Shown here: positions 1 to 26,673 of the stretch, piece by piece
Numbering within the stretch: the first letter of the stretch is position 1
Layout: each line of letters begins with the position of its first letter
Assembly (NCBI GenBank): GCA_014436445.1
Contig: GCA_014436445.1_4089.1
Source of the DNA: a phage
Reading direction: 5' to 3' (one strand)
Length of the DNA stretch: 26,673 bases
Notes under the pieces: generated by a model
Databases searched by the model: none
What the model was told of the DNA's origin: nothing
Seen by the model: the letters and a program-made list of their open reading frames with translations, nothing else
Made by a program: the position numbers and the translations under genes

Positions 1-148
1 CATACCTTTCCTGAAAGTTAGTTCCAATGAATAGTGCCATAATTAATTCACGCTTATAGGCAATACCACGGTCATGGGACTTATACATTATCATAGCCAT
101 GTTATTGATAAGTCTTTCGTGGTGCTGTTCTTTAGTTAAAATACGCAT
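1..148 (-). CDS. hypothetical protein, 5' portion (start codon at 148-146, continues past window start)
   Basis: ATG preceded by AAGGGAG Shine-Dalgarno; open frame with no stop to position 1 (MRILTKEQHHERLINNMAMIMYKSHDRGIAYKRELIMALF...). Not in the ORF track because incomplete. Confidence 0.4.
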   Translation of the reverse strand, partial: MRILTKEQHHERLINNMAMIMYKSHDRGIAYKRELIMALFIGTNFQERY

Positions 149-397
149 AGGGACTCCCTTAAAATTAATATCAATCATATTTTATACGATTCATATAAAA
201 AGTCAATAACATTTTATTCGTAATACCCCTTTATCGAAGTCGCTAAGGTTACCCGCCCTTTAGCCCCCTACGCATTTTGCCATAGTCCAATCCCTTTTAT
301 TTCAAAAAAGTCAAGGGATTACCTATGCATTTTTTTAACGCATAATTTTAAAAACGCCTTGACTTTTTTCTGAATCAGTACTAGATCCCTTTACGCA

Positions 398-607
398 TTA
401 ATCCTTCGTTACGCTAACGATTATCTGTGTATCCCCGTAGTCCTGCCATACTTCCACGCCATCCGTCGCCCTGGTTAGTCGTGCTGTCATCTGCTTAACA
501 GTCTTAGGCTTTAGTGGAACCTGTTGCAGTACTGTACGCATAGCATCACTGACGTTATCATGTACGCCAGCAATCGTACCTAGAACGCTGTATACTGTAT
601 AGAACAT
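398..607 (-). CDS. hypothetical small protein (69 aa)
   Basis: Track ORF; AGGAGG Shine-Dalgarno 7 nt upstream of ATG. Confidence 0.55.
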   Translation of the reverse strand: MFYTVYSVLGTIAGVHDNVSDAMRTVLQQVPLKPKTVKQMTARLTRATDGVEVWQDYGDTQIIVSVTKD

Positions 608-675
608 ATGTATGCCCTCCTGATATAGTTAAGGCCGCTAGAGAGCGGCCTATGATGTTTGGTGATGTGTTGTGC

Positions 676-1077
676 TTATAGTCCTAAGATAGTGCGTGCT
701 TCGTTACGTTCCGTCCATAGCTGCATGATGTGAGCAAGTAAGTCCTTACTAATGTATCCGGTGTTCATAGCTTCACGGATAGATACATCATAAGCACCGA
801 ACCCCGTGCGAACGATACGCACATCATTTAGGTTAGTGTTATAGATACCGCCAAGATCAACGGCTTCGAATACTGCATCAACTGAATACTCATTGTTACC
901 ATCGTTGAAGTTTTCTAGTGCAATAGTATTGGATACCGCCCAACGTTTGCAGTTTCCAATGATGCGGCATTGTTCCGGTTGGAGAGTGCCATTACTTACA
1001 GCGTACTCCAGTGCATCTTTACCAAAAGTCCGAGCCAGTACTAAAACGTCAGCGAAGGAAGTGATTGAGAAGGTCAT
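676..1077 (-). CDS. hypothetical protein (133 aa)
   Basis: Track ORF 676..1110 trimmed to the internal ATG at 1077, which has an AAGGAG Shine-Dalgarno and lies downstream of the leader hairpin and promoter at 1096-1158. Confidence 0.6.
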   Translation of the reverse strand: MTFSITSFADVLVLARTFGKDALEYAVSNGTLQPEQCRIIGNCKRWAVSNTIALENFNDGNNEYSVDAVFEAVDLGGIYNTNLNDVRIVRTGFGAYDVSIREAMNTGYISKDLLAHIMQLWTERNEARTILGL

Positions 1078-1095
1078 GATAAAACTCCTTAATTT

Positions 1096-1118
1096 AGGAG
1101 GGAGAACCATTTCCCCCT
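1096..1118 (-). promoter_or_regulatory. conserved palindromic 5'-leader hairpin (representative of about 20 copies)
   Basis: GGAGGGAGAACCATTTCCCCCTC lies between the -10 element and the Shine-Dalgarno site; the same position holds GGGGAGAACTATTCTCCCC, GGGGAAACCGTTTCCCC and GCGGGAACTATTCCCGC variants elsewhere, with stem pairing preserved. Confidence 0.6.
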
Positions 1119-1130
1119 CTCTATGTAAAA

Positions 1131-1158
1131 CATTATACTTGATTCTAAGTACTATGCA
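1131..1158 (-). promoter_or_regulatory. sigma70-type promoter (TTGCAT, 16 nt, TATAAT), representative of the hairpin-leader class
   Basis: Minus-strand reading is TTGCAT AGTACTTAGAATCAAG TATAAT; the same architecture recurs upstream of most minus-strand genes in 1-18800. Confidence 0.6.
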
Positions 1159-1166
1159 AGTACTTT

Positions 1167-1493
1167 TTACATTTTAATTCCTGGATTCAGGTAGCGGTGA
1201 GATCCATATTCTGGATCGGTTTCGGTCCAGTACTGTAAATCTATAGTACCCTTTGCGTTAATCTTGTCTACCAGCTTATTCATCTTACTGTAGACTACTT
1301 CGCTAGGGATGTAGTGTAATCCTTTATTATAGAAGTAGTGGTTAGCTTCACTGTCATTTAAGATATAGCGTGCACCGTTTGCGGTTTGTGCAACGATGAA
1401 AGAGTATTCTACTTCCCGATCATTACCATCAACAGTAATGCGGTCGAAATTGGTACGGATGAAAGCTTTAACGATAGCGATTGAAGTACTCAT
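1167..1493 (-). CDS. hypothetical protein (108 aa)
   Basis: Track ORF; AGGAGA Shine-Dalgarno; upstream promoter TTGACA, 17 nt, AATAAT at about 1540-1570. Confidence 0.6.
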   Translation of the reverse strand: MSTSIAIVKAFIRTNFDRITVDGNDREVEYSFIVAQTANGARYILNDSEANHYFYNKGLHYIPSEVVYSKMNKLVDKINAKGTIDLQYWTETDPEYGSHRYLNPGIKM

Positions 1494-1593
1494 GGTGAAT
1501 CTCCTAACTTTGTGGGCCGTCGCACCATTGCCGCCCTACGAGATACATTATTGCAGTACTGATATACTTTGTCAATACTTTTTCCATTAAAAT

Positions 1594-1809
1594 TTATTTA
1601 CAGAACTGTAGCCCGACTGTGTTCGGATAGTACACACATCTTTCACGCTTACCGCTAAACGCAGATATCCAGGATAATTTGTATGCCACTGGCTCAGGTG
1701 CAAGAGGATTATTTGAATAATCGAGAACTTTAACAATTAAACGGTCCCCAACATACCAGCCAGTTGACTCTTTGATACGGTCGATAATTTCTTGTTTGGT
1801 TAACGCCAT
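1594..1809 (-). CDS. hypothetical small protein (71 aa)
   Basis: Track ORF 1594..1842 trimmed to the ATG at 1809 (MALTKQEII...); the promoter and leader at 1843-1900 are near-identical to those upstream of 1167..1493. Confidence 0.5.
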   Translation of the reverse strand: MALTKQEIIDRIKESTGWYVGDRLIVKVLDYSNNPLAPEPVAYKLSWISAFSGKRERCVYYPNTVGLQFCK

Positions 1810-2023
1810 TTTATATCTCGCTCTTTTGGAGGTGGGCTGCACTATTGCCGCCCTACGAGATACATTATCGCAGTACTGATATACTTTGTCAATACTTTTT
1901 TTGAAATAGTTTTGAGTACTGGCATTACATCCACCAGCAGATAGTTACTCACCGTTATTAACTATCTTATAGATACTTCTCTGCACCCTGTGGGCTAGTT
2001 TTTGTCTATGCGTATATAATAGC

Positions 2024-2056
2024 AAAGGGACTGACCGGAGTCAATCCCTTTTTTTT
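2024..2056 (-). terminator. intrinsic terminator hairpin that also contains a promoter -35 (composite repeat, copy 1 of 4)
   Basis: GGGACTGACCGGAGTCAATCCC stem-loop flanked by A and T runs directly after the stop of 2068..2268. On the minus strand the hairpin contains TTGACT, followed 17 nt later by TATTAT. Copies at 4283-4312, 7424-7453 and 11120-11148. Confidence 0.55.
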
Positions 2057-2067
2057 ATTCTTTTTTG

Positions 2068-2268
2068 TTAGATGATTCTCCAATCTTCTACCAGGATTTT
2101 AATATACCGTACCAGTGATTCGAGTGATTCCACTTCCCGATAATCGGTAGCCGTTTGCACGGAACAAGTACAGCCGATCAAGCCATTGCCAAGCTCTTTG
2201 ATCTGTACATCGATGCAGTTGGCTTTTGCTTCATTCAGTACTGCAACCAATTCGTTAGCGATTGACAT
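2068..2268 (-). CDS. hypothetical small protein (66 aa)
   Basis: Track ORF; AGGAG Shine-Dalgarno; leader hairpin and promoter at 2288-2340. Confidence 0.6.
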   Translation of the reverse strand: MSIANELVAVLNEAKANCIDVQIKELGNGLIGCTCSVQTATDYREVESLESLVRYIKILVEDWRII

Positions 2269-2356
2269 AATGTTTTACTCCTAAAGGTGCGGGAGAACTA
2301 TTCCCCCGCTCTATGTAAAACATTATACATTATCTTGTAGTACTGTCAAATAGTTT

Positions 2357-2614
2357 TTATGAGATATCTTCGATATAGTCGGCCCATGTCATTTGTTCAG
2401 TACTATCGAGTGCACCAGGATTATTTGGATCAAACCATTCGCCATCCCCTAAGTACATTGCAGCGGATACCGCTTTATAGCCATTATAGGCGTTATTCCA
2501 CTGCATAGCACGATAGATACGGCCTTTGATTGGTGTCTGTACTGGTAATGTTTTATGGTCTTCTACGTAGGCCATAGCTTGAGGATTTACCCGATATTGT
2601 GTGAACTGTTCCAT
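2357..2614 (-). CDS. hypothetical protein (85 aa)
   Basis: Track ORF; AAGGGGAAA Shine-Dalgarno; promoter TTGACA at about 2650-2680. Confidence 0.6.
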   Translation of the reverse strand: MEQFTQYRVNPQAMAYVEDHKTLPVQTPIKGRIYRAMQWNNAYNGYKAVSAAMYLGDGEWFDPNNPGALDSTEQMTWADYIEDIS

Positions 2615-2689
2615 TATGTTTCCCCTTGTAGTTAGTAAAGTTATTACATCAGTACTATCAAGCTATGTCAATAGTACTGAAATAAAACT

Positions 2690-2914
2690 TTAGATTAGAT
2701 TATTGATGCCGTTGATGGTAGACTCGCTTTCTTCTTTCTCCCATTGGCGGTAATACTTCCATGCTTCATGATAGGTGGCGATCAGTTCATCTTTTTGATC
2801 CTGAGTACATGCCAGTACTGAATCACTGTAAGCGGTGTTATAGATAGAATCAAATGATTTCTTCTCTTCTGCCAGGGTAGCTACTTCCCGCATCAGTTCA
2901 TCAAAGTTAGCCAT
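2690..2914 (-). CDS. hypothetical small protein (74 aa)
   Basis: Track ORF 2690..2959 trimmed to the ATG at 2914 (MANFDELM...); the longer form would read through the leader hairpin at 2931-2953. AAGGAG Shine-Dalgarno. Confidence 0.6.
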   Translation of the reverse strand: MANFDELMREVATLAEEKKSFDSIYNTAYSDSVLACTQDQKDELIATYHEAWKYYRQWEKEESESTINGINNLI

Positions 2915-2982
2915 TTTAGTACTCCTTATTAGTGGGGGAGGATATCTCCCCCTATGCAAAACATTATACTTTGTTTTAGTTA

Positions 2983-3246
2983 TTATGCAAGTACTTTTTT
3001 CATATAAACATTGTATTCTACACCGCCGTAACCTTCGCAGATGATATGTTTTGAGTTATCACGTTTGCACATCGTAAAGGCATCGTTGACGTGTTTTGCA
3101 TTTTCCAGGGCAACATCACCGATAGCGGCACATACTGAACTAATAACGATATTCCGCAAAGTACTGGTATCATTAGCGGTCATAGTAGTTTGCAGTACTA
3201 CGTTGTCGTATACGTGTGCATTGATAGTGATTTCGATAGTGTTCAT
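2983..3246 (-). CDS. hypothetical protein (87 aa)
   Basis: Track ORF; AGGAGA Shine-Dalgarno; hairpin leader and TTGCAT/TATAAT promoter at 3266-3330. Confidence 0.6.
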   Translation of the reverse strand: MNTIEITINAHVYDNVVLQTTMTANDTSTLRNIVISSVCAAIGDVALENAKHVNDAFTMCKRDNSKHIICEGYGGVEYNVYMKKVLA

Positions 3247-3334
3247 GGTGTATCTCCTGGACTTGAGGGGAAACCATTTCCCCCCTCTCGATATAAAACA
3301 TTATACGTTAATCTAACTACAATGCAAGTACTTT

Positions 3335-3526
3335 TTAAATTTTATTTCCGATATAGTCCGGCCTATTCTTTTCGGTCATACGCTTTGCTAATGTTTGCAT
3401 ATAGCTTATCGCGTTTAAGGTGTCTTCCTCCAGGGATGAATCAACATAATCAGGATCATTCTTCACCTTGCAATGATTATGATAGCGTAGTACTGCCAGT
3501 ACTTTTTTAACTTCTTCAACTGTCAT
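3335..3526 (-). CDS. hypothetical small protein (63 aa), overlaps the upstream stop by 4 nt
   Basis: Track ORF; start and stop overlap with 3523..3795 suggests translational coupling. Confidence 0.5.
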   Translation of the reverse strand: MTVEEVKKVLAVLRYHNHCKVKNDPDYVDSSLEEDTLNAISYMQTLAKRMTEKNRPDYIGNKI

Positions 3527-3795
3527 AATAAGTATTCCACTTCGTTAGCTTTCAGGTTAGTATCGATCATCAGTGGTTTTTTGTAGTCCACAAAACGATT
3601 AGTTTTCTCGATAGCGAAGCCCATATAATCCAGTTTGCTTACAGTACATTCATTCTTAAAAACTTCTTTCGCGGCATTGATGGCTGATTCAATTGATAAC
3701 CGCCCATCTAAATTAATGTTACCAAATGATCCACCAGCAGAAGTAGGATTACCGTTCATATCTTTAATAATCATAGTAGCGGAGTAGCTGGACAT
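3523..3795 (-). CDS. hypothetical protein (90 aa), first gene of a two-gene operon
   Basis: Track ORF; leader hairpin GGGGAGAACTATTCTCCCC and TTGACA/TATAAT promoter at 3816-3880. Confidence 0.6.
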   Translation of the reverse strand: MSSYSATMIIKDMNGNPTSAGGSFGNINLDGRLSIESAINAAKEVFKNECTVSKLDYMGFAIEKTNRFVDYKKPLMIDTNLKANEVEYLL

Positions 3796-3878
3796 AATTT
3801 TGTTTCCTTTTATTGTGGGGAGAACTATTCTCCCCTTGATGTAAACTATTATACAGTACTGATATACTTTGTCAATAC

Positions 3879-4100
3879 TTAATTACGTTTAAAATGATAT
3901 GTACCGTTATCATCCTGTACGCCCCATACTGATTTACCATCAACACCAGTGAAGCCGGATTGTAATTCAATATGGAAACCATTATTATCAACTACAAAAA
4001 CTTTTTTATTTTCATCCCGATAACATTGATATTCTGAATCAACATTAAAGGCCGCATCATTCAGAAGATTGGAAGCGTAAATGCAAGTCATTGTAGTCAT
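3879..4100 (-). CDS. hypothetical small protein (73 aa)
   Basis: Track ORF 3879..4175 trimmed to the ATG at 4100, which has an AAGGAA Shine-Dalgarno; the longer form overlaps the leader hairpin at 4118-4140. Confidence 0.55.
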   Translation of the reverse strand: MTTMTCIYASNLLNDAAFNVDSEYQCYRDENKKVFVVDNNGFHIELQSGFTGVDGKSVWGVQDDNGTYHFKRN

Positions 4101-4321
4101 GATTTTATTCCTTATTGCCAGGGAGAACCGTTTCCCCCTCTCGATATAAAACATTATACTTGATTCTAAGTACAATGCAAGTACTTTTTATCAAATAGTT
4201 TTCAGTACTGAATACTTATATAATATATACATTTATGCACCCTGTGGGTCAGTGAGCTATCTCTCAATGAATATATAATAGCAAAGGGACTGACCGGAGT
4301 CAATCCCTTTTTTAATCTTTT

Positions 4322-4906
4322 TTATCGTGTTATAGTTACGGCTTTTACATCACGCTTTTTATAGTACTGATTCCAGATATTGCGGGTTAAACCGTAATCA
4401 AGTACTTTAATAAGGCCGTTGCGATCCTGGCCGATATTCTGTTTTCTGATATCTCTTATCGTCAGTGTTGATAAGGTATCATCAACGTGTTGTAGTGCAT
4501 CAGCAAAGCGGTGCTGGCGTTCAATGGCATTACGTTTAATATTGTACTTTAATTCGTTGCACGCGTTAACGTGCTTTACACTGCCTTTACTTGCAGTACT
4601 CAACCGATCCATAACAATAAACATATTATCAGGATCGCTTAAATGCATATGCACTTTAGCGAAGAACTGTTTCAACTGAGGGCGGTCATAGTCTAAAAAA
4701 TTCCATACCCTACATTCTGTTTCATTTTGTTCTACACCCGCATCACAATTCGCGACCTTGATCACTAACCGATCATTTAAAGCGAATACAATACGGGAAG
4801 AACCCGCACCGATGATCTCCAGACCAGCTAACCGACAAGCTGAAAGGATCTCTTTGTTGGTTTCCATTTCTGACAGTGTACGGATGAATTTAGTATAATT
4901 ACGCAT
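4322..4906 (-). CDS. minimal protein-kinase-like protein (194 aa)
   Basis: Track ORF trimmed to the ATG at 4906 (AAGGAG Shine-Dalgarno). Motifs in order: glycine-rich loop IIGAGSSRIVF, beta3 lysine LVIKV, catalytic-loop-like IRDIRKQNIG (compare HRDLKPENI), DYG about 20 residues later (compare DFG). The protein ends soon after DYG. Confidence 0.55.
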   Translation of the reverse strand: MRNYTKFIRTLSEMETNKEILSACRLAGLEIIGAGSSRIVFALNDRLVIKVANCDAGVEQNETECRVWNFLDYDRPQLKQFFAKVHMHLSDPDNMFIVMDRLSTASKGSVKHVNACNELKYNIKRNAIERQHRFADALQHVDDTLSTLTIRDIRKQNIGQDRNGLIKVLDYGLTRNIWNQYYKKRDVKAVTITR

Positions 4907-4937
4907 TGTTTTATCTCCTTGAGTTAATGAAACTATA

Positions 4938-5180
4938 TTACAGTACTTTACTATCAATGGCAACTACTTTTTTAACACTTACAGCGTGAATCACTTCCTT
5001 AGTGTTTTTAGTACTGAATACTTTCGCTGTTCCTTGTTCTACTGCAATGCGATAACGACCGTTAACATCAACCATATTAATAAAGTCCGGTGTACTAAAC
5101 CGAGTAGTACGGCATTTCAGTACTGTTAACAGTTCCACCAGCGATGTAGTTTCTTTGATACGTTTTTCTAAAGTAATCAT
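4938..5180 (-). CDS. hypothetical protein (80 aa)
   Basis: Track ORF; second promoter class (TTGACAGTACTCAAATGTTTTAGTACTATG...) at 5195-5240, repeated at 5470-5520. Confidence 0.55.
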   Translation of the reverse strand: MITLEKRIKETTSLVELLTVLKCRTTRFSTPDFINMVDVNGRYRIAVEQGTAKVFSTKNTKEVIHAVSVKKVVAIDSKVL

Positions 5181-5238
5181 TTTGTTTTCCCCCGTGTTGG
5201 TATAGATACATAGTACTAAAACATTTGAGTACTGTCAA

Positions 5239-5457
5239 TTAGATAATATTATATTTCTTAAAATAAAATGCGTCCTGTGTTGGTTGATACTCGATACCGT
5301 TCCCGTTATTGACTTCAACTAATAAACCTTTGTCAATTAGTTTTTTAATAGTACGATACCCCTGTTGAAAATTGGTAAAATGTGAATCATTACGAAAGGT
5401 ATAACCGTGCTTAACTGCTTCATCAATAGTTTTCTTTTCGATTTTAGATAATTTCAT
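5239..5457 (-). CDS. hypothetical small protein (72 aa), possibly a winged-helix DNA-binding protein
   Basis: Track ORF trimmed to the ATG at 5457 (MKLSKIEKKTIDEAVKHGYTF...); the TIKKLIDKGLLVEV segment resembles a winged-helix recognition helix and wing. Weak. Confidence 0.45.
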   Translation of the reverse strand: MKLSKIEKKTIDEAVKHGYTFRNDSHFTNFQQGYRTIKKLIDKGLLVEVNNGNGIEYQPTQDAFYFKKYNII

Positions 5458-5513
5458 TTTGTTTCTCTCTCTGTGTTGGTATAGATACATAATACTAAAA
5501 CAATTGAGTACTG

Positions 5514-5768
5514 TCAACGTGATATTAGTTTTATTTTTTTATTGTATTGTTGGTGTTCATATAGATTAATTTTTCCAGTACTCTCGATCACTATTCTATT
5601 GTTAGTGTCTACGTCGATTACACGTAGTTTCCCGTTGCTTAACTTCCTAGGCAATAGACTACCATTAATAAACTCATTAGCAAGCTGTACGGCCTTTGTG
5701 ATGATTCTCTGTGGGGCTTTATAGTGTACCCGTAATACATTATCGTTTGATAGTTGAACCTTAATCAT
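5514..5768 (-). CDS. hypothetical protein (84 aa)
   Basis: Track ORF; preceded by the hairpin at 5783-5807. Confidence 0.5.
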   Translation of the reverse strand: MIKVQLSNDNVLRVHYKAPQRIITKAVQLANEFINGSLLPRKLSNGKLRVIDVDTNNRIVIESTGKINLYEHQQYNKKIKLISR

Positions 5769-5782
5769 TTTGTTTATCCTAT

Positions 5783-5807
5783 AAAAAAGGCGGGAACAGT
5801 TCCCGCC
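5783..5807 (-). terminator. intrinsic terminator or attenuator hairpin
   Basis: GGCGGGAACAGTTCCCGCC followed on the minus strand by TTTTTTAT, between the stop of 5831..6226 and the start of 5514..5768. Confidence 0.5.
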
Positions 5808-5830
5808 GTGTTGTTAGTACTGCAAAGTTA

Positions 5831-6226
5831 TTAGATAACCTGGCGGCGTTTACTGTATACTGTTACACGGTTTCCTTTACGGTCATGACGGATCTCTTTC
5901 TGGTTACGAATCAGTTCACTTGGACGCTTAAGGTTTGCCAGGTGATCCGCGTGAGTCCATGCATTTGCGTTAACTGTAACTTCAATATCAGAACCTTTCA
6001 AAAAGTCATCTTGAGCGTTCAGTACTTCAGCCAGTTCTTGAGCTTGCTTTAGTTCTGCTGCTGTAAGTACAGGCTCAGGTGAATTCACAATATCAGAGAT
6101 CTCTTTGAACTGTACCGCCCAGCGTTGTCCTTTCGGTGCATCTTTGCCCATGTCTTTAAATGTTTCACCTTCTTCACGGGCAACGATGCGAGCTTGTTCA
6201 CGGGTAGCGAAGAATTTAGTAATCAT
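5831..6226 (-). CDS. hypothetical protein (131 aa), paralog of 17753..18019
   Basis: Track ORF trimmed to the ATG at 6226 (AGGATG Shine-Dalgarno). Shares FATRExARI.AR..G.TFKDMG...G.RWAV and HDRKGNRVTVYS with 17753..18019, and the two promoter regions are near-identical. Confidence 0.6.
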   Translation of the reverse strand: MITKFFATREQARIVAREEGETFKDMGKDAPKGQRWAVQFKEISDIVNSPEPVLTAAELKQAQELAEVLNAQDDFLKGSDIEVTVNANAWTHADHLANLKRPSELIRNQKEIRHDRKGNRVTVYSKRRQVI

Positions 6227-6325
6227 GGTGTACATCCTATTAGTTAAGTTAATTAGTACTACAAGTTAGAGTCTATTATAAAGTACTATCTGGGCAATGT
6301 CAAATAGTACTTTAAATGGATTCTA

Positions 6326-6649
6326 TTACATGTCTTTCTTACGTTTTACATCGTAGTAACGAACTGTAATTTCTTTGTTGATCTCTTCCTCGATGCGGTG
6401 AATAACTTTTTCTTTCGGGTTGAAACCTATAACGGTTTCTTTAATGATCTCCAAGCCCGTGTATTCGCCTTGTGTACCGTAACCGTAAGTAAAGGTTTCA
6501 TGTCCCAGGTCTTCCCAGCGGTCACCAATCAATGCAGACACGTAGCATGAGTGGTAAGTATTGCCGTGGCTATCAGTCCACCGATTAACTTTAATGTCAA
6601 AGGAAGTTACAATTTTCATTTCTACTTTCTGGGTAAGGATCATAGTCAT
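6326..6649 (-). CDS. hypothetical protein (107 aa), paralog of 12703..13047
   Basis: Track ORF; shared motifs RW...GNTY.S, Y.YGYG and a C-terminal DVKRKKD(M/L); leader hairpin at 6671-6695. Confidence 0.6.
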   Translation of the reverse strand: MTMILTQKVEMKIVTSFDIKVNRWTDSHGNTYHSCYVSALIGDRWEDLGHETFTYGYGTQGEYTGLEIIKETVIGFNPKEKVIHRIEEEINKEITVRYYDVKRKKDM

Positions 6650-6736
6650 TTTAATTTCTCTCTTTTTGTTAGGAGGGGAACCATTCCCCTCACTTGATGT
6701 AAACTATTATACAGTACTAAGATACTTTGTCAATAC

Positions 6737-6871
6737 TTATTTGTTTTCTTTTCGTAATTTCTTTTCAGCTTCAACTACATTACGATTTGTGCAAACCACT
6801 TCATCGGATAAATCTAACTTCCAGCCAGCCAGGGGATTGGTTGCTTTTTTAGTGTTGTTTGCTGCTTTCAT
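6737..6871 (-). CDS. hypothetical small protein (44 aa; MKAANNTKKATNPLAGWKLDLSDEVVCTNRNVVEAEKKLRKENK)
   Basis: Not in the track (under 60 aa). Own promoter TTGACAATAGTTTTTAGTACTGTATAAT at 6890-6935 and an AAGGAAACATC Shine-Dalgarno before the ATG. Confidence 0.4.
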   Translation of the reverse strand: MKAANNTKKATNPLAGWKLDLSDEVVCTNRNVVEAEKKLRKENK

Positions 6872-6938
6872 GATGTTTCCTTATTAATTAAGATGTAAAC
6901 TATTATACAGTACTAAAAACTATTGTCAAACTATTTTA

Positions 6939-7139
6939 TCAAATTGTTTCCCATTTCATGTTACCCGCTTTACGCTGTGCAACAGGAATAAACATGTTAT
7001 TAATGTTACTAATATAACCGACCTGTAAGTCACGCTGTGAACCATACGCCCGACTTGCTGCATTTTTAGCACCGCGTTCTGATTTATAAACGCCGCTGGA
7101 TACTGTAAAGCCTACTACACCGAAAGTAAAATGTTTCAT
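6939..7139 (-). CDS. hypothetical small protein (66 aa)
   Basis: Track ORF; AAAGAGGAA Shine-Dalgarno; promoter TTGACA, 16 nt, TATAAT at 7160-7195. Confidence 0.55.
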   Translation of the reverse strand: MKHFTFGVVGFTVSSGVYKSERGAKNAASRAYGSQRDLQVGYISNINNMFIPVAQRKAGNMKWETI

Positions 7140-7205
7140 TTTGTATTCCTCTTTGTGGTTTATGTAAGTATTATACTCGTTTAATTTCTATTGTCAAACT
7201 ATTTT

Positions 7206-7281
7206 ATCAGGGGAGGTTTTCGTATGTCTTACTCCTGGACTACTTAACGGGGAGTTACTTGTTTCGTTCCCCGTCCTGATG
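7206..7281 (-). ncRNA. candidate structured RNA or leader element, copy 1 (copy 2 at 17522-17597)
   Basis: A ~76-nt element bounded by the inverted termini ATCAGG...CCTGAT, with an internal CGGGGA...TCCCCG stem, transcribed from the TTGCAT/TATAAT promoter at about 7283-7320. It differs from the 17522-17597 copy at only 4 positions. Confidence 0.35.
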
Positions 7282-7462
7282 TAAAACATTATACTTGATT
7301 CTAAGTACAATGCAAGTACTTTTTAAAAATAGTTTTCAGTACTTGATAGTACTAGCCACCAGCATATAATAGATACATTTATGCACCCTGTGGGCTGATT
7401 TGTTTCTATGCGTATATAATAGCAAAGGGACTGACCGGAGTCAATCCCTTTTTTAAATCTTT

Positions 7463-7612
7463 TTAAACTTGTTTTGGGTTGCGATATGTGATAGCGTTCG
7501 GGTACATTTGTTTAATGTTATTCCATGCCTGGTTAACATTGTAACCACTTGATCGAATCAGTTGGTTACTACCGACACCTTGAAACACTACTTCAAATAA
7601 GAATTCTTTCAT
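7463..7612 (-). CDS. hypothetical small protein (49 aa)
   Basis: Not in the track. GAGGTG Shine-Dalgarno; followed by the terminator repeat at 7424-7453. Confidence 0.4.
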   Translation of the reverse strand: MKEFLFEVVFQGVGSNQLIRSSGYNVNQAWNNIKQMYPNAITYRNPKQV

Positions 7613-7782
7613 GCTTTCACCTCGCTATCTGCTTTGCCTTTACGCCAGGCCGTTGCTAATTGTTCGCGTTGCCATAAGTCGAGTGATACGTAAAGTTTTG
7701 CATTATCACCCTTCGGATATTCGCCAGTAGTGCCTAACCGATAAAACAGATCTTTCAGTACTGATAATTCTACTTGGATCAT
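7609..7782 (-). CDS. hypothetical small protein (57 aa)
   Basis: Not in the track. AGGAG Shine-Dalgarno; ATGA overlap with the downstream ORF. Confidence 0.4.
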   Translation of the reverse strand: MIQVELSVLKDLFYRLGTTGEYPKGDNAKLYVSLDLWQREQLATAWRKGKADSEVKA

Positions 7783-7871
7783 TGTATTACTCCTGATTGT
7801 GTTAGTACTTCTACGATGGCATGAATGATCATAAGTACAGCTAACACAACAATCATCGGATTCATTTGCAT
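7779..7871 (-). CDS. 30-aa hydrophobic peptide (MQMNPMIVVLAVLMIIHAIVEVLTQSGVIQ), predicted single-pass membrane peptide
   Basis: Not in the track. AAGGAG Shine-Dalgarno 8 nt before the ATG; about 20 consecutive hydrophobic residues; its stop overlaps the next start (ATGA). Confidence 0.4.
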   Translation of the reverse strand: MQMNPMIVVLAVLMIIHAIVEVLTQSGVIQ

Positions 7872-7888
7872 AAGCTGTACTCCTTCTA

Positions 7889-8101
7889 TTAATCTTTCAG
7901 CCAATGATCTTGAATGAATTTTTCACAGAATCCCTGTTTCATAGATTCTAACAGGCGTTCACGGTGAGCGGCGGCATATTGCTCAGTACTATGCGTTACG
8001 CCAGGTTGATAACGTGAAACACCGTCTGGTCCGATATATTGAACATCCCACGGTTTTTCGTTAGTATCAGACCATTTACGAACGATTAGTTGACCTTGCA
8101 T
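7889..8101 (-). CDS. hypothetical small protein (70 aa), first gene of a four-gene micro-operon
   Basis: Track ORF; AAGAGGAAAG Shine-Dalgarno; leader hairpin GGGGAGAATCATTTCTCCCC and promoter at 8110-8180. Confidence 0.6.
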   Translation of the reverse strand: MQGQLIVRKWSDTNEKPWDVQYIGPDGVSRYQPGVTHSTEQYAAAHRERLLESMKQGFCEKFIQDHWLKD

Positions 8102-8186
8102 GTTTCTTTCCTCTTAGTGGGGAGAATCATTTCTCCCCTTCATGTAAACTATTATACAGTACTACGATGCTTTGTCAAATACTTTT

Positions 8187-8375
8187 TTAAAGTTTATGAA
8201 TCAATTCTTTATCTAAGCGATAGCGAACATTATTGATTGTAACTGCATTGTTTTTAATGCTACGCTGTACAGGTCCACCAGCAATAACAAACGTTGCCTT
8301 ATTGCCCCGAACGATGATAGCACTTCCAGGATTACCAAAATCATCTTGTACTAAAATACTTGATAAGTTTTGCAT
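8187..8375 (-). CDS. hypothetical small protein (62 aa)
   Basis: Track ORF; leader hairpin and promoter at 8390-8450. Confidence 0.55.
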   Translation of the reverse strand: MQNLSSILVQDDFGNPGSAIIVRGNKATFVIAGGPVQRSIKNNAVTINNVRYRLDKELIHKL

Positions 8376-8454
8376 TTGTCTTTCCTTGTAGTGGGGAGAA
8401 CTATTCTCCCCTTCATGTAAACTATTATACAGTACTTAAAACTAAATGCAAGTA

Positions 8455-8811
8455 CTAGGATAAAATCATTATAGGATATTCACAGTTAATCAGTACTTCA
8501 AAACCAAAACTTTCATACCATTCTTTAAGATTAAACTCGTTATCTTCTCCCGTATCGCATTCTAAGATGATACAATCTGAATCATCGGCGGCATCAATAA
8601 AGGCATTCATTAATTCAGTACCTTCACCGTTACCGCGATTATCGGGATCAACATAAAGAGAATCAATAAACGCTACACGATCATAATCAAGATCCGGTGC
8701 AACAATGCCACGTTTAACAAACCAGTACTGCAATTGTGCTACTTTGCCTTGTACTTGATAGCCAGTGATCTCACCATTGTCTGTAGTACGCGTGATATGT
8801 TGTATACCCAT
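8455..8811 (-). CDS. small protein with a GNAT acetyltransferase-like motif (118 aa)
   Basis: The segment LYVDPDNRGNGEGTELMNAF resembles GNAT motif A (the acetyl-CoA-binding R/Q-x-x-G-x-G/A loop), but the protein is shorter than a typical GNAT. GAGGA Shine-Dalgarno; TTGACA/TATAAT promoter at 8835-8870. Confidence 0.5.
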   Translation of the reverse strand: MGIQHITRTTDNGEITGYQVQGKVAQLQYWFVKRGIVAPDLDYDRVAFIDSLYVDPDNRGNGEGTELMNAFIDAADDSDCIILECDTGEDNEFNLKEWYESFGFEVLINCEYPIMILS

Positions 8812-8874
8812 GATTTCAATCCTCAGTTAAGATATAAAATATTATACACTAACTAACAGCACTGTCAATACTTT

Positions 8875-9132
8875 TTATCTCATAGATCTATGCCAACAAT
8901 TACGGGGATTGCGTTTGAATATGCTATCATGATCAGCCTGGCAAGTGATGCAGTACTTACACCCCTTAACGGCCAGGCGGCGATTCTCAGGGATTTTATC
9001 GCCGCAGTCGAGGCAATGTATCAGTGATTCTATTTGTGCGTTAATTTGCGTTCTAGCGTGGTTTACAGCGGCCTGAATCACTGCGTTAATCTCGTCTTGC
9101 TCGGCCCCGTCCTTCGCGAATCCAACAGCCAT
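8875..9132 (-). CDS. TraR/DksA-family C4 zinc-finger protein (85 aa)
   Basis: CLDCGDKIPENRRLAVKGCKYCITCQ matches the TraR/DksA C-x2-C-x17-C-x2-C zinc finger with the conserved IPE.RR core. GAGGT Shine-Dalgarno. Confidence 0.75.
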   Translation of the reverse strand: MAVGFAKDGAEQDEINAVIQAAVNHARTQINAQIESLIHCLDCGDKIPENRRLAVKGCKYCITCQADHDSIFKRNPRNCWHRSMR

Positions 9133-9295
9133 TATTTTAACCTCATTATAAAAATACTATAGTACTGTAATGCTACAATAATACTACTAGTACTGATTTT
9201 ATTCAAACCGTATGATACTACATATTCCCCAGCATTACCACGAATGGTAACGCCTTTGTACTTTCTATATAATTTCAACTACGTTTATTGCCTTT

Positions 9296-9366
9296 GATCA
9301 AGATTTGATCAGAATTATACGCCTTATGCTAAATTGATCCAGTACTTTTTTGATCATTTATTGATC
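9296..9366. repeat. cluster of five TTGATC(A) repeats (five GATC sites in 71 bp)
   Basis: GATC at 9296, 9307, 9336, 9352 and 9363, each within a TTGATC heptamer context; roughly 20-fold denser than expected at this base composition. Confidence 0.6.
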
Positions 9367-9461
9367 GATATTATATAGTTACATTTGTGCACCCTATGGG
9401 TTAGTGACGTTCTCGTCTTGATGTAAGTATTATGCTAGTACTGGCATAATTTGTCAATAGA

Positions 9462-9659
9462 TTATTTTAACTTTTTTCTGTCATTGATTAATGCTTTCAG
9501 TACTATACTAATGATTTGCAATGATTCATCAATGACTATAAAATTATTTTCTTTCATTAGATGATAGTTACCATTGATTGTATATTCTAAGGAGTACTGT
9601 TTACGTTTAATTTTTGATAATGTTTCTATTTGTTTTTGTACTGATTTCATGCTAATCAT
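9462..9659 (-). CDS. hypothetical small lysine-rich protein (65 aa), weakly supported
   Basis: Track ORF with no convincing Shine-Dalgarno or promoter; very AT-rich. Confidence 0.3.
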   Translation of the reverse strand: MISMKSVQKQIETLSKIKRKQYSLEYTINGNYHLMKENNFIVIDESLQIISIVLKALINDRKKLK

Positions 9660-9764
9660 TGTTAAACGTCCTGTAACGCATTCTAACGAGTTAAACGGTT
9701 TAGTACTGGCATTGTATAGGGTAAATGATTATAGCCCACCAGCGTTAACCAGTGGGCTATAATC

Positions 9765-9908
9765 TTACATCTTGCGGATAATCTTAACAGTATCTTTCAC
9801 CGATTTACCGTCTTGCTGGCATTGCTCGATCATCGCGTATTGTTCTGCGGTCAGATCCTCGCCAGTTTTTGCCAGTACTGCGTCGATGAATGAATCCAGT
9901 GCGATCAT
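9765..9908 (-). CDS. hypothetical small protein (47 aa; MIALDSFIDAVLAKTGEDLTAEQYAMIEQCQQDGKSVKDTVKIIRKM)
   Basis: Not in the track. Promoter TTGACA, 16 nt, TATAAT at about 9940-9985; stop followed by hairpin AGCCCAC...GTGGGCT at 9731-9758. Confidence 0.4.
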   Translation of the reverse strand: MIALDSFIDAVLAKTGEDLTAEQYAMIEQCQQDGKSVKDTVKIIRKM

Positions 9909-10007
9909 TTTATTTCTCTCTTAGGTTAAGTTAACTACTGTTGATAAAAGTTATTATACAGTACTATCAAACATTGTCAATAGATTTAATAGTACTGGTA
10001 ATATATT

Positions 10008-10187
10008 TTAGCGGTAATCGTCGTATGCTTTATTAACCTGGCGAATGTAACTTTCAAAGGCTTCGTCTACCGTTTCATACTCCCGAACATAATCACCATA
10101 GGAAACTACATACATCCCTTTTTGATCTTCAAACGTCATGATGATAGAATCCAGGCCGATGATTTCAGTTTTTGCGATAATAGCCAT
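10008..10187 (-). CDS. hypothetical small protein (59 aa)
   Basis: Track ORF 10008..10259 trimmed to the ATG at 10187 (AAGGAA Shine-Dalgarno); the extension would cover the promoter (TTGACA, 17 nt, CATAAT) and leader. Confidence 0.5.
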   Translation of the reverse strand: MAIIAKTEIIGLDSIIMTFEDQKGMYVVSYGDYVREYETVDEAFESYIRQVNKAYDDYR

Positions 10188-10278
10188 TTTAGTATTCCTT
10201 AAATTAATATGCGTTGTCTTGATAAAAGTTATTATGCCAGTACTATCAAACGTTGTCAATAGTACTGTGATAATATTT

Positions 10279-10491
10279 TTAGTTAATGATAGTCAGTGTA
10301 AAATTGTAATCCCCTGCCTGGTATAGTACTTTATCGCCGAACGTGCCAACACGTTTCATATTGCAATAGATACCCATAACATTTTTTACATCTTTGATAT
10401 TCCGAACGCCAGTGATATCCTTGTTGAAATTTTCATGATCAGAAAATAAAACTTGTTTTGCATTTTTCAGTACAGTGCGGATATTAGCCAT
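10279..10491 (-). CDS. hypothetical small protein (70 aa)
   Basis: Track ORF; leader hairpin GGGGAGAACTATTCTCCCC and TTGACA/TATAAT promoter at 10511-10575. Confidence 0.6.
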   Translation of the reverse strand: MANIRTVLKNAKQVLFSDHENFNKDITGVRNIKDVKNVMGIYCNMKRVGTFGDKVLYQAGDYNFTLTIIN

Positions 10492-10586
10492 TTTGTTTTC
10501 TCTCTCTGTTAGTGGGGAGAACTATTCTCCCCTTGATGTAAACTATTATACAGTACTAAAAACTATTGTCAAACTATTTTTTAATA

Positions 10587-10928
10587 TTATTCGAAATCTT
10601 CTGGACCGGACTGATAATCATCTTCACCGTATGCACTTTCTAACTTCTCGCCAGTATGATCATCAGTTAGTGAGTCATCCTCATAGTTCACGTCTACGCC
10701 CGTGATGTAAAACTGGCTATCGTCTGGATCATTGAAATTAATTTTCTGAATGTTTACAATAACTGTATTGATACCCAGGACACAGCCATCAGCCGTTACA
10801 AAGTACTGATATTTTTCACATCCACCACTATTGAAACCGTAATTGATTTCGGCCCGACCATCATTTAAACGCAGTGCCTGAGCGATGATTTCGTTTTCAA
10901 AGTTAGATTGAGCAATTGCAATAGTCAT
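10587..10928 (-). CDS. hypothetical protein with a strongly acidic C-terminal tail (113 aa)
   Basis: Track ORF; C-terminal ~40 residues are rich in D/E (YEDDSLTDDHTGEKLESAYGEDDYQSGPEDFE); leader hairpin and promoter at 10947-11010. Confidence 0.6.
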   Translation of the reverse strand: MTIAIAQSNFENEIIAQALRLNDGRAEINYGFNSGGCEKYQYFVTADGCVLGINTVIVNIQKINFNDPDDSQFYITGVDVNYEDDSLTDDHTGEKLESAYGEDDYQSGPEDFE

Positions 10929-11157
10929 GATTCGTTTCCTTATTACCAGGGGAAACCGTTTCCCCTTGCGATGTAAAACATTATACGCCTATTGAGATAG
11001 TATGCAAGTACTTTTTATCAAATACTTTAAAATAGTTTTCTGTACTCAATCATTATACAATAGATACACTCCTGCACCCTGTGGGCTAGTGAGCTATCTC
11101 TCAATGAATATATAATAGCAAAATGGCTGACCGAAGTCAACCACTTTTTCATTTATT

Positions 11158-11286
11158 TTTAGCTTTCAGAATCGCCGCCTTTCGCGTCATGCCTTGCTTG
11201 ATGTACTCCTTTACTTTCGCTTTACGTGCTTTCGCTTTATCTGCTTTCGTTTTAGGAGTACTGTAAATTAAACCGTTAGGATTCAT
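11158..11286 (-). CDS. hypothetical very basic small protein (42 aa; MNPNGLIYSTPKTKADKAKARKAKVKEYIKQGMTRKAAILKA)
   Basis: Not in the track. GGTGA Shine-Dalgarno; lysine- and arginine-rich; followed by the terminator repeat at 11120-11148. Confidence 0.35.
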
Positions 11287-11376
11287 TTAAATCACCATAA
11301 AGAATAGATAGGTTACTAACAATGCCGCGATCAATGCACCGACCAGGGCCGAACTGTAATAAGCTAATGATTTCAT
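11287..11376 (-). CDS. 29-aa hydrophobic peptide (MKSLAYYSSALVGALIAALLVTYLFFMVI), predicted membrane peptide
   Basis: Not in the track. ATGA overlap with the upstream gene; continuous hydrophobic stretch; stop abuts the next ATG. Confidence 0.4.
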   Translation of the reverse strand: MKSLAYYSSALVGALIAALLVTYLFFMVI

Positions 11377-11525
11377 TTTTTAGCCTGAAAGTAATGTTTA
11401 ATTTGTGCGGCGGTCAGTGCACAATTACGCAGGAAGTTTTCTGTATAACTCCTACGAGTACTGAAAGAAAATTGACCTTTGCCGTTGCCGATAGTAACAT
11501 CAAACCGAGCGTTGTATTGTTTCAT
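11373..11525 (-). CDS. hypothetical small protein (50 aa)
   Basis: Track ORF 11373..11555 trimmed to the ATG at 11525 (AGGAG Shine-Dalgarno) downstream of the leader hairpin at 11543-11565. Confidence 0.5.
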   Translation of the reverse strand: MKQYNARFDVTIGNGKGQFSFSTRRSYTENFLRNCALTAAQIKHYFQAKK

Positions 11526-11608
11526 TTTGATTCTCCTAGTATCGGGGAGAACCATTCCCCCCCCCTCTATGTAAACAATTATACAGTACTGAAAACTAAT
11601 TGCAAGTA

Positions 11609-11851
11609 TTATTTTAAACTTTGTGCGACTAATTTCGCACGGTCAATCATATACTGCCATTTTTGGATCTCTTCTGGCAGAAAACGATATTCACCAATCA
11701 CAATAGTGATACACTTTTCAGCCTGGTCAATGTATGTAGTATCAATCTCAACCTGAACGGGTACACGTTCGCCGTATTCAGTACCAGGGACAATGCAATC
11801 ATTATCATAAGTAACCGTAAGTGCGGTATCTTTAATTAAAATAGTTTCCAT
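11609..11851 (-). CDS. hypothetical protein (80 aa)
   Basis: Track ORF 11609..11902 trimmed to the ATG at 11851 (GAGGAAAG Shine-Dalgarno); leader hairpin GCGGGAACTATTCCCGC at 11870-11888. Confidence 0.55.
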   Translation of the reverse strand: METILIKDTALTVTYDNDCIVPGTEYGERVPVQVEIDTTYIDQAEKCITIVIGEYRFLPEEIQKWQYMIDRAKLVAQSLK

Positions 11852-11919
11852 TATTCTTTCCTCGTTATAGGCGGGAACTATTCCCGCTCTCGATGTAAAC
11901 AATTATACAGTACTAAAAA

Positions 11920-12129
11920 CTAATTGCAAGTATTATTTTCTAAAAAATGTTTGTATGCTTCATCAACCACTCTTTCGATAACATACGCTAACGGCACGTA
12001 TCCAACTACATGACTACAATAAAAAGGACTACGATTAGAATCATCGTATGCAAATACTTTTTCAGGATCTGCATCAATCACATACATATTAACCTTTAAG
12101 ATGTCGATCTTATCCTGTACAGTAAGCAT
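11920..12129 (-). CDS. hypothetical small protein (69 aa)
   Basis: Track ORF 11920..12207 trimmed to the ATG at 12129, one nucleotide after the stop of 12131..12301 (coupled). Confidence 0.45.
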   Translation of the reverse strand: MLTVQDKIDILKVNMYVIDADPEKVFAYDDSNRSPFYCSHVVGYVPLAYVIERVVDEAYKHFLENNTCN

Positions 12130-12130
12130 A

Positions 12131-12301
12131 TTACGCCGCCTTATCAGTACTGGCAACCGGACGGATACGGGCCATTTCCTGGGCTTGTTCCACACTGTAA
12201 CGCTCATAAAGGCGGCATTCTTCCGGTGTTAGCATTGCATCAATACGTTTCATTGGTTTAATGATGCTTTCAACTTCATTTAGTACTTGATTAACATTCA
12301 T
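12131..12301 (-). CDS. hypothetical small protein (56 aa)
   Basis: Track ORF 12131..12334 trimmed to the ATG at 12301 (GAGGA Shine-Dalgarno). Confidence 0.45.
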   Translation of the reverse strand: MNVNQVLNEVESIIKPMKRIDAMLTPEECRLYERYSVEQAQEMARIRPVASTDKAA

Positions 12302-12352
12302 AGTATTATCCTCAAAATTAGCGGCCCAAATCAACCGCTAACGTTGTTTTGA

Positions 12353-12622
12353 TTAATAGGTGTATGGTTGACGCTCAAACAATGATTGCACGTTGTACGC
12401 CCCGCTAATGGGCTTCGCTGGTAAATCAATTTTATATTGTTCACGCTTAAAGATAATAAAACGGCAATTGTTTTTAACATCAAAATTGATTGAACGTTCC
12501 AGGAGTTTACCATCGTGCACAAATACAAGATAACCGCTCGCTACTTGTTTTGTAGTACTGGTTGCAACCATAGACCGCCGAACATGTGTACCTGCATCGA
12601 TTAAAGTACTGATATTTTTCAT
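12353..12622 (-). CDS. hypothetical protein (89 aa)
   Basis: Track ORF; AAGAGGAA Shine-Dalgarno. Confidence 0.55.
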   Translation of the reverse strand: MKNISTLIDAGTHVRRSMVATSTTKQVASGYLVFVHDGKLLERSINFDVKNNCRFIIFKREQYKIDLPAKPISGAYNVQSLFERQPYTY

Positions 12623-12702
12623 TATACGTTCCTCTTAAGTTAATTTAATTTCTTTCCCCTATGCAGACACTATATCAAAGTATCTGCATAAAGTAAAGCT
12701 AA

Positions 12703-13047
12703 TTAAAGATCTTTTTTGCGTTTAACATCACTAACAGAACTATAAACAGTGATATTATTATCACGGCAAAAACGGGAAAGATAAGAACCGCGTAAAAACT
12801 CTTTACCTTCCATATTAATAACCTTGCTAAATTCTTCCATTGCTACAGTGTCAAAATGATCCCCGTATCCATATTGGAACGGCACGTTTACTACTTCAAT
12901 AAAATTACCATCAATTTCTACGTCTACACTTAAAGAGAAATAAGTGTTACCATATGAAGCCTGGAACCAACGCCGAGCGGCAATATGTACAACTTCAACA
13001 GAAGACAGGTTGATATTTTGTGCTGAGATAGTGTTGATGTTAGCCAT
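12703..13047 (-). CDS. hypothetical protein (114 aa), paralog of 6326..6649
   Basis: Track ORF; family motifs as for 6326..6649; promoter of the TTGACA, 17 nt, CATAAT class inside the 13042-13138 repeat. Confidence 0.6.
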   Translation of the reverse strand: MANINTISAQNINLSSVEVVHIAARRWFQASYGNTYFSLSVDVEIDGNFIEVVNVPFQYGYGDHFDTVAMEEFSKVINMEGKEFLRGSYLSRFCRDNNITVYSSVSDVKRKKDL

Positions 13048-13138
13048 TTTTTGTTTCCTCTTAGTTGTCTTGATAAAATCTATTATGCCAGTACTATCAA
13101 ACTATGTCAATAGTACTGTGATAATAATTTTACTTACT
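13042..13138. repeat. ~96-bp direct repeat, copy A (copy B at 13337-13432)
   Basis: Near-identical promoter, leader and first-codon cassette (CCATTTTTTGTTTCCTCTTAGTTGTCTTGATAAAATCTATTATGCCAGTACTATCAA...) flanking gene 13130..13342; the copies differ only at about 2-3 positions. Confidence 0.7.
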
Positions 13139-13342
13139 TTGCTTTGATGCTTTATGTTGTGCAACTGCCATCACTACATCAGCACGAACAAAGTTAGCAA
13201 CCGTATCAGTATAATATTTGATTGCATCGTCAATATCTGCGAACATCCGATACATTCCGCACCATGATACTTTATAACCCGCTTTCACTTGTTCCAGTTT
13301 AACCAGTGAATTGTTTACTTTGATTTTTGTAATGATAGCCAT
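13130..13342 (-). CDS. hypothetical small protein (70 aa)
   Basis: Track ORF; Shine-Dalgarno and promoter lie within repeat copy B. Confidence 0.55.
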   Translation of the reverse strand: MAIITKIKVNNSLVKLEQVKAGYKVSWCGMYRMFADIDDAIKYYTDTVANFVRADVVMAVAQHKASKQSK

Positions 13343-13423
13343 TTTTGTTTCCTCTTAGTTGTCTTGATAAAATCTATTATGCCAGTACTATCAATCTATG
13401 TCAATAGTACTGTGATAATAATT

Positions 13424-13567
13424 TTACTTACTTTTTGCTTTCTTTATTGCTTCCACCTGGTCGGCCCACTCTTTACCCCATACTTGAGCGTTATAGTGAT
13501 ACTGACAAAGAGCAACGCCCCGTTTCAAACCAGTGATAGATTTTTTACCACATTGACAAGTTTTCAT
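13424..13567 (-). CDS. hypothetical small Cys/His-containing protein (47 aa; MKTCQCGKKSITGLKRGVALCQYHYNAQVWGKEWADQVEAIKKAKSK)
   Basis: Not in the track. GAGGA Shine-Dalgarno; leader hairpin and TTGCAA/TATAAT promoter at 13585-13650; CxC...CxxH could bind a metal. Confidence 0.4.
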   Translation of the reverse strand: MKTCQCGKKSITGLKRGVALCQYHYNAQVWGKEWADQVEAIKKAKSK

Positions 13568-13652
13568 ATTAGTTTCCTCATTATCAGGGAGAACCATTTC
13601 TCCCCTTGATGTAATGTATTATACTTTATCTGATTTACTTTGCAAGTACTTT

Positions 13653-13880
13653 TTAGTTTAATTCATCCAGGCATAAGATACGATCTACGCCGAGATCCGT
13701 TAAGCTAATGGTTGGCACTTGATAGGTTTCAATGTATTCTACACTAGCCCACTGACCGAACTCATTCACCGCCCAGGTATTCATTGCAAAATGTAATTCC
13801 GCACCTTTATTATTAGTAATTACAGCAACAGTAGAAGAATTGCCAGTAGTACCAGATACGCGAGTGATTACGATAGCCAT
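13653..13880 (-). CDS. hypothetical protein (75 aa)
   Basis: Track ORF; promoter TTGACAATAGTTTTAAGTACTG..TATAAT at 13905-13950. Confidence 0.55.
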   Translation of the reverse strand: MAIVITRVSGTTGNSSTVAVITNNKGAELHFAMNTWAVNEFGQWASVEYIETYQVPTISLTDLGVDRILCLDELN

Positions 13881-13950
13881 TGTTTTGATTCCTATTCAGT
13901 AGTTGATGTATGTATTATGTCAGTACTTAAAACTATTGTCAAACTATTTT

Positions 13951-14103
13951 TTAAAGTTTATCAATGATTGATGCCGTTTCATTGATAGTCTTGCCGTGTT
14001 TTGCACACGCAATAACTGCTTTAAATTCCTTTGATGACCAATCTTTCTTGCTGCATACTGACATTACTTGTAACGTGAAACAATCCAGTTCATAAGTATT
14101 CAT
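13951..14103 (-). CDS. hypothetical small protein (50 aa)
   Basis: Not in the track. GAGGA Shine-Dalgarno; TTGCAC/TATAAT promoter at 14140-14190. Confidence 0.4.
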   Translation of the reverse strand: MNTYELDCFTLQVMSVCSKKDWSSKEFKAVIACAKHGKTINETASIIDKL

Positions 14104-14330
14104 CTTTATATCCTCAGTTAGTTAAGGTGTTTCGCCTTGATGTAAAACATTATACGCTAATCTCTGAATCGTGCAAGTACTTTTTATTACTTTTTGCAAA
14201 ATACTTTAAACGCTCTAAATCGCATTCTAACGACCTTAACTCCACCAGCTAGGGCGATGCATCAGATAATCAGTTTAATGCGTTAGAATCGATTCTATGA
14301 GGTGCTGACGGCATGGAATACTATAGACAC

Positions 14331-14355
14331 AAAAAAGCCCACTGTATAAGTGGGC
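14331..14355 (-). terminator. intrinsic terminator
   Basis: GCCCACTTATACAGTGGGC stem followed by TTTTTT on the minus strand, directly after the stop of 14378..14860. Confidence 0.6.
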
Positions 14356-14377
14356 TAGTGATTCAGTACTTTAATTG

Positions 14378-14860
14378 TTATGCTTCAACTTTGCGGTGAG
14401 CTTCGATCCATTCCTCGCGAGTCATACCGCTTTCTTTGATTGCATCCAGTACTACCGCAATGCAGTTACCGCGTACAGGAATCAAATGTTCTTCCCCGTT
14501 ATCAAGGACAACCGTAACACGTTCTTGAATCCATTTTTTAGGCTTAGATTCCGGCTTATCTTCACCGTACTTAACCGCCAGGGCTTTATGTGCCATTTCA
14601 ATCACCACTTCCAGATCTAAACCAGACACCGCCGCCTGAATACTTTCTATTGTTGCTTGCAGTTCTGCTTCACGGGCTTTTTTCTGTTCTTCCAGTTCTG
14701 CTACCTTTTTGGCTTGTAGTTCTTTCGCTTCACTGTAAGCAATGTTAAAATTGTTGCGTACTGCTTTCATGGTATCATTATCCAGGTCAGCCAGCAATTC
14801 AGCAGCAATAACAGTATCGTTAGAAATCAGTGCTTTCAGAAATGATTTTACATTAGCCAT
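14378..14860 (-). CDS. hypothetical protein with a central coiled-coil-like segment (160 aa)
   Basis: Track ORF trimmed to the ATG at 14860 (GAGGA Shine-Dalgarno); the central KELQAKKVAELEEQKKAREAELQATIESIQ segment is heptad-like; promoter TTGACA, 16 nt, TAGAAT at about 14965-15000. Confidence 0.6.
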   Translation of the reverse strand: MANVKSFLKALISNDTVIAAELLADLDNDTMKAVRNNFNIAYSEAKELQAKKVAELEEQKKAREAELQATIESIQAAVSGLDLEVVIEMAHKALAVKYGEDKPESKPKKWIQERVTVVLDNGEEHLIPVRGNCIAVVLDAIKESGMTREEWIEAHRKVEA

Positions 14861-15055
14861 TTTATAAATCCTCAATTAAAGTTTAAGTTAGTGTATCAAA
14901 GTTTTATTGACGTGTCCAGTTTTTCATTCGACTTACTGGCGGTCTACTTAGTGTTCCCCGTCTTGATGTAATACATTCTACGCTTTTCCCTGGTAATGTC
15001 AACTACTTTTTTAAAACTATTTTCAAAGTATACCAGTACTACAATACTACAAAAA

Positions 15056-15082
15056 CAAAAAAGCCCACTGCTTATAGTGGGC
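15056..15082 (-). terminator. intrinsic terminator
   Basis: GCCCACTATAAGCAGTGGGC stem followed by a T-run on the minus strand after the stop of 15104..15403. Confidence 0.6.
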
Positions 15083-15103
15083 TAGTGATTCAGTACTGAT
15101 GTA

Positions 15104-15403
15104 TTATAGACAGTTAATTACACCTGTGTGCGTTACTTTCTCCGTATCCATTACAGTGACAGAACCACGTTTAGCACTGGCATCATAATAAATTGTTGTG
15201 CTACCTTTATCATCTTCTTCATGGAACGGGCCATTTTTAAATGCTTCCGGCTGCAATTCCAGATCCTTTAAAACAATCTCGCCAGTACTTTCATCTGTCA
15301 TTGCTACGGTGCACTGAATGAATTTATCACCAGGTACATCTAACGACGCATTAACAGCGAAAGAGGAAACAGATAAAGCCAGGGCGATGATTGCAACTTT
15401 CAT
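15104..15403 (-). CDS. small secreted or periplasmic protein with a Sec signal peptide (99 aa)
   Basis: N-terminus MKVAIIALALSVSSFAVNA-S has a basic n-region, hydrophobic core and AxA-like cleavage site; two Cys in the mature part; leader hairpin and promoter at 15420-15480. Confidence 0.6.
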   Translation of the reverse strand: MKVAIIALALSVSSFAVNASLDVPGDKFIQCTVAMTDESTGEIVLKDLELQPEAFKNGPFHEEDDKGSTTIYYDASAKRGSVTVMDTEKVTHTGVINCL

Positions 15404-15516
15404 TTGATTATCCTTAGTTACCAGGGGAAACCGTTTCCCCGTGCGATGTAAAACATTATACGCGTTTAAAAACTATTATCAAGTACTTTAATATAAAAGT
15501 ATTTGAAAAAAAAGTC

Positions 15517-15545
15517 TTGACAACTGCATCCAGTACTGGCATAAT
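15517..15545 (+). promoter_or_regulatory. plus-strand sigma70-type promoter (TTGACA, 17 nt, CATAAT)
   Basis: Consensus -35, 17-nt spacer and CATAAT -10; no plus-strand ORF follows, only the CCCACAGGGTGCA leader motif and a hairpin. Confidence 0.5.
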
Positions 15546-15551
15546 ACTTAC

Positions 15552-15650
15552 ATAAAGACGAGATAGTCACTAACCCACAGGGTGCATAGATCCGTCTATT
15601 AAATGATTCAGTACAAAAAATATAAAGGGGATCAATTGATCCCCCTGGTT
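15552..15650 (+). ncRNA. candidate ~100-nt small RNA
   Basis: Predicted transcript from the 15517-15545 promoter, containing GAGATAGTCACTAACCCACAGGGTGCA and ending at the palindromic hairpin GGGGATCAATTGATCCCCC (15627-15645), which also terminates minus gene 15652..15873. Confidence 0.3.
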
Positions 15651-15651
15651 A

Positions 15652-15873
15652 TTACTTAGTAAGATATAAACAGAAGTCACCTTTATTTGCTACGCCGCCA
15701 GTGTAACGCGATGAATAGTTAGAAACGTCCTGGACTTCTGCTATTACCAGTGTATCATCATTCAATTCGTCGCAGAAGCAAACGGCTGGATCTTTTACGC
15801 CGATATTGTCGGCATGTTCCCGCATAGATTTAACCAGTGCTTCAAGTTGGGAAAGAGTAGTGATATTAGCCAT
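15652..15873 (-). CDS. hypothetical protein (73 aa)
   Basis: Track ORF 15652..15903 trimmed to the ATG at 15873 (GAGGAAAA Shine-Dalgarno) downstream of the leader hairpin at 15885-15906. Confidence 0.55.
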   Translation of the reverse strand: MANITTLSQLEALVKSMREHADNIGVKDPAVCFCDELNDDTLVIAEVQDVSNYSSRYTGGVANKGDFCLYLTK

Positions 15874-15958
15874 TTTATTTTCCTCATTACCAGGGAGAAC
15901 CATTTCCCCCTTGATGTAAACTATTATACAGTACTAAAAACTAATTGCAAGTACTTTT

Positions 15959-16162
15959 TTAATTTAATTGCTTTAAAACATACTCAAAGACACCACGCAC
16001 ATCATTGATCATCGCCTGGCGGTTAGCAGGTAACGCATCAGGATCGCCACTATCCCAGGCATTGATAAAACTCCCCAAATCATGATAGATTTTATTCTGT
16101 AAGCCGATCAACTGCAATTCTTTTTCTTCAAGCTCTTTGATACGTTCAATTAAATCACTCAT
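15959..16162 (-). CDS. hypothetical small protein (67 aa)
   Basis: Track ORF 15959..16198 trimmed to the ATG at 16162 (AAGGA Shine-Dalgarno), 17 nt after the stop of 16180..16461. Confidence 0.5.
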   Translation of the reverse strand: MSDLIERIKELEEKELQLIGLQNKIYHDLGSFINAWDSGDPDALPANRQAMINDVRGVFEYVLKQLN

Positions 16163-16179
16163 TATATAATCCTTAGTAC

Positions 16180-16461
16180 TTAATTGTAAGATCCGCAACG
16201 GTCGCAGTAGTGCCCCTCGTCATCGTCAACGAATTGACCAACGAAATTATCTACTTTCGCTTTCAGGTTATTATAATCGTTTTCTACTTCCTTTAAACGC
16301 TTCTGGTAGTATTCCAGTGCTTTAAGATATGCCGCATCAGTAGTTTTCTCCTGCATAGCTAAATTCATGCCACGCGTTTCATCGTACAGCCAAAAACCAT
16401 CGGTGCACTCACTTATAGACAATGACTTGCTTAACACATTGTACTTTATTACTTTACTCAT
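16180..16461 (-). CDS. hypothetical protein (93 aa)
   Basis: Track ORF; GAGGA Shine-Dalgarno; leader hairpin GCGGGAACTATTCCCGC and TTGCAA/TATAAT promoter at 16480-16545. Confidence 0.6.
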   Translation of the reverse strand: MSKVIKYNVLSKSLSISECTDGFWLYDETRGMNLAMQEKTTDAAYLKALEYYQKRLKEVENDYNNLKAKVDNFVGQFVDDDEGHYCDRCGSYN

Positions 16462-16546
16462 TAGATAATCCTCAGTAAAGGCGGGAACTATTCCCGCTCT
16501 CGATATAAAGTATTATACGTTAATCTAATTACTTTGCAAGTACTTT

Positions 16547-16783
16547 TTAGTGCTTTTTATAAAACATCTCAGCGGTAATATCTTTACCCGTTGGCTGTAC
16601 TTTATCCAGGATCTTTTGGTGTGCACTACGCCCGAAAGAATAAGAACCGTAAACCGTTAGCCAGTAGTCGCCATTTTGGTTTACATGTACCGCACAATAG
16701 GGAACGCCCCGCGAATCGTCACCAATGAAGTGTGATACTGTACCCGTTACGTTTGGCGTTGTAGTTTTGATTTGTTCGATCAT
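16547..16783 (-). CDS. hypothetical protein (78 aa)
   Basis: Track ORF 16547..16816 trimmed to the ATG at 16783 (AGGAG Shine-Dalgarno); the hairpin GGCGGGAACCATTCCCCGCC at 16806-16825 precedes it without a separate promoter. Confidence 0.55.
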   Translation of the reverse strand: MIEQIKTTTPNVTGTVSHFIGDDSRGVPYCAVHVNQNGDYWLTVYGSYSFGRSAHQKILDKVQPTGKDITAEMFYKKH

Positions 16784-16826
16784 TTCTCTTACTCCTGGGA
16801 TATAGGCGGGAACCATTCCCCGCCAG

Positions 16827-16844
16827 TGATTCAGTACTGAATTA
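16827..16844. promoter_or_regulatory. near-perfect copy of the 18-bp palindrome TGATTCAGTACTGAATCA (candidate operator)
   Basis: TGATTCAGTACTGAATTA here; full or half copies also at 14359, 15087, 15604, 18961, 19257, 20103, 20138 and 20381. Confidence 0.4.
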
Positions 16845-17453
16845 ATATGCGATAGATTCTACTACACCATCGATAACATTAAATTGATATTCGTTACCCT
16901 CAATCAGTCCTACAATGTTTTCAGTAGTAAACTGGTCTTCATAAGCATTTTCTAAATCACGGTACAACTTACGAGATAATTCACGGATCGTCTCAGTCAG
17001 TAAGTTTTCCAGATCCTCAGCCAATGCCGCCTGTTTTACAGTTAAATCAGTGTAGCGAGTATCAACGCAACCGCCTACCGTGTTTTCGTGTGCATAACGC
17101 GATTGGGAACGTTCTACACTCATTTCTAAATCATCTACGTTCAACAGGTGACGGATAGTGCGATACTTAGTTAACGCCTTAACCTTGCGTAAAAACTTCT
17201 CAGCGTCAACGTGGTCAGTACTGATTGATGCACCGTCACCTTGCGACCAAAAACCACTGTATTGCAATTCAGCTTCATCTATGCCGTATTCTGGCAGTAC
17301 TGTTTCTTTATAGTATTCCAGTACTGACTCAGCAAAGAAATTATCCTCACTTGCACGTTCCCGATCCCGAACCAGTTCGATAGCCGCCGTTTGTTGTTCT
17401 GCGTTCAGTTCAGAAAAAGCCATAACAAAAGTAGTAGTAGTGATAGTTTTCAT
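16842..17453 (-). CDS. hypothetical protein (203 aa)
   Basis: Track ORF; GAGGGT Shine-Dalgarno; tandem promoter module at 17455-17650 duplicated from 7140-7330. Confidence 0.65.
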   Translation of the reverse strand: MKTITTTTFVMAFSELNAEQQTAAIELVRDRERASEDNFFAESVLEYYKETVLPEYGIDEAELQYSGFWSQGDGASISTDHVDAEKFLRKVKALTKYRTIRHLLNVDDLEMSVERSQSRYAHENTVGGCVDTRYTDLTVKQAALAEDLENLLTETIRELSRKLYRDLENAYEDQFTTENIVGLIEGNEYQFNVIDGVVESIAY

Positions 17454-17521
17454 TTTGTAACCCTCATTCAGTGGTTGATGTAAGTATTATACTTGTTTAC
17501 TTTCTATTGTCAAACTATTTT

Positions 17522-17597
17522 ATCAGGGGAGTTTTTCGTAAGTCTTACTCCTGGACTACTTAACAGGGAGTTACTTATTTCGTTCCCCGTCCTGATG
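17522..17597 (-). ncRNA. candidate structured RNA or leader element, copy 2
   Basis: Differs from the 7206-7281 copy at only 4 positions; same flanking promoters. Confidence 0.35.
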
Positions 17598-17752
17598 TAA
17601 AACATTATACGCCTTTAAACATAGTTGGCAAGTACTTTTTGAAAATAGTTTTTAGTACTTTCATATAGATACACTCCCGCACCCTATGGGCTATCGCCTA
17701 GTGTCCGGCTTGTAAGTATTATCTCACTAAGCCGGATAACTGTCAAGTACTT

Positions 17753-18019
17753 TTATTCAAGTACTGCAATCTTTTTAGTACTGTACACAGTAACGCGGTT
17801 GCCCTTGCGGTCGTGCTTTATTTCTACCACGCGACGCGATACACTATCAGGACGCTTTAAAGCAGATAGCCAGTACTGAATTGATCGGGCTGTACTTTGC
17901 TTTACTACGGCCCAACGTTTACCACGTTCAGATTGTACGCCCATATCTTTAAACGTCGCCCCGTCCTGGCGTGCGGCAATCCGAGCAAGTTCACGCGTTG
18001 CAAAGTATATAATATTCAT
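17753..18019 (-). CDS. hypothetical protein (88 aa), paralog of 5831..6226
   Basis: Track ORF 17753..18073 trimmed to the ATG at 18019 (MNIIYFATRELARIAAR...); promoter region paralogous to the one upstream of 5831..6226. Confidence 0.55.
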   Translation of the reverse strand: MNIIYFATRELARIAARQDGATFKDMGVQSERGKRWAVVKQSTARSIQYWLSALKRPDSVSRRVVEIKHDRKGNRVTVYSTKKIAVLE

Positions 18020-18101
18020 GCTGTTACCCCTATCGTTGTTGTATAAAAGAAATCTATTATAAAGTACTATCACCGTGCAATAGTACTTTTAATCTATTCT
18101 C

Positions 18102-18341
18102 TTACATTCCAACCATCGCCGCACGGATCGCAGTAGTGCTATACTTAAAGCCGTCCGGTGTTTTATCTTGTCCAGTCTGTTCTAAAAATAGCATCATATG
18201 ACGGGCCGCATCATTACGATTAGTGTTAGCGGCAATAAAGTCCTGGGCCAACCGGTATAATGATTCGTCGTTATTAATCCAAAGGCTTACATTCCATTGA
18301 GTTTTGTTTTTGTGTCCTAAGAACATTTTTGATTTAGCCAT
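18102..18341 (-). CDS. hypothetical protein (79 aa)
   Basis: Track ORF; AAGAGGA Shine-Dalgarno; leader hairpin GTGGGGAACTATTCCCCAC and TTGCAA/TATAAT promoter at 18362-18430. Confidence 0.6.
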   Translation of the reverse strand: MAKSKMFLGHKNKTQWNVSLWINNDESLYRLAQDFIAANTNRNDAARHMMLFLEQTGQDKTPDGFKYSTTAIRAAMVGM

Positions 18342-18435
18342 TTTTAAATCCTCTTAATTATAGTGGGGAACTATTCCCCACCTGATGTAAAGTATTATAC
18401 GCTTTTAAACTTAGTTTGCAAGTACTTTATTAAAC

Positions 18436-18798
18436 TTATTCGTAAATCTTGCCACTGTCAGCCCATACCAGGAAACGAGGCATATTATCCCATGCATCTT
18501 GTTTTAAGTTTAAGCCGTGCAATACTTCTGTACTTTCCATTCCTGGTACTGGCTTGCTATACACTGCAAACATTTCGCCCATGTACTGATAAGCCATCGT
18601 TAAATCAGTCTGGATCATCTTATGGATCATTGCATCCAGCATTGCAGTAGCGGCGTACTGTTCACGCTTAAGCGGCAACATTGCAATCAATTCCCGATAA
18701 GCTGCAATGTGAATCCGTACAGTCTCAGCGGGAAGATCTTTCATCTCTTCACGGAAAGAAACCAGGTTAAGCATGATAGTATTGATTTTAGTAGCCAT
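18436..18798 (-). CDS. hypothetical protein (120 aa)
   Basis: Track ORF; leader hairpin CGGGAGCGTCTCCCCCG and TTGCAA promoter at 18826-18890. Confidence 0.6.
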   Translation of the reverse strand: MATKINTIMLNLVSFREEMKDLPAETVRIHIAAYRELIAMLPLKREQYAATAMLDAMIHKMIQTDLTMAYQYMGEMFAVYSKPVPGMESTEVLHGLNLKQDAWDNMPRFLVWADSGKIYE

Positions 18799-19116
18799 CG
18801 TTTTAATCTCTTTTAAAAGTGAGTCGGGAGCGTCTCCCCCGTCTCGATGTAAAACATTCTACACCTTTCCCAATACTTTGCAAGTACTTTCTACAAATAC
18901 TTTTAAAATAGTTTTCTTTCTATATAGGAGTACTGGAACAATCCAGGGAGAACAATCTTTCAGTACTGAATCATTAAGATACCCGTAAAACGGCCTCAAT
19001 CGCATTCTAACGCATTAATACACCTAAGCTATACATTTGCACCGCCACCAGCTAACCAGGGCTTTACGGGCCGTTTAAACGCGTTAAATTATTTTCAATT
19101 ATTTTGTTTTTAGCTA

Positions 19117-19144
19117 TTGACTCAGCACCGAAAAAGCGTATAAT
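19117..19144 (+). promoter_or_regulatory. plus-strand promoter (TTGACT, 16 nt, TATAAT)
   Basis: Consensus elements within the non-coding block; no ORF downstream. Confidence 0.45.
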
Positions 19145-19332
19145 TACTACATAGACGCGAGAAAGCGGATACCCCTGGGGGTGCGGAATTACGCCCAAAA
19201 TTCAGTAAATTTAAAAAGGATACACTCCCGCACCTTAGCAGGTCATAGCACTTTCTCAGTACTGAATCATAGTACCATAGTACGCCCCAGGATGGCAAGC
19301 AAATTAATTAAAACTTTTTGCGTTTAGGGTAT

Positions 19333-19360
19333 TGCTTTATTTTTTCAGTACTGCTATAAT
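19333..19360 (+). promoter_or_regulatory. plus-strand promoter (TTGCTT, 16 nt, TATAAT)
   Basis: Followed by GAGAAAGACTCTAGCCCACCGGGTGCATAA, i.e. the same leader motif as at 15552. Confidence 0.45.
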
Positions 19361-19457
19361 ATTTTCATCAAGTCGAGAAAGACTCTAGCCCACCGGGTGC
19401 ATAATTGTATCTAAAATTCAGTACTAGATTATTTTTTAAAATTATTCATCCAGGCGG

Positions 19458-19486
19458 TTGACATTGCCCCCAGTTTATTAGATAAT
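19458..19486 (+). promoter_or_regulatory. plus-strand promoter (TTGACA, 17 nt, GATAAT) reading toward the iteron array
   Basis: Consensus elements; downstream lie a GGGGAAACCATCCCC hairpin and the iteron-like array. Confidence 0.45.
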
Positions 19487-19580
19487 GATTCCAGATTCAG
19501 AAAAATCTAACTCCAGATACTGCGGGGAAACCATCCCCACGCGGTAGGGGAACTATTGGAAAAACAAAATAAAATTTTGA

Positions 19581-19712
19581 TTTAGCCGTCTATACTTCCA
19601 GACGTGTAACCATCTAGCCGTTTAGCCGTCCAAACGTCTAGCAGTACAGCCATCTAGAAATCTAGCCATCCAGCCGCCTAGAGGGATAGCCATCTTTACT
19701 TCCAGCCATCTG
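19581..19712. repeat. iteron-like array of about 8 YAGCCRTC octamers with interspersed GTCTAG/CATCTAG
   Basis: TTTAGCCGTC occurs exactly twice (19581, 19621); TAGCCGTT, CAGCCATC, TAGCCATC (twice), CAGCCGCC and CAGCCATC follow within about 130 bp of non-coding DNA. Confidence 0.55.
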
Positions 19713-19881
19713 GAGGTCTAGACATCTCTACGTCTAAATTTAACCTAGGGTTACTACGCCCAAAATCCGTCAGTACTATACCATAGATCTATCTTTAAGA
19801 AGGGAGTATTCAGTACTCCCACAATAGCCCTCACTGTTACTGTAGGAGGATGAAGACTATCATGTAGTACTGAATACTGTT

Positions 19882-19911
19882 AGTGGATAATCCACCAGCT
19901 TGTGCTGGTGG
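19882..19911. promoter_or_regulatory. DnaA-box-like 9-mer inside palindrome TGGATAATCCA, followed by hairpin CCACCAGCTTGTGCTGGTGG
   Basis: AGTGGATAA matches the DnaA box (TGTGGATAA, the complement of TTATCCACA) at 8 of 9 positions; an 8-bp-stem hairpin lies immediately 3'. Confidence 0.3.
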
Positions 19912-20398
19912 CATAATGCGTTAGATTAATATCAGTACTGCTACCATTCTGTTAATAACAGTACTGTTCATATTACGAAAAAAGAGGTTATAAAAAGATG
20001 TACCACCCATAGGAGGAACTATCCTTTCAGTACTGTCTCACGACAGGAGGTAGAGTGAATGAATTGTTTGCGGCAACTCATCTCTCTATGTAGAACATTA
20101 TACAGTACTGAATCATAATGTCAATAGCTTTCTTTCATTATTCAGTACTGAAATCGTATAATCTGTATCGCTACAAAACTCATTATATCCCACAAATCCT
20201 ATATGTCCCAACGTAAATTTCAACTTTCGAAGATCCAACTTTTATTTCATAGGTACTCCAAAATTTTTAGGATCGAGATTTAGGATGGAGTACTAACCAA
20301 CTTTTTGCTGGAGCCTCAAGGGGTAATTGAATTTTACCCCGAAGGGTAAAGGGGTAATTGAAATTAAGGTGAAAGTAATAATTCAGTACTAATCATTG

Positions 20399-20628
20399 CG
20401 TGATTACTTTTGATTACATTTGATGTAATTTGCAAAATGGAAAAGGAGCTTGGAAACTACAAAGTACGGCAGACTTCCTCTGCCTACTTAGTGGCATATC
20501 AGTACTGCTACGTTCTTGATTAAACGTGAACATTCCTGTACTCTAGTACTCAATACTAATCACTACCGTGCGTATGAATGATTACATAAATGTTTATATA
20601 TGATTACTTATGACTACCTATGATTACG
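20399..20628. repeat. two clusters of helically phased (A)TGATTAC repeats (20399-20428 and 20578-20628)
   Basis: GATTAC at 20401 and 20411 plus GATGTAAT at 20421; ATGATTAC at 20578, 20601 and 20621 plus ATGACTAC at 20611, with 10-bp spacing in the second cluster. Confidence 0.5.
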
Positions 20629-20743
20629 GGGTTTAGCCTGGGGAGAATCCTAGTGATCGCATTTGTCCAGGCTGAATTTTAACATATGCAACATATGTTA
20701 AAGCCTGTATAATGCTTCCACTACGGAGCTTCCCCTAGCTATA

Positions 20744-20944
20744 TTACTTCCTATATATAATCATTAAGATATAGTAGTACTGATTGTACTGTACATTCTC
20801 TTTAATATTATAAGGGTCTATAGCAATCTCGGTACATCTGTTAAATGCATATCTATTAAATGCCAGTGGAATTATAGATCTAATCCATACTTGTTCATTT
20901 TCTTTTAGTTTACTTATATAGAATTCTTTATGTTCTTTATTCAT
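20744..20944 (-). CDS. small-protein paralog array, member 15 (66 aa)
   Basis: Track ORF; N-terminus MNKEHKEFY, central Cys motif (NRCTEIAI), C-terminus YYILMIIYRK. Confidence 0.6.
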   Translation of the reverse strand: MNKEHKEFYISKLKENEQVWIRSIIPLAFNRYAFNRCTEIAIDPYNIKENVQYNQYYYILMIIYRK

Positions 20945-20949
20945 ATTAG

Positions 20950-21135
20950 TTAGTGTCTGTATATAAGTAATAGTAAGAATACGTACTGCACATCTTCATC
21001 TTTAGTATTGAGTACTGTACGTATTGCGTCATTAAACAAGAATATAGTACTTGGGTCATGAGAATTTAAAGGGGTTCTGGGTACGGCATGTTTGTAGTTC
21101 CCTTTAACAAATTGTGTGTAGTATTCTCTATGCAT
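20950..21135 (-). CDS. small-protein paralog array, member 14 (61 aa)
   Basis: Track ORF; MHREYYTQF...LLLLIYRH. Confidence 0.6.
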   Translation of the reverse strand: MHREYYTQFVKGNYKHAVPRTPLNSHDPSTIFLFNDAIRTVLNTKDEDVQYVFLLLLIYRH

Positions 21136-21136
21136 A

Positions 21137-21322
21137 TTAGTACCTATATATTAGGGCGAGAATGTAGTACAATTCATATGGAATGTAATTTGGGGTGATC
21201 GCACACTGTGTATGGTAAATGAATTGTTCGGTATTTTTCTTATCCTTGATATCTATTGGGATTTGTGGTATAAGCATTTGGGAGTTTAGATCGAGATGGC
21301 TTAAGTAGAATTCTTTATGCAT
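21137..21322 (-). CDS. small-protein paralog array, member 13 (61 aa)
   Basis: Track ORF; MHKEFYLSHL...QCAI...YYILALIYRY. Confidence 0.6.
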   Translation of the reverse strand: MHKEFYLSHLDLNSQMLIPQIPIDIKDKKNTEQFIYHTQCAITPNYIPYELYYILALIYRY

Positions 21323-21331
21323 ATTGTTCTC

Positions 21332-21520
21332 TTAGAATACGAAAGCTAGGTACAGGGTATGATACAGTACTCGATGATAGCTGTCAAAATCTAGTATACA
21401 TGCTTTAGTGCACATAGTAAAGTACACTTTATCATTTTGTGCATTGATACCGCGAGGTTTATCTAATAGATTAGTTCTGAGGTACATTGGGAAATATTTT
21501 GTGTAGTATTCTTTATGCAT
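21332..21520 (-). CDS. small-protein paralog array, member 12 (62 aa)
   Basis: Track ORF 21332..21565 trimmed to the family-conserved start MHKEYYTKYF at 21520; ends ...YHTLYLAFVF. Confidence 0.6.
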   Translation of the reverse strand: MHKEYYTKYFPMYLRTNLLDKPRGINAQNDKVYFTMCTKACILDFDSYHRVLYHTLYLAFVF

Positions 21521-21521
21521 G

Positions 21522-21704
21522 TTAGTACCTGAATATAAGTAGGATAGTGTTATATAGCTGGTCATAACTACTACTATTTTCTATACTTCGTTCTATGCAG
21601 TTATTGAATCCCAGTACTGCCAAATCGTTATCCATAGGGACTTTATATCTGGCGTAGTGTTCAAAAATGCTGGGGAGAAATTGTGTGTAGTATTCTTTGT
21701 GCAT
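21522..21704 (-). CDS. small-protein paralog array, member 11 (60 aa)
   Basis: Track ORF; MHKEYYTQFLP...NNCIERSI...ILLIFRY. Confidence 0.6.
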   Translation of the reverse strand: MHKEYYTQFLPSIFEHYARYKVPMDNDLAVLGFNNCIERSIENSSSYDQLYNTILLIFRY

Positions 21705-21705
21705 A

Positions 21706-21891
21706 TTAGTACCTATATATTAGTAAAAGGATGTGATACAGTACTCGATTATAGTCGTCAATATATATCGAGGATTTAGTGCACTGAATGAAGTAGTCTT
21801 TTTCGTAGTTTTTTTCTATACCCAATGGTTCTGTTGGTACAAGGTGTTGGAGATACATTGGGAGTTTCTCTATGTAGTATTCTTTATACAT
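21706..21891 (-). CDS. small-protein paralog array, member 10 (61 aa)
   Basis: Track ORF; MYKEYYIEKLPMYLQ...QCTKSSI...YHILLLIYRY. Confidence 0.6.
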   Translation of the reverse strand: MYKEYYIEKLPMYLQHLVPTEPLGIEKNYEKDYFIQCTKSSIYIDDYNRVLYHILLLIYRY

Positions 21892-21900
21892 ATATTATCC

Positions 21901-22101
21901 TTAGTACTGGAACGCAAGGTACAGGGTGTGGTAAAGTTGTACTTGATAATTGTTTTCATTAGCTTCTTCATTAAGTACTTGTTCAGTACATGTACGGAAG
22001 TAATCAGCTTCATATATACAGTCAATACCGCGAGGTTCATCTTCTAATAGATTTCCTTGTAGAAACTTTGGTAGTTCTTTTATGTAGAATTCTTTATACA
22101 T
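21901..22101 (-). CDS. small-protein paralog array, member 9 (66 aa)
   Basis: Track ORF 21901..22164 trimmed to the family-conserved start MYKEFYIKELPKFLQ at 22101; ...RTCTEQVL...YHTLYLAFQY. Confidence 0.6.
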   Translation of the reverse strand: MYKEFYIKELPKFLQGNLLEDEPRGIDCIYEADYFRTCTEQVLNEEANENNYQVQLYHTLYLAFQY

Positions 22102-22765
22102 AGTTTGTAATATACGTAATGAGGTGATGCATTTTCTTATCAGTACTGATAATTTCCTGTACATGTTTTGTCAGATTGTACGCGTTTTTATAGAGTACTG
22201 GATTATCGATTACAGTACTGTACATGAATAGTTCTTCTTCCTGTAGTTCTTTGTGTTCTAGTTCTTTGAGGAATTGTAGTACTGTATCAGTTTCTTCTGT
22301 ACGTTGTGCTTGCCAGAAGTGCATATTCTCGTGTACTTTTTCTGCATCAGTAGAGTATATGCCACCCATTTGGAATTGTGCTGTATTGACATCGTGGGAG
22401 GTGTTACAATTCCCGAAGAAGTATGTATTCCCGAAGTATAGCATTAAAGTGCACGGGGTATTATCCAACTGCATATTGATGATGAAGGATGCGTTCTTTA
22501 GTACCTTTGTGCTCGTATTAGTACTCAATACTTTTAAATCAGTATTATAGATATTCATATAATGAACAGCTATATTATTTTTCTTCATGTACAATTCAAG
22601 GTTCTTTGATACGTTAACTCCATTTGTACTGGATTTTTCCTTTTTATTTCGTTTCTTTAGTACATTCGGGTGATACGTATATGCAGATGTAACTGATTCT
22701 GCCTGAATACTATTGAGGTACTTAAAGTGCTTAAGGTATTGTTTGCTGTGTGCATTAAGTTTCAT
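22094..22765 (-). CDS. 223-aa protein with an HExxH motif, embedded in the paralog array
   Basis: Track ORF; AAGGAAA Shine-Dalgarno; contains AEKVHENMHFWQA (HExxH, the zincin metallopeptidase signature); does not share the array-family termini. Confidence 0.55.
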   Translation of the reverse strand: MKLNAHSKQYLKHFKYLNSIQAESVTSAYTYHPNVLKKRNKKEKSSTNGVNVSKNLELYMKKNNIAVHYMNIYNTDLKVLSTNTSTKVLKNASFIINMQLDNTPCTLMLYFGNTYFFGNCNTSHDVNTAQFQMGGIYSTDAEKVHENMHFWQAQRTEETDTVLQFLKELEHKELQEEELFMYSTVIDNPVLYKNAYNLTKHVQEIISTDKKMHHLITYITNYV

Positions 22766-22775
22766 TTGGTTTCCT

Positions 22776-22955
22776 TTATATAGATGCCAGGGCGAGGATT
22801 TCCCTGTAGGGATTATCTTGTGTTAGTACAGCATAAATGCAGTTATTGAGATTAATATTTTTAGTACTTTTTGTTCCTAGTTTGTAGTACTTCACGAAGG
22901 TGTCGTACATGAAACGGTCTTTTATGGTTATACGTTCTCTATAGAATTGTTGCAT
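22776..22955 (-). CDS. small-protein paralog array, member 7 (59 aa; MQQFYRERITIKDRFMYDTFVKYYKLGTKSTKNINLNNCIYAVLTQDNPYREILALASI)
   Basis: Not in the track (59 aa). AAGGAA Shine-Dalgarno; central NNCIYAVL and C-terminal ILALASI fit the family. Confidence 0.5.
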   Translation of the reverse strand: MQQFYRERITIKDRFMYDTFVKYYKLGTKSTKNINLNNCIYAVLTQDNPYREILALASI

Positions 22956-22963
22956 AGTATTCC

Positions 22964-23146
22964 TTAAATAGCGATTAGTTTCATTACTTCTCTGTATGTG
23001 TACTTTTCGTTTTGTGCATCTCTTGTGACGACATATAGGAAGGTGTGTTTATCTTTTTTGTTCCCGCAATTGTAGAAAATATTGAACTTATTGAAGTTGA
23101 ATCTTTCGGCGTGTTGTAGTTTAGTTAAATAGAATTCTATATTCAT
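22964..23146 (-). CDS. small-protein paralog array, member 6 (60 aa)
   Basis: Track ORF; MNIEFYLTKL...YNCGN...MKLIAI. Confidence 0.55.
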   Translation of the reverse strand: MNIEFYLTKLQHAERFNFNKFNIFYNCGNKKDKHTFLYVVTRDAQNEKYTYREVMKLIAI

Positions 23147-23154
23147 TTTCTTCC

Positions 23155-23340
23155 TTACATTTCAATAAGTTTAAGTACTGCTCGGTACGTGTACTTAGTT
23201 GTTAGTGCTTCTTTAATAGAAATACAGAAGTAATGTTGTTTGTCTCTTATACTGCCGCGTTTGTAGTACCACACATGGGAGTTGTGACTGTACTTGTCTC
23301 TGTCGGATAGTTGTTGGTAGTAGTAGCTTATATGATTCAT
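23155..23340 (-). CDS. small-protein paralog array, member 5 (61 aa)
   Basis: Track ORF; MNHISYYYQQL...FCISIKEAL...LKLIEM. Confidence 0.55.
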   Translation of the reverse strand: MNHISYYYQQLSDRDKYSHNSHVWYYKRGSIRDKQHYFCISIKEALTTKYTYRAVLKLIEM

Positions 23341-23392
23341 TATAATGTAATTAGCCTTACTATATTAAAGTACTCGGTCCCTGGTGTACCTT

Positions 23393-23587
23393 TTAGAACT
23401 TAAAGATGAGGTTCAGGATAGAGCGGTACTTAGTTGCAGGGAACGTATGTTCTATTGCATAACGTGTCACCATCCTGAAATCGTAATTATAATACAGATT
23501 ATCCTTTCTCATAGGTGGTGCTAAAGAGAATGATAGCTGTTCTTGTTTGGGTAGTTTACTACAATAGAAATCTTTATGATTATTCAT
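23393..23587 (-). CDS. small-protein paralog array, member 4 (64 aa)
   Basis: Track ORF; MNNHKDFYCSKLPKQEQ...ILNLIFKF. Confidence 0.55.
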   Translation of the reverse strand: MNNHKDFYCSKLPKQEQLSFSLAPPMRKDNLYYNYDFRMVTRYAIEHTFPATKYRSILNLIFKF

Positions 23588-23789
23588 AGAAATATATTAG
23601 TCCTATTAAACCAGAGTACATAATATTTTTGTTATTACATTCGATTGCTTCTAGAGTACTACGTATACAATTATTAAAGCAATCTCTGGCGTGTGGTGTA
23701 TCTATACTTAAAGGTGATACACTCCTTAGAAACAATTGTTCTTCGTTGCTAAGGTATTTGGTGTAGAATTCTTTATGTTCAGTATTCAT
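23580..23789 (-). CDS. small-protein paralog array, member 3 (69 aa)
   Basis: Track ORF; MNTEHKEFYTKYLSNEEQ...NNCIRSTL...LIGLIYFYE; 8-nt overlap with member 4. Confidence 0.6.
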   Translation of the reverse strand: MNTEHKEFYTKYLSNEEQLFLRSVSPLSIDTPHARDCFNNCIRSTLEAIECNNKNIMYSGLIGLIYFYE

Positions 23790-23790
23790 A

Positions 23791-23994
23791 TTAGTACTCG
23801 ATTAAAAGGGCAAGGATATAATAGTATTGCATACTTTCTGCCCCTTGTAAAGCATTTCTTATGATATTATTCCTGTACGAGTTCAGGAGTTTAGGACAAC
23901 GTTTGTAGTGTATAATAGTATTTTGTGTATACAGTAGGCTTTCTCGTAGACCTTTTGTTGGTAGTGCATCGATGTAGTACTGTTCGATATTCAT
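23791..23994 (-). CDS. small-protein paralog array, member 2 (67 aa)
   Basis: Track ORF; MNIEQYYIDALP...YYILALLIEY. Confidence 0.6.
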   Translation of the reverse strand: MNIEQYYIDALPTKGLRESLLYTQNTIIHYKRCPKLLNSYRNNIIRNALQGAESMQYYYILALLIEY

Positions 23995-24218
23995 ATAGAT
24001 AGCAGTACTAAGATTTTTGATAATTGTTTATTGCTATCCCCGCAGATGTTGCTGTGTAAAATACTCACAATGAGGGTATCAATTGCATTGTTCATCATAA
24101 GGGTGCATCCTGGACTATTATAATTTTTTAGCTCAATTAGCCACGAACTATCCGAGAGAAACTCCCCGTACTCTAGTTCATTTAGAGTATTGAGGTAGTA
24201 CTTAAGAGTATTTGTCAT
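23991..24218 (-). CDS. small-protein paralog array, member 1 (75 aa), first gene after the array promoter
   Basis: Track ORF; AAGGAG Shine-Dalgarno; MTNTLKYYLNTL...PGCTLMMNNAI...ILVLLSI. Confidence 0.55.
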   Translation of the reverse strand: MTNTLKYYLNTLNELEYGEFLSDSSWLIELKNYNSPGCTLMMNNAIDTLIVSILHSNICGDSNKQLSKILVLLSI

Positions 24219-24243
24219 GTGTAGTTCTCCTTATATTCCTTCT

Positions 24244-24272
24244 ATAGTACAACAGTACTGAAAGGATGTCAA
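24244..24272 (-). promoter_or_regulatory. promoter for the paralog array (TTGACA, 17 nt, TACTAT)
   Basis: Minus-strand TTGACA at 24272-24267 and TACTAT at 24249-24244 in the divergent intergenic region; no further consensus promoter was seen inside the array. Confidence 0.45.
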
Positions 24273-24274
24273 GG

Positions 24275-24304
24275 GTTTTCTTTATTGGGTAAATATGATA
24301 TAAT
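24275..24304 (+). promoter_or_regulatory. candidate TG-extended -10 promoter (TGATATAAT) for the first RCC1-like gene
   Basis: TGATATAAT at 24296-24304 about 16 nt before the GGAGGG Shine-Dalgarno; the -35 is poor. Confidence 0.35.
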
Positions 24305-24320
24305 GAATAAGGAGGGAATT

Positions 24321-25469
24321 ATGTTACCTTTTGCAAGAATGGTTAAGTACGGGAATATTGCCCCTGGTGATGATGGACGTTTTAAAATATATTCCAGTGA
24401 TTCCATGTATCTTCATGATACTTATACTGATAAGTTGTATGCATCTTCTGCGACGAATTGGGGTACTGGAACAGGTGTAGCATCGAGTAAATTTATTCTT
24501 TGTGCGGAGAATGTTAAACGAGTTCTATTGGAAGATAACAGTAGTGATTGTCAATTGTATGAAGAGAAAGGTACTGGAAAAGTTTTTATCACTGGTAACA
24601 CGAAGGCATTCACTGGTGTAACTGATAGAAAAACTTTGTGGACGGACTGTACTACGTGGATAACATCAAGTGGTATTAATGTTTCTGATATAAAATACAT
24701 GAGTAGTTTTTATGATATGAAGGTGAATTTGATAACAAACGATGGTACATTGTATTGTTGTGGAGCTAACAATATATCGAACATATCATCATTTGGTGAT
24801 GGCACAAACATTAATTCTTTTAACACATTCAAAAGAGTAGATACTATAACTTCGGTTAAAAAGGCAGTTGGTAACATTTATTTGCGAGAAGATAATACTT
24901 TATGGGGTTGTGGTTTTAACTATTACTACCAGTTGGGCACGGGTAATCAAACTTCTATTACTGGGGTGACGATGATTTCTTCGGATGTTATAGATTTTAA
25001 TGTAAGTTATCAGAGTACATTTTTTATCAAATCGGATAATAATTTGTACGCTTGTGGTAAACAGTTCGGTGCACAATATGGGAACGAATTTGGTACAGGT
25101 GGTACTTCTACATCTACAGATATACAATATCAAACTCCGACATTATTGAGTTCAGGAGTTTATACTCTATATACTTGTGTTGGTAACATGGCATCACATA
25201 TTGTCAAAGCAGATGAAGTTCTATATGCTTCTGGAACGAATGGGTTTGGGCAATTAGGTGTTGGTAATAATAATAATCAGTACTCCTATACTCCTTCTTA
25301 TACTTCTTTTAATAGTTCGTGTGATTTGGTACGCAGTCCATCTGGATCACTTATACTTACGGATACTGGAAAATTATATTATTGTGGCATTGCAATAGTA
25401 GTAATGGGTGGTATTTCTGGACAGAACGTTCTTAATTATACAGAAGTAGATATGTCATTTATACAATGA
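24321..25469 (+). CDS. RCC1-like repeat (beta-propeller) protein, paralog 1 (382 aa)
   Basis: Track ORF 24285..25469 trimmed to the ATG at 24321 (GGAGGG Shine-Dalgarno; identical start context to paralog 2). Repeats fit the RCC1 blade signature: TLYCCGANN...FGDG, TLWGCGFNYYYQLGTG, NLYACGKQFGAQYGNEFGTG, VLYASGTNGFGQLGVG, KLYYCG. Confidence 0.7.
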   Translation: MLPFARMVKYGNIAPGDDGRFKIYSSDSMYLHDTYTDKLYASSATNWGTGTGVASSKFILCAENVKRVLLEDNSSDCQLYEEKGTGKVFITGNTKAFTGVTDRKTLWTDCTTWITSSGINVSDIKYMSSFYDMKVNLITNDGTLYCCGANNISNISSFGDGTNINSFNTFKRVDTITSVKKAVGNIYLREDNTLWGCGFNYYYQLGTGNQTSITGVTMISSDVIDFNVSYQSTFFIKSDNNLYACGKQFGAQYGNEFGTGGTSTSTDIQYQTPTLLSSGVYTLYTCVGNMASHIVKADEVLYASGTNGFGQLGVGNNNNQYSYTPSYTSFNSSCDLVRSPSGSLILTDTGKLYYCGIAIVVMGGISGQNVLNYTEVDMSFIQ

Positions 25470-25477
25470 ATTAATAT

Positions 25478-25506
25478 GCCAGTACTTGATACTGGCTTTT
25501 CTTTTT
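25478..25506 (+). terminator. intrinsic terminator
   Basis: GCCAGTACTTGATACTGGC stem followed by TTTTCTTTTT directly after the stop at 25469. Confidence 0.6.
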
Positions 25507-25541
25507 GTATTAAATATAGTATAATGAATAAAGGAGGAATT

Positions 25542-26673
25542 ATGTTACCTTTTGCAAGAATGGTTAAGTACGGGAATATTGCACCTGCACAAATCGGTAG
25601 ATATAAAATATACAGTTCATCTTCTTCACTATTTTTATTGGATACCCAAAAACACAATTTGTACAGTACATCGAACATTAATTATACTAGTGGTACAGGT
25701 AATGTTGAGCCTAAATTTGTGTTAAGTGCAACTAATGTTAAAAGATTATTACTATCTGATAATAGTTGTGCAATGCAAATATATGAAGATATGAATGGGC
25801 GTGCAGCGATGTGTGGCACAAGAACTGCATATAGTGGGGTTGCAAATGATAATGTACTGGTATGGACGGATTGCACTACATGGTTCACAAATGTAGGGTT
25901 GAATGTATCAGATATTCAGTACATGTCTGGTTTTTATAATCTGAAACTAAACATAGTTATGAATAATGGTGATTTGTGGTGTAGTGGGAAAAACAACACT
26001 ACTACTATGTCATCATTTGGTAATAGCACAAATATCGATTCATTCAATCAGTTTACCAAAATAACAACAATATCAAATGTTATTAAAGCCACCGGGAATA
26101 TATACTTATGTGCAGATAATACTTTATGGGGATGTGGTTTTAACTCTTACTATCAGTTAGGGACAGGTAATCAAACATCCAGTATTAATTTGATTATGAT
26201 GGCTTCTAATGTTATCGACTGTAATGTTGGTCTTCAAAATACTTATTACTTGACTAATAATAAAGAACTTTATGGATGTGGTACACAATTTGGTACAACT
26301 TACGGGAATGAATTTGGAACAGGAAGGCAGGGAACAGCAATACAATATAAGACTCCTACTATAATTTTCACAAATGCAGATGGTATGGCTGTTTGTGTCG
26401 GTAATATGTCTACTCATGTTATTCAATATGATAAAGTTTTTAGTTCTGGTAATAATGCCCTTGCACAGTTGGGTGTAGGCAACCGTGACAATGTGTACAC
26501 ATATACACAATCATTTGATAATTTCAAAATGGATTCTTCTATAGTACGTGCAAACGTTGGAACATTGATAATGACAGCGGACAATAAGTTATATTACAGT
26601 GGGAGAAATGATGTTGTTATGGGTGGAACAAGCACACAATACACGACGGTTTTCAGTGAAGTTAATATGTCAT
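25542..26673 (+). CDS. RCC1-like repeat protein, paralog 2 (5' portion, runs off window end)
   Basis: ATG at 25542 after an AAGGAGG Shine-Dalgarno; first 14 residues MLPFARMVKYGNIA identical to paralog 1; repeats TLWGCGFNSYYQLGTGNQTS and ELYGCGTQFGTTYGNEFGTG; open to the window end. Not in the track because incomplete. Confidence 0.65.
   Translation, partial: MLPFARMVKYGNIAPAQIGRYKIYSSSSSLFLLDTQKHNLYSTSNINYTSGTGNVEPKFVLSATNVKRLLLSDNSCAMQIYEDMNGRAAMCGTRTAYSGVANDNVLVWTDCTTWFTNVGLNVSDIQYMSGFYNLKLNIVMNNGDLWCSGKNNTTTMSSFGNSTNIDSFNQFTKITTISNVIKATGNIYLCADNTLWGCGFNSYYQLGTGNQTSSINLIMMASNVIDCNVGLQNTYYLTNNKELYGCGTQFGTTYGNEFGTGRQGTAIQYKTPTIIFTNADGMAVCVGNMSTHVIQYDKVFSSGNNALAQLGVGNRDNVYTYTQSFDNFKMDSSIVRANVGTLIMTADNKLYYSGRNDVVMGGTSTQYTTVFSEVNMS

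Follow-up and report, generated by a model that had tools for sequence, protein, structure and literature searches.

Among known elements, the PeSL cassettes of T4-like phages, which pair a promoter with a stem-loop, come closest to those analysed here. For RB49/phi1, inserting a G(n)-loop-C(n) stem-loop downstream of a strong promoter and ahead of lacZ cut expression as much as rrnB T1 (PMC2839356). As for stem-loops at the 5' terminus of a message, they stabilise the ompA and papA mRNAs of E. coli, where 5'-end-dependent attack by RNase E is blocked (review PMC3997798, citing Emory 1992, Bouvet and Belasco 1992, Arnold 1998). The stem-loop of a PeSL cassette lies upstream of the transcription start site, whereas in the family described here it lies downstream of the predicted +1. 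The window, which is the whole 26,673-nt stretch that we analysed (assembly GCA_014436445.1), represents the immediate-early cluster of a jumbo coliphage of the Asteriusvirus type, kin to 121Q, PBECO4 and G17, and all of its genes are on the minus strand.

About twenty of these immediate-early genes are headed by the same portable unit, in which a host-type promoter of great strength is followed by a short, G-rich RNA hairpin, where the message begins, and then by a ribosome-binding site. The promoter motif ATGTAAAMWATTATAC has 25 matches in the window at up to two mismatches, exclusively on the plus strand, against 0.38 expected. Read on the minus strand it becomes GTATAAT-NGTTTACAT, which joins a sigma-70 −10 box to a start region, with AAAAAGTACTTGCA or TTGACA upstream at −35 spacing. 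Looser matching brings the family to about 29 promoters. The start site is predicted, by counting 7-8 nt on from the −10 box. The cassette, which most genes of the cluster carry, reads, in order, an AT-rich element upstream of a near-consensus sigma-70 promoter, the conserved start region GTTTTACAT, the G-rich stem-loop, an A-rich linker of about 8 nt, the Shine-Dalgarno (SD) sequence and the ATG.

The initial annotation had proposed about 20 leader hairpins between promoter and ribosome-binding site at 1096-18842, and we find 19 promoter-linked copies and one promoter-less copy, spanning 1098-18841. All four variants that it quoted are present: GGGGAGAACTATTCTCCCC (3817-3835, 8393-8411 and 10514-10532), GGGGAAACCGTTTCCCC (15424-15440), GCGGGAACTATTCCCGC (11871-11887 and 16481-16497) and GGGGGAGGATATCTCCCCC (2934-2952). 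Its placement of the hairpin immediately downstream of the −10 and the conserved stretch holds on the minus strand, but in plus-strand coordinates the hairpin is to the left of the motif. The cassette at 1098-1159 (minus strand, like all those below) has its −35 at 1154-1159, its −10 TATAAT at 1132-1137 and its predicted +1 at 1124, followed by a hairpin at 1098-1119 (GAGGGGGAA atgg TTCTCCCTC, one internal G.U, ΔG −15.9), the SD AAGGAG and the ATG at 1077. TTGACA-16-TATAAT promoters are seen in the cassettes at 2289-2349 (hairpin 2289-2309, GCGGGGGAA tag TTCTCCCGC, with a G.U; ATG 2268) and 3817-3875 (hairpin GGGGAGAA tag TTCTCCCC, z −4.2; ATG 3795). The latter hairpin recurs in the cassettes at 8393-8451 (ATG 8375) and 10514-10572 (ATG 10491), and with the loop atga at 8119-8178 (hairpin 8119-8138; ATG 8101). 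Others lie at 2934-2990 (GGGGGAG atatc CTCCCCC; ATG 2914), 4120-4180 (hairpin 4120-4139, AGGGGGAA acgg TTCTCCCT, with a G.U; ATG 4100), 13586-13645 (hairpin 13586-13605, GGGGAGAA atgg TTCTCCCT, terminal G.U; ATG 13567) and 18362-18421 (hairpin 18362-18382, GGTGGGGAA tag TTCCCCACT; ATG 18341).

While tied to early promoters, the hairpin is separable from them, as the initial annotation had stated, and this works both ways. The promoter-less copy at 16805-16824 (ΔG −16.7) has no family promoter; it follows the stop of the upstream gene at 16842 and consists of GGCGGGGA atgg TTCCCGCC, then 8 nt, AGGAG and the ATG at 16783. Conversely, a compact hairpin follows 19 of the roughly 29 family promoters, and about 10 lack it. 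Those without it include promoters at 6893-6929 (short leader), 8832-8868, 9944-9980 and, with CATAAT, at 13073-13110 and 13367-13404, and one at 14140-14176 whose leader stem is weak (4-5 bp only), together with promoters at 14966 and 20088. The two remaining promoters, at 7279 and 17595, carry instead a different 75-nt leader. At 7202-7315 this conserved, structured leader runs into a second promoter, and a second copy follows the family promoter at 17518-17631.

The 19 leader hairpins share a compact geometry. Their stems are 7-9 bp long (6 bp in one case) and G-rich, their loops are 3-5 nt, and their minimum free energies (MFE) range from −10.1 to −15.9 kcal/mol, with negative z-scores for all 19 leaders (mean −2.07). 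The core of the hairpin starts 3-8 nt past the predicted +1 (median 5), and MFE folds leave 0-5 nt unpaired at the 5' end (median 3). Downstream, 17-26 nt separate the end of the hairpin from the ATG (median 19), and every MFE fold leaves both SD and AUG free of pairing. Flipped arms are never seen in the family, the purine-rich, SD-like arm being always the 5' one. Several loops contain an ATG, which, together with the SD-like arm, misleads gene callers.

These features could be read as a translation-initiation module, in which the hairpin insulates the ribosome-binding site from sequence upstream, or sequesters the SD-like purine tract and loop AUG so that the true SD, 6-10 nt downstream, stays free on any transcript that includes it. 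The tight stem-to-ATG distance, which the promoter-less copy keeps at about 21 nt and three other coliphage lineages keep at 17-25 nt, the accessible SD and AUG, and the SD-like arms and loop ATGs all fit such a role, as do promoter-less copies, found between cistrons in other phages as well, that retain the hairpin-SD-ATG geometry. However, messages started at the cassette's own promoter reach the hairpin after only about 5 nt, so there is little for it to insulate against, the SD regions of hairpin-less family leaders are equally good, and the constant spacing may simply follow from a common origin of entire cassettes. We consider this reading rather unlikely.

The pairing itself is under selection at the RNA level. 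Compensation across the stem, which the initial annotation had noted, bears out: among 29 distinct variants with a 3-nt loop, seven of the eight stem pairs show double-sided changes, and covariation is 0.50 against 0.22 in shuffles (none of 500 reaches 0.50) and no more than 0.18 with a slid partner. Across 33 distinct stems, the internal non-Watson-Crick pairs on the sense strand are 17 G.T, no A.C and 3 others, many of the 17 being one inherited site (GGGGGAA/TTCTCCC), which leaves about 8-9 independent cases. Covariance-model scores are also higher for the sense strand (31.6 bits) than for the antisense strand (20.4 bits).

Orthologous sites agree. None of 40 orthologous comparisons shows the loss of a hairpin; 23 are identical and all 17 that changed retain at least 6 bp, although divergence reaches 9.0% in the unpaired 5' tail, 10.1% in the linker plus SD and 11.2% at third codon positions. 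The 17 altered hairpins differ in the loop, in the outermost pair, by G-C to or from G.U, by a pairing-restoring indel or by a swap of family variants. For example, the cassette at 3265-3327 (hairpin 3265-3285, GGGGGGAAA tgg TTTCCCCTC; ATG 3246) has a different family variant in G17 and JP4, while at 10948-11007 (hairpin 10948-10966, AGGGGAAA cgg TTTCCCCT; ATG 10928) a C-to-T change in 121Q turns G-C into G.U. In JP4, the orthologue of the cassette at 15424-15482 (GGGGAAA cgg TTTCCCC; ATG 15403) reads GGGGGAG cgg TTCCCCC, where G-C replaces A-U by a compensated change, and a one-base insertion at the orthologue of 15892-15950 (hairpin 15892-15911, AGGGGGAA atgg TTCTCCCT, with a G.U; probable ATG 15873) makes the stem perfect.

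Selection had initially been attributed to either structure or a dimer-binding site, and the first alternative is the one supported. A palindrome centred near +15, a classical roadblock position, might bind a dimeric repressor just past the start site and block the early promoters, much as the lac O1 operator sits at +11. Yet the spacing between arms varies from 3 to 5 bp around a free centre sequence, arm changes are compensated with no conservation of half-sites, and the distinction between G.T and A.C is invisible to a double-stranded site, for which G.T pairs are simply mismatched half-sites. Promoter-less copies, moreover, precede ribosome-binding sites. An operator is therefore very improbable.

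As for transcription termination, a PeSL-type attenuator or terminator would stop or dampen upstream, perhaps even its own, transcription, so that output does not accumulate along an array of strong promoters. The G-tract/C-tract stems resemble the RB49/phi1 stem-loop, automated annotation of phage Paula labels equivalent elements as terminators, and a close family relative at 5789-5807 (GGCGGGAA ctg TTCCCGCC, then TTTTTT) is a bona fide terminator, annotated as such in G17. This relative shows what form a terminating family copy takes. The leader hairpins, however, are not terminator-like. They have no U-tract, with 1-4 U within 8 nt past the stem, and a terminator scan that recovers the canonical terminators of the region flags only one of the 19, marginally. 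That one is the hairpin at 18825-18841 (CGGGGG agacg CTCCCG; ATG 18798) of the cassette at 18825-18883, whose −10 is TAGAAT. Separate U-tract terminators are found at 2024-2051, 4283-4310, 5789-5807, 7424-7451, 11120-11147, 14336-14356, 15062-15083 and 15625-15646, and the phage therefore terminates by another design. In addition, the Paula annotation puts its "terminators" and the genes on opposite strands, and the hairpin, lying past the start site of its own promoter, would as a terminator also silence the gene that it heads. On balance, termination appears unlikely.

In 121Q (348,532 bp), the family is limited to one 19-kb early cluster: the 25 matches to the promoter motif, and the 13 GC hairpins with a purine arm, all promoter-linked (13/13), lie only at 135.8-154.8 kb. 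The promoter-hairpin-SD layout is also found in Justusliebigvirus, Phapecoctavirus and Vequintavirinae phages, where 42 out of 87 gene starts have a GC hairpin at −62 to −12, compared with 5-8% for random positions, and the hairpin begins about 3-4 nt past the predicted start site. Their G.T and A.C counts (1-3 versus 2) are uninformative. From lineage to lineage the stems are very different in sequence (GGGGAGAA, GCGGGAA, GGCGGCA), and in an Eneladusvirus relative the same promoter is present with the hairpin mostly absent.

Restriction to one temporal class and one 19-kb cluster would suit a regulon tag, to which an RNA-binding protein or nuclease of the phage or host would respond by shutting off, or protecting, the immediate-early messages in concert, as would a polarity (purine 5' arm, AA or AG beside the loop) conserved beyond structural need. 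RegA and RegB of T4, which act on early mRNAs, offer a parallel. A dedicated nuclease acting at GGAG inactivates T4 early mRNAs (PMC3014915). Against such recognition, loop sequence and length are free and the stems of different lineages have little in common, which makes a tag quite improbable. The purine arm and unflipped polarity go beyond pure structure; common ancestry, requirements of the initially transcribed sequence or a sequence-specific partner may account for them.

The hairpin could also be a functionless passenger, perhaps a relic of a terminator that formerly stood ahead of a promoter, persisting through recombination and gene conversion of the promoter-leader unit. The family does include a real terminator, at 5789-5807, and homology blocks break at cassettes. 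Eight of the 10 main collinear-block boundaries with 121Q are at cassettes. A homology-block boundary with 121Q falls at 6745 by the cassette at 6673-6733 (hairpin 6673-6691, GAGGGGAA tgg TTCCCCTC; ATG 6649), and further homology-block boundaries fall at 11615 by 11544-11605 (hairpin 11544-11562, GGGGGGAA tgg TTCTCCCC, with a G.U; ATG 11525) and at 11866 by 11871-11929 (GCGGGAA tag TTCCCGC; ATG 11851). With four relatives, 51 of 142 block ends fall inside cassette spans against 14% expected, an enrichment inflated through paralogous cassette matches. The variant differences at orthologous sites indicate swaps, and near-identical cassettes occur in unrelated phages, the cassette at 16481-16539 (GCGGGAA tag TTCCCGC; ATG 16461) having such a counterpart in Justusliebigvirus phage Paula. 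Nevertheless, selection on the structure itself is indicated, because pairing outlasts 9-10% divergence of the adjacent leader bases, G.U but not A.C is tolerated, and entirely different stems occupy the same position in four lineages. A mere passenger is, for these reasons, quite unlikely.

The best explanation as a whole, to which we give a probability of about 0.45, is that the transcribed cassette hairpin stabilises the mRNA from its 5' terminus or marks a processing boundary; its role is probably message protection rather than repressor binding or a transcription stop. The stem-loop would form in the mRNA from about +4 to +27, at the extreme 5' end of messages from its own promoter, leaving the ribosome-binding site single-stranded beside it. 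From this position and the established rules of mRNA decay in E. coli, its job is most likely post-transcriptional and would be to hinder 5'-end-dependent decay (RppH, RNase E); in read-through contexts and between cistrons it may also mark a boundary for stability or processing. A +1 at the A of CAT would leave 3-8 nt single-stranded before the core stem, at or above the 2-4 nt to which protection is reportedly limited in ompA, and the helix reaches the 5' end in some leaders only. The tight SD spacing is equally compatible with a translational role. The hairpin is dispensable, because about one-third of the family promoters, and most of those in the Eneladusvirus relative, do without it. Finally, because this cassette of about 100 bp is repeated ahead of many genes, it may serve as a recombination point and thereby promote gene shuffling in these phages.

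The window matches the Asteriusvirus jumbo coliphages 121Q, PBECO4, G17, phAPEC6 and JP4 at 90-95% identity over 43-82% of its length, the similarity being mosaic. Every plausible gene is on the minus strand and small (~45-200 codons), and the 121Q counterpart (genes 249-320, 131-156 kb) encodes nearly exclusively hypothetical proteins. No tRNA was found in a tRNA scan of the window. The motif ATGTAAAMWATTATAC, which the initial annotation had described as a conserved stretch next to its hairpins, does recur, with 25 matches on the plus strand where 0.38 would be expected. The coding (minus) strand reads GTATAAT-NGTTTACAT, i.e., a -10 hexamer followed by a conserved start region, with TTGACA or TTGCA 16-17 nt upstream and an A-rich upstream element containing AAAGTACT. 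These promoters, present in 25-29 copies of the form AAAAAGTACTTGCA/TTGACA-16/17-(G)TATAAT (about 29 with looser matching), are strong and have AT-rich upstream regions, and twelve of them match the sigma-70 consensus TTGACA/TATAAT at 12/12 positions. As a model for placing +1, we used T5 PN25 (GTATAATAGATTCAT), which we take to resemble the motif; the predicted start site is the A (or C) of ACAT, 7-8 nt past the -10 hexamer.

A hairpin is present behind 19 of the ~29 family promoters and absent behind about ten. Two of the hairpin-less promoters carry a different leader of 75 nt, found with tandem promoters at 7202-7315 and 17518-17631 (both minus strand), with a degenerate third copy near 14900-15002. 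This conserved leader has a closed fold (AUCAGG...CCUGAU helix, ΔG about -20, z about -2.2) and runs into a second promoter, TTGACA-16-TATAAT, whose own leader is short and without a hairpin. It may represent a small RNA or serve as a regulatory leader.

The promoter-linked hairpins lie at 1098-18841, which bears out the span of 1096-18842 proposed in the initial annotation, and all four of the variants it quoted are found in the window. The 19 hairpins, of the GGGGAGAA/TTCTCCCC type, have a stem of 7-9 bp (6 bp in one case), a G-rich, purine-only 5' arm, a C/T-rich 3' arm and a loop of 3-5 nt (tag, tgg, cgg, tac, cac, gag, ctc, atgg, atga, acgg, aaac, atatc and acaac were seen). A twentieth copy, at 16805-16824 on the minus strand, has no family promoter; the stop codon of the preceding gene is 17 nt ahead of it, and an ATG with an SD follows after 21 nt. 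In 19/19 leaders, the minimum free energy (MFE) structure is the hairpin (-10.1 to -15.9 kcal/mol), with both the SD and the AUG unpaired. Counted from the -10 hexamer, the stem starts at 11-16 nt, and counted from the predicted +1, at 3-8 nt (median 5); 0-5 nt (median 3) remain unpaired at the 5' end of the MFE folds when flanking pairs are included. Between the end of the stem and the ATG are 17-26 nt (median 19), and the SD is reached 6-10 nt past the stem. Fold z-scores against dinucleotide shuffles are negative in 19/19 leaders, ranging from -0.6 to -4.2 (mean -2.07). Since the G and C runs survive dinucleotide-preserving shuffling, single values are modest, and the scores are informative through their consistency across leaders rather than individually. 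In four minus-strand ORFs (676..1110, 11373..11555, 13424..13597 and 15652..15903), the first ATG lies in the hairpin loop (aATGg), in frame with an SD-preceded ATG 30-33 nt downstream. The database models G17_00615 and 121Q gene 317 (435 nt) begin at this loop ATG, and models that do so probably carry a false 10-11-codon extension, caused by the SD-like 5' arm.

Covariation provides a measure of whether pairing is maintained. In 29 distinct variants with a 3-nt loop, 96% of the cells pair, which is partly circular because variants were chosen for forming a stem, and changes on both sides, which this circularity does not affect, are found at 7/8 pairs (33 cells). The covariation score of 0.50 compares with 0.22 in shuffles (0/500 reach 0.50) and with 0.18 or less for partners displaced by 1-3 columns. 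Aligned with MAFFT, the full set of 68 variants was gapped at the 5' end rather than in the loops, which made that alignment unsuitable for counting pairs; in a loop-anchored alignment of the 68, positions 1-8 agree with the 29-variant result and positions 9-10 give no signal. An IMG/VR pattern scan contributed 9 loci from 4-5 contigs, as extra variants rather than a broad survey. Genome sampling took in 5 genomes, in full or in part, alongside these IMG/VR fragments. The stems are also asymmetric between strands. Pooling of 95 unique leaders (window, 121Q, G17, JP4, EJP2 and IMG/VR fragments) gave 33 distinct stems, defined with an equal penalty for G.T and A.C, and their internal non-Watson-Crick pairs comprise 17 G.T, 0 A.C and 3 other. 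Several of the 17 G.T pairs represent one inherited site (GGGGGAA/TTCTCCC), the independent positions or stem types numbering at least 8-9. In the message, a sense-strand G.T becomes G.U, and its antisense counterpart is C.A, while a double-stranded protein site would not tell G.T from A.C. This bears on an operator, in which the palindrome would be bound as DNA. The position is right, lac O1-type operators being palindromes centred 10-20 bp past the start site. However, unlike in lac O1, the spacing between arms varies (3-5 nt), the sequence at the centre is free, the half-sites vary with compensation, and only one strand tolerates G.T. A dimer operator was therefore rejected, and any operator role appears highly improbable.

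Orthologous cassettes from the window and 121Q, JP4, G17 and EJP2 were compared in 40 pairs. Divergence is 10.0% in the upstream element, 7.7% in the spacer, 9.0% in the 5' tail, 10.1% in the linker plus SD and 11.2% at third codon positions, and 2.5% and 0.8% in the -35 and -10 hexamers, respectively. The hairpin is unchanged in 23/40 pairs, and the remaining 17 all keep a stem of at least 6 bp. Changes include loop substitutions and loss or gain of the outermost pair. In 121Q, G-C of the window has become G.U in the cassette named 10971 (10948-11007), and G.U has become G-C in 13609 (13586-13645). In JP4, a one-base insertion in 15914 (15892-15950) converts a G.U-containing 7-bp stem into a perfect 8-bp stem, and 15446 (15424-15482) shows a compensated change from A-U to G-C. 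The whole hairpin is swapped for another family variant in 15914 and in cassettes 3291, 8415 and 18847 (3265-3327, 8393-8451 and 18825-18883). Such a pattern is what selection for an RNA helix leaves, combined with exchange of cassettes. Covariation, the G.T asymmetry and pairing in orthologues support a stable sense-strand hairpin in the transcript, as in ompA/papA-type elements. We estimate the probability that the leader hairpin is a selected RNA element of the 5' UTR at roughly 0.8.

Several roles for such an element were tried and rejected. An intrinsic terminator on the sense strand, i.e., a GC hairpin with a U-tract, does not fit, since there is no U-tract (1-4 U in the 8 nt past the stems) and 18/19 leader hairpins fail a terminator scan, in which only 18841-18825 is flagged, marginally. 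The same scan recovers the canonical terminators of the region (5807-5789, 15646-15625, 15083-15062, 14356-14336 and four AAAGGGATTGACtccgGTCAGTCCCTTT copies), and these are marked in the ARNOLD-based annotation of G17, along with 0 leader hairpins. The terminator at 5789-5807, a family-type stem (GGCGGGAA ctg TTCCCGCC) followed by TTTTTT, illustrates how a terminating copy looks. Termination on the antisense strand is unlikely because internal G.U pairs become C.A mismatches in antisense RNA. The stems are far too short for an RNase III site. An N4-type DNA hairpin promoter was discarded since the hairpins are invariably found with sigma-70 promoters and the early promoters of these phages are of host type. 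An Rfam scan of the whole window, with E-values up to 1, returned nothing relevant, the sole match being a sub-threshold Trp_leader on the terminator at 14329-14393.

Among described elements, the nearest counterparts are the promoter-early stem-loops (PeSLs) known from the T4-like phages RB49/phi1, PST/T4 and nt-1/KVP40. PeSLs combine an early promoter with a stem-loop in a cassette that recurs at the flanks of ORFans and mediates the shuffling of modules (Arbiol et al. 2010, PMC2839356; Comeau et al. 2014, PMC4122927). Like PeSLs, the window cassettes are repeated ~100-bp composites of an AT-rich upstream element, a strong sigma-70-like early promoter, a G-tract/C-tract stem-loop (G.T pairs have been noted in PeSLs too) and an SD-ATG. 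Both are clustered among small genes of unknown function, which in the cassette region of the window encode small hypothetical proteins in a plastic, ORFan-rich setting, and both are found at insertion, deletion and replacement boundaries between close relatives. When the window is compared with 121Q, 8/10 main collinear-block boundaries are at cassettes (2999, 3291, 6745, 6892, 11615, 11866, 13064 and ~17659). Homology-block ends fall within cassette spans in 51/142 cases, with 14% expected, a figure inflated by paralogous matches. In this respect, the evolutionary behavior of the two looks alike. In PeSLs, recombination between cassettes yields excised mini-circles. The window hairpin could be a passenger of a mobile cassette, as swaps of whole hairpins might suggest; with pairing kept in orthologues on the other side of the balance, we regard this as improbable.

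The two kinds of cassette differ in where the stem-loop is placed. In the RB49 genome, which we checked, stem-loops are located between -35 and -10 (TTGACAGGGGATC...GATCCCCTATAAT) or have the -10 in the loop, i.e., they are inside the promoter and therefore outside the cassette's own transcript, while in PST and nt-1 the stem-loop is upstream of the promoter (PMC4122927). In these cases, PeSL stem-loops are outside their own transcript and are interpreted as terminators of upstream transcription. In contrast, the window hairpins are uniformly downstream of the predicted +1, in their own 5' UTR, and have no U-tract, rather than being upstream of the start site and acting on incoming transcription only. 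They are inside the transcript, so their regulatory logic differs from that of PeSLs. The phages differ as well, the cassettes being carried by Asteriusvirus jumbo phages, Stephanstirmvirinae and Vequintavirinae rather than by T4-like phages. The sequence of the hairpins argues against a PeSL-like terminator or attenuator role, which we consider rather unlikely. The window also contains a 12-bp terminator hairpin, AAAGGGATTGACtccgGTCAGTCCCTTT, in four copies (2024-2051, 4283-4310, 7424-7451 and 11120-11147), which we call class-B. It has TTGACT within the stem and a T-tract followed by GCTATTATAT, resulting in a promoter-like TTGACT-17-TATTAT that overlaps the terminator, and it resembles elements in Yersinia phage fHe-Yen9-03 and Salmonella phage Munch. 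Class-B elements are terminator/promoter composites of the RB49-PeSL type and a class separate from the leader hairpins.

The window hairpins join two known kinds of element, PeSL cassettes and 5' stabilizer hairpins. One comparable 5'-terminal stabilizing hairpin is the stem-loop in the T7 gene 10 leader. Another layout, matched by the promoter-less copies, is that of the intercistronic C(UUCG)G hairpins of phage T4 mRNAs, reportedly described by Tuerk et al. in 1988, which are likewise short, very stable, between phage genes and upstream of an RBS. Unlike these, the window loops are neither UUCG-type tetraloops nor conserved, and most copies are tied to promoters. In E. coli, the decay of mRNAs is commonly initiated by RppH and by RNase E attack that depends on the 5' end, and 5'-terminal stem-loops stabilize the ompA and papA mRNAs (Emory 1992, Bouvet and Belasco 1992, Arnold 1998, cited in PMC3997798). 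What the window leaders have in common with ompA hp1, papA and T7 gene 10 is a stable short hairpin a few nucleotides from the 5' end (predicted in the window), an accessible RBS downstream and highly expressed genes. However, those are experimentally proven single-gene elements, of a type in which a broken stem would be expected to shorten the mRNA half-life in an RNase E/RppH-dependent manner, whereas the window hairpins are a multi-copy family known from sequence.

In the best-supported reading, the leader hairpin would be the 5'-terminal stem-loop of early mRNAs. Being at or very near the 5' end, it would block RppH- and 5'-end-dependent RNase E decay, as in ompA and papA. The promoter-less copies may play the same protective part after processing of polycistronic RNA, or guard the 3' end of the upstream cistron. 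We give message stabilization or a processing boundary somewhat less than an even chance of being the hairpin's main role. The predicted start site leaves 3-8 nt of single-stranded tail before the core stem, which is at the upper limit for protection, and one third of the family promoters have no hairpin. Moreover, the spacing between hairpin and SD is as tight as that between hairpin and +1. A module for translation initiation would accommodate the spacing to the SD, with the SD and AUG left accessible; we judge it unlikely. Structure alone also does not account for the invariant purine/pyrimidine polarity of the arms, which a tag recognized by a protein and marking a regulon might. Free loops and stems that differ between lineages speak against such a tag, and its odds are low. 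Separately, 121Q gene 205 is annotated (annotation only) as a T7 gp0.7-like kinase acting negatively on RNase E.

In the whole 121Q genome (348,532 bp), the promoter motif occurs 25 times, on the plus strand and always within 135.8-154.8 kb. GC-rich hairpins with a purine 5' arm are confined to this promoter region and are promoter-linked in 13/13 cases. A covariance model built from the 29 variants matches 121Q only at 137.5-155 kb, besides three weak matches at ordinary terminators, and its scores are consistently higher for the sense than for the antisense strand (e.g., 31.6 versus 20.4 bits). The same architecture (sigma-70 promoter, 8-10 nt, GC hairpin, A-rich linker, SD, ATG) is seen in early-gene arrays of Justusliebigvirus Paula, Phapecoctavirus tuntematon and Vequintavirinae LTH01, with hairpins such as GGGCGGCA atgg TGCCGCC, GGCGGGAA tag TTCCCGCC and GGGGAGAA tag TTCTCCCC. 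In these three lineages, a GC hairpin is found at -62 to -12 in 42/87 gene starts, versus 5-8% of random positions, at 17-25 nt from the ATG and with ~3-4 nt ahead of it from the predicted +1. Counts of G.T versus A.C were uninformative there. Several promoter-less copies (stop codon, hairpin, SD, ATG) occur in Paula, tuntematon and LTH01 as well. The window's 16503 cassette (16481-16539) is nearly identical to one Paula cassette, and 46-nt megablast matches of 93.5% identity connect promoters across genera. In the Eneladusvirus relative fHe-Yen9-03, the same promoter mostly lacks the hairpin and once has an unrelated stem (GGTAAGC/GCTTACC), and Salmonella phage Munch is mixed. Promoter and hairpin are therefore separable modules, as seen from promoter-less hairpins and from hairpin-less promoters in other phages. 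That Asteriusvirus, Justusliebigvirus, Phapecoctavirus and Vequintavirinae have this layout in common suggests that coliphages either share a solution or exchange cassettes.

Small early genes of the window (17103-17342, 11710-11990, 2340-2530 and others) have 80-90% nucleotide matches in rV5-like, phAPEC8-like and phi92-like phages, and in records labeled Campylobacter phage. By similarity, these matches indicate likely exchange of early genes across phage families. In the searchable literature, we found no description of leader hairpins in Asteriusvirus, rV5-like or phi92-like phages; papers on rV5 (PMC3606486), CBB (PMC5259590) and PA5oct (PMC7318152) list promoters and terminators and leave leader hairpins unmentioned. 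The Paula record (LR865361.1 30075-42118) lists its leader hairpins as terminators and places them on the opposite strand from the genes, which is an artifact of automated terminator prediction.

Other features surround the cassettes. At 20744-24218 (minus strand), a tandem array of ~15 ORFs of ~60 codons (121Q genes 249-265) has a GC skew opposite to the rest of the window and no family promoters between ORFs. Next to it, 1.4 kb at 19300-20740 are without plausible genes, as is the corresponding 121Q segment at 135.2-137.2 kb, where no CDS is annotated. Within this gene-free region are a family promoter (20088-20124) with a different leader hairpin of 10 bp, around twelve CAGTACTGA motifs and, at ~19590-19720, repeats resembling iterons (GATGGCT, GACGGCTAAA); the region may be an origin, encode a non-coding RNA or be related to the terminus. 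The palindrome AGTACT is over-represented, with 153 copies in the 26.7-kb window, both within and between genes, versus 9.1 ± 2.8 expected. It is the commonest palindromic hexamer in 121Q (903 versus ~118 expected), is densest in the early cluster (65 per 10 kb), and is part of promoters (AAAGTACTTGCA at -35, AGTACTGTATAAT before -10) and of the CAGTACTGA repeats. The JP4 record contains part of the early cluster in duplicate (1-3.7 kb and 20.1-23.8 kb), and the cluster is at the ends of the G17, CRJP21, WPEC5 and Turkey5 records. This suggests that it is in or next to a terminal repeat, so it may be the first DNA to enter the cell.

These findings have consequences for annotation, in which leader hairpins are labeled as terminators on the wrong strand and an SD-like arm with a loop ATG makes database gene models start too early, with a falsely extended N-terminus. 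As natural expression units, the cassettes are compact and very strong, and the effect of the leader on mRNA half-life is directly testable in them. As read from sequence, the leader hairpins form a clean, testable family with cross-lineage reach, whose role would not be unexpected in type. A broader, quite unlikely possibility is that the promoter-hairpin-SD unit has been horizontally exchanged among at least four unrelated large virulent coliphage lineages, with the hairpin serving as an RNA mark for a dedicated factor, e.g., a repressor or nuclease of the phage by which immediate-early messages are turned off, or as a shield against a host RNA-targeting defense or decay pathway. If so, the hairpin would define a post-transcriptional regulon and not be a generic stabilizer. 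The idea behind PeSLs, that regulatory cassettes double as recombination joints, extends beyond T4-like phages and to a stem-loop within the message. For a jumbo phage, this is a wiring in which about twenty host-takeover genes, instead of forming a long operon, each have their own near-consensus promoter and a standard structured leader.

Follow-up and report, generated by a model that had tools for sequence, protein, structure and literature searches.

A promoter-proximal 12-base motif in the terminal repeat of Rak2-like jumbo phages, possible core of a short, early non-coding RNA family

Rak2-like jumbo phages are candidates for therapy, and their early program consists almost entirely of "hypothetical proteins." We analyzed a 26,673-nucleotide stretch of phage DNA (the window; GenBank assembly GCA_014436445.1) in which the 12-base motif CCCAYNGGGTGC recurs downstream of promoters. 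Is this motif a site on the DNA, a leader of the genes that lie nearby, or a part of an RNA that has a role of its own?

Motif copies in the window

Asteriusvirus-type jumbo coliphages (121Q, PBECO4, G17, phAPEC6, and others) match the window patchily at about 89–95% identity, and no matching record is collinear with it throughout. The region is mosaic, with relatives covering 43–81% of it in 3–20 pieces. One relative, vB_Ec-M-J, has a direct terminal repeat (DTR) annotated at 1–21,525, the initial 1.7 kb of which is gene-free, and its position 1 maps to about 20,498 of the window in reverse orientation. Judged by this annotation and this mapping, the window is most of a ≈21-kb DTR, extending leftwards from ≈20.5 kb, together with ≈6 kb of abutting unique sequence. 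The listed open reading frames (ORFs) are mostly small and mostly on the minus strand, and the few recognizable products are a GNAT acetyltransferase, a DksA/TraR zinc-finger protein, and an RCC1-like protein. The G17 annotation carries three "terminator" features somewhere within the stretch homologous to the window.

The window holds nine copies of the motif and one degenerate copy. A 13-mer form, CCCACAGGGTGCA, has eight matches at up to two mismatches compared with 0.21 expected from shuffles, and the relaxed core CCCNNNGGGTGC has nine, all exact, compared with 1.09 expected. Minus-strand copies lie at 1983, 4237, 7383, 9389, 11074, and 17679 and plus-strand copies at 15574, 19173, and 19389. 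Each of the nine has a sigma70-like promoter upstream, always in the sense orientation, with the −10 box 20–31 nt away. An earlier note on this DNA had proposed a promoter-proximal element rather than a chance repeat, and the motif is indeed orientation-locked to transcription and far above shuffle expectation.

Four minus-strand copies belong to composites with a hairpin. Described before as near-identical, these ≈80-nt composites are 71–88% identical, and their similarity spans 100–240 nt, running into the next promoter. Each does follow a gene stop, within ≈17 nt of the ORF ends at 2068, 4322, 7463 (49 aa), and 11149 (45 aa), all on the minus strand. As had also been noticed, TTGACT lies within the hairpin in all four, in its 5' arm, and is followed by a 17-nt spacer and TATTAT. 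The 22-nt hairpin GGGATTGACTCCGGTCAGTCCC is exact at 2027, 4286, and 7427, and the fourth is the variant GTGGTTGACTTCGGTCAGCCAT at 11120–11147; folding gives 12 pairs and −17 to −20 kcal/mol around a UNCG loop (UCCG or UUCG). The first composite (1957–2056) places its hairpin at 2051–2024, the embedded −35 TTGACT at 2044–2039, and the −10 TATTAT at 2021–2016, followed by a leader domain at 2018–1957 with the motif at 1994–1983 (62 bits, E = 1.8e-12 with a covariance model built from 64 copies). Its counterpart at 4211–4312 has the hairpin at 4310–4283, the −35 at 4303–4298, the −10 at 4280–4275, and the motif at 4248–4237. There the transcript would begin with the 5' hairpin UGAG-AGAUAG-CUCA, and ≈50 nt further on comes a second promoter (TTGCAT-N17-TATAAT), with a ribosome-binding site (RBS) and ATG behind it. 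The third (7357–7453; hairpin 7451–7424, −35 7444–7439, −10 7421–7416, motif 7394–7383) is separated from the first gene by two more promoters. In the fourth (11048–11148), the variant hairpin with its UUCG loop occupies 11147–11120, the −35 11140–11135, the −10 11117–11112, and the motif 11085–11074. The GAGA.AG segment that the earlier note called conserved exists as loop and stem of the 5' hairpin, and only two of the four composites have it.

On the gene strand, the composite hairpin is followed by TTTGCTATTAT, and on the opposite strand by a run of eight T. This run gives the hairpin the appearance of a bidirectional terminator. Promoters embedded in hairpins of this design, but lacking the motif, precede ordinary genes outside the DTR in 121Q and EC22.5-2; hairpin-promoter and motif domain are therefore separate modules. 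No terminator lies between the motif domain and the next promoter in the four window composites, so that the domain there would be the start of a long mRNA leader.

The claim that the motif also follows independent promoters in both orientations stands for five further copies on either strand; one of the positions named with that claim, 19228, proved to be the degenerate convergent partner of one of them. Copy 5 (minus strand, 9363–9457) has a plain promoter without an embedded hairpin (TTGACA-17-CATAAT, 9457–9429), the 5' hairpin GACG-AGAA-CGUC, and the motif as CCCATAGGGTGC at 9400–9389. Copy 7 (minus strand, 17653–17746) has the same motif form, CCCATAGGGTGC, at 17690–17679, behind the promoter TTGACA-17-GATAAT (17746–17718) and the 5' hairpin GCC-GGACACUA-GGC, and two more promoters follow it. 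Copy 6 (plus strand, 15517–15644) is a stand-alone unit with its promoter at 15517–15545, leader domain at 15549–15611, and motif at 15574–15585. It is antisense to the gene strand, has no ORF after it, and is aimed into the hairpin that ends the convergent operon (GGGGATC-AATT-GATCCCC, 15627–15644), which the two share and which has a poor U-tract on the plus strand.

The last two copies are on the plus strand, in the ORF-free genome end, and point outward. Copy 8 (19117–19241; promoter 19117–19144, motif CCCTGGGGGTGC at 19173–19184) lies ≈1.3 kb from the inferred genome end and has a degenerate convergent twin on the minus strand 57–58 bp away. This partner, GCACCTTAGCAG at 19230–19241, reads CTGCTAAGGTGC in minus-strand sense; the covariance model did not detect it in the window. 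Copy 9 (19332–19426) is ≈1.1 kb from the inferred genome end and is directed into an ORF-free region, with the promoter TTGCTT-17-TATAAT at 19332–19360, the 5' hairpin AGUC-GAGAAA-GACU, and the motif CCCACCGGGTGC at 19389–19400.

Gene context and distribution across the clade

The window contains 36 strong sigma70 matches, and for ≈33 the strand is the one transcribed in that neighborhood. Only nine of the 36 carry the motif, which is thus no leader of early promoters generally. About 24 motif-less strong promoters reach an RBS and start codon within 30–55 nt, and their leaders often carry a conserved 5' hairpin, ACAUCAAGGGGAGAAUAGUUCUCCCC, present at no fewer than eight gene-proximal promoters. 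An RBS and ATG within 75 nt follow none of the nine motif-bearing promoters, and copies 1–5 and 7 have one or two more promoters before the gene. The motif is almost never part of a gene's 5' UTR and instead forms a separate non-coding unit in front of a promoter, a convergent twin, or a hairpin. Copies may be co-directional with genes, antisense to them, or twinned. Since orientation relative to genes varies in this way, the downstream gene is not what is conserved.

Related phages have the same arrangement. Among 92 distinct copies, the next feature is a convergent twin in 27, a promoter in 25, a hairpin in 11, and none of these in 29; a single copy runs directly into an RBS and ATG. In the 11 with a hairpin, a GC-rich stem with a U-rich tail stands at a constant ≈40 nt, and loci in RaK2 (e.g. 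L012 9801 and 2733) are clean promoter-to-terminator units of ≈100 nt. As for the features of a terminator-defined gene for a small RNA of ≈50–300 nt, all copies have their own promoter and no ORF, 11 of 92 have the hairpin and U-tail, and the U-tract of copy 6 is poor. Twins are spaced at 57–58 bp in 12 of 17 loci. The two RNAs predicted at a twin locus are fully complementary, the motif would be buried in a 12–16-bp stem of each, and in a read-through RNA, the motif would fold against its complement (−30 to −50 kcal/mol).

The genome-wide search that had been suggested was made in the whole genome of the relative EC22.5-2 (352 kb), where the degenerate core occurs seven times, all at 30.8–49.6 kb. 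The covariance model gave 10 full matches in this same interval and one partial match, so that all 10–11 fall within 19 kb; the remaining 300 kb had no significant match. When viral contigs were scanned by pattern, genuine copies turned up in 121Q, RaK2, GAP32, CBB, and several further contigs of 354–366 kb, along with chance matches in unrelated contigs that had no promoter. BLAST with one 59-nt copy hit 64 phage records, all Rak2-like, in 1–14 places each. Their hosts are Escherichia, Klebsiella, Salmonella, Erwinia, Pectobacterium, Cronobacter, and Serratia, and wherever the terminal repeat is annotated in these records, the best match lies inside it. Across phages of these seven host genera, the 12-mer is invariant though the flanks have diverged, which argues against a mere by-product of recent duplication.

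None of the 64 records annotates the element. Several records call ORFs across it. No enterobacterial counterpart was found in 185,579 genomes (one per bacterial species), where 27 matches compare with our own chance estimate of ≈35. In Rfam 15, no family reached its gathering threshold: the whole window at E ≤ 1 gave only a sub-threshold Trp_leader match elsewhere in the window, and two stand-alone units gave only sub-threshold matches, most of which overlap the terminator hairpin by position. The 12-mer appeared in the searched literature only incidentally, in unrelated papers, and the genome papers of CBB, RaK2, Sharanji, and PA5oct do not describe the element. That literature contained no published expression data for the Rak2-like clade, and for this reason we infer the transcript ends given here. 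The element is clade-wide, DTR-restricted, unannotated, and non-coding. It is also apparently undescribed, the RNA domain having no described relative in the searched literature and Rfam.

Anatomy and pairing of the leader domain

To describe the domain, we used a related-phage set of 93 motif copies, 74 of them distinct. The end of the −10 box lies 20–31 nt from the motif in 90 of the 93 and 35 nt away in the other three, with modes at 21 and 26–28 nt. Between the predicted start and the motif there is usually a 3–5-bp hairpin with a purine- or A-rich loop (AGAACAA, AGAUAA, GCGAAA, GAGAAA), and a short class of copies has only an A-rich tract in its place. At least 13 different complementary stems occur in this hairpin, and its mean folding energy is −3.05 kcal/mol compared with −1.20 for shuffles. 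Its covariation is documented sequence by sequence rather than by column counts. MAFFT could not align its variable length, and the covariance model for this reason comprises only a helix of the core, GGGUG:YRYCY.

A linker of 3–4 nt (CUAA, UUAG, or UUGA) leads into the core, in which CCC, GGG, U, G, and C are invariant in 64 aligned copies; an A is present in ≥90%, and the next two bases are variable. Model matches that depart from the exact pattern have 4-nt middles (UCAA, UAGA, UAUA, AUUA, GUAA), and two loci in different phages show the double change CCU...AGG. For the helix R-CCC/GGG-U, 97.8% of cells are paired; its outer pair alternates between A-U and G-U, and the loop of this mini-hairpin has 3 or 4 nt of any sequence. 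Downstream of the core come five variable bases, a U (≥90%), and (G)YRYCY, which pairs with GGGUG(C) at five or more of six positions in 72 of the 74 distinct copies, the 6-nt loop being fixed in 64. For GGGUG:YRYCY, 89% of cells are paired, as against 33–67% with the partner strand slid out of register. Departures of YRYCY from the commonest pair, counted over the five inner positions, preserve pairing in 61 cases and break it in 14, and most are G-C/G-U or U-A/U-G transitions. Where orthologous copies differ, as judged by reading their sequences, the differences are in the three loops.

The two core helices are mutually exclusive because both use GGGU. In the Boltzmann ensemble, the CCC/GGG hairpin is favored in 43 of 74 copies and GGGUG:YRYCY in 12. 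As the 5' strand, the 12-mer, is invariant, neither helix is open to proof by two-sided covariation; what speaks for them is compatibility, tolerance of loop length, and the two double changes.

Several other ideas about the sequence were dropped. A coding reading does not fit, with CCC, GGG, and TGC invariant, no third-position wobble, variation confined to two adjacent bases, and no consistent start codon. Folds of single sequences had suggested long-range pairing. Pairing of the 5' end or 5' hairpin with a UCUAU-type 3' segment is no stronger between a copy's own halves (duplex energy −4.55) than between mismatched ones (−4.48; permutation p = 0.36), and copies with AGAACAA or GCGAAA loops still keep the GUAUCU to which an AGAUAA loop might have paired. 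A mutual-information scan found no partner for the two variable motif positions. A DnaA box needs CACA, which the AUA and AUU variants lose; MazF needs ACA, which is present in only 42 of 93 copies; and a CsrA site, which needs GGA, was dropped after comparison with variant copies, as were a type I-E/I-F CRISPR repeat mimic, the T7 class II terminator ATCTGTT, and a MotA box.

Explanations and relation to known systems

The motif probably works at the level of RNA or of the nascent transcript. We favor an RNA function over a DNA site or a gene leader because of the sense orientation, the non-coding context, the independence of gene orientation, and the RNA-type variation. The earlier note had left the choice between an operator and a transcript 5' end; the data favor the 5' end, and the loop-length differences and pairing-keeping variation disfavor the operator.

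The explanation we tentatively place first, at somewhat less than an even chance, is a family of short non-coding RNAs, made early and acting in trans, that have the motif in a common 5' domain. The motif would then be the invariant core of a structured 5' domain of ≈45–50 nt in these paralogous transcripts. Each DTR has ≈10 copies, and as the DTR stands at both ends, a packaged genome presumably has twice that number. Host sigma70 RNA polymerase would start at the near-consensus promoters, presumably early if the repeat end enters the cell first. The resulting RNA would open with the small A-rich-loop hairpin or, in some copies, an unstructured A-rich tract, and would continue through a 3–4-nt linker, R-CCC-(3–4-nt loop)-GGG-U, GC, five variable nt, U, and a YRYCY strand that may offer alternative pairing to GGGUG. 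Its end would lie at the hairpin ≈40 nt on, or in a convergent twin, or it would continue across the next gene's own promoter. The RNA would most likely be the product itself, a protein-binding or RNA-pairing module shielded by its 5' hairpin. The predicted burial of the motif in the twin RNAs is awkward for a trans-acting recognition element. If the element acts as RNA, it would add a new family, one to be considered for Rfam, to the non-coding RNAs of phages, and it might be a novel means of managing the host as infection begins.

The strongest rival, which we consider doubtful, is elongation control in cis. Here the nascent hairpin and the GGGUGC...U/G core would be a promoter-proximal pause or a signal for factor loading or antitermination, by analogy with ops/RfaH, lambda nut, or HK022 put, polymerases so marked would treat the hairpin terminators of the DTR differently, and twins would form a head-to-head barrier. 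The distance from element to start, fixed in every copy, suits this idea, and four window copies start right at a terminator hairpin, in a region where such hairpins are the main terminators. The elemental-pause skeleton is G−11 G−10 N8 Y−1 G+1, and the core fits it with G35, G36, U45 (≥90% U), and G46, the +1 position, at which only 58% of copies have G. A pause at Y47 would put the end of the mini-hairpin 11 nt upstream, the geometry of the his pause, and two polymerases paused head-on would touch at roughly the 57–58 bp that separate twins. Against processive antitermination stand the convergent twins, ≈30% of copies, and the 11 copies with their own terminator and nothing beyond. Downstream genes have strong promoters of their own. 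The element contains neither a boxA nor a GNRA-like boxB loop nor an ops consensus, and the bases that N-type proteins read, those of the loop, are here the ones that vary. Should the element act on polymerase after all, it would join the known pausing and antitermination signals as a new one.

A further reading of the RNA, rather unlikely in our view, is a multi-copy aptamer or decoy family (≈10 genes per DTR) that would titrate or redirect a host protein. Near-consensus host promoters would fire once the DNA is inside the cell, and the target might be an RNA-metabolism factor, RNA polymerase, or an RNA-sensing defense protein. The 57-bp twins would be a special form, either a hairpin or double-stranded RNA version or two polymerases parked head-on. 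Such a family would amount to a clade-wide RNA-based host-takeover device in giant phages.

We regard a DNA operator as improbable. A phage or host protein bound to CCCnnnGGGTGC at +20 to +32 would block the promoters, for instance after the early phase, with twin loci as paired sites. An invariant 12-mer suits sequence-specific recognition by a protein, CCCnnnGGG is a short palindrome, twins are inverted repeats at fixed spacing, and a spot just downstream of the start is a workable roadblock. However, only nine of ≈33 early promoters carry the motif, and its orientation is strictly locked to transcription though most sites are single. The CCC–GGG spacer is 3 or 4 bp, and most changes in the YRYCY strand are transitions after which G-U or G-C pairs can still form (61 preserving, 14 not). 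The adjoining 5' hairpin covaries, and the CCU...AGG double changes occur at two loci in different phages.

Also quite improbable is a cassette for stability or processing of mRNA 5' ends, in which the 5' hairpin would protect, the core would be an endonuclease site, and together they would set the fate of long early read-through transcripts. 5' hairpins are general in the leaders of this region, at least eight gene-proximal promoters having ACAUCAAGGGGAGAAUAGUUCUCCCC, and GGAG, the target of T4 RegB, is frequent in the loop after GGGUGC. Yet stand-alone and twin copies have no mRNA to stabilize, many coliphage copies have AUAAAU instead of GGAG, and downstream genes bring their own promoter and 5' hairpin. 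Least probable is a functionless recombination module, its copies kept alike by PeSL-type shuffling and by gene conversion between promoter-terminator repeats. In favor of it, relatives cover just 43–81% of this mosaic region, in pieces, similarity among window copies spans 100–240 nt, and PeSL elements are proposed as shuffling mediators (PMC2839356, PMC4122927). But homogenization would conserve whole blocks, unlike a 12-mer plus pairing potential, and across genera the flanks are fully diverged where the 12-mer, promoter distance, and pairing pattern are kept.

The element, defined by the 12-mer and its geometry, is a compact handle on the early program. It marks a distinct class of early unit in the terminal repeat, with conservation reaching from phages of Escherichia to those of Erwinia. 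Whether it acts as RNA or on polymerase, it improves annotation, since ORFs are called across it in several records.

Phage antitermination sites are one point of comparison. Like lambda nut (boxA/boxB) and HK022 put, the element is promoter-proximal and transcribed, combines small stem-loops with a conserved segment, and sits in a terminator-rich phage early region. Unlike them, it has variable loops, no boxA (the motif alignment contains no boxA-like segment), no GNRA-like pentaloop, and often nothing downstream to antiterminate. HK022 put RNA, of ≈70 nt with two stem-loops, lets polymerase read through terminators in cis without a protein; our domain also has two small stem-loops, though it measures ≈45 nt.

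The ops element GGCGGTAGNNTG, the loading site of RfaH in the leader of a long operon, is likewise a 12-nt leader element with a GG...N8...UG skeleton and a small hairpin possible in the same stretch. The core here is CCCAYNGGGTGC(N5)TG, however, and only the GG-N8-YG skeleton is common to both; moreover, its conservation reaches further upstream (CCCA), and it exists in several copies, also in gene-less units.

Sibling small RNA families such as OmrA/B and Qrr share a 5' region and have a Rho-independent terminator. The units described here resemble them as paralogous, short, and non-coding, with strong promoters of their own, a conserved 5' segment, and a variable remainder, and some end in a hairpin and U-tail ≈100 nt from the start. 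Most copies differ in having no clean terminator, and the conserved segment is predicted to be largely paired, with no open seed. Highly transcribed ncRNAs have been reported in the terminal repeat of PA5oct, a Pseudomonas jumbo phage described as related to 121Q/PBECO4/RaK2 (PMC7318152). These are 236–451 nt long, reported without known promoters, and similar only to the near-identical isolate MIJ3 (PMC7318152). By these descriptions, both sets are non-coding units in a DTR.

For the hairpin-promoter, a parallel exists in the promoter-early stem-loop (PeSL) cassettes of T4-type phages (Arbiol et al. 2010, PMC2839356; Comeau et al. 2014, PMC4122927). There, a near-consensus early promoter is immediately preceded by a stem-loop, and the RBS and start codon of the downstream gene close the cassette (PMC2839356). 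Both systems join a stem-loop or terminator to a near-consensus sigma70 early promoter, repeat it among small ORFan genes in a plastic mosaic region, and place an A-tract upstream and a T-tract downstream of the stem. In PeSL, the −35 lies downstream of the stem, whereas here, the −35 hexamer is inside the 5' arm of the hairpin. Motif-bearing copies end in a conserved non-coding RNA domain and a second promoter rather than an RBS and start codon, an ending that the motif-less hairpin-promoters outside the DTR do have; no counterpart of the 12-mer was found in the consulted portions of PMC2839356. On this comparison, the hairpin-promoter is a fused variant of the T4-type PeSL cassette, and the motif domain is an addition to it. 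T4-type promoter-terminator cassettes thus exist in the Rak2-like clade, in fused form.

Promoters and twin units in related genomes

Promoters whose -35 box lies inside the 5' arm of a terminator-like hairpin (AAAGGGTTGACTTCGGTCAGCCCTTTTT-GCTATAAT) are also found upstream of ordinary genes, far outside the direct terminal repeat (DTR) and without the leader motif, the invariant 12-mer that follows sigma70-type promoters in the window. Examples occur at 101-113 kb of 121Q and, in the relative EC22.5-2, at positions 40683 and 45685 of L008 and 1664 of L009. We also compared the spacing of convergent twins, pairs of leader-motif units on opposite strands, and found that it is conserved across genera, measuring 57-58 bp in 12 of 17 loci (for instance 38610/38667 in 121Q, and 114/171, 3549/3606, 8803/8860 and 565/622 in related loci L030, L036, L026 and L053, respectively) and 68 or 75-76 bp in the remainder.

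An extended leader-motif pattern additionally matched, by pattern alone, about ten contigs of Sulfurovum and other Campylobacterota, the Sulfurovum genomes being L060, L062, L063, L065, L068 and L072-L075; an unrelated sequence conserved within Sulfurovum would account for the clustering.

Other repeated elements

A second repeated non-coding unit of ~90 nt (ACAUCAGGACGGGGAACGAAA...CUCCCCUGAUAAAAUAG; folding energy -20 to -22 kcal/mol) lies on the minus strand at 7290-7195 and 17598-17510, where it carries its own promoter and is positioned between a leader-motif unit and a gene promoter. At least eight gene-proximal promoters in the window, including those at 3842, 8145, 8418, 10539, 10974, 15449 and 18388 on the minus strand, share a 5' leader hairpin, ACAU(C/G)AAGGGGAGAAUAGUUCUCCCC, which immediately precedes the ribosome-binding site and is probably a 5' stabiliser.

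The palindrome AGTACT is over-represented approximately ten-fold in the window and the EC22.5-2 genome (L002-L009), with densities of 5.7 per kb (153 sites) and 2.6 per kb over 352 kb, respectively; four other AT-balanced hexamer palindromes occur at 0.16-1.1 per kb, and a fifth, AGCGCT, is absent. Many promoter spacers contain AGTACT immediately upstream of the -10 box; further copies follow the leader motif at a distance of 15-25 nt or occur in pairs able to form hairpins.

Matches below threshold on the minus strand of the window include the Rfam tryptophan operon leader at 14329-14393 (E = 0.035; 29 bits, where the gathering score is 41) and a weak protein-kinase domain match in a 213-aa ORF at 4322-4963 (17.9 bits versus a cutoff of 31.7, E = 0.002).

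Left genome end and adjoining ORF array

The left genome end (~18800-20500) is devoid of ORFs, with its physical terminus inferred at ~20498. In or near this region are degenerate 8/16/32-bp TAGCCATC-type repeats (19647-19736) and TGATTAC-type 10-mers (20401-20424 and 20599-20627), and the sign of the GC skew reverses at ~20.7 kb. Directly adjoining the inferred DTR end, on its outer side, at least 12 minus-strand ORFs of ~60 aa form a paralogous array (20744-24218); their products carry M(H/N)KE(Y/F)Y at the N-terminus and ...L.LIYR(Y/H) at the C-terminus. The equivalent array in the 121Q record is annotated as hypothetical proteins.

Follow-up and report, generated by a model that had tools for sequence, protein, structure and literature searches.

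Can a protein of only 194 amino acids, which ends shortly behind its putative metal-binding motif, still be a protein kinase, and what would a phage use it for? This question is raised by an open reading frame in a stretch of phage DNA of 26,673 nucleotides, here called the window, in which a preliminary description made from the sequence alone had proposed a minimal protein-kinase-like gene. The window is 92-95% identical to the Asteriusvirus jumbo coliphages phAPEC6, PBECO4, 121Q, G17, Sharanji and others, the genomes of which comprise approximately 350-385 kb.

Public annotation already contains the kinase-like reading. The counterpart in K64-1 is annotated as 'protein kinase', those in Munch, SE_PL and fENko-Kae01 as 'putative protein kinase', the records of Turkey3, Turkey5 and fEgEco12 have 'serine/threonine-protein kinase' and UniProt lists the PBECO4 protein as 'Protein kinase domain-containing protein'; the gene is also listed in the Sharanji paper. 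In the literature on this gene, its relatives or 'minimal' phage kinases, annotation-level mentions only were found. Judged by this literature, the definition of the family with its signature (GxGxxR, QNxxE and a stop past the DFG) appears to be new, as do the remote link to the T7 gp0.7 kinase (T7K), the location in the direct terminal repeat (DTR), the tandem arrays and the tape-measure fusion which are described below.

The gene and its kinase motifs

The coordinates given in the preliminary description were right, but they have to be read on the minus strand (Table 1); the plus-strand frame at 4322-4906 is not open and contains stops throughout. The ATG at 4906, and not the TTG at 4963, is supported as start codon because an AAGGAG precedes it by 8 nt, the N-termini of the homologues align at M1 and the annotated orthologues measure 585 bp. 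Named orthologues of the 194-aa protein are G17_00012, Sharanji gp063 (WNN14351.1) and PBECO4 L7TKF0. Comparison with phage G17 yielded a pN/pS of 0.15 for the gene, which indicates purifying selection, and a PHROG scan assigned the product to phrog_4301 (E 2e-42), a group annotated as 'unknown function'.

Table 1. Features of the kinase-like locus and perfect sigma-70 promoters, with positions in the window
Feature	Position	Strand	Remarks
Coding sequence, 194-aa minimal protein-kinase-like protein	4322..4906	minus	ATG 4906, TAA 4322-4324
Shine-Dalgarno AAGGAG	4915..4920	minus	8 nt 5' of ATG
Two N-terminal helices, residues 4-26, before the N-lobe	4829..4897	minus	AlphaFold2, hhalign; align with T7K-type N-terminal helices
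Gly-rich ATP-binding loop IIGAGSSRIVF, residues 31-41	4784..4816	minus	GxGxxR pattern
VIK, residues 48-50, beta-3	4757..4765	minus	Lys50 = VAIK lysine
Family signature G57-x-x-Q60-N61-x-x-E64, start of alpha-C helix	4715..4738	minus	Alignment, AlphaFold2 model
Catalytic loop IRDIRKQN, residues 150-157	4436..4459	minus	Asp152 = HRD-type catalytic base, Asn157 metal-binding
DYG, residues 170-172	4391..4399	minus	DFG-equivalent Mg-binding motif, then only 22 residues
80-aa gene directly upstream of kinase	4938..5180	minus	31-nt gap
Sigma-70-like promoter TTGACA-17-TACTAT, 10/12	5210..5238	minus	Consensus match only; candidate promoter of the unit
Hairpin AAAGGGATTGACTCCGGTCAGTCCCTTT, 12 nt past the kinase stop	4283..4310	minus	Terminator-like; G17 equivalent annotated terminator
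Perfect promoters (12/12), first five	2322-2349, 3848-3875, 6275-6303, 6706-6733, 6902-6929	minus	Sigma-70 consensus
Perfect promoters (12/12), other six	7170-7197, 8151-8178, 8841-8868, 9953-9980, 10545-10572, 17486-17513	minus	Sigma-70 consensus

All four motifs that had been quoted before (glycine-rich loop, VIK lysine, catalytic loop and DYG) were recovered in the order described, with 18 residues from Asp152 to Asp170, and the protein does terminate shortly after the last of them. The spacing equals that in PKA, where D166 and D184 are likewise 18 residues apart. Conservation was counted over 128 aligned family members. Arg38, Lys50 and Glu64 are each found in 128/128, followed by Asp170, Gly57 and Gln60 (127/128 each), Gly172 (126/128), Asn61 (124/128) and Asp152 (122/128). 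Within the glycine-rich loop G33-A-G35-S-S-R38 the first two glycines are kept in 109 and 121 of the 128 sequences, respectively, while the invariant Arg38 takes the place of the third glycine in the canonical GxGxxG. The middle residue of DYG is Y in 105 and F in 15 of the 128. Position 157 is variable throughout the family (N in 43, H in 38, S in 31 and Q in 11 of 128 sequences), whereas Asn157 is retained in the 194-aa protein and its jumbo-phage orthologues. Glu64, which sits in helix 55-73 of the AlphaFold2 model, would be the salt-bridge partner of Lys50. All elements of a PKL/ePK core are found, namely the Gly-rich loop, the beta-3 Lys with the alpha-C Glu, and the catalytic Asp/Asn together with the DFG Asp.

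Profile search and structure prediction had been named as checks in the preliminary description, and both point towards a kinase. The single sequence stays below the Pfam thresholds, with E 0.0018 and 18.1 bits for Pkinase (PF00069; gathering cutoff 31.7) and 17.7 bits for PK_Tyr_Ser-Thr (PF07714; cutoff 23.1). An NCBIfam scan gave nothing useful (best 0.048), PADLOC reported the kinase PD-T4-6 (1.2e-4), and phmmer against PDB produced 93 matches with E >= 0.011, those listed being all protein kinases in register on the catalytic loop/DFG. A family profile built from 50 relatives and searched against PDB at E <= 0.01 matched 162 chains; the matches listed were all protein kinases (best MKK4, 1.4e-5), with no APH or CAK among them. 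No Pfam family reached its threshold in any of the 128 members, for which the best E-value was 5.7e-6. The weak matches among them included the PKL-type kinase families Pkinase (15), ABC1 (6), PK_Tyr (5), AceK (4), YrbL (2) and Kinase-PolyVal (2), and the APH, Choline_kinase and Kdo models gave no match in the 128. The two Kinase-PolyVal (PF18762) matches, with a best E of 0.0069, do not amount to membership in that family. No curated Pfam or NCBIfam family covering the protein was found; judged by its sequence, it belongs to an uncurated PKL family.

AlphaFold2, run on the 128-sequence alignment, predicted a bilobal kinase-like fold with a pLDDT of 94.5 and a pTM of 0.90. In the N-terminal part of the model two helices are followed by beta1-beta3, a long alpha-C and beta-5, and in the C-terminal part two alpha-D/alpha-E-like helices are followed by the strands of the catalytic loop and DFG and by one short helix (175-182). 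The idea of a pared-down kinase core is borne out by the invariant motif residues, this model and the family profile which matches kinases. That the motifs might be a chance resemblance in a non-kinase or even non-coding ORF is hardly conceivable and was rejected: the subthreshold Pfam score of the single sequence would fit such an explanation, but the purifying selection, the invariant residues, the confident kinase-like model, the 162 PDB matches of the family profile and the occurrence in 54 phage records and at least 292 cluster representatives (see below) do not.

In a structure search, however, the small-molecule kinase APH(2'') and SAICAR synthetase ranked level with protein kinases, which makes the modelled fold compatible with more than one class of substrate. 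Kinases of the SteC/OspG type were absent from the top 50-60 structural matches. The nearest neighbours in BFVD outside the family itself were phage proteins of 130-260 aa, including the T7-like kinases of Pantoea SK1, Ralstonia RSB1, Yersinia fPS-53 and Xylella Cota (TMq 0.51-0.58). A match to PaMx11 in BFVD brought up a 5-hmdU DNA kinase as a further candidate, which was ruled out since 5-HMUDKs are P-loop kinases (PMC8989533) and the fold here is PKL.

A kinase-like core with a truncated C-lobe

The protein keeps Hanks subdomains I-VII and lacks the activation segment, the P+1 loop, the APE motif and alpha-F to alpha-I. Correspondingly, the kinase models of Pfam, which have 258-263 positions, are aligned only up to about position 152-166, i.e. 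subdomains VIII-XI are absent. Sequence comparison indicates that this loss is by design and not a truncation of one copy, because throughout the family the chain ends soon after the DFG Asp (median 24 residues), the median length being 213 aa. The half of a canonical kinase that binds the protein substrate is wholly absent. Canonical ePKs (PF00069/PF07714; PknB, MKK4, PKC) differ from the 194-aa protein by this, by its subthreshold scores and by its Arg in place of the third Gly-loop glycine.

The size of the protein had been called unusual, which holds in comparison with cellular kinases but not with phage kinases and the minimal effector kinases SteC and OspG. HopBF1 is another minimal bacterial effector kinase. 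SteC and OspG are pared-down ePK-like domains of about 200-220 residues which are active in spite of a depleted C-lobe (PMC13395416). SteC (Salmonella) and OspG/NleH (Shigella/EPEC) are small, have a depleted C-lobe and are directed at the host, as is proposed for the 194-aa protein; they are secreted into eukaryotic cells, whereas the phage kinase would be expressed inside bacteria. In addition, SteC keeps alpha-EF/alpha-F and an activation-segment phosphosite (PMC13395416), whereas the present family stops right past the DFG, and the family profile matches the N-lobe of SteC only (8jbi_D, E 0.0014). As SteC constructs cut before alpha-F are inactive and OspG depends for activity on a partner, E2~ubiquitin (PMC13395416), analogy suggests that stand-alone activity of the 194-aa protein cannot be assumed.

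The atypical small PKL kinases RIO1/RIO2 and Bud32/PRPK also count among the closest known systems. APH(2''), among the top-ranked structural matches, shares the PKL core and the catalytic Lys/Glu/Asp/Asn/Asp residues, but it has about 300 residues and a large helical substrate-binding C-terminal subdomain. The 194-aa protein has neither such a subdomain nor a match to the APH or Choline_kinase models.

T7 gp0.7 was an informative choice of comparator in the preliminary description. Profile-profile comparison gave a remote homology, and both proteins show a parallel truncated topology. T7K phosphorylates Ser, Thr and Tyr across the host proteome with extreme promiscuity and has an anti-defence phenotype, disarming many bacterial defence systems by mass phosphorylation; in its family a DPV/DPx motif replaces DFG (PMC13645617). 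According to the 2026 study of T7K, the jumbo phages G17 and Munch have distant homologues of this kinase (PMC13645617). BLASTP showed no similarity of the 194-aa protein to gp0.7, and the T7K PHROGs (phrog_2828/15752) did not match it at E <= 1, phrog_4301 being the only match. hhalign aligned the family with T7K members over 173 columns at 89.4% probability (E 2e-6) when gp0.7 was included and at 47% (E 1.9e-4) when jumbo-phage T7K members only were used, the alignment extending over the entire domain, with the N-terminal helices at one end and the Mg-binding Asp at the other. The AlphaFold2 model of the T7K-like protein (pLDDT 90.7) has a truncated topology parallel to that of the 194-aa protein.

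The two groups have in common that they are early kinase domains of phages which stand alone and measure about 200-240 residues. Helices at the N-terminus are followed in both by a Gly loop, a beta-3 Lys, a D-x4-N loop and an Asp-x-x Mg site, behind which about 20 residues remain. The 194-aa protein differs by its DYG (DPV/DPL in T7K) and its assignment to PHROG 4301, by Arg38 where T7K has Ser at the third Gly-loop position, by the QNxxE signature which is absent from T7K, and by the lack of the shut-off/DNA-binding C-terminal domain. In the T7K family alignment T-D-P is invariant.

Asteriusviruses also encode a true T7K homologue, gp144 of Sharanji (WNN14432.1; 224 aa; L004 28183-28857, minus strand), with a DPL motif, an E of 1e-97 to phrog_15752, a BLASTP E of 4e-8 to T7 gp0.7, and PF27024 in its relatives. 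This gene lies about 46 kb from the kinase-like gene and beyond the window, in which an HMM search of the six-frame ORFs recovered no T7K-like gene. Taken together, gp144 and the 194-aa protein mean that Asteriusviruses carry two different truncated kinases. That the latter is itself the jumbo-phage orthologue of gp0.7, as the reported homologues in G17 and Munch and the full-length hhalign alignment might indicate, is very improbable and was rejected in view of gp144 as the true homologue, the lack of a BLASTP match to gp0.7, the sole assignment to phrog_4301 and the DYG. Sequence and model comparisons lend moderate support to a relation at the superfamily level rather than to family membership, and we regard the family as a distant sister to the 'half-kinases' of the T7K type.

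Distribution of the family and genomic setting

By tblastn the kinase-like protein was detected in 54 phage records. Identity is 92-100% in nearly all records of the Asteriusvirus type and 35-40% in the listed distant jumbo phages, which infect Escherichia (EJP2), Salmonella (Munch, 7t3, SE_PL), Klebsiella (RaK2, K64-1, fENko-Kae01) and Erwinia (Kaldavass); one Xanthomonas phage record was also among the matches. A HMMER scan of 1.84 billion cluster representatives (E <= 1e-3) extended the family to at least 292 representatives at 50% identity, mostly 160-290 aa in length and common in metagenomes.

Many of the longer metagenomic members are tandem arrays with 2-4 complete domains per predicted polypeptide, in which Arg38, Lys50, Gln60, Glu64, Asp170 and Gly172 are present in every copy and Asn61 and Asp152 in nearly all. 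When ten longer members were scanned with Pfam, no informative fused domain beyond a second kinase-like region was detected; their extra length consists of tandem copies of the same mini-kinase domain. Examples are P0021, P0024, P0030, P0034, P0036, P0041 and others, predicted polypeptides of 450-970 aa with 2-4 tandem domains, which may be genuine fusions or neighbouring genes joined by gene calling or by recoding of stop codons. P0142, a protein of 3,248 aa (L009 2318-12064; Logan SRR32481264 contig), contains a PhageMin_Tail tape-measure domain at residues 125-315 (E 6e-30) and two tandem mini-kinase domains at residues ~648-1054. Its architecture suggests that in some phages the mini-kinase may be delivered to the host with the virion via the tape-measure protein.

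In the window, a short unit comprises a promoter-like site, the 80-aa gene, the kinase as its last gene and the hairpin. The two genes are probably co-transcribed; a stronger sigma-70-like site (11/12) is found at 5489-5517. The hairpin looks like a terminator that would close the transcription unit. It belongs to a 28-nt repeat on the minus strand, which is identical at 2024-2051, 4283-4310 and 7424-7451 and has a variant at 11120-11147. The repeat is followed by GCTATTATAT, and its 5' arm holds TTGACT, with TATTAT 17 nt downstream, so that it may combine a terminator with a promoter in one cassette placed between early transcription units.

The 11 perfect TTGACA-16/17-TATAAT promoters in the first 20 kb of the window (Table 1) are all on the strand of the kinase. 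Altogether, 104 promoter-like sites were observed at positions 1-20000, compared with 68 +/- 8 in shuffles, among small ORFs and hairpins resembling intrinsic terminators. This part of the window looks like a dense early-gene region for the host RNA polymerase. Moreover, the kinase gene is located inside the annotated direct terminal repeats of vB_Ec-M-J (DTR 1-21525) and fENko-Kae01 (DTR 1-19736) and is present twice in several phage records, its position in the DTR implying two copies per packaged genome. The placement in the early region, which had been proposed from the start, agrees with the DTR and the promoter-dense surroundings, and it is from promoter consensus and genome position that we infer early expression itself.

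The 80-aa gene adjoins the kinase also in EJP2 and in fENko-Kae01 (38% identity, E 5e-11), where the counterpart, ENKO_042, is annotated as detected by LC-MS/MS. The shared motif is RFST..D...V..DG...I.....KVYSTK. The ORF has no PHROG match, and no recognisable counterpart of it was seen in RaK2 or Kaldavass; its product may be a partner, a regulator or a substrate for the kinase. On the downstream side, the neighbouring gene of the window has no conserved counterpart in fENko-Kae01.

No tRNA genes were detected anywhere in the window, and the intervals 18988-21332 and 22765-23991 contain no ORFs of 70 aa or more on either strand. A 394-aa ORF at 24285-25469 (plus strand), which marks the exit from the block of small early ORFs, shares 26% identity (E 1e-8) with Sharanji gp106, which opens a run of about 12 genes of similar size, mostly ~370-400 aa, of which one is annotated as RCC1-repeat.

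Proposed function and alternatives

An active phosphotransferase is most likely because the ATP-binding, Mg-binding and catalytic residues are all conserved, and on sequence and model the protein is very probably a catalytically competent enzyme of PKL fold. As to its role, we lean on balance towards an early, host-directed protein kinase resembling T7K in its logic. This reading is based on the profiles, which among the matches listed recognise protein kinases exclusively, on the nearest characterised relative being a likewise truncated protein kinase, on the position of the gene in the early DTR and on the relative embedded in a tape-measure protein. In such a scheme, the host RNA polymerase would transcribe the gene from the early, terminally repeated end of the Asteriusvirus genome. 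The product would act as a minimal protein-kinase-like ATP phosphotransferase by means of its Gly-rich loop, Lys50, Glu64, Asp152/Asn157 and Asp170, and within the first minutes of infection it may phosphorylate host, and perhaps phage, proteins on Ser/Thr(/Tyr). It might help to take over the host or to counter host defences, much as the T7 gp0.7 kinase does; the family would be related to the latter only distantly and would evolve separately. The early timing, the protein rather than small-molecule substrates and the anti-host role are those parts of the scheme which we infer.

The absence of the peptide-binding half and the structural ranking of APH and SAICAR synthetase level with protein kinases would both suit a small-molecule or other non-protein kinase on a PKL scaffold, comparable to aminoglycoside, choline or Kdo kinases and acting on a metabolite, an antibiotic, an envelope sugar or a signalling nucleotide. 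We consider this rather unlikely, given that the listed ones among the 162 PDB profile matches are protein kinases, that the Pfam models APH, Choline_kinase and Kdo match none of the 128 members, that among characterised phage families the closest in similarity, T7K, is an equally truncated protein kinase, and that the neighbourhood contains no metabolic or modification genes but only small early ORFs without assigned function. The missing alpha-F, which is the central scaffold of a canonical C-lobe, raises a different possibility, namely an incomplete kinase that is inactive alone and to which a host protein or the 80-aa neighbour supplies the C-lobe functions, or in the extreme case a pseudokinase or scaffold. 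The inactive SteC fragments without alpha-F and the partner-dependent OspG (PMC13395416) would be precedents; the 80-aa gene is syntenic in three lineages in which the kinases are merely 35-39% identical, and the arrays of 2-4 domains suggest that cooperation between domains may matter. This explanation is nevertheless quite unlikely. The catalytic Lys/Glu/Asp/Asp are retained in 128, 128, 122 and 127 of the 128 members and nearly all tandem copies are intact, which argues against a pseudokinase, the 80-aa neighbour cannot be recognised in RaK2 or Kaldavass, and equally truncated T7K-type kinases are highly active, although T7K itself has an extra C-terminal domain (PMC13645617).

The early host-directed protein kinase can be extended to the family as a whole, which we offer tentatively as a possible, still doubtful reading. 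The family would then constitute a large uncurated 'half-kinase' lineage made up of subdomains I-VII, with the signature GxG[ST][SA]R...K...GxxQNxxE...D...DYG, that supplies constitutively active anti-defence effectors of low specificity to the first wave of phage infection. These would act in parallel to T7K and independently of it, and the 194-aa protein, which represents the lineage in cultured phages, coexists with T7K in Asteriusviruses. Three routes would lead there, i.e. transcription from the DTR with its two copies, concatenation of 2-4 domains, and injected tape-measure proteins.

If the family acts like T7K, phages would widely use promiscuous phosphorylation early in infection, and T7 would not be a special case; should the protein prove to be a kinase of ordinary specificity or one for small molecules, the impact would be modest. 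The Asteriusviruses with both kinase types offer a natural system for asking why one phage needs two, and the family is a natural experiment on how much of the kinase fold catalysis can do without. PHROG 4301 and many 'hypothetical protein' entries in GenBank could become 'protein-kinase-like, truncated C-lobe'.

No paralogue of the kinase was recovered in the window by an HMM search of all six-frame ORFs. Pectobacterium phage CBB has two separate mini-kinase paralogues in BFVD, A0A1L2CVI5 and A0A1L2CVG3, with 194 and 168 aa, respectively, which shows that multiplication of paralogues as separate genes also occurs in cultured phages.

Follow-up and report, generated by a model that had tools for sequence, protein, structure and literature searches.

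What is encoded by two almost identical 76-nt elements, at 7206-7281 and 17522-17597, that precede different genes in a 26,673-nt stretch of phage DNA (GCA_014436445.1, contig GCA_014436445.1_4089.1)? The DNA comes from a 121Q/PBECO4-like jumbo coliphage; the whole stretch, referred to below as the window, is its terminal-repeat early region. A first-pass annotation suggested that the elements were a cis-regulatory RNA or a small RNA gene.

Results

Three copies of the element follow minus-strand promoters

The two copies differ at exactly 4 of 76 bases, the count given in the first-pass annotation. The repeat itself reaches 140 nt (7155-7294 versus 17471-17610, 95% identical), and beyond it the P1 -35/UP region of both copies is again alike. 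As had been described, each copy is flanked by two sigma70-type promoters, P1 and P2; these lie on the minus strand, which is the functional strand of the element and had not been specified. The ORF listing confirms the adjoining genes (6939-7139 and 16842-17453) as minus-strand ORFs. They were rightly called unrelated, with 13 identical bases among 40 in the adjoining coding part and products in different, unrelated PHROG families.

P1 of copy 1 belongs to a promoter family, D1, with 28 copies in the 26.7-kb window. Its start is predicted at 7280 from T7 A1, where transcription likewise begins 7 nt from the -10 and in the same context (A followed by UCGAGAGGG versus A followed by UCAGGACGGGG). 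P2 of copy 1 gives a transcript of gene 6939-7139 (ATG at 7139) without the element. A third, shorter copy, overlooked previously, is found at about 14909-14967, and 3' of it a plain leader extends to the ATG at 14863 of a 161-aa gene (phrog_27871). After the predicted starts 7280, 17596 and 14967, the window copies read AUCAGGACGGGG or AUCAAGACGGGG. A second promoter is missing at the third window copy and at the EJP2 copy, indicating that the tandem setting is common, not obligatory.

A covariance model detected exactly three copies in the window, at 50-54 bits for sequences that belonged to its seed alignment; the next best window match scored 7.6 bits. All three copies have 0 mismatches to the core patterns (Table 1). 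A weak match at 20461-20493 has UAAGUAGGCAG but no pseudoknot loop and was rejected.

Table 1 Coordinates of the three copies and their promoters in the window. Transcription starts are predicted; covariance-model scores are those of seed members.
Feature	Position	Strand	Details
Promoter P1, copy 1	7288..7315	-	-35 TTGCAT 7315-7310, 16-nt spacer, -10 TATAAT 7293-7288
P1 start, copy 1 (predicted)	A at 7280	-	7 nt from -10, by comparison with T7 A1
Copy 1, long-form leader RNA	7206..7280	-	fold, covariation, covariance-model match (7249-7208, 54 bits, E = 8e-13)
Closing helix P0, copy 1	7280-7275 / 7211-7206	-	AUCAGG/CCUGAU
Hairpin H1, copy 1	7274-7268 / 7253-7247	-	ACGGGGA/UCCCCGU
Conserved core segment, copy 1	7246-7238	-	UAAGUAGUC
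Pseudoknot stem S1, copy 1	7240-7238 / 7228-7226	-	GUC/GAC
Stem H2, copy 1	7235-7232 / 7215-7212	-	GGAG/CUCC
A-rich loop, copy 1	7225-7216	-	
Promoter P2, copy 1	7170..7197	-	TTGACA 7197-7192, 16-nt spacer, TATAAT 7175-7170; 12/12 consensus
Promoter P1, copy 2	17604..17631	-	-35 TTGCCA 17631-17626, -10 TATAAT 17609-17604; predicted start 17596
Copy 2, long form	17522..17596	-	anatomy as copy 1, offset +10316; covariance-model match 17565-17524, 50 bits
Promoter P2, copy 2	17486..17513	-	TTGACA-16-TATAAT; upstream of gene 16842-17453
Promoter, copy 3	14975..15002	-	TTGACA 15002-14997, 16-nt spacer, TAGAAT 14980-14975
Copy 3, short form without H1	14909..14967	-	predicted start 14967; covariance-model match 14953-14912, 52 bits
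Closing helix P0, copy 3	14962-14959 / 14912-14909	-	GACG/CGUC
Core segment, copy 3	14950-14942	-	UAAGUAGAC
Stem S1, copy 3	14944-14942 / 14932-14930	-	
Stem H2, copy 3	14939-14936 / 14919-14916	-	CCAG/CUGG

All copies lie inside a 21.5-kb direct terminal repeat; as in T7, their reading direction is inward from the genome end. The two long copies and the short copy are kept in about 36-38 Asteriusvirus genomes, the long form in all ~38 and the short copy in about 36. The proteins encoded downstream of the element fall in six different PHROGs, all unknown families, and comparison with Pfam gave nothing significant. In most relatives the module is kept while the downstream gene is replaced.

The core of the element is a covarying pseudoknot

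The minus-strand RNA of the element has a minimum free energy of -19.9 kcal/mol (z = -2.2). The ATCAGG...CCTGAT termini and the CGGGGA...TCCCCG stem reported earlier were recovered, and this fold uses both. The core, which had escaped the first-pass annotation, is an H-type pseudoknot of the form UAAGUA-GNC-n-(stem)-UAA-GN'C-nnAnGAAAAn-(stem): the GNC right after UAAGUA pairs with GN'C in the 16-nt loop of H2 (4-6 bp), leaving the UAA junction and the A-rich strand nnAnGAAAAn. For the family as a whole, the core pattern was UAAGUA-GNC-(1-2 nt)-stem-(A)UAA-GN'C-nnAnGAAAAn-stem.

Across 33 distinct cores, partly retrieved by a pattern that fixed the invariant positions and left the covarying positions free, 95.8% of pair cells were paired, against 15-38% with the partners slid. 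Shuffling never matched the observed paired fraction or covariation score (0 of 500), and a relaxed retrieval pattern yielded no extra sequences. S1 is a stem of 3 bp only, and its variation is confined to the middle pair (11-24), which was AU in 22 cores, UA in 6, CG in 3, GC in 1 and something else in 1. Double changes were found at 4 of the 5 pairs of H2, a stem that RNAalifold identified independently. The window contributes to both stems, its long forms supplying the UA pair in S1 with GGAG/CUCC in H2, and its short form AU with CCAG/CUGG. H1 is represented by 15 distinct complementary stem pairs. Between copies 1 and 2, a G-C pair of H1 becomes G.U and H2 gains one pair (U-A). G.U pairs occur solely on the transcribed strand, in H1 of copy 2 and in H2 (GU:11, UG:2). 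The loop nucleotides AAGUAG, UAAG and A.GAAAA are invariant.

A closing helix is present in all non-T7 forms with shifts in register (AUCAGG/CCUGAU, AUCAA/UUGAU, GACGG/CCGUC, GCGACG/CGUUGC, CAACGAA/UUCGUUG). Within the long form the terminal inverted repeat is invariant and gives no covariation evidence; in other members another closing helix takes its place. S1 and H2 could be alternative rather than simultaneous structures. The covariation check that the first-pass annotation had proposed, made here across related and unrelated phages, strongly supported the structure.

The motif is shared with T7 and other phages of enterobacteria

Phage T7, Erwinia jumbo phage(s) and a small number of rV5-like and phi92-like phages have the same core. 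In T7 it occupies positions 535-588, within the A1 transcript (start 498) and just upstream of the A2 -35. With a 63-nt query from T7, 494 phage records were matched at one place each, those listed being T7-like; within the T7-group leader, no block is better conserved than the core. In rV5-like and phi92-like phages the motif is uncommon, with 9 records only, and is therefore dispensable there. Phages A73 and LTH01 have the long and the short form, respectively, at the same locus.

Wherever it occurs, the motif is promoter-proximal, on the transcribed strand and ~20-55 nt from the start of a sigma70-type early promoter (predicted starts in the case of the window). It is always accompanied by an initial transcribed sequence of the type A followed by UC(G/A)A..GGG. 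The T7 A1-A2 spacer has the same succession of features as the window module: a strong host-polymerase promoter, a start at A followed by UCGA..GGG, a hairpin, UAAGUAGAC, H2 with the loop (A)UAAGUC..ACGAAAAA, then the next promoter. The initial sequence at T7 A1, AUCGAGAGGG, is of the same class as those of the window copies, and the order A1-element-A2 is that of P1-element-P2. T7 differs in several ways: an additional 5' hairpin precedes the motif, which lacks a surrounding closing helix; a 4-bp CCGG hairpin stands where the window has ACGGGGA/UCCCCGU; there is one more loop nucleotide; and each genome has one copy, compared with three per terminal repeat in the jumbo phage. The T7 spacer and the window element are homologous by sequence and structure, beyond analogy.

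Judged from their sequences, the window copies, the rV5-like, phi92-like and Erwinia jumbo phage copies and the T7 A1 leader are one family, and horizontal spread has taken the motif into four unrelated groups of lytic enterobacterial phages. The conservation extends beyond one duplicated module, the element being the long form of a family that is defined by its pseudoknot and includes the T7 A1-A2 spacer.

No host or prophage copy that could have been its model was found in 5,426 complete E. coli genomes. Matches in bacterial genome contigs came from unrelated taxa, mostly a Nitrososphaeraceae sequence group, and had no phage or promoter context. Rfam 15 gave no match to the whole window at the gathering threshold. 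At E <= 10, the region 7100-7480 returned nothing notable over the element, with one chance-level Lnt match (16.2 bits, gathering 55, E = 7.4), and T7 480-930 returned nothing overlapping the motif. Exact-sequence and keyword searches of the literature turned up the T7 segment solely in use as a template or guide sequence and nowhere as an element in its own right, and no name or function is attached to 535-588 in the T7 record and literature searched. It goes unmentioned in the phAPEC6 and CBB papers. The element is one form of a widespread folded RNA, apparently undescribed so far, that is made of a hairpin and a pseudoknot and opens the first transcripts in many unrelated phages of the E. 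coli type.

The element is more probably a leader than a discrete small RNA gene

Of the two possibilities raised by the first-pass annotation, a conserved, structured feature of a non-coding leader is upheld by the covariation, and a discrete 80-100 nt sRNA gene is not, for want of a terminator. The element has its own promoter, as a stand-alone sRNA would, and no intrinsic terminator 3' of it; its 3' side leads straight into the P2 UP element/-35 or, in copy 3, into the mRNA leader. A discrete 3' end might still arise by processing.

Several other candidates were rejected. ARAGORN found 0 tRNA or tmRNA genes in the window, and copy 2 does not retain the cloverleaf-like fold seen for the plus strand of copy 1. 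The order of the core does not fit hammerhead or other small ribozymes, for which Rfam gave no match. A role of the A-rich loop as an UP element of P2/A2 was dismissed, as the next -35 lies at a variable distance (4 to >20 nt) and P2 is absent from two copies. The window contains no rrn-type boxA; in T7 and some relatives, CGCTCTTTAACAA lies further downstream.

Discussion

Collectively, the data show that the element serves as template for a folded minus-strand RNA, the first ~75 nt of the P1 transcript as counted from its predicted start. Our best guess is a promoter-proximal leader that a host factor, perhaps RNA polymerase, recognises; an sRNA gene, a MITE or a duplication remnant seems less likely. 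On balance, and with moderate confidence, we favour a promoter-proximal pseudoknot leader RNA serving as an aptamer for a host component. We prefer a host component to a translational operator of the next gene because the motif is promoter-proximal, has a fixed initial sequence, is independent of the downstream gene and is cut away from the T7 A1 mRNA by RNase III, a cleavage established for T7; the T7 record examined has no annotation for the R0.3 site. The leader of T4 gene 32 contains an H-type pseudoknot that is a protein recognition site and an autoregulatory operator. It is bound to one gene and that gene's own product, whereas the present motif precedes unrelated genes, is split from the mRNA in T7 and shows no apparent sequence similarity to it.

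The nascent pseudoknot would fold on leaving the host RNA polymerase and, once folded, would bind the polymerase or an elongation/termination factor. This binding would help the first early transcripts from the entering genome end to be elongated without interruption (anti-pausing, anti-Rho), and P2 would add further, unmodified transcripts of the adjoining gene. In the fold, the closing helix buries the 5' end and H1 is an accessory hairpin. Such a put-like action, proposed by analogy, is in our view the likeliest single mechanism, although possible rather than probable.

The HK022 putL and putR sites are cis-acting antiterminator RNAs that work without phage proteins; putL, ~70 nt long with two stem-loops, one of them containing a base triplex, lies just 3' of an early promoter and acts on the host RNA polymerase (PMC9378689). 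The element is comparable to put in size, position and modular architecture, the features on which the two were compared. Unlike the motif, put is not described as a pseudoknot (the word occurs 0 times in PMC9378689), and the motif has no recognisable -10-like pause element, unlike put. Neither a put model nor any other known RNA polymerase-binding RNA in Rfam matched the element. A further point against a put-like aptamer is that in T7 only A1 has the motif, although polymerases from A2 and A3 read the same genes. In T7, transcription from A1 stops as usual at the early terminator, and phage from which the A2-A3 region is deleted are viable; strong put-type antitermination and essentiality are therefore disfavoured.

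Next in order, and at a lower probability, the leader could act in trans: highly expressed and released by processing (in T7 by RNase III at R0.3), it would be a decoy that, during the first minutes of infection, ties up either an RNA-binding protein of the host or a defence factor, such as a nuclease, that is RNA-guided or cleaves RNA. The invariant loop nucleotides suggest specific recognition, horizontal spread over four unrelated lytic groups is typical of accessory anti-host functions, and the lack of a host copy leaves nothing to argue for a housekeeping role. A single copy per T7-like genome is enough, and the element is independent of the downstream gene. However, the jumbo-phage element has no terminator or recognisable processing site at its bounds, a decoy needs no strict coupling to the transcription start nor a conserved initial sequence, no candidate target was found, and Rfam shows no likeness to known antitoxin or CRISPR-repeat mimics.

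We consider it unlikely that the element merely protects the 5' end, its closing helix and compact fold shielding the triphosphorylated end from RppH/RNase E like the GGGGAGAAnnnUUCUCCCC hairpins that follow other early promoters of the window. All non-T7 forms do pair the first nucleotides of the transcript with the segment just 3' of the pseudoknot, T7-like phages have their own 5' hairpin ahead of the motif, and most other window promoters are followed by a 5' hairpin at the same position (families D2, D4, D7 and D9). Such a stabiliser would need neither invariant loops nor a pseudoknot conserved from jumbo phages to T7. In T7, moreover, the motif begins at +38, behind another hairpin, and is split from the mRNA by RNase III.

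The hairpins invite comparison with the promoter-early stem-loop (PeSL) cassette of T4-like phages, a stem-loop upstream of an early promoter that terminates incoming transcription (PMC2839356, PMC4122927). Similarly to PeSL regions, the window is rich in repeated sigma70-like promoters, AT-rich upstream regions, GGGG...CCCC hairpins and small ORFans, and its cassettes appear to have been exchanged within and between phage groups and are shared with Vequintavirinae. Unlike PeSL, the window hairpins and the element are part of the transcribed leader, beyond the -10, and lack a U-tract; nothing in the description of PeSL corresponds to the pseudoknot core.

A ligand-sensing riboswitch, in which the pseudoknot and the A-rich strand would bind a small molecule and tune read-through or translation, is very improbable. 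The short H-type pseudoknot, its junction and an A-rich strand possibly lining the helix groove recall preQ1-I, SAM-II and guanidine-III. Unlike these, the motif matches no Rfam riboswitch model even at E <= 10, has no expression platform (in most copies a promoter follows, not a terminator or Shine-Dalgarno sequence) and precedes unrelated genes whose functions are unknown; its topology, in which the loop pairs with the upstream strand, differs from that of preQ1-I as its mirror image.

About as improbable is an element acting as DNA, either a MITE with ATCAGG/CCTGAT as its ends or an operator at which a DNA-binding protein regulates P1/P2. Terminal inverted repeats are present, the position between two promoters would suit an operator, and the sporadic copies in rV5-like and phi92-like phages are up to 98.8% identical to the jumbo-phage copy. 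Against mobility, there is no target-site duplication (TATTTT on one side, GTAAAA on the other), place and orientation relative to the promoter start are always identical, and no further copies were found in the window, host genomes or bacterial genome contigs. The inverted termini are missing from other family members, and the A73/LTH01 locus (also in UPEC06) holds the short form as an alternative, not an empty site. Covariation of the stems and G.U pairs on one strand are unexpected for a protein-binding DNA site.

Still harder to sustain is a non-functional remnant, a recently duplicated or horizontally transferred promoter cassette with a decayed leader, Shine-Dalgarno sequence and start (AGGAG-6 nt-AUA/UUA). 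The hairpin-11 nt-AGGAG-6 nt-AUA layout mimics the promoter-hairpin-SD-ATG cassettes of the window, and these phage groups swap gene cassettes at 84-94% identity, so that high identity alone is unremarkable. However, three helices are held by compensatory changes over hundreds of genomes, AGGAG is one among covarying H2 stems (CCAG, CUUG, CCUG), both long copies persist in all ~38 Asteriusvirus genomes, and the core is the most conserved block of T7-group leaders. Least plausible of all is a plus-strand RNA or mini-ORF (GGAGG-7 nt-ATG TCT TAC TCC TGG ACT ACT TAA, MSYSWTT): copy 1 has a good Shine-Dalgarno sequence and ATG and phage muut retains an in-frame GTG (MPYSWAT), but AAG replaces ATG in copy 2, no promoter lies upstream on that strand, the fold is no better than shuffled (z = -0.95 and -1.3), G.U pairs turn into A.C mismatches and the ORF is missing in the short and T7 forms.

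To return to the host-component aptamer, we tentatively propose, with some way to go before we would call it probable, a new class of phage leader RNA: a pseudoknot aptamer shared horizontally by T7-like, rV5-like, phi92-like and RaK2-like enterobacterial phages, which would engage a host machine (RNA polymerase or its elongation/termination factors, or a protein of defence or RNA decay) within seconds of the start of infection. If functional, the motif would be a structured RNA lying unnoticed in some of the most heavily used DNA of molecular biology, the T7 A1 promoter-proximal region being a standard transcription template; if the aptamer reading is true, even T7 holds an uncharacterised functional RNA between A1 and A2. 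For annotation, the motif is a new RNA family, absent from Rfam, that marks an immediate-early promoter in several hundred phage genomes. It ties together the early programmes of 40-kb podoviruses and 350-kb jumbo myoviruses and, if functional, would mean that early-promoter/leader cassettes, besides genes, move between unrelated lytic phages. The easy genetics of T7 offers a handle on how phages that depend on the host polymerase secure their first transcripts or evade RNA-level host responses.

The element is predicted to lie at the 5' end of minus-strand early transcripts

The first-pass annotation reported two 76-nt stretches with four mismatches between two promoters; exactly four differing positions were counted, and both copies are flanked on the minus strand by sigma70-type promoters, P1 before and P2 after the element. 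The repeat itself spans 140 nt (7155-7294 versus 17471-17610, 95% identical), with identity picking up again at the -35 and UP sequences of P1; the coding sequences adjoining copies 1 and 2 have no relation to each other. P1 shares with T7 A1, an early promoter for host polymerase, its start sequence and the spacing between -10 and start. Transcription from P1 is accordingly expected to begin at A7280 (A17596 in copy 2), which would make the element the first ~75 nt of the P1 transcript.

Folding of the minus-strand RNA gave a three-way structure (-19.9 kcal/mol, z = -2.2) in which the inverted termini noticed earlier form the closing helix (AUCAGG/CCUGAU), the internal stem becomes an accessory hairpin, H1 (ACGGGGA/UCCCCGU), and a further hairpin, H2, is present. 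The plus-strand fold of the element was not better than shuffled sequence. All four inter-copy differences are accommodated by the minus-strand fold: two fall in loops, one changes a G-C pair to G.U (A.C on the opposite strand) and one gives H2 an additional pair.

The window is early-region DNA from a jumbo coliphage of the Asteriusvirus type (121Q, PBECO4, phAPEC6; best matches 98% identity). A related record whose ends are annotated has the homologous position within a 21.5-kb direct terminal repeat, and the window minus strand carries genes reading inward from the left genome end; the element belongs to the terminal-repeat region and reads inward as in T7. Dozens of small minus-strand genes, each with a sigma70-like promoter, are found in the window, most with a GGGGAGAAnnnTTCTCCCC hairpin in the transcribed leader.

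Features of the window
Feature	Position	Strand	Remark
Copy 1	7206-7281	minus	long form
Copy 2	17522-17597	minus	long form
Copy 3	~14909-14967	minus	short form; directly after TTGACA-16-TAGAAT promoter
P1 (copy 1)	7315-7288	minus	TTGCAT-16-TATAAT
P2 (copy 1)	7197-7170	minus	TTGACA-16-TATAAT, 12/12 consensus match
161-aa gene behind copy 3	14378-14863	minus	phrog_27871
Chi sites	1931, 3731, 5135, 7356, 8275, 9736, 14242, 19045, 19892	minus
Chi site	19904	plus
ATAGATACAnnnnnGCACCCTGTGGGCT repeat (D11/D12/D15)	7343-7456; related copies 1969, 4223, 9375, 11060, 17665	plus
ATAGATACAnnnnnGCACCCTGTGGGCT repeat, inverted	15567-15607, 19376-19413
Promoter before ATAGATACAnnnnnGCACCCTGTGGGCT repeat	7343-7370	plus	TTGATA-16-TATAAT
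Terminator hairpin after ATAGATACAnnnnnGCACCCTGTGGGCT repeat	7424-7456		bidirectional; AAAGGGA...UCCCUUUUUU
GGGGAGAAnnnUUCUCCCC-type hairpins (D2, D4, D7, D9)	1100-18900; e.g. 4121-4137, 10515-10533, 15893-15911	minus	after nearly every early promoter
8-nt periodic array (D10), dispersed families D17, D20	19581-19724, 20900-23800		TCTAGCCG/TTTAGCCG-like (array)

The motif is shared by four unrelated phage groups

BLAST with the element retrieved both copies from ~38 Asteriusvirus genomes, and the element from seven unrelated ~140-kb phages at 87-99% identity, again between two promoters (Vequintavirinae A73, W70, A7_1 and A5-4; Justusliebigvirus EmilieFrey, outra and muut). At the A73 locus, the relatives LTH01 and UPEC06 have a shorter related sequence, which led to a third copy in the window, kept in ~36 Asteriusvirus genomes and with variants in EJP2 and the Erwinia jumbo phage Hallingskeid. 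Scanning metagenomes and IMG/VR with patterns returned more variants and the same core in T7-like phages. Within the window, a covariance model of the core found exactly three copies (50-54 bits; next match 7.6 bits). Searches of 5,426 complete E. coli genomes and of enterobacterial genome contigs gave no copies. The motif is conserved across four unrelated phage groups and is confined to phages of enterobacteria.

Behind copy 3 lies a 161-aa gene. Visual comparison of translated 5' ends suggests counterparts with a similar N-terminus downstream of the short forms of Hallingskeid and of metagenomic jumbo-phage contigs (L016, L018, L041); the gene is possibly an immediate-early one conserved among RaK2-like phages.

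The core is a covarying H-type pseudoknot

The common core is UAAGUA-GNC-(1-2 nt)-[H2 5' strand]-(A)UAA-GN'C-nnAnGAAAAn-[H2 3' strand]. As the three-base helix S1 (GNC with GN'C) interleaves with H2, together they constitute an H-type pseudoknot, with a UAA junction and an A-rich 10-nt strand; we infer that both helices form simultaneously. Folding and covariation across related phages had been proposed as a check, and both helices covaried among 33 distinct cores, retrieved in part by exact patterns that fixed the invariant positions and left the covarying ones free. Standard pairs occupied 95.8% of the pair cells of H2 and S1, versus 15-38% when the 3' partners were slid by 1-3 columns, and none of 500 shuffles matched the observed paired fraction or covariation score. 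H2, recovered independently by RNAalifold, showed double compensatory changes at four of five pairs (e.g. CCAG/CUGG, CUUG/CAAG, CCUG/CAGG, GGAG/CUCC). S1 has one variable pair only, the middle one (AU 22, UA 6, CG 3, GC 1, mismatch 1); a relaxed pattern with S1 freed gave no further T7-like sequences.

Of 46 distinct sequences, 33 carry H1 directly 5' of UAAGUAG, and its stem occurs as 15 different complementary pairs. The extreme 5' end of the non-T7 forms pairs with the segment directly after H2, in a register that differs by lineage; T7-like forms have their own 5' hairpin at the start instead. The pattern preserves helices and is strand-asymmetric, G.U pairs occurring on the transcribed strand only, which argues for an RNA rather than a protein site in duplex DNA.

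Some sequences fitted the search pattern by chance; they lack any phage or promoter context and were left out of the family (L014, L025, L028-L031, L036, L038, L045, L047, L113, L115, L118, L128 and L135, from soil metagenomes and MAGs of Nitrososphaeraceae, ammonia-oxidising archaea). Their two free positions were T/A and C/G, with C/A and A/A exceptions; two-state 'covariation' can therefore occur outside the family.

The T7 counterpart lies between A1 and A2

The T7 motif occupies 535-588, positions +38 to +91 counted from the A1 start at 498, and ends four bases ahead of the A2 -35. The P1-element-P2 order of the window thus corresponds to A1-element-A2. The initial transcribed bases resemble one another as well (T7 AUCGAGAGGGACAC, Hallingskeid AUCGAACGGGGCAACAC, window copy 3 AUCAAGACGGGGAACAC). 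BLAST with 63 nt of T7 matched 494 phage records, one copy apiece; among the matches listed were T7-like phages of Escherichia, Klebsiella, Salmonella, Yersinia, Enterobacter, Citrobacter, Serratia, Pantoea and others. When 26 distinct T7-group leaders were aligned, the core stood out as the best-conserved block, ahead of the promoter hexamers.

The T7 record has no annotation between A1 and A2, and in full-text literature the segment's sequence appeared only as a transcription template or CRISPRi target. Keyword literature searches found no description of the element; older subscription literature was outside their scope, and a prior mention is possible.

Downstream of the A3 promoter, T7 813-825 matches the 3' twelve bases of what we take to be the rRNA-operon boxA consensus (GCTCTTTAACAA within CGCTCTTTAACAA). 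In some T7-like metagenomic contigs (L076, L064/L106-type) boxA directly follows the pseudoknot motif with no promoters between; none was found in the jumbo-phage window.

Other repeats and signals in the window

The GGGGAGAAnnnUUCUCCCC-type hairpins lie 4-6 nt past the predicted start, in the 5' leader before the ribosome-binding site, and identical promoter-hairpin cassettes occur in Vequintavirinae and Justusliebigvirus phages. The cassette-like behaviour of the window's promoters is shared with T4-type PeSLs, whose hairpins stand ahead of the promoter and terminate transcription (PMC2839356), but the window hairpins lie downstream of the promoter, as does the element; a PeSL in the strict sense was rejected for the element on this difference in placement.

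The ATAGATACAnnnnnGCACCCTGTGGGCT repeat, directly upstream of both P1 promoters, has at 7343-7456 a promoter before it and a terminator hairpin after it, which marks it as a candidate small RNA of ~75 nt on the plus strand, convergent to the minus-strand early genes. The 26.7 kb contain 10 occurrences of the E. coli Chi sequence GCTGGTGG where 0.32 would be expected; 9 of the 10 are minus-strand, and several lie a short way upstream of early promoters; ttGCTGGTGGc is also found upstream of homologous promoters in metagenomic relatives and Hallingskeid. These sites may shield terminal-repeat DNA from RecBCD. Coordinate transfer from a related record places the D10, D17 and D20 repeats close to where the terminal-repeat boundary or the physical genome end is expected; they might act as signals in packaging or entry.

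Identity and possible function of the leader motif

No Rfam family matched the element, and a tRNA was rejected. A MITE was discarded: no target site is duplicated, the setting never varies, and the alternative at the same locus is the short form, not an empty site. A plus-strand mini-ORF was rejected because its start codon is not kept, and AGGAG is one of several covarying stems rather than a decayed SD/start remnant.

RNase III cuts the T7 leader from the gene 0.3 mRNA, so the motif is unlikely to act there in translation or stability of the downstream mRNA, which leaves a co-transcriptional role or a role of the released leader. T7 tolerates deletions in this part of its early region, and transcription from A1 ends at the early terminator; both argue against strong antitermination. 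The element is independent of the downstream gene; the downstream proteins fall into six different PHROGs of unassigned function.

Among possible mechanisms, a put-like effect on the host polymerase during transcription, or on its factors, is tentatively ranked first; putL is similar in size, modularity and position (PMC9378689). Slightly less probable is a decoy acting in trans. Protection of the 5' end alone appears unlikely, and a non-functional remnant, a DNA-level element and a plus-strand product are, even combined, more doubtful still. A riboswitch is very improbable.

The earlier proposal of an RNA is supported by the minus-strand fold and covariation, with its strand, extent and defining feature corrected and its scope far broader. 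Collectively, we rate the element as a structured phage early-leader RNA without an Rfam family. Its invariant loop bases imply either that a macromolecule recognises it or that it adopts a defined tertiary fold, and any partner is probably a host component, because the phage groups have few if any early proteins in common and the motif is limited to enterobacterial phages.

Follow-up and report, generated by a model that had tools for sequence, protein, structure and literature searches.

A conserved 30-residue hydrophobic peptide in a predicted early operon of an Asteriusvirus-type jumbo phage

Introduction

Proteins of fewer than 50 amino acids are routinely missed or left as "hypothetical." The locus described here raises the question of whether one such product, a 30-residue peptide that we call p30, is a real protein, how its synthesis might be controlled, and what it might do for the phage that encodes it. 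The peptide is encoded in a 26,673-nt stretch of phage DNA (the window), analyzed here in full, in which an earlier note had pointed out three short ORFs behind a 70-codon gene. Our comparisons indicate that p30 is an instance of such a small protein under protein-level selection. What is new here is its conservation across genera, a probable hairpin gating its ribosome-binding site, and its replacement by promoter cassettes in related phages.

Phage context of the locus

A region of about 1 kb from the window is 85-95% identical to about 38 genomes of Asteriusvirus jumbo coliphages and Salmonella phages, with 121Q, PBECO4, phAPEC6, and G17 among these relatives. Judged by sequence, then, the DNA of the window comes from an Asteriusvirus-type jumbo coliphage of the 121Q/PBECO4 group. 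The exact sequence of the 57-residue protein encoded at the locus (p57) has a sole database record, on a 26,673-bp contig in an E. coli assembly (locus tag HI146_RS23800), which makes the window an entire contig of phage DNA within a bacterial assembly. The homologous locus lies inside the annotated terminal repeat of Klebsiella phage Muenster (1-20,030), Pectobacterium phage CBB (1-22,456), and vB_Ec-M-J, and it occurs twice in records that hold both repeats, as in G17, where the copies G17_00022 and G17_00635 are identical. The long direct terminal repeat of the relatives measures about 20 kb; the placement is read from them, the window itself being a contig. The long terminal repeat of this phage group has been described previously (PMC5259590, PMC11895373). 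In CBB, RpoD-like promoters and short hypothetical ORFs form a main cluster (CBB_390-546) that is suspected to be the early, host-takeover region; the RpoD-like promoters on the terminal repeat could be an extension of it (PMC5259590). Literature searches for a transcriptome or early proteome of this phage group, including proteomics and ribosome profiling, found none.

A four-cistron operon on the minus strand

On the minus strand, a sigma-70 promoter and a terminator bracket four cistrons, p70, p30, p57, and p49 (Table 1). The promoter is preceded by the AT-rich stretch AAAAAAGTAT, the annotation of phage G17 places a terminator at the same site as ours, and we found no comparable promoter or terminator signal between 8151 and 7451 on this strand. 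A promoter-like TTGACT-17-TATTAT sequence is embedded in the terminator hairpin (7444..7416).

Table 1. Features of the p70-p30-p57-p49 operon (window coordinates)
Feature	Position	Strand	Evidence or detail
Sigma-70 promoter, TTGACA, 16-nt spacer, TATAAT	8178..8151	-	12/12 hexamer matches
5'-UTR stem-loop GGGGAGAA/UUCUCCCC	8138..8119	-	-13.9 kcal/mol, z -3.56
p70, first cistron, 70 aa	8101..7889	-	SD GAGG 8113..8110
RNA hairpin over p30 start	7882..7833	-	Folding, -20.2 kcal/mol
p30, 30 aa, MQMNPMIVVLAVLMIIHAIVEVLTQSGVIQ	7871..7779	-	SD AAGGAG 7885..7880, 8 nt upstream of AUG
Predicted p30 membrane helix, residues 6-23	7856..7803	-	Hydrophobicity
p57, 57 aa	7782..7609	-	SD AGGAG 7794..7790, within p30, 7 nt upstream of AUG
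ATGA stop/start overlap p30/p57	7782..7779	-	Sequence
p49, 49 aa	7612..7463	-	SD GAGGTGA 7623..7617, 4 nt upstream of AUG
ATGA stop/start overlap p57/p49	7612..7609	-	Sequence
Terminator hairpin, 12 bp	7451..7424	-	-19.5 kcal/mol, z -5.65

The three ORFs of 30, 57, and 49 codons that the earlier note reported downstream of the gene at 7889..8101 are present on the minus strand, and the Shine-Dalgarno (SD) site that it gave to each can be read directly from the sequence (AAGGAG, AGGAG, and GAGGTGA, respectively). Its description of them as linked by ATGA overlaps holds for p30/p57 and p57/p49, with the qualification that p70 and p30 are adjacent, with a 17-nt spacer and no overlap. The same note had called these ORFs missed; a 60-aa cutoff did miss them, but all three are already annotated in 121Q as the hypothetical proteins gp298-300. 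Its assignment to a phage early operon is in turn supported by the relationship to Asteriusvirus, the consensus sigma-70 promoter, and the terminal-repeat position in relatives.

The p57 SD is encoded by codons 26-28 of p30. The locus has the layout expected of a coupled operon, in which stop and start codons overlap or abut and no promoter or terminator intervenes. This arrangement suggests that p30, p57, and p49 are translationally coupled, a dependence on upstream translation that we infer from sequence and folding, and the ATGA overlaps at the p57 and p49 starts suggest termination-reinitiation.

p30 is a hydrophobic peptide with the marks of protein-level selection

The claim that the 30-residue product is almost wholly a hydrophobic helix fits its composition. 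p30 has a GRAVY of 1.54, its best 19-residue Kyte-Doolittle mean is 2.65, and the Hessa scale gives a sum of -0.8 kcal/mol for residues 6-23, all of which support a predicted membrane span. The copies from phages A4 and RaK2 likewise reach the hydrophobicity of a bilayer-spanning segment, and the Turkey5 copy is marginal (+1.4). We consider that p30 most likely forms a single-span helix in the inner membrane (residues ~6-23), followed by the mostly conserved acidic residue 21. The hydrophobic core ahead of Glu21 is only about 16 residues long, and the polar residues His17 and Glu21 lie on one face of the helix. Because charged flanks are almost absent, the topology of the peptide is not predictable.

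p30 is the sole small hydrophobic ORF with a strong SD in the 26.7-kb window. When the 106-nt spacer was shuffled 100,000 times, only three shuffles yielded a comparable ORF, namely one that is at least 25 codons long, terminates at the next start, is preceded by an SD, and encodes a hydrophobic 17-mer. The p30 and A4 copies share 48% of their amino acids (48-52% across the copies in A4 and Turkey5) and 62% of their nucleotides, with the frame, the length, and the hydrophobic helix kept. Between p30 and the A4 copy, 13 of 19.5 synonymous sites differ, vs 20 of 67.5 non-synonymous sites (Fisher p 0.003), which corresponds to a dN/dS of 0.23 (range 0.15-0.29). The differences fall on codon positions 1, 2, and 3 in the ratio 12/4/17, the second position being the least changed. 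Thus, the dN/dS, the codon-position pattern, the shuffle tests, and the syntenic homologues described below argue that p30 is a real gene, and by these sequence measures its product is a conserved hydrophobic peptide under purifying selection. It already stands in databases as a hypothetical protein, namely 121Q gp298 (AIT14188.1, YP_009101885.1) and G17_00022/00635; phAPEC6 encodes a 100% identical p30, and the mini-ORF is unannotated in RaK2, Muenster, phiKp_21, PBECO4, slurp01, and A4.

The slot between p70 and p57 is plastic in relatives

We compared the slot between p70 and p57 across 13 Asteriusvirus loci and found three states. p30 stands alone in the window, 121Q, G17, slurp01, and PBECO4 (state A). 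A promoter/stem-loop cassette that brings its own strong SD replaces it in UE-S1, ph0011, WPEC5, Turkey3, EC22.5-2, and CMSTMSU, as well as in three metagenome contigs (state B). In A4 and Turkey5, the cassette is followed by a 29-aa ORF (state C). Altogether, p30 is missing, with the cassette in place, from about 40% of Asteriusvirus records. Thus, p30 is dispensable, its loss showing that p57 and p49 can do without it.

The slot is also occupied outside Asteriusvirus. The Klebsiella phages RaK2, Muenster, and phiKp_21 have a 27-aa ORF, MYMPIIIPLAVLLIAAVICEQYHLLGM, with an SD, between their p70 and p57 homologues; it stops 3 nt before the ATG of the p57 homologue. A metagenomic contig (Logan SRR12876857) carries a p70 homologue, a 38-aa ORF (MYKPFIVILAACLIAASVQDG...YHLNRTP), and a p57 homologue, the 38-aa ORF stopping 1 nt before the following ATG. 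The four peptide types have the common motif M-x-[MK]-(N)-P-[MFI]-I-[VI]-x-[LI]-A, and an acidic residue follows the helix in all types except the A4 copy, which has Val there. In five of the six pairs of peptide types, the similarity exceeds that of composition-matched shuffles (z 3.6-11.3). The Logan copy contains LAAC, and we considered whether the mini-ORF encodes a lipoprotein; p30 of the window has no cysteine and the RaK2 peptide no lipobox, and we rejected this assignment. Scans of IMG/VR and metagenomes with a p57 profile added one new genome only and no new type of mini-ORF. On comparative grounds, the order p70 - mini-ORF - p57 is ancestral, being common to RaK2 and the metagenomic lineage, and in other Asteriusviruses a cassette is inserted before the mini-ORF or replaces it, which makes the slot evolutionarily plastic.

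A predicted hairpin covers the p30 ribosome-binding site

Folding of the operon RNA places the SD and AUG of p30 (7882..7866) in a hairpin with codons 9-13 of the same gene (7849..7833), such that the GAG of the SD, the spacer, and the AUG all lie within the pairing. None of 500 shuffles was as stable (-20.2 kcal/mol). The hairpin begins 7 nt past the p70 stop codon, and G17 and PBECO4 have the same one. A like architecture built from different sequences is predicted for RaK2 (-18.1 kcal/mol), Muenster (-19.2 kcal/mol), and the Logan contig (-19.4 kcal/mol), where GAGAGGCG pairs with CGCCUGUC; in the lineages whose mini-ORF follows p70, at most 0.6% of shuffles are as stable as the hairpin. 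Where the mini-ORF stands behind its own promoter cassette, in A4 (-10.9 kcal/mol) and Turkey5 (-10.1 kcal/mol), we found no significant structure, a contrast that counts as a single evolutionary event because these two phages are close relatives. Folding likewise revealed no comparable structure over the p57 or p49 starts.

In a six-sequence alignment, 88.9% of cells are paired, vs at most 62.5% for slid registers. Pair 14-51 changes from AU to UA between Asteriusvirus and Alcyoneusvirus, the 3' change falling on the synonymous third position of Ala11. RNAalifold on a MAFFT alignment of the downstream RNA motif recovered the second hairpin only, the first being misaligned. Searches of Rfam had no match at the gathering threshold anywhere in the window, and within 7100..8250 the only one at E up to 1 was a chance match to mir-12. 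The folding suggests that p30 translation is licensed by translation of p70 upstream and is otherwise kept low.

The arms of the hairpin hold AGTAC/GTACT half-sites, and that palindrome is 17-fold over-represented across the window; thus, the inverted repeat could serve a role at the DNA level. The stability and conserved architecture of the hairpin and the abundance of AGTACT-type palindromes in the window would fit an incidental ORF over an inverted repeat or hairpin that is itself the functional element (for mRNA processing or stability, or as a DNA-binding site). We hold this to be very improbable, because A4 and Turkey5 lack the hairpin yet keep the ORF and its hydrophobicity, selection on the protein is indicated by both dN/dS and the codon-position pattern, and the SD is strong and ideally spaced.

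The neighboring proteins p70, p57, and p49

Searches of Pfam, PHROGs, and NCBIfam placed none of p70, p30, p57, and p49 in a family of known function; the PHROG assignments are phrog_13428 for p70, phrog_10572 for p57, and phrog_37188 for p49. Homologues of p70 occur across the RaK2-like jumbo phages. Its AF2 model has a beta3-alpha2 fold (pLDDT 66), and a sequence profile search of the PDB with p70 returned nothing. p57 is found in 63 phage records from at least seven host genera (Escherichia, Salmonella, Klebsiella, Yersinia, Cronobacter, Pectobacterium, Serratia, and Erwinia). In the Yersinia, Serratia, Cronobacter, and Pectobacterium phages, the gene stands by itself, 2-3 kb away from the p70 homologue; it has a TTGACA...TATACT promoter to itself, and no mini-ORF accompanies it. 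The AF2 model of p57 is a three-helix bundle (pLDDT 83.5), for which Foldseek gave no match with E <1 in the PDB and only its own uncharacterized relatives in BFVD. Helices 2-3 were considered as a DNA-binding helix-turn-helix, an idea that these searches left unsupported, there being no informative structural neighbors. p49 occurs in Asteriusvirus and, upstream of the p70 homologue, in Alcyoneusvirus; thus, all four genes are neighbors in both genera, in a different order.

Discussion

The reading that we favor, with a probability of roughly 50%, is that the locus forms a single immediate-early unit in which p30 is gated by p70 and serves as a dispensable accessory factor acting on the host envelope. 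Transcription by the host sigma-70 RNA polymerase would run from the promoter at 8178..8151 to the hairpin at 7451..7424, which would give an mRNA of about 700 nt with four cistrons, as estimated from the positions of the two signals. Ribosomes would load at p70. With its SD and AUG locked in the -20 kcal/mol hairpin, p30 would be synthesized chiefly after a ribosome completing p70 has opened the structure, and termination on p30, and then on p57, would be followed by re-initiation at the overlapping ATGA junctions. Given such gating and re-initiation, the output of p30, p57, and p49 would be tied to that of p70. The peptide would then insert into the inner membrane as a single-span helix and, in the function that we prefer, might bind or perturb a component of the host envelope early in infection. 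More speculatively, the hairpin might keep the dose of p30 low because an excess would be harmful. A role in host takeover or superinfection exclusion, which the earlier note had put forward for such peptides, is plausible by analogy. Being under protein-level selection, conserved in position across genera, and probably gated in its translation, p30 is of interest as a concrete and cheap candidate for screens of host-envelope effectors and as a test case for how jumbo phages might dose potentially toxic micropeptides.

A bolder form of this proposal is that p70 - mini-ORF - p57 is a conserved module of the RaK2-like phages whose membrane micropeptide, harmful in excess and licensed through the hairpin by translation of the preceding gene, hits a specific machine of the host inner membrane or an envelope defense, and would represent a new effector family. 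We hold this to be an unlikely proposition as it stands. If true, it would provide a phage counterpart of mok/hok gating and an effector family that is unannotated in RaK2-type genomes.

Could p30 instead be mainly a coupling device, a leader or upstream ORF that delivers ribosomes to p57 and whose peptide is functionless? The p57 SD does lie inside the 3' end of p30, in RaK2 and the Logan contig the p57 homologue is served by nothing stronger than a weak AGGA 9 nt upstream, the mini-ORF stopping 1-3 nt before the AUG of that homologue, and p30, where missing, is replaced by a cassette with a strong SD of its own. Yet three lineages conserve a hydrophobic helix in the N-terminal and central residues, far from the p57 SD, with a dN/dS of 0.15-0.29 and second codon positions least changed, and a pure spacer ORF would not keep the motif M-x-M-(N)-P-[MFI]-I-[VI]-x-[LI]-A. 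This protein-level conservation disfavors a purely coupling role, as it does an incidental ORF, and we regard such a role as unlikely.

It is quite unlikely, too, that p30 serves the soluble p70, p57, and p49 as a membrane tether or subunit, all four acting as one complex. About 40% of Asteriusviruses have p57 and p49 without p30, p57 stands alone, at a distance of 2-3 kb from the p70 homologue, in phages of Yersinia, Cronobacter, Serratia, and Pectobacterium, and no fusion proteins were found. These observations weigh against a tether, even though three lineages preserve the p70 - mini-ORF - p57 order, Alcyoneusvirus has a p49 homologue in the same neighborhood, and coupled translation favors fixed ratios of the products.

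A third alternative draws on the small size and hydrophobicity of p30, the sequestration of its SD and AUG in mRNA structure, and the position of His17 and Glu21 on one helix face. By this account, p30 would be a depolarizing or pore-forming peptide, akin to a type I toxin or a small holin, and the hairpin would limit its dose. The mRNAs of hok and tisB typically sequester the SD and AUG of a small hydrophobic peptide. The likeness to mok/hok, the tisB standby site, and MS2-type coupling lies in a peptide of about 30 aa with its SD and AUG in a hairpin and an upstream frame that ends just before it. Unlike mok/hok and tisB, the locus showed no antisense RNA and no homology, and it is an early operon of a lytic phage rather than a plasmid or chromosomal addiction locus, with gating deduced from folding. 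p30 thus shares with type I toxins a small hydrophobic product and a sequestered ribosome-binding site, but neither an antisense gene nor family membership (no match in Pfam, NCBIfam, or Rfam). No convincing antisense promoter was seen, the sole plus-strand match being 9/12 at 7669..7696. p30 matched no toxin or holin family, and it departs from holins and antiholins, which are expressed late beside an endolysin or spanin and have a charged C-terminal tail, in its early-type sigma-70 promoter, its small orphan neighbors, and its uncharged C-terminus (TQSGVIQ). Given also that lysis genes lie far away and that early depolarization would starve the phage as well, we think a toxin-like role distinctly unlikely.

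For the preferred reading, an envelope-directed accessory factor, there are several precedents. [quoted passage not shown] 1998). The locus described here resembles it in having a small-gene cluster with strong host-type early promoters and ribosome-binding sites, organized in short operons of mostly orphan genes within a long direct terminal repeat, as judged from relatives. It differs in having no sequence relationship to SPO1, a Gram-negative host, and a RaK2-like jumbo phage lineage. Unlike p70, p30, p57, and p49, several SPO1 proteins have a demonstrated host-shutoff activity, and the host-takeover likeness here is one of gene architecture only. SPO1 Gp56, at 79 aa, is also far larger than p30.

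T4 Imm (83 aa) and Sp (97 aa) are superinfection-exclusion membrane proteins, and searches of PHROGs, Pfam, and NCBIfam revealed no homology of p30 to either; a phmmer search of p30 against 1.84 billion representatives returned its own cluster only. Phage phiNM1 Gp11 is a small membrane protein that blocks cell division via peptidoglycan synthesis (PMC11237401). What p30 has in common with Imm, Sp, and Gp11 is that all are small, membrane-anchored (by prediction for p30) early products that serve as non-essential accessories; there is no similarity in sequence or length, and p30 is one helix with hardly any soluble part. Bacterial small membrane regulators such as MgrB, AcrZ, MgtS, and KdpF bind a larger membrane protein. 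p30 is like these, and like the NCBIfam family NF033695 (KPN_01571, a 30-aa "transporter-adjacent" protein), in consisting of about 30 aa that form essentially one membrane helix, here a predicted one. Against NF033695, p30 scores 17.4 bits (E 0.0026) and the A4 copy 15.3 bits; p30 is not a member because its score is far below the 35-bit cutoff, and the resemblance may be compositional.

The cassettes that replace or join p30 have a precedent in T4-type phages, whose hyperplastic regions contain orphan ORFs that are gained and lost through the PeSL promoter/stem-loop cassettes on either side of them (PMC2839356, PMC4122927). The cassettes in the window have a corresponding layout, namely an AT-rich stretch, a sigma-70 promoter, a GGGG...CCCC stem-loop, an SD, and an ATG, and they number more than 25 copies. 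The p30 operon itself begins with such a promoter as defined for PeSLs (Arbiol et al. 2010, PMC2839356), with 12 of 12 matches at 8178..8151 and AT-rich sequence upstream, then the stem-loop GGGGAGAA/UUCUCCCC, GAGG, and ATG. Eleven promoters with 12 of 12 matches lie on the minus strand in the first 20 kb of the window. The repeats fall into families D1-D5, of 10-19 copies each, the operon promoter belonging to D1 and D3. Unlike T4-type PeSLs, these cassettes are in Asteriusvirus and are known here from sequence alone. Close relatives differ in that a small orphan ORF is replaced by, or joined to, a cassette, as expected of an indel junction, with the p70/p57 slot holding p30, a cassette, or both. 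The ancestral p30 has no flanking cassettes, and thus simple cassette-to-cassette excision does not explain every state. At the level of sequence, the cassettes in the window conform to the definition of PeSLs, and the states of the slot look like cassette-associated shuffling, documented here outside the T4-type phages.

Mosaic structure of the operon and possible exchange of its promoter cassette

Comparison with the Asteriusvirus phages 121Q and slurp01 showed the operon (7463..8101) to be a mosaic relative to its relatives. The p30 and p49 products are 100% identical to their 121Q counterparts. The p57 product, in contrast, is 98% identical to that of slurp01 and only 83% identical to that of 121Q, the latter figure covering residues 1-52, the sole stretch that BLAST aligned between the two. 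Because p30 and p49 match one phage while p57 is closer to the other, these sequence comparisons indicate recombination within the operon.

Most small genes in the window are preceded by a promoter/stem-loop/Shine-Dalgarno (SD) cassette, present in more than 25 minus-strand copies (examples in the table). Its promoter half combines an AT-rich stretch with TTGACA or TTGCAA and TATAAT, the two hexamers being separated by 16 nt that include AGTACT; the 3' half consists of a GGGGAGAA...TTCTCCCC stem-loop followed by the SD. The cassette upstream of p70 matches rV5-like phages (ca. 140 kb; for example A73 and W70) with 77-83% identity over 95 nt, which suggests that such cassettes are exchanged between unrelated coliphage groups. 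Some annotations of genomes that carry a cassette in place of p30 start p57 upstream and read through the cassette, giving products of 77-91 amino acids with the N-terminus MYNVLYREGNSSPPNKEES. We rejected these as fusion proteins; they are annotation artefacts in which the p57 frame was extended through the cassette.

A repeated promoter/two-hairpin unit

A second element, a promoter followed by two hairpins, occurs seven times in the window, including beside the operon. Its promoter is often nested in the preceding terminator hairpin, such that TTGACT forms the loop and TG-TATTAT lies past the stem. The first hairpin is short, lies ca. 10 nt beyond the promoter and differs in stem sequence among copies; it is followed by ACUA, an invariant (A/G)CCC-AYA-GGGU hairpin and GC. 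Of 17 distinct copies, 13 have the first hairpin (summed minimum free energy -51.7, versus -15.4 +/- 5.0 for shuffled sequences); the copy at 7394 lacks it. An Rfam search of the window returned no match for the unit. The unit is a candidate for a conserved 5' leader or a small RNA, possibly put- or nut-like. The unit is also seen 3' of the p57 homologue in RaK2 and in Yersinia, Serratia, Cronobacter, Pectobacterium and metagenomic phages, in some cases as convergent pairs.

Positions of repeated elements in the window and of an extended p57 annotation
Feature	Position	Strand
Promoter/stem-loop/SD cassette (examples)	8197..8100, 8470..8394, 6752..6676, 10591..10515, 15969..15893	minus
Promoter/two-hairpin unit, motif starts	17690, 11085, 9400, 7394, 4248, 1994	minus
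Promoter/two-hairpin unit, motif start	15574	plus
Unit adjoining operon (motif start 7394)	about 7451..7340	minus
AGTACT (examples)	7757..7762, 7804..7809, 7985..7990, 8158..8163	
Chi, GCTGGTGG	1938..1931, 3738..3731, 5142..5135, 7363..7356, 8282..8275, 9743..9736, 14249..14242, 19052..19045, 19899..19892	minus
Chi, GCTGGTGG	19904..19911	plus
Extended p57 (also seen in protein P0002)	1897..2172 of L003, the UE-S1 locus	

Over-represented short motifs

The palindrome AGTACT occurs 153 times in the whole window versus 9.1 +/- 2.8 expected, a ca. 17-fold excess corresponding to roughly one site per 174 bp. Sites fall within promoter spacers, intergenic DNA and coding sequence. Among the papers searched, none mentions AGTACT together with jumbo phage. 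The loci of RaK2 and of the Yersinia and Cronobacter phages are also visibly rich in the palindrome, often in the form CAGTACTG.

The E. coli Chi site, GCTGGTGG, is present ten times in the window, versus 0.32 expected, with nine copies on the transcribed strand. Some phages are already known to be Chi-enriched (PMC3784561, PMC12315714). For a terminal-repeat region, a cluster oriented in this way suggests a shield against RecBCD at the DNA end. Among relatives, Yersinia, Pectobacterium and metagenomic phages also carry the octamer downstream of their p57 homologues.

Follow-up and report, generated by a model that had tools for sequence, protein, structure and literature searches.

A phased five-GATC array over a predicted early promoter in the terminal repeat of a jumbo coliphage

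Why does a phage genome that is otherwise poor in GATC carry five copies of it within 71 bp? Avoidance of GATC in enterobacteriophages is known and still unexplained (PMC5014478). The stretch of phage DNA analysed here (the window, 26,673 bp) contains 87 GATC sites, five of which lie at 9296, 9307, 9336, 9352 and 9363. A preliminary description of this DNA had listed these five sites, all in a TTGATC context, and every one of them was found at exactly that position. On the + strand each site of the cluster (9296-9366) has the form TTGATC, which is GATCAA on the strand that is transcribed (-); the spacings are 11, 29, 16 and 11 bp and the density is 1 GATC per 14 bp. Three of the five sites are TGATCA (9295-9300, 9306-9311 and 9351-9356), the other two being TGATCC and TGATCG, and an ATCGAT at 9364-9369 overlaps GATC 9363.

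Sequence comparison identifies the window as the ~21-kb direct terminal repeat, the early region, of an Asteriusvirus jumbo coliphage that is 98-99% identical to Escherichia phage 121Q. When positions 8000-11000 were compared with phage records by megablast, 121Q was the best match (97.7% identity) and ~60 further Asteriusvirus jumbo coliphages matched at 80-95%; the 329-bp gap around the cluster is by itself 99.1% identical to 121Q. In vB_Ec-M-J the homologous region lies within an annotated direct terminal repeat of 21,525 bp, and the terminal repeat of fEgEco12 measures 20,993 bp, a length backed by restriction digests. By offset, positions 1 to ~21,000 of the window are terminal repeat, and the cumulative GC skew of the window turns at ~20.7-21 kb, the repeat boundary. 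Annotated genes of the repeat region are all small and all on the - strand, where our own scan of the window found 41 near-consensus sigma-70 promoters. The region is made of recurring modules, comprising a 28-copy promoter-containing repeat family and several leader-hairpin families. Judged by this organization, it is an early region transcribed by the host polymerase, with a layout comparable to that of the T5 terminal repeat. The whole window matched no Rfam family at the gathering threshold, and ARAGORN found no tRNA or tmRNA in it.

The GATC background was profiled on the complete genome of 121Q (348,532 bp), the nearest relative. GATC is two-fold depleted in that genome, with 620 sites observed vs 1182 expected from trinucleotide frequencies (ratio 0.52), and the observed/expected ratio of individual 10-kb bins ranges from 0.26 to 0.74 except at 140-150 kb, the terminal repeat, where it is 0.97. 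Within the window, the terminal-repeat part is not depleted (84 observed vs 97 expected), and the 5.7 kb past the repeat contain 3 sites vs 12 expected. The cluster is the sole group of five GATCs in 71 bp in 121Q and also contains both of the windows with four in 71 bp. Uniform placement of sites across 121Q produced a cluster of five in 71 bp in 0.35% of trials, and uniform placement at the local density of the terminal repeat did so in 1.2%. Moreover, just ~11% of GATC strand-contexts genome-wide have a 5′ TT, so its presence at 5/5 sites on one strand is far beyond chance. Elsewhere in 121Q there is no place with at least three TTGATC/GATCAA words inside 80 bp, and the other ~40 sigma-70-like promoters of the repeat have only ~9 GATC in the 6 kb between their -90 and +60 positions. 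The preliminary description had considered that a similar GATC density might be found elsewhere in the genome; it is much lower, and there is no second such cluster. The cluster is thus real, stands out from a GATC-poor background and can hardly be put down to chance; what is repeated in it is the longer word TTGATC(A), and not GATC by itself.

The surroundings of the cluster are more densely organized than first described. The cluster had been placed in a non-coding gap (9133-9461), and this holds for 9279-9461, which is intergenic, but not for 9132-9278, which is occupied by a 48-codon open reading frame (ORF). It had also been placed downstream of a promoter with a characteristic leader. 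Both elements are present, but the cluster overlaps a second promoter as well. The first promoter, P1 (9429-9457, - strand), consists of TTGACA (9457-9452), a 17-nt spacer that carries the CAGTACT motif of its family, and CATAAT (9434-9429), matching the consensus at 11/12 positions. The leader motif CCCATAGGGTGCA (9388-9400, - strand) occupies ~+23 to +35 relative to the predicted start of P1. A small hairpin, GACG-AGAA-CGTC, lies ahead of it and an ATG-TAA start-stop (9384-9379) behind it; eight copies of the leader motif occur in the window, at similar distances from promoters. Other copies of the leader CCCAYAGGGTGCA in the window have a second promoter, of the form AAAAAGTACTTGCAT-N16-TATAAT, 70-80 nt further on. 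The segment AAAAAAGTACTGGATC-N16-TATAAT found here aligns base for base with these early-promoter modules, on which ground TGGATC...TATAAT is taken as the second promoter of the module, P2 (9314-9341, - strand; -35 TGGATC at 9341-9336, 16-nt spacer, -10 TATAAT at 9319-9314). P2 is therefore predicted to be a second, internal sigma-70 early promoter, homologous to the standard early promoters of the region. It is missing from the list produced by the consensus scan, its -35 hexamer in the window matching only 3/6 consensus positions; in the PBECO4 group this hexamer is TTGATC.

Read along the - strand, the locus comprises the stop of a 65-aa gene, P1, the hairpin, CCCATAGGGTGCA, ATG-TAA, a first TATAAT (9375-9370), GATC 9366-9363, GATC 9355-9352, an A-run, GTAC, TGGATC, 16 nt, the P2 TATAAT, GATC 9310-9307, GATC 9299-9296, AAAGG (9295-9291) and a TTG start (9278). 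Relative to P2, the GATCs are located at ~-57 and ~-46 (the UP region), in the -35 hexamer, at -3 to +1 and at +9 to +12. Predicted transcript starts fall near 9422 for P1 and near 9307 for P2. Compared with the other modules, the GATCs replace, or are inserted into, the UP, -35 and initial transcribed parts of the promoter. Paralogous promoters have TTTGATAAAAAGTAC where P2 has ATGATCAAAAAAGTAC, a single base creating the GATC. The two outer GATC pairs are connected by a 27-nt direct repeat (family D1; 74% identity between copies, 56 bp apart). Copy A (9349-9375) reads TATAAT-N3-GATCAA-N4-TGATCAAA on the - strand and contains GATC 9363 and 9352, while copy B (9293-9319) contains the P2 -10 hexamer with GATC 9307 and 9296 and is confined to the 121Q-type haplotype. 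In addition, the GATC pairs themselves form imperfect 11-bp tandem repeats, CGATCAATAAA/TGATCAAAAAA and TGATCAAATCT/TGATCAAAGGC here and TGATCAATACT/TGATCAATTTG in PBECO4.

The 48-codon ORF (121Q gp293, PHROG 38664; 9132-9278, - strand) starts with TTG, or with GTG in the PBECO4 group, and has a conserved AAAGG 12 nt upstream. It is annotated in 121Q and several relatives. The frame is open and free of indels in 11/11 sequences, the other frames being full of stops, and differences between the two main clades number 10, 7 and 20 at codon positions 1, 2 and 3, a coding-type substitution pattern that makes it probably a real gene. The predicted 48-aa protein had no Pfam match, and a search among 5.8 billion proteins returned one homologue cluster only, with no relatives outside these phages. 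Its AF2 model has a short hairpin and a long helix at low confidence (pLDDT 66); a ribbon-helix-helix identity, considered on account of the C-terminal SSIIVALQYY, found no support. A palindrome, TTACCACGAATGGTAA, to which the preliminary description had drawn attention, is present at 9238-9253, but it falls within this ORF and has not been kept among relatives: a synonymous ACC to ACT substitution disrupts it in close ones, and the PBECO4 group lacks it, so it is regarded as a chance feature. The stop of the ORF overlaps the start of the next gene in TAATG (TAA stop, ATG start). That gene (121Q gp294; 8875-9132, - strand) encodes an 85-aa DksA/TraR-type protein with a C4 zinc finger (Pfam PF01258, E = 2e-11; NCBIfam PRK11019 and TraR family). 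From this arrangement, the predicted P2 would drive a two-gene, translationally coupled unit consisting of the 48-aa ORFan and a DksA/TraR-like RNA-polymerase-binding protein.

Upstream lies the 65-aa gene (121Q gp292 homologue; 9462-9659, - strand), and in phAPEC6-type phages its homologue is TAATG-coupled straight to the DksA-like gene. In one such phage, ph0011, this homologue has 97% identity and ends in ...GGTTAAAATAATGG. The intervening 330 bp are absent from ph0011, and in the window they are bounded by an 11-bp direct repeat, GTTAAAATAAT, with a left copy at 9461-9471 and a right copy at 9131-9141 (both - strand), the latter containing the gp293 stop and the DksA-like start. This absence, together with the repeat at both borders, indicates that P1, the leader, the GATC array, P2 and the ORF form one insertion/deletion unit. 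Whatever its function, the cassette is dispensable, as it is missing from phAPEC6-type relatives. In 30 kb of ph0011 over the terminal-repeat region, GATC frequency is near expected and there is no cluster of four or five sites, the one group of three being inside a gene. The cassette had no blastn match in E. coli genomes and plasmids and is on that ground not host-derived. A search of IMG/VR for diverged copies returned 121Q itself only, and a metagenome scan yielded two genuine contigs, the other 31 being chance 17-mer matches. Mobile regulatory cassettes are known from T4-type phages, where they are termed PeSL (promoter-early stem-loop). The unit described here resembles them as a short promoter-bearing segment, present or absent among close relatives, in a region with dozens of repeated promoter modules. 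It differs in its borders, where a translational coupling site carries an 11-bp direct repeat in place of stem-loops. Of the features of mobile cassettes it has the promoter-bearing indel with repeat borders but not the border stem-loop or terminator: a terminator scan of 8500-10200 found no terminator-like hairpin.

Conservation was assessed on an alignment of 19 sequences (the window, 16 phage records and the two metagenome contigs), which fall into three haplotypes. P1 and the leader are almost invariant across all 19, the P1 core being invariant, and the -10 block of P2, GTATAATTCT, is identical in 19/19. Also kept in 19/19 are the three GATCs on the upstream side, one of which lies in the -35 hexamer. 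Between the first TATAAT and the P2 -10, the 121Q and PBECO4 types have 16 differences in 69 nt (~23%), none of which falls in these three GATCs, and the A-run separating GATC sites 2 and 3 is 4 to 7 nt long, depending on the relative. Beyond this core the types diverge. In the PBECO4 type an extra, fourth GATC lies upstream of the -35 GATC at a distance of exactly 11 bp, and the two downstream sites are absent (spacings 11, 5 and 11 bp), while the 121Q type has the additional downstream pair, 11 bp apart. Across these two main haplotypes, TGATCAA occurs at 7/9 sites. The two metagenomic contigs are recombinants that hold just the core three GATCs, and in phage Turkey5 the last (outermost) site has been lost by a change of GATC to GTTC. 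As reconstructed from the alignment, extra GATC sites were gained independently in two lineages, each 11 bp from its partner. The 11-bp tandem pairs and the 27-nt repeat suggest that the array grew by local duplication, repeatedly and in phase, and only this one among the ~40 promoters of the region accumulated such duplications.

What, then, might read the array? A conserved core, independent additions in phase, sites on every part of the promoter and uniqueness in a GATC-poor genome together suggest a protein-binding or methylation-sensing array over P2, perhaps acting also on read-through from P1. Transcription can, as is known from other systems, be made methylation-dependent by GATC within core promoter elements, and E. 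coli has both Dam and SeqA. The phages matching the window have E. coli strains as hosts, K-12 MG1655 among them, and the reservation of the preliminary description that the host might lack Dam does not, by established knowledge of the species, refute the reading. In vivo, SeqA favours adjacent GATCs spaced ~10 or 20 bp and less than 50 bp apart (PMC2912659), a preference that the 11-bp pairing of the sites here fits. The host Dam/SeqA pair would therefore be the most economical reader, and our main reading, held tentatively at a probability of about 0.35, is that the array makes P2 a Dam/SeqA-sensitive early promoter.

Under this reading, P2 would respond to the adenine-methylation state of the DNA and hence to its replication state. 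On incoming or fully methylated DNA, P2 would be transcribed. After replication, GATC pairs one helical turn apart would be hemimethylated, and host SeqA could occupy the array and occlude P2, possibly also stopping read-through from P1. Alternatively, or in addition, N6-methyladenine in the -35 hexamer and at the start site might directly alter RNA polymerase binding. In either case the two-gene unit would be expressed only during a window of infection. We infer methylation, SeqA binding and a transcriptional effect at the array, all of which are plausible. A literature search on Asteriusvirus found no methylation, SeqA-binding or transcript data. In favour of the reading, the phage itself also encodes a methyltransferase of the phage-Dam family PF05869 (121Q gp417, E = 7e-32), which may act on GATC. 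DNA of fEgEco12 was cut by ClaI and NruI "as predicted", but on whole-genome gels, which do not resolve GATC status.

The preliminary description had likened the cluster to Dam- and SeqA-regulated regions such as origins and phase-variable promoters. Site spacing, promoter overlap and contrast with the background favour the general comparison, but its origin and phase-variation parts are not supported. Scans with the OxyR and Lrp consensus sequences gave chance-level matches only, those within the cluster having three mismatches and total counts equalling shuffle expectation.

Several known systems invite comparison. The SeqA-sequestered clusters of E. coli, at oriC and in the dnaA promoter region, are similar in having GATCs within tens of bp, neighbours about one helical turn apart and overlap with sigma-70 promoters, a predicted one here, in a Dam+ SeqA+ host species; the density here is at least that of oriC. 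Unlike those clusters, the present array lies in the early region of a lytic jumbo phage, in a single dispensable cassette, and has the extended TTGATC(A) context. Dam control through promoter GATCs is established for phage Mu mom, which has three upstream GATCs and OxyR, for IS10 pIN and IS50, which have GATC in core promoter elements, and for P1 cre. Here, as in those systems, GATCs lie in or just upstream of the core promoter elements of a phage or mobile-element gene. However, five sites (UP, -35, start and +9) take the place of one to three, the consensus scan detected no OxyR-like site, and what would be regulated is a DksA/TraR-like factor together with an ORFan peptide. In lambda, promoters are stimulated by SeqA via nearby GATC sites. 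As would be the case here, a host methylation reader there serves as transcription factor for an early promoter of the phage by way of a few GATC sites, although the sites described here overlap the promoter and are not upstream only. By analogy, the nearest systems in working principle would be the SeqA-sequestered clusters and the Dam-controlled phage and transposon promoters, and the nearest in evolutionary origin the promoter cassettes of T4-type phages.

The feature is real, statistically striking and previously undescribed, and is most likely one more regulatory device of a known kind. Should methylation be what is read, the array would act as a compact early-gene timer that needs no repressor, in a little-studied group of jumbo phages, and a host replication-sequestration protein would have been put to use by a lytic phage. 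The fullest version of this reading is more doubtful. It holds that a genome purged of GATC over most of its length has kept one phased array over an early promoter, and enlarged it independently in two lineages, as a replication-coupled epigenetic switch whose methylation state is read by SeqA or RNA polymerase, such that the cassette of DksA/TraR-like gene and ORFan would be turned off once replication starts and an early gene timed without a repressor. With one cluster, natural relatives with and without the cassette and natural alleles of three, four and five sites, the locus offers an experimental handle. Furthermore, the contrast between a GATC-tolerant terminal repeat and a GATC-depleted remainder bears on why enterobacteriophages avoid GATC (PMC5014478).

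The TGATCAA word is not explained by Dam or SeqA, neither of which needs the shared TTGATC(A) context, and this suggests either duplication or a protein that recognises a longer motif, keeping two rival explanations alive. According to the first, the array is neutral and arose as short stretches (11-bp units and one of 27 nt) were duplicated in tandem, which multiplied an ancestral TGATCAA in a fast-evolving, recombining promoter cassette. Duplication alone could yield both the pattern and the phasing, given that every pair is an imperfect 11-bp tandem repeat, that the 27-nt repeat joins the outer pairs and that a single base turns the TTTGATAAAAAGTAC of paralogous promoters into the GATC-bearing ATGATCAAAAAAGTAC. 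The near-expected GATC count of the terminal repeat (84 vs 97) implies weak selection against GATC there, and the cassette is dispensable, with Turkey5 already lacking one site. The absence of the cassette from the phAPEC6 type, the loss of the Turkey5 site and the 3/6 match of the P2 -35 also count against the Dam/SeqA reading. The three core sites, on the other hand, are unchanged in 19 sequences despite variable neighbouring bases and a variable A-run, the cluster is improbable even at local density (P ~0.012), and one promoter of ~40 underwent such duplication three times in 70 bp, in two lineages. The conservation of the core could itself be explained by ordinary promoter constraint, the chance of no change at the local divergence being ~0.02-0.04. 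We regard a neutral origin, which would make this an ordinary finding, as possible yet doubtful.

The second rival, which we consider unlikely, takes GATC as part of a longer word: an operator at which a sequence-specific phage or host protein reads TGATCAA in helically phased copies over P2. Methylation might then modulate binding, as it does for the P1 pacase at TGATCA/G hexamers, or be irrelevant. TTGATC is common to all five sites on one strand, TGATCAA recurs at most sites of both main haplotypes, and direct repeats with an 11-bp period, as seen here, are typical of tandemly binding regulators. Copies were moreover added in phase in two lineages, and the tiny ORF of the cassette could in principle encode an autoregulator. 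Against this, the analysis yielded no candidate binder, the 48-aa ORF having no Pfam match, no outside homologues and only a low-confidence helix model, and scans for OxyR, Lrp and DnaA consensus sites found no more than chance would give. Relatives differ by up to 3 bp in the distance from site 2 to the -35, a variation that would sit badly with a rigid complex spanning several sites. The motif also clusters nowhere else in the genome, so a dedicated regulator would have a single target.

A role at the level of RNA appears improbable. UGAUCA hairpins in the P1 read-through transcript and a 5′-terminal stem-loop, GAUCAA-AUC-UUGAUC, on the P2 mRNA could stabilise that mRNA or control translation of the 48-codon ORF. 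The TGATCA pairs 11 nt apart are also inverted repeats, the predicted fold has both hairpins, and other early mRNAs of the region begin with a stable stem-loop (families D2, D4, D6 and D8). However, the fold of the RNA that runs from the P1 leader across the cluster has no clear advantage over those of shuffled sequences (z = -1.9), the consensus fold of six relatives has no compensatory changes in the GATC hairpins, the downstream hairpin is missing in the PBECO4 type and broken in Turkey5, and no Rfam match was found.

Still less probable is a role in replication, as an origin or DNA-unwinding element like oriC or P1 oriR, in which GATC-containing AT-rich repeats would be melted and then sequestered by SeqA. 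GATC density exceeds that of oriC, 9290-9380 is AT-rich (29% G+C), and a strong promoter reads in, as in the R-loop origins of T4-type phages, the phage having T4-like replication genes (as found in the 121Q genome). DnaA boxes, by contrast, are absent in and near the gap: TTWTNCACA has five matches in the window, which is chance level, and none between 7927 and 10812. Apart from the heptamers and the 27-mer the site has no repeats that could serve as iterons, no initiator gene is adjacent, the GC skew turns at ~20.7-21 kb and not at 9.3 kb, and close relatives (ph0011, phAPEC6 type) replicate normally without the segment; the sites map neatly onto a promoter instead. In phage P1 pac, clusters of TGATCA/G hexamers flank a cut controlled by adenine methylation. 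A packaging or nuclease site of this type is the least probable reading, since the likeness of one hexamer word repeated in a short coliphage stretch (TGATCA at 3/5 sites, with TGATCC and TGATCG) is offset by the position of the array ~11-12 kb inside the repeat whose boundaries (~21 kb here, 21.0-21.5 kb in relatives) are the physical genome ends, by the lack of a terminase context and by its absence from sister phages of the same genome architecture.

Two further candidate functions of the TTGATC words were set aside. The FNR (TTGAT-N4-ATCAA), IHF and Fur consensus sequences did not fit by eye, the TTGAT words being direct and not inverted repeats. An antisense promoter on the + strand with TTGATC as its -35 has one weak candidate, TTGATC-18-TATAGT (9350-9379, 9/12), whose position is not conserved in the PBECO4 type. 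Around the site at 9296, the GATC forms part of a full palindrome, TTGATCAA, at 9294-9301.

GATC is depleted in the 348-kb genome of 121Q, the nearest relative, where it occurs about twofold below expectation (observed/expected 0.52; 0.26-0.74 across 10-kb bins). In the terminal repeat its frequency is near expectation (observed/expected 0.86-0.97, for window positions 1-21300 and for the repeat in 121Q), and it falls sharply just past the repeat boundary, where the final 5.7 kb of the window (21300-26673) holds 3 sites vs 12 expected. The repeat of ph0011, a phAPEC6-type relative, shows the same pattern as that of the window and 121Q. GCGC is completely absent from both the whole window (~40 expected) and the 348.5-kb 121Q genome (153 expected). 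The observed/expected ratio is 0.56 for CCGG and 1.42 for GTAC, the latter being over-represented. The phage carries a C5-cytosine methyltransferase gene (121Q gp91, PF00145).

Four of the five GATCs in the 9.3-kb cluster are overlapped by Dam-sensitive restriction sites, namely ClaI (ATCGAT, 9364-9369) and BclI (TGATCA, 9295-9300, 9306-9311, and 9351-9356), an overlap that offers a simple wet-lab readout of GATC methylation. ClaI was reported to cut fEgEco12 DNA "as predicted," at a resolution too coarse to address the cluster site (PMC13070987).

Compared with phAPEC6-type phages, the 330-bp promoter-plus-ORF segment that contains the cluster is an indel; an 11-bp direct repeat lies at both of its edges (9131-9141 and 9461-9471), at a TAATG translational-coupling junction. 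Within the 48-codon ORF of this cassette there is a promoter-like site on the minus strand (TTGAAT-17-TATTAT, 9178-9206) that carries the CAGTACT spacer motif of its family, and the 60 nt upstream of the DksA-like gene start are invariant. Together, these features suggest that the DksA-like gene also has a promoter of its own.

The leader motif CCCAYAGGGTGC(A) is present in eight copies in the window, six on the minus strand (1982-1994, 4236-4248, 7382-7394, 9388-9400, 11073-11085, and 17678-17690) and two on the plus strand (15574-15586 and 19389-19401). All eight lie ~21-28 nt downstream of the -10 element of a sigma-70 promoter, and these promoters belong to differing sequence families. The motif is usually followed by GTATCTAT and then a second promoter. 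In six of the eight copies a small hairpin precedes the motif, with stems (GAG/CTC, GACG/CGTC, GAC/GTC, GTC/GAC, and GCC/GGC) that change in sequence while maintaining pairing. A search of Rfam gave no match to the motif. Possible roles for it are a nut/put-like signal or a processing signal. Some leader copies face each other on opposite strands with ~45 nt between them, as in ph0011 (~6470-6660 in its sequence, L061) and in the window (19210-19237 vs 19389-19401). With this convergent layout, transcripts from both promoters would overlap; the paired motifs also make up a long inverted repeat.

The predicted sigma-70 promoter P1 and its leader also have a near-identical copy on the plus strand (15500-15545, leader at 15574-15586), where they run antisense to the prevailing transcription. 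Downstream are three GATCs, the next-densest intergenic GATC group in the genome, two of them within a perfect 18-bp palindrome, GGGGATCAATTGATCCCC (palindrome region 15625-15642). Read on the minus strand, the palindrome is followed by a T-run, and this arrangement looks like the terminator of the gene at 15652-15903.

GC skew changes sign at ~20700-21000 in the window, where gene strand is unchanged. The terminal repeat is inferred to end at this same position, which is the physical genome end in relatives.

Follow-up and report, generated by a model that had tools for sequence, protein, structure and literature searches.

Organization of the locus

Three short genes lie one behind the other on the minus strand of a 26,673-nt stretch of DNA, referred to as the window, whose source is an Asteriusvirus (121Q/PBECO4-like) jumbo coliphage. 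They encode a 50-residue protein (A50), a 29-residue hydrophobic peptide (B29) and a 45-residue basic protein (C45). A promoter, a leader hairpin and an SD sequence precede the genes, and an intrinsic terminator and a repeated non-coding module follow them. The coordinates of all these features are given in Table 1, along with those of a second unit with which the locus is compared below.

Table 1. Features of the locus and of the comparison unit, numbered from the first letter of the window.
Feature	Position	Strand	Remarks
σ70-type promoter, TTGCAA-16 nt-TATAAT	11578..11605	-	10/12 consensus positions; conserved in 15 relatives
5' leader hairpin, G-run ... AATGG ... TTCTCCCC	11544..11565	-	read from sequence
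SD AGGAG of gene 1	11537..11533	-	after leader hairpin, 7 nt 5' of gene 1
Gene 1, A50, 50 aa (121Q gp286)	11373..11525	-	MKQYNARF...QAKK; phrog_7119; pI 10.2
Gene 2, B29, 29 aa	11287..11376	-	MKSLAYYSSALVGALIAALLVTYLFFMVI; GRAVY 1.78; ATG overlaps gene 1 TGA (ATGA)
Gene 3, C45, 45 aa (121Q gp287)	11149..11286	-	MNPNGLIYSTPKTKADKAKARKAKVKEYIKQGMTRKAAILKAKNK; phrog_29913; ATG abuts gene 2 TAA (TAAATG)
Intrinsic terminator hairpin AAAGTGGTTGACTTCGGTCAGCCATTTT	11120..11147	-	promoter/terminator scan
Repeated non-coding module 3' of operon	11027..11112	-	core AGCCCACAGGGTGCA at 11087..11073
Comparison unit	7463..8178	-	promoter 8178..8151 and four genes
70-aa gene	8101..7889	-	comparison unit, gene 1
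30-aa hydrophobic ORF (121Q gp298 / G17_00022)	7871..7779	-	comparison unit; own AGGAG SD
57-aa gene	7782..7609	-	comparison unit; ATGA-joined to preceding ORF
49-aa gene	7612..7463	-	comparison unit; ATGA-joined to preceding gene
Terminator of comparison unit	7451..7424	-	homologous to hairpin 11147..11120

The cistrons are joined by ATGA (genes 1 and 2) and by TAAATG (genes 2 and 3). Gene 2 has a weak SD (AGG, 7 nt before the start), so that translation of B29 would depend on coupling. The SD of gene 3 is GGTGAT, which corresponds to the 3' portion of the SD consensus. It lies within the last codons of gene 2 (ATG GTG ATT TAA), 4 nt before the start of C45. When the minus strand was examined from 11605 to 11120, no internal promoter-like or terminator-like site was detected between the two ends. 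Judged from the sequence, the three ORFs are one operon, a predicted tricistronic early transcription unit, and not chance ORFs.

A sequence-only reading of this DNA had placed a small gene, a hydrophobic mini-ORF and a basic ORF at 11158–11525. The 50-aa gene at 11373..11525 and the overlapping 29-aa ORF at 11376..11287 were both confirmed, on the minus strand and with the ATGA junction, the former having AGGAG 7 nt upstream. The third ORF is lysine-rich as claimed, but it encodes 45 residues and not 42. The left boundary had to be moved, as C45 ends at 11149 and position 11158 falls 9 nt inside it. The same reading held that these were not chance ORFs, and named conservation of the frames in related genomes as the check. 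This view was borne out: the B29 frame was conserved in every relative examined, and positional relatives were found in two other jumbo-phage lineages.

An A-rich stretch (AAAATAATAC) lies 5' of the operon promoter, which is one of the near-identical modules described in the next section. The leader hairpin is of the GGGGAGAAnnGTTCTCCCC type, as behind most early promoters in the window, and the length of its G-run differs among genomes. It may be noted that a 60-aa version of A50, starting from 11555, is conceivable. The ATG of this version falls within the leader hairpin, and only some annotations have it.

At the other end of the operon, the terminator stem includes TTGACT, and TATTAT is found 17 nt further on. 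The annotation of G17 by its authors also places a terminator at the homologous site. The repeat module downstream occurs eight times in the window, where 0.03 copies would be expected, and no other part of the locus is as well conserved. An Rfam search with this module gave no match. The module is outside the coding design of the operon. A 41-aa ORF at 11152..11027 was considered as a further gene and was rejected: it overlaps the stop of gene 3, it sits on the terminator and the repeat module, and its frame is broken in other genomes by a 1-nt difference in an A-run.

The early gene block and its relatives

According to GC skew and the gene list, coding is on the minus strand from position 1 of the window to about 20.5 kb. 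On this strand the early region has 27 nearly identical promoter modules of the σ70 consensus, with a spacer of 16 nt, and most of the early promoters lead, through the conserved leader hairpin, to an SD. About 30 transcription units were counted in the window. No tRNA was found there, and Rfam gave no relevant matches.

When 901 bases around the locus were used as a query, 36 phage records were matched at 88–97% identity, all of them from jumbo myoviruses of the genus Asteriusvirus with E. coli or Salmonella as host (PBECO4, 121Q, G17 and phAPEC6 among them). The tricistronic unit was present in 36/36 of these records, each listed match spanning positions 186–901 of the query, i.e., 11615..10900 of the window. 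The entire window is a mosaic within Asteriusvirus.

The place of the locus in the genome was taken from relatives with physically mapped genome ends. In fEgEco12, the homologous stretch is found at 9,018–9,727, within a terminal repeat of 20,993 bp (PMC13070987). In G17, BF17 and ELP-22, it lies about 10 kb from the left end, in a direct terminal repeat of about 21 kb. For the Rak2-like phage CBB, clusters of RpoD-like promoters on short hypothetical ORFs have been interpreted as an early host-takeover region (PMC5259590).

The products of genes 1 and 3

A50 matched the phrog_7119 profile over its full length (residues 1–50, E = 7.3e-28). Homologues were found in Alcyoneusvirus (Klebsiella jumbo phages, 54% identity), in Vequintavirinae/rV5-like phages, in Certrevirus, and in uncultured phages and metagenomes. 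The AF2 model of A50 (pLDDT 91) has four short strands and two C-terminal helices, and the predicted fold is a small beta-barrel followed by these helices. A homeodomain-like helix-turn-helix was also considered for A50. The helix 2–3 motif, LT..QI..YF, gave about 9.5 bits per matched stretch, and whole-sequence E-values ranged from 0.002 (for a tandem engrailed fusion, with two stretches) to >1. The three-helix homeodomain fold was rejected, since four strands and two short helices are present in the AF2 model.

C45 likewise matched its profile, phrog_29913, over its full length (residues 1–45, E = 3.2e-32). Its homologues were found only in Asteriusvirus, and among the relatives there are two N-terminal alleles. 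The protein has 14 K+R against 2 D+E, a net charge of +12 and a pI of 10.6. In the AF2 model, the N-terminus is disordered and two helices, 14–30 and 35–44, form a helical hairpin. Foldseek gave no match below E = 2 for this model, and the searches with C45 gave neither a structural nor a sequence relative with a function.

Evidence for a coding function of the 29-residue ORF

B29 has a lysine at position 2, near its N-terminus, and a run of 20 consecutive hydrophobic or small residues (A10–I29) that extends up to the C-terminus. Its maximum 17-residue hydropathy is 2.54. B29 is predicted to be a single-pass inner-membrane microprotein.

In 15/15 independent Asteriusvirus sequences, the B29 frame was intact over 29 codons, with no stop or frameshift. 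In the record of CMSTMSU, which is a low-quality, error-rich entry labelled "UNVERIFIED", the ORF has an in-frame deletion of two codons. The Asteriusvirus genomes have diverged by 3–12% at the locus, and the substitution counts for B29 are small (15 changes). Read in its own frame, B29 has 8 synonymous vs. 6 non-synonymous variant codons; for the two alternative frames, the figures are 1/12 and 4/9. All the six replacements (K2R, S3T, L11V, V12I, G13V and T22A) are conservative. Of the 15 base changes, nine affect the third codon position (p = 0.03). Genes 1 and 3, for which the counts are larger, agree with this (16/23 and 30/48, respectively), and in A50 14 variant codons are synonymous vs. 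6 non-synonymous.

Open windows of 28 codons having a mean hydropathy ≥1.5 make up 0.18% of all such windows on the A-rich coding strand of the 20-kb early region. They cluster at two mini-ORFs, together with a few out-of-frame stretches within genes. When B29's own bases were shuffled, 0.5% of the shuffles were open and equally hydrophobic. In the scan of the window, B29 and the ORF at 7871..7779 were the only hydrophobic mini-ORFs to occupy otherwise free gaps on the coding strand. When the scan covered the window together with about 10 kb from three further genomes, the free slots yielded a single additional candidate, which is unconserved.

The RNA fold of B29 was not unusual (z = −0.42), and Rfam gave no match over the B29 region at E ≤ 1. 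For the 86-nt gap at B29, these Rfam and fold tests gave no support for an RNA element. The presence of B29 in the databases was checked by exact-cluster look-up. It has been deposited as a "hypothetical protein" of SD-1_S14, fEgEco12, ELP-22 and WPEC5, a variant being present in phAPEC6, and is absent from the annotations of 121Q, PBECO4, G17, Turkey3 and others. The frame conservation and the substitution pattern indicate that B29 is very probably a real, selected gene.

Hydrophobic ORFs behind phrog_7119 genes in other lineages

Intermediates between the phage lineages were found by way of proteins homologous to gene 1 and of the contigs that encode them. Scans of IMG/VR and of metagenomes with the gene 1 profile gave 8 further loci each, mostly from known lineages.

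On the metagenomic contigs L039 and L040, the gene 1 homologue (72% identity) is followed by a 33-aa hydrophobic ORF (…AVLAVFLFFTLI), and this in turn by a homologue of the downstream gene of K64-1. The C-terminal ends of this ORF and of B29 are alike (...LFFTLI and ...LFFMVI, respectively). In K64-1, the gene 1 homologue is gp441, and an annotated 38-aa hydrophobic ORF, gp442, comes next; it overlaps the genes on both sides, at the preceding stop and at the following start. The 38-codon mini-ORF was intact in 8/8 Klebsiella-phage sequences. It starts with ATG or TTG, and the preceding stop is always overlapped. The changes within it number 12/3/12 at codon positions 1/2/3, which in sequence terms is the pattern expected if hydrophobicity is preserved. 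KP13-7 retains the mini-ORF and an ATGA-type overlap without gene 1, a different gene of 333 aa being the preceding one.

Like B29, gp442 (38 aa) and the L039/L040 peptide (33 aa) lie directly behind a phrog_7119 gene, with a start that overlaps the preceding stop or is next to it, and have a basic N-terminus and a hydrophobic helix. Unlike B29, gp442 is followed by a gene for a 101-aa protein instead of a 45-aa basic one, and it differs in length. The peptides were compared by composition-preserving shuffles; similarity between TM peptides is hard to tell from convergence, such composition-controlled shuffles notwithstanding. B29 was similar to the L039 peptide (p = 0.0008), and the latter was similar to the peptide of Klebsiella phage Muenster (p = 0.0004) and to K64-1 gp442 (p = 0.013). 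The direct comparison of B29 with gp442 was not significant (p = 0.66). We read these peptides as a putative, loosely conserved family of membrane microproteins behind phrog_7119 genes, linked via the L039 intermediate, in which convergence of TM segments is possible.

The pairing of gene 1 with a mini-ORF is not universal. rV5, CR9 and CB7 (rV5-like/Certrevirus) and several uncultured lineages differ in this respect: in rV5-like phages, Certrevirus and several metagenomic lineages, a promoter or a 59-aa gene was found after the gene 1 homologue.

Comparison with the 7463–8101 unit

The layout of the locus had been described in the sequence-only reading as a mirror of an operon at 7463–8101. 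A hydrophobic mini-ORF (121Q gp298) is indeed the second cistron there, but the unit has four genes (70, 30, 57 and 49 aa) and no strongly basic protein, the distal proteins having pI values of 8.0 and 9.7 and not being K/R-rich. Between gp298 and B29, there was no similarity beyond composition (p = 0.34), and the flanking proteins of the two units belong to different PHROGs. Gp298 is also facultative, as 20 of the approximately 37 records that carry the unit contain its DNA. In ph0011, EC22.5-2 and CMSTMSU, the gp298 slot, i.e., the gap between the 70-aa and 57-aa genes, contains a promoter-plus-leader module. Two alleles of gp298 differ by 5 synonymous and 2 conservative changes, and this mini-ORF is probably coding too.

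Gp298 is like B29 in being in the same genome region, in its place as second cistron, in its similar length and hydrophobicity, and in its coding-like substitutions. It is unlike B29 in that it has a strong AGGAG SD instead of an ATGA overlap, no basic residue, a polar C-terminal tail, and a facultative occurrence. With unrelated peptides, different PHROGs and a facultative gp298, there is little to favour the further claim that the two units represent a recurring functional arrangement. Their resemblance appears to be that of a common cassette frame in which independent, unrelated membrane mini-genes are placed. This frame consists of promoter, leader hairpin, terminator and downstream repeat, and is used by much of the early region. 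A hydrophobic mini-ORF is second in 2 of the approximately 30 cassettes of the window.

As a matter of speculation, a mini-gene may have arisen by overprinting of a promoter module in such a slot. The Klebsiella mini-ORF contains a promoter-like TTGACA-17-TATCAT, whereas B29 has none. An nhmmer profile of the 27 window promoters gave a weak match to the Klebsiella mini-ORF (E about 0.07–0.09). The same profile did not match B29.

Searches for function

Searches of Pfam, PHROG, NCBIfam and PADLOC assigned none of the three proteins to a functional family. Matches to SAM_SMF (20 bits), aureocin A53 (16.5 bits) and KPN_01571 (17.4 bits) were weak and below the curated cut-offs, and were rejected. 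When six small proteins were tested against the defence, anti-defence and superinfection-exclusion models of PADLOC-DB, none was matched. For B29, the only model matches at E ≤ 1 were two weak, unannotated PHROGs. B29 does have the architecture of a small inner-membrane regulator, namely one TM helix, a length of <50 aa and no signal peptidase site.

Discussion

We consider it likely that the locus is one tricistronic early unit with a conserved host-takeover membrane microprotein as its middle product, and that its resemblance to the gp298 unit is not that of a common three-part machine. In the sequence of events that we propose, the host RNA polymerase would transcribe the unit right after entry of the DNA, and ribosomes ending gene 1 would re-initiate first on gene 2 and next on gene 3. 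As a single helix, B29 would insert into the inner membrane of E. coli, its N-terminus inside and its C-terminus outside, because of the positive-inside rule (K2 in B29; KK or K in its relatives). By analogy with ΦNM1 Gp11 and with bacterial small membrane regulators, it may then bind or perturb a host membrane component, as a part of host takeover or of the exclusion of competitors. A50, the predicted small beta-barrel, and C45, the predicted helical hairpin with a charge of +12, would act in the cytoplasm as soluble basic partners. Our guess is that these two probably bind nucleic acid or a membrane surface.

In both units the second cistron is a hydrophobic mini-ORF with a length of about 30 aa; this, along with the same promoter–leader start, homologous terminators and the same downstream repeat, would agree with a recurring module of small protein, hydrophobic peptide and basic protein that works in the same way in both operons. 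Such a module is unlikely, since the two peptides are dissimilar and differ in topology (K2 and a hydrophobic C-terminus in B29, a polar tail in gp298), while the flanking proteins have no PHROG in common and the other unit has a fourth gene and no K/R-rich distal product. Moreover, about half of the genomes keep the genes on either side of gp298 but have a promoter module in its place, and the shared frame bounds many other units (the promoter 27 times, the repeat 8 times, the leader after most early promoters). We find it similarly improbable that the B29 ORF is a mere translational relay from gene 1 to gene 3, which unmasks the SD of gene 3 and yields a functionless peptide. The ATGA and TAAATG junctions, the weak SD of gene 2 and the location of GGTGAT inside the last codons of gene 2 all suit a relay. 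A relay, however, has no need of hydrophobicity, and yet hydrophobicity is preserved across three strongly diverged lineages, with codon position 2 nearly invariant. All the amino-acid changes in B29 are conservative, and the gene that follows the mini-ORF in L039 and K64-1 is not gene 3 and has an SD of its own.

Known type I toxins such as Ibs, ShoB and TisB are of a size like that of B29. A small and very hydrophobic peptide might damage the membrane in the manner of a type I toxin, holin or pinholin, with depolarization serving lysis timing, abortive processes or host shut-off. We regard this as very improbable for B29, which gave no Pfam or NCBIfam match at E ≤ 1 to type I toxin families (Hok/Gef, Ldr, TisB, Ibs, ShoB, Fst) and, apart from the two unannotated PHROGs, no match at this threshold to any toxin or holin model of Pfam, PHROG, NCBIfam or PADLOC. 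Its layout is not that of a type I toxin gene either, as it is an internal, coupled cistron with an ATGA overlap and without its own promoter. There is no convincing antisense promoter: the only plus-strand match near B29 has 9/12 positions, which is at background frequency, and such matches number 38, as against 22 expected in shuffles. Nor does B29 look like a holin or pinholin: it ends hydrophobic (…LFFMVI), without a charged C-terminal tail, it lies behind an early σ70-type promoter, no holin PHROG was matched, and its neighbours are small hypothetical proteins, with no endolysin or spanin near it. Still less probable is a −1 slip on the A6 before the gene 1 stop (GCT AAA AAA TGA), by which a tail-anchored phrog_7119 fusion of 79–80 aa would be made. 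It is true that the AAAAAATGA junction is invariant in 15 aligned Asteriusvirus sequences (CMSTMSU has an indel at the junction), and that the mini-ORF is in the −1 frame with respect to gene 1 in Asteriusvirus and Alcyoneusvirus. In L039 and L040, however, the mini-ORF begins after the stop, in the +1 frame, and the K64-1 junction is without an A-run (AAG AAA TAA TG). No stimulatory structure is evident from the fold of B29 given above, and ATGA overlaps are the usual mark of translational coupling in phage operons. A broader reading would make the phrog_7119 protein and the mini-protein a conserved two-component early effector of at least three jumbo-phage lineages (Asteriusvirus, Alcyoneusvirus and an uncultured one), with the microprotein recruiting or anchoring the beta-barrel at the inner membrane, possibly also as a −1-slip fusion; this we think unlikely.

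Under the preferred reading, with B29 as a host-takeover membrane microprotein of an early unit, the locus is of an ordinary phage gene kind and represents no new type of system; its ORFs were already deposited as "hypothetical protein". Its interest is that a 29-codon ORF skipped in many annotations, among them those of 121Q, PBECO4, G17 and Turkey3, is very probably a real, selected gene, and that three mini-genes of different genera are linked by position and by weak sequence similarity. Early membrane microproteins of this kind are plausible host-takeover or exclusion factors. What had appeared as a recurring design comes down mostly to the modular frame of promoters and terminators by which much of the gene block is delimited.

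Comparison with known systems

Bacterial small inner-membrane regulators include KdpF (29 aa), PmrR (29 aa), MgtS (31 aa) and AcrZ (49 aa). Like these, B29 has one helix, few charged residues and no signal peptide, and its predicted co-translation with neighbouring genes of an operon is similar to that of KdpF. Unlike them, it has as neighbours small soluble basic proteins and no large membrane complex, and no Pfam or NCBIfam match connects it with them.

As for the gene block, the first-step-transfer region of T5 comprises pre-early/early takeover genes in a long terminal repeat. The T5 block and the present gene block are alike in having many tiny genes behind strong host-type promoters and, as seen in relatives with mapped ends, a location in the terminal repeat that enters first. 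No homology to the pre-early genes of T5 was seen, and Asteriusvirus is not known to have two-step DNA transfer. A recent preprint also describes pre-early/early host-takeover blocks in long terminal repeats (bioRxiv 10.64898/2026.04.02.716235).

One example of the small single-pass membrane proteins made early by phages is Gp11 of the S. aureus phage ΦNM1, which acts on membrane machinery of the host via MurG and DivIC (PMC11237401). Gp11 has no sequence relation to B29; it has these known targets and a growth-arrest phenotype, and B29 differs in host (E. coli), phage type (jumbo myovirus) and size (29 aa). What the two have in common is that both are very small, early membrane proteins from a block of hypothetical early genes and that binding to host membrane machinery is their expected mode of action (PMC11237401), B29 being so by prediction.

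Repeated non-coding module

A repeated non-coding module with an invariant core was found. The core occurred eight times in the window against an expectation of 0.03, and a σ70-type -10 box lay about 25 nt upstream of every copy of the module (n = 8). For four copies, a -35 box (TTGACT) was located within the stem of the preceding terminator. The module could be folded into three small hairpins, with 82% pairing, which exceeded that of slid controls. Covariation was weak with eight copies, being equalled by 25 of 500 shuffles, and no match to the module was obtained in Rfam. When genomes were compared, no other part of the locus was as strongly conserved as the module, which is a candidate for a family of small RNAs or for a site of protein binding.

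A 41-aa ORF runs across the terminator and the module downstream of the 45-aa gene 3, and in some records a 33-aa ORF is annotated at the same locus (ELP22_0035 in relative ELP-22, WPEC5_CDS0036 in WPEC5). The 41-aa ORF is probably not a gene; in other genomes its A-run differs by 1 nt, shifting the frame.

Features discussed in this section, with their positions
Feature	Position	Strand	Remarks
Repeated non-coding module	11027-11147	-	Invariant core (A/G)CCCA(C/T)(A/C)GGGTGC
Core copies	1982-1996, 4236-4250, 7382-7396, 9388-9402, 11073-11087, 17678-17692	-	
Core copies	15572-15586, 19387-19401	+	
41-aa ORF	11027-11152	-	ATGA overlap with gene 3 stop
Early promoter module	e.g. 11544-11605, 8110-8178, 10510-10572	-	About 27 sites; near-identical copies
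Promoter-proximal non-coding stretch	17510-17631, 7194-7315	-	Two copies
Slot between 70-aa and 57-aa genes	7779-7888	-	Compared with L036:5300-5390, L037:5299-5384
K64-1 gp442, hydrophobic mini-ORF	L010 (K64-1):1350-1466		Homologues in L011, L016, L031-L034
Trp_leader family match	14329-14393	-	Rfam, sub-threshold
Coding strand switch	20500-21000		

Early promoter module and leaders

The early promoter module has the layout AAAAAGTAC TTGACA/TTGCAA, 16 nt (often with AGTACTG inside), TATAAT, nnTTTACAT. Behind most copies stands a conserved 5' leader hairpin, GGGGAGAAnnGTTCTCCCC, followed by an SD; the length of the hairpin's G-run differs from genome to genome. This hairpin could stabilise the 5' end or be a site of regulation.

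The longer promoter-proximal stretch reads TATAATGTTTTACATCAGGACGGGGAACGAAA(T/C)AAGTAACTCCC(T/C)GTTAAGTAGTCCAGGAGTAAGAC..., and a second promoter lies about 118 nt downstream of both copies. The ORFs called on them were short only (31-38 aa) and overlapped the next promoter. One possibility for the two stretches is a structured leader, another a small RNA.

Other features of the window

The Trp_leader match reached 29 bits (E = 0.035), where the gathering score is 41, and is probably due to chance. The early block on the minus strand stops near 20.5 kb, and the sign of the GC skew flips at about 21 kb. The coding strand switch may mark the inner boundary of a terminal-repeat early region.

Exchange of mini-genes and promoters

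The slot in the 7463-8101 unit is filled in one of two ways, by a membrane mini-gene of 30 aa or by a module of promoter plus leader, while the genes on both sides remain homologous. The slot illustrates cleanly the swapping of cassettes within an operon.

A promoter-like sequence (AAAAGTATTGACA, 17 nt, TATCAT/TATTAT) was also found inside the mini-ORF of the Klebsiella jumbo phages, the reading frame being open through it. Since this inner sequence resembles the early promoter module (a weak profile match, E of about 0.07), the Klebsiella-phage mini-ORF may be coding sequence and promoter at once.

Follow-up and report, generated by a model that had tools for sequence, protein, structure and literature searches.

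PeSL (promoter-early stem-loop) cassettes are known from the T4-type phages RB49/phi1, PST/T4 and nt-1/KVP40 (Arbiol et al. 2010, PMC2839356; Comeau et al. 2014, PMC4122927). Like the cassettes described here, they are conserved intergenic composites of about 100 nt, in which an upstream stop codon lies in A/T-rich DNA and is followed by sigma70-type -35 and -10 elements, a stem-loop that possibly overlaps -35/-10, an SD sequence and an ATG. In both systems many copies occur in a hyperplastic region rich in small ORFans; where one phage has an ORFan between two cassettes, a close relative has one chimeric cassette in its stead, and crossover points vary inside the cassette. Five placements have been described for the PeSL stem-loop (Arbiol 2010, PMC2839356), and one of them, overlap of -35/-10, is that of the present cassettes.

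Integron gene cassettes and phage 'morons' resemble the present arrangement in that single genes move as units between conserved linkers and a moron brings its own promoter. However, the present cassettes are without integrase or attC site-specific chemistry and their junctions are variable and, in contrast to morons, insertion here would be targeted to homologous linkers. A further parallel is offered by host-takeover or pre-early gene blocks in long terminal repeats, namely the SPO1 terminal-redundancy module and the T5 first-step-transfer region. There, as in the present region, very small genes of unknown function are densely packed with strong host-sigma promoters in a terminal repeat. 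The repeated promoters of SPO1 and T5, however, are known mainly as expression signals and recombination joints with presence/absence variants are not a defining feature; these blocks also have no sequence relationship to the present cassettes.

The window, i.e., the whole stretch of 26,673 nt analyzed here, is the early, terminal-repeat-type region of an Asteriusvirus (121Q/PBECO4-like, 'Rak2-like') jumbo coliphage. All its close relatives are Asteriusvirus, and in vB_Ec-M-J the homologous region sits within an annotated 21.5-kb direct terminal repeat. The window is mosaic, its best coverage by any known phage being 85%, and no known RNA or tRNA was found in it. Its minus strand holds 44 strong sigma70-like sites compared with 7 hits on the plus strand, and each small gene in the region has its own strong promoter-like cassette. 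In Rak2-like phages, RpoD-like promoters with UP elements reportedly cluster in the terminal repeat and between short early ORFs (PMC5259590). The searchable literature on Asteriusvirus promoters, phAPEC6 promoters and AGTACT yielded no description of these cassettes.

As an earlier note on this DNA had observed, gene 13130..13342 is bracketed by near-identical direct repeats. A repeat search aligned 13048-13140 with 13342-13434 (93 nt, 99% identical, spacing 294), and exact comparison widened the repeat to 13041-13140 for copy A (100 nt) and 13336-13434 for copy B (99 nt), followed at each end by a few bases of weaker likeness (GCTTT after a 2-nt indel). Identity at 98 of 100 aligned bases cannot be chance. 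Copies A and B differ by one substitution (13101 A vs 13395 T) and by a one-base indel in a T-run that has 6 T in copy A (13047-13052) and 5 T in copy B (13342-13346); the T-run difference had been noticed before, whereas the "about two substitutions" given alongside it come down to one. A repeat census of the whole window placed this pair nearest to identity among families with stated identity, the next being a 62-nt pair with 97%.

On the minus (coding) strand, each copy leads from the upstream gene's last codons and stop through an A/T-rich stretch, promoter, leader and strong RBS to ATGGCTA (Table 1), the whole span from ..AGTAAGTAA (stop) to ATGGCTA being 99-100 nt. The earlier description as a promoter, leader and first-codon cassette hence holds, with the upstream gene's last codons and stop also inside. 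Both copies read TTGACA-17-CATAAT with a TG extension (TTGACA-17-TGgCATAAT; 13404-13376 and 13110-13082), which in terms of sequence match only gives 11/12 consensus positions, and A/T-rich DNA (AAAATTATTATCA) lies upstream. We infer promoter activity from these motifs, and both repeats appear to be copies of one conserved early-promoter cassette, termed class I. A repeat search also found an imperfect inverted repeat in each cassette, with CAGTACTAT / ATAGTACTG in its arms and with the -35 hexamer and the spacer between them. Folding gave -20.3/-20.4 kcal/mol for the cassette RNA (z=-4.0/-3.6) and -16.9 kcal/mol for the core 56-mer (z=-6.1), with z about -4.8 for the DNA. The stem overlaps -35 and -10, is A/T-rich and not polyG/polyC, and is followed by UUUUAU after the stem-loop; a terminator scan that needs at least 3 G-C pairs did not flag it. 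Class II cassettes in the window carry a G-rich/C-rich hairpin downstream of -10, and the one next to the repeat pair belongs to a 28-copy promoter family found in the census.

Table 1. Features of the repeat pair, its neighbors and further cassettes in the window.
Feature	Position	Strand	Remarks
Upstream gene	13424..13567	-	47 aa; 121Q gp280 homologue; Cys/His residues; predicted expression driven by class II cassette
Bracketed gene	13130..13342	-	70 aa; ATG start, TAA stop; homologue of 121Q gp281
Downstream gene	12703..13047	-	114 aa; PHROG 6246; '345-nt allele' of 121Q gp282
Class I cassette, copy B	13336..13434	-	upstream of bracketed gene
Copy B, stop TAA of gp280-like gene	13424-13426	-	within GTAAGTAA 13424-13431
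Copy B, first AGTACT	13406-13411	-	preceded by A/T-rich UP-like stretch
Copy B, -35 TTGACA	13399-13404	-	
Copy B, second AGTACT	13384-13389	-	
Copy B, -10 CATAAT	13376-13381	-	TG before it
Copy B, predicted start	near 13368-13370	-	
Copy B, RBS	13348-13356	-	AAGAGGAAA
Copy B, ATGGCTA	13336-13342	-	
Class I cassette, copy A	13041..13140	-	upstream of gp282-like gene
Copy A, stop TAA of bracketed gene	13130-13132	-	
Copy A, AGTACT, two sites	13112-13117 and 13090-13095	-	
Copy A, -35 TTGACA	13105-13110	-	
Copy A, -10 CATAAT	13082-13087	-	
Copy A, RBS	13054-13062	-	
Copy A, leader patch	13047-13053	-	differs from otherwise identical sibling contig
Copy A, ATGGCTA	13041-13047	-	
Imperfect inverted repeat, one per cassette	13370..13425, also 13076-13131	-	from repeat search
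Class II cassette	13585..13660	-	upstream of gp280-like gene; AAAAAGTACTTGCAA-16-TATAAT, then GC-rich leader hairpin GGGGAGAAatggTTCTCCC
Third class I copy	10213..10289	-	91% over 69 nt; 'long' leader; upstream of 59-aa ORF (10008-10187)
Fourth class I copy, partial promoter core	2643..2679	-	4 mismatches in 37 nt

By sequence comparison, the bracketed ORF is a real, conserved gene. It belongs to PHROG 35559 (E=1e-43). We found it in 19 distinct phages and its neighbor in ~35 jumbo relatives; only about one in two related jumbo phages has the bracketed gene. The AlphaFold model of its product (pLDDT 91) has four beta-strands and a C-terminal helix; there was no Pfam match to the protein and no significant PDB match to the model. 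Paralogy with the 70-aa ORF 10282-10491 and the 59-aa ORF 10011-10187 was rejected, BLASTP returning nothing and the PHROGs being different. A fold-level hint came from 59-aa proteins in the BFVD (TM 0.7-0.84, E~0.02), on which we base no claim of paralogy. None of six ORFs tested around the repeat exceeded the Pfam threshold; five fall into PHROGs of unknown function and one was without a PHROG match.

Comparison with related phages returned the two-cassette layout in several of them and a gene-less single-cassette form in others. The same gene lies between the same two promoter cores in the independently assembled A4, 121Q, Ecwhy_1, WPEC3 and vB_Ec-M-J. Two phage contigs inside E. coli assemblies share this architecture; over ~660 nt around the gene they match the window base for base, apart from a patch with three differences. 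The bracketed gene is missing and a single cassette is kept in seven relatives, the short-leader phages SHEFM2K, ph0011, phAPEC6, UE-S1 and SP27 and the long-leader phages slurp01 and G17. Compared with the window, SHEFM2K has a clean deletion of 294 nt, i.e., one period, and its single cassette is chimeric, combining the spacer SNP of copy B with the 6-A leader of copy A. The proposal that the repeats permit loss of the intervening gene thus finds support in relatives that lack exactly this gene and have one cassette instead. To account for the seven gene-less relatives, two or more separate deletions are needed, or else a single deletion after which the allele of the downstream gene was exchanged together with its leader; for each presence/absence event, deletion and insertion both fit.

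Other exchanges end at cassettes as well. In 121Q-type phages, the 5' three-quarters of the downstream gene are swapped for unrelated sequence, and homology restarts at 13064 inside cassette A. The Vequintavirinae phage W70 carries the same gene (85% nt identity) between class I cassettes, and in a metagenomic contig cassette arrays bracket single small ORFs. Gene by gene, the closest relative of the mosaic window switches at every cassette, and 14 of 26 homology breakpoints are no more than 45 nt away from a promoter, compared with an expectation of 22% (p=4e-4). The boundaries of gene presence, absence and replacement among the relatives are hence shown, at the level of alignments, to sit in cassettes. 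Several breakpoints lie inside ORFs (12133-12171, 12728-12780), and non-coding breakpoints may also be favored because they are simply tolerated. The upstream gp280-like gene is missing in E9.1 and PBECO4 with only ~8 nt of common RBS sequence at the deletion joint, and long homology is thus not always used.

We consider it quite likely that early-promoter cassettes in Asteriusvirus separate small genes and act as portable homology for gene gain, loss and swap in the manner of PeSLs. The ~77-100 nt of near-identity could serve as a homology patch for phage T4-type recombination machinery and/or host RecA; homologues of UvsX, UvsW, gp46/47, endonuclease VII and gp32 have been reported in Rak2-like phages (PMC5259590). 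A crossover between cassettes A and B would delete a 294-nt unit made up of the gene and one cassette, which may be released as a small circle. Such a unit, complete with promoter and RBS, would be gained if the process ran backwards or if phages infecting the same cell exchanged DNA unequally, and short-patch conversion would keep the cassette copies alike.

The earlier note had taken the likeness of the two copies as the mark of a recent cassette duplication. A promoter-leader cassette doubled lately in this phage would indeed leave two near-identical copies, and A and B are 98-99% identical over ~100 nt and more alike than in A4, 121Q and Ecwhy_1, where the leaders differ. However, the 77-nt core stands at both positions in at least six relatives (six were found, with flanking genes diverged by 2-17%) and around the gene in the Vequintavirinae phage, and the window contains further copies (10213-10289 and 2643-2679). 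Across 14 phages the core is 96-100% identical, compared with 83-98% for adjacent genes and 84-91% for the bracketed gene. In these alignments, the core is shown to predate the divergence of the sampled relatives and to be better conserved than the genes between. The extra ~25 nt of identity corresponds to a leader variant also present on the downstream gene in E9.1, SHEFM2K and L019/L020, together with the three-difference patch, which argues for exchange and not duplication. Over ~660 nt, the window and the sibling contig differ solely by three changes, clustered in the copy A leader. As judged from this comparison, the only recent event is a short leader patch in copy A, by which near-identity was stretched from ~77 to ~100 nt. 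Two core SNPs occur in all four haplotypes, which are common to both paralogous positions; these shared haplotypes and the clustered patch suggest ongoing exchange between copies. We hence regard a recent tandem duplication as very improbable. The probability is negligible that the second copy is spurious and stems from collapse or expansion of a repeat in assembly, the danger pointed out at the outset. Such an artefact has nothing in its favor beyond the general risk of repeats in short-read assembly and is ruled out by the same architecture in at least eight independent assemblies, while copies A and B also differ from each other at defined positions. Movement of gene and cassette by a dedicated recombinase that reads the inverted repeat, in an integron/attC-like or MITE-like fashion, is hardly credible either. 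The element does contain a conserved imperfect inverted repeat, and gene-plus-cassette units are found in different contexts and different phage groups. Yet the junctions lie at varying points (core, leader or RBS), junction alignments contain no target-site duplication, and a scan of 6 ORFs around the repeat gave no match to any recombinase family; crossover anywhere in the homology is the outcome of general homologous recombination.

A regulatory reading draws on the hexamer AGTACT, which occurs twice per cassette and straddles the -35 hexamer. It is found at fixed offsets in 29 of the 44 promoters of the window, where it is 16x over-represented, and is the most over-represented hexamer (12-13x) in each of three sampled public genome stretches, from Asteriusvirus 121Q, Mimasvirus CBB and Alcyoneusvirus RaK2. 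In 121Q genes it occupies all three reading frames. In a metagenome pattern search, both AGTACT were kept in 33/33 cassette copies, while the bases between them vary. The central dinucleotides were left free in this search and read TA/TA in all 33 genuine copies, hence without compensatory change in the stem. Anecdotally, one W70 cassette copy has AGCGCT/AGTGCT. An IMG/VR scan returned 121Q itself only, and the searchable literature gave no mention of the AGTACT word bias. AGTACT as cooperative paired sites was rejected: in the window, spacings of 19-24 nt are only modestly enriched, which the promoters explain, and in CBB they are not enriched. A LexA-box reading of TACTG..CAGTA was likewise discarded, since by eye its spacing and CTG/CAG bases misfit the LexA consensus. 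One might propose that near-identity is held only by selection on function, the paired AGTACT palindromes serving a clade-specific DNA-binding protein as operator or activator and/or providing an attenuator hairpin, with recombination merely incidental. Conservation of spacer, UP region and initially transcribed region, not of the hexamers alone, fits this proposal, as do the AGTACT pairs kept in all metagenomic copies, their fixed promoter offsets, their clade-wide excess of 12-16x and hairpin folds with z=-4 to -6. It leaves unexplained, however, the indel and replacement boundaries and phylogenetic switches at cassettes, and also the polymorphisms common to paralogous copies and the clustered leader patch. 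As a sole explanation we find selection on function distinctly unlikely, although a regulatory site is compatible with a role of the cassettes as recombination joints and does not exclude it. Conservation of spacer and AGTACT positions beyond the need of a sigma70 promoter points to an additional constraint outside the recombination model. We may speculate, with considerable doubt, that AGTACT is the clade-defining site of an undescribed DNA-binding or DNA-processing protein of Rak2-like phages that controls early cassettes by shut-off or activation; this protein might also mark or organize the genome and could direct exchange preferentially to the cassettes.

Returning to the cassettes as portable homology, they share with PeSLs a sigma70 promoter with A/T-rich DNA upstream, a stable stem-loop, the stop-to-ATG span, many copies mostly next to ORFans and cassette-bounded indels with a chimeric cassette. 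In contrast, they occur outside the T4-like myoviruses, the group that defines the PeSL family; Asteriusvirus and other Rak2-like jumbo phages are only distant T4 kin, with just 21/38 T4 core proteins shared (PMC5259590). Moreover, the present region corresponds to the annotated terminal repeat of vB_Ec-M-J, its class I stem is A/T-rich from AGTACT palindromes where that of PeSLs is polyG/polyC, and the cassette is common to Vequintavirinae phages. Being known from sequence, the cassettes have putative promoter, terminator and mini-circle roles. Comparison with T4-type PeSLs gave no sequence homology, and the cassettes are therefore filed as a PeSL-like, analogous family and not as a PeSL homologue. 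By this analogy they match what is already known of cassette-joint shuffling in T4-like phages and would add a further case in another clade.

The idea of promoter cassettes as portable homology, by which early genes are gained, lost or swapped with expression intact, would thereby be extended beyond T4-like phages. Rak2-like jumbo phages show the corresponding pattern, and so does the exchange of jumbo phages with Vequintavirinae. In practice, small early genes between such repeats may be unstable in stocks, e.g., of phage-therapy candidates, and the cassettes could be used as natural 'landing pads' in engineering. Apart from this, the AGTACT bias gives a testable lead that, if true, would point to a clade-wide DNA-protein interaction. 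For the phages themselves, cassette shuffling may help to account for the mosaic early (terminal-repeat) region of these 350-kb genomes.

The homologue of 121Q gp281 is bracketed by two class I promoter cassettes, copy A and copy B. A repeat search of the window aligned 13048-13140 with 13342-13434 (93 nt, 99% identity, spacing 294 nt), and base-by-base comparison extended the repeat to the limits in the table; both analyses confirmed the near-identical direct repeats that the earlier note had described around this gene. The T-run does differ in length (six vs five), but the copies otherwise differ by one substitution (13101 A / 13395 T) and not by about two. An assembly artefact, raised earlier as a possible refutation, is excluded.

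All genes at the locus lie on the minus strand. Read in this direction, each copy starts with the upstream gene's final codons and stop (..AAA/CAA AGT AAG TAA), followed by an A/T-rich stretch AATTATTATCA, then CAGTACTAT and TTGACA as -35 hexamer, a 17-nt spacer with ATAGTACTG at its 3' end, and the -10 in G-CATAAT (extended -10, TGg-CATAAT). After AGATTTTATCAAGACAAC, the 3' part comprises TAAGAGGAAAC-A(5-6) and ATG GCT A. Both copies scored 11/12 with TG in the promoter scan. An imperfect inverted repeat with 22-nt arms and two AGTACT-bearing 9-mers surrounds the -35 hexamer; folded as RNA, it reaches -20 kcal/mol (z about -4), and its 56-nt core, after which comes UUUUAU, reaches -16.9 kcal/mol (z=-6.1).

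Features of the window, with positions and properties
Feature	Position	Properties
Class I cassette, copy A	13041-13140	minus strand
Class I cassette, copy B	13336-13434	minus strand
gp281 homologue, between the copies	13130..13342	minus strand, 70 aa
gp280-like gene	13424-13567	minus strand, 47 aa
Class I, further copies	10213-10289; 2643-2679	
Class II cassettes	13585-13660; 10515-10591; 8394-8470; 8121-8197; 3818-3894; 15893-15969; others	members of the 28-copy promoter family
ORF-bracketing promoter repeats	1522-1583 / 1839-1900	97%
ORF-bracketing promoter repeats	5194-5259 / 5473-5538	83%
ORF-bracketing promoter repeats	11569-11615 / 11893-11939	~91-94%
Dispersed repeat	7155-7294 / 17471-17610	140 nt, 95%
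Dispersed repeat	4193-4324 / 11030-11161	132 nt, 84%
Dispersed repeat	1964-2064 / 4223-4323 / 7364-7464	101 nt, up to 87%
Terminator cassette, repeated	14336-14370; 15062-15097	AGTACTGAATCACTAGCCCACnnnnnnnGTGGGCTTTTTTG; similar motif begins near 16833
AGTACT, examples	13090-13095; 13112-13117; 13384-13389; 13406-13411	
Gene-poor stretch	~19330-20740	a single ORF of at least 40 aa; rich in AGTACT (often tTCAGTACTGAa)
Tandem small ORFs	20744-24218	about fifteen, ~55-77 aa; ~190-nt periodic DNA repeats; 121Q gp249-265

We compared the locus in 14 relatives and extracted every class I cassette. The common order is gp279 - class II - gp280 - class I - gp281 - class I - gp282, and the window's gene order with the class I core flanking gp281 recurs in six phages: A4, 121Q, Ecwhy_1, WPEC3, vB_Ec-M-J and, taken together, two window-like phage contigs inside E. 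coli assemblies (L019/L020). Over the 77-nt core (stop codon to CAAGACAAC), 14/14 phages match the window at 96-100% identity, compared with 83-98% for the flanking genes and only 84-91% for the bracketed gene. The comparative evidence supports the reading as a promoter and leader cassette. In contrast, a recent duplication, as proposed in the earlier note, is rejected because the class I core stands on both sides of the gene in diverged relatives; on sequence comparison, the duplication is old. The variable part of the cassette is the leader. A 'short' leader (TAAGAGGAAA..) is always found upstream of gp281, and a 'long' leader ((AC)ATATTAATTTAAGGAATAC..) precedes the 324-nt gp282 allele and, in A4, also the 345-nt allele. 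The 345-nt allele is combined with the short leader in the window, E9.1, SHEFM2K, ph0011, phAPEC6, UE-S1, SP27 and L019/L020. The window's ~100-nt identity hence arises because both of its cassettes have the short leader.

That the repeats can serve as a deletion substrate, as claimed before, is supported by relatives that lack gp281 and kept a single cassette. In SHEFM2K, ph0011, phAPEC6, UE-S1 and SP27 this cassette has the short leader and precedes the 345-nt gp282 allele, in slurp01 and G17 it has the long leader and precedes the 324-nt allele. The two leader types imply no fewer than two independent deletions, or else a single deletion after which the gp282 allele was exchanged together with its leader. 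SHEFM2K is shorter than the window by exactly 294 nt, i.e., one period, and its cassette carries the spacer base of copy B and the 6-A leader of copy A; it is thus chimeric, with a crossover within the ~45 nt between them. In E9.1 and PBECO4, gp280 is absent and the class II cassette is joined to gp281 at the common GAGGAAAC RBS. BLAST censuses found gp281 in 19 distinct phages and its neighbour gp279, at no less than 80% identity, in about 35 jumbo relatives. In 121Q-type phages gp282 is partly replaced, and homology restarts at 13064, within cassette A. Over all comparisons, 14/26 distinct homology breakpoints lie at most 45 nt from a strong promoter (expected 22%; binomial p=4e-4), though tolerance of non-coding junctions would by itself produce some of this enrichment. 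The closest relative switches from gene to gene (gp280, 121Q; gp281, A4; gp282, E9.1; gp283, slurp01). Breakpoints with relatives at 15068 and 15111 adjoin the second copy of a repeated terminator cassette.

Two core positions are polymorphic (AAAATT/AAAAAT and TAGTTTG/TAGATTG). All four combinations are present, and across the phages each state turns up at either of the two paralogous positions; this is evidence that the copies recombine or undergo conversion. The L019 contig (assembly GCA_014685065.1) shares 96.4% identity with the window over 3 kb and is base-identical from ~12900 to 13565 save three clustered differences at 13047-13053. Here, in the copy A leader, the window reads GGAAACAAAAAATGG, like copy B and SHEFM2K, and L019 reads GGAAAT-TAAAATGG; the cluster looks like a short templated patch, in either direction. 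Three ~140-kb phages carry gp281 at 85% nucleotide identity. One of these is W70 (Vequintavirinae), where gp281 again lies between class I-type cassettes and has the homologue of ORF 10282-10491 upstream of it; in the window, that ORF is followed by the third class I copy and a different 59-aa ORF. W70 (137 kb) holds, at 2100-3620, an early block of gp279, gp280, the ORF 10282-10491 homologue and gp281 with the same cassettes at ~84-85% nucleotide identity, and this Asteriusvirus-type block indicates early-gene exchange between phage groups. In one W70 cassette, AGCGCT/AGTGCT replace the two AGTACT motifs. A pattern scan yielded further cassette variants from metagenomes, with one 3-kb contig featuring four cassettes around single small ORFs.

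The bracketed gene belongs to PHROG 35559 (unknown function), has no Pfam match, and its 16 homologues all stem from these phages or E. coli assemblies containing them. Its AlphaFold model (pLDDT 91) shows four beta-strands and a long helix; a PDB search gave no significant match, and the best BFVD matches were 59-aa uncharacterised phage proteins, one from RaK2 (TM 0.7-0.84, E~0.02). Judged by position, gp281 is an accessory early gene; many viable relatives do without it, which shows that it is dispensable. The gp280-like protein (MKTCQCGKK...CQYHY...) matches no PHROG or Pfam family; its Cys-x-Cys ... Cys-x2-His pattern suggests a tiny zinc-binding protein.

Closest to the window are Asteriusvirus genomes (121Q, PBECO4, A4, phAPEC6 and others). 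Coverage by any one record is at most 85%, at ~90% identity, so the window is mosaic and does not correspond to a listed phage. The homologous genes of vB_Ec-M-J fall within its annotated 21.5-kb direct terminal repeat, and several records contain the region twice, as expected if the terminal repeat was entered at both record ends. On the minus strand, 44 distinct sigma70-like sites match at 10/12 positions or more (13 perfectly), vs seven hits on the plus strand; the repeat search grouped the sites into a 28-copy promoter family with subfamilies. Class II has AAAAAGTACTTGCAA-16-TATAAT and, after it, a G-rich/C-rich leader hairpin GGGGAGAAnnnnTTCTCCCC; at the class II positions in the table it reads (AAAAAGTAC)TTGCAA or TTGACA, a 16-nt spacer, TATAAT, then gtttACATCAAGGGGAGAAnnnnTTCTCCCC. 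As similar pairs flank other small ORFs, the gp281 locus is the most nearly identical case of a general architecture. The segment between the third such pair (11609-11902) gives way to other sequence in 121Q and in most other relatives, the breakpoints falling at both promoters. In the related phage CBB, RpoD-like promoters with UP elements are reported to be concentrated among short early ORFs and the terminal repeat (PMC5259590). The longer dispersed repeats, kilobases apart, could support larger deletions or inversions, and the tandem ORF run looks like an amplified small-protein family.

The window contains 153 copies of AGTACT vs ~9 expected (16x), and no other 6-mer palindrome there exceeds 2.8x. 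Sampled stretches of three Rak2-like genera show a 12-13-fold excess: 221 vs 17 expected in 121Q (100-150 kb), 162 vs 14 in 50 kb of the Pectobacterium phage CBB (300-350 kb), and 83 vs 7 in 30 kb of the Klebsiella phage RaK2 (1-30 kb). In long non-early genes of 121Q only, it reaches 2.5 per kb vs 0.35 per kb expected, in all three reading frames. W70 lacks enrichment outside the shared early locus, with 5 vs 12 expected in the 50 kb of structural and replication genes sampled. AGTACT stands at fixed offsets in 29/44 window promoters, ending 1-2 nt upstream of the -10 hexamer (19/44) or overlapping or abutting the -35 hexamer (10/44), and both motifs are kept in 33/33 genuine class I copies recovered, while the intervening bases vary. 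This suggests that AGTACT is read by a putative clade-specific protein, which may be the reason for core conservation beyond sigma70 promoter needs. The motif goes unmentioned in the RaK2 and CBB papers, and our searches found no published account of it; as a clade-wide sequence word it merits its own follow-up. The gene-poor stretch, without tRNA or Rfam match, might encode a non-coding RNA or have a role in regulation or in the terminal repeat.

The cassette resembles the promoter-early stem-loop (PeSL) elements of T4-type phages. Stop codon, A/T-rich region, sigma70 promoter, overlapping stem-loop, SD and ATG fit the published definition, many copies occur in a hyperplastic ORFan region, and a flanked ORFan is swapped for one chimeric cassette in a relative. 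Published work on PeSLs demonstrated that adjacent cassettes recombine, with crossovers at variable points, and that ORFans are lost and mini-circles formed in this way (PMC2839356; PMC4122927). Rak2-like phages encode the T4-type recombination proteins UvsX, UvsW, gp46/47 and endonuclease VII (PMC5259590); homologous exchange at the ~77-100-nt cassette patches would thus be plausible. However, the phage clade is another one, there is no sequence homology to T4-type elements, the class I stem is A/T-rich and made of AGTACT palindromes, the region corresponds to the terminal repeat of a relative, and the cassette is common to Vequintavirinae phages. Class II, with its G-rich/C-rich hairpin in the leader just 3' of the -10, is nearer to the classical polyG/polyC stem-loop than class I. 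Our literature search found no description of such cassettes in Asteriusvirus or Rak2-like phages. The locus is a clear, well-documented case, in a new clade, of a mechanism already described.
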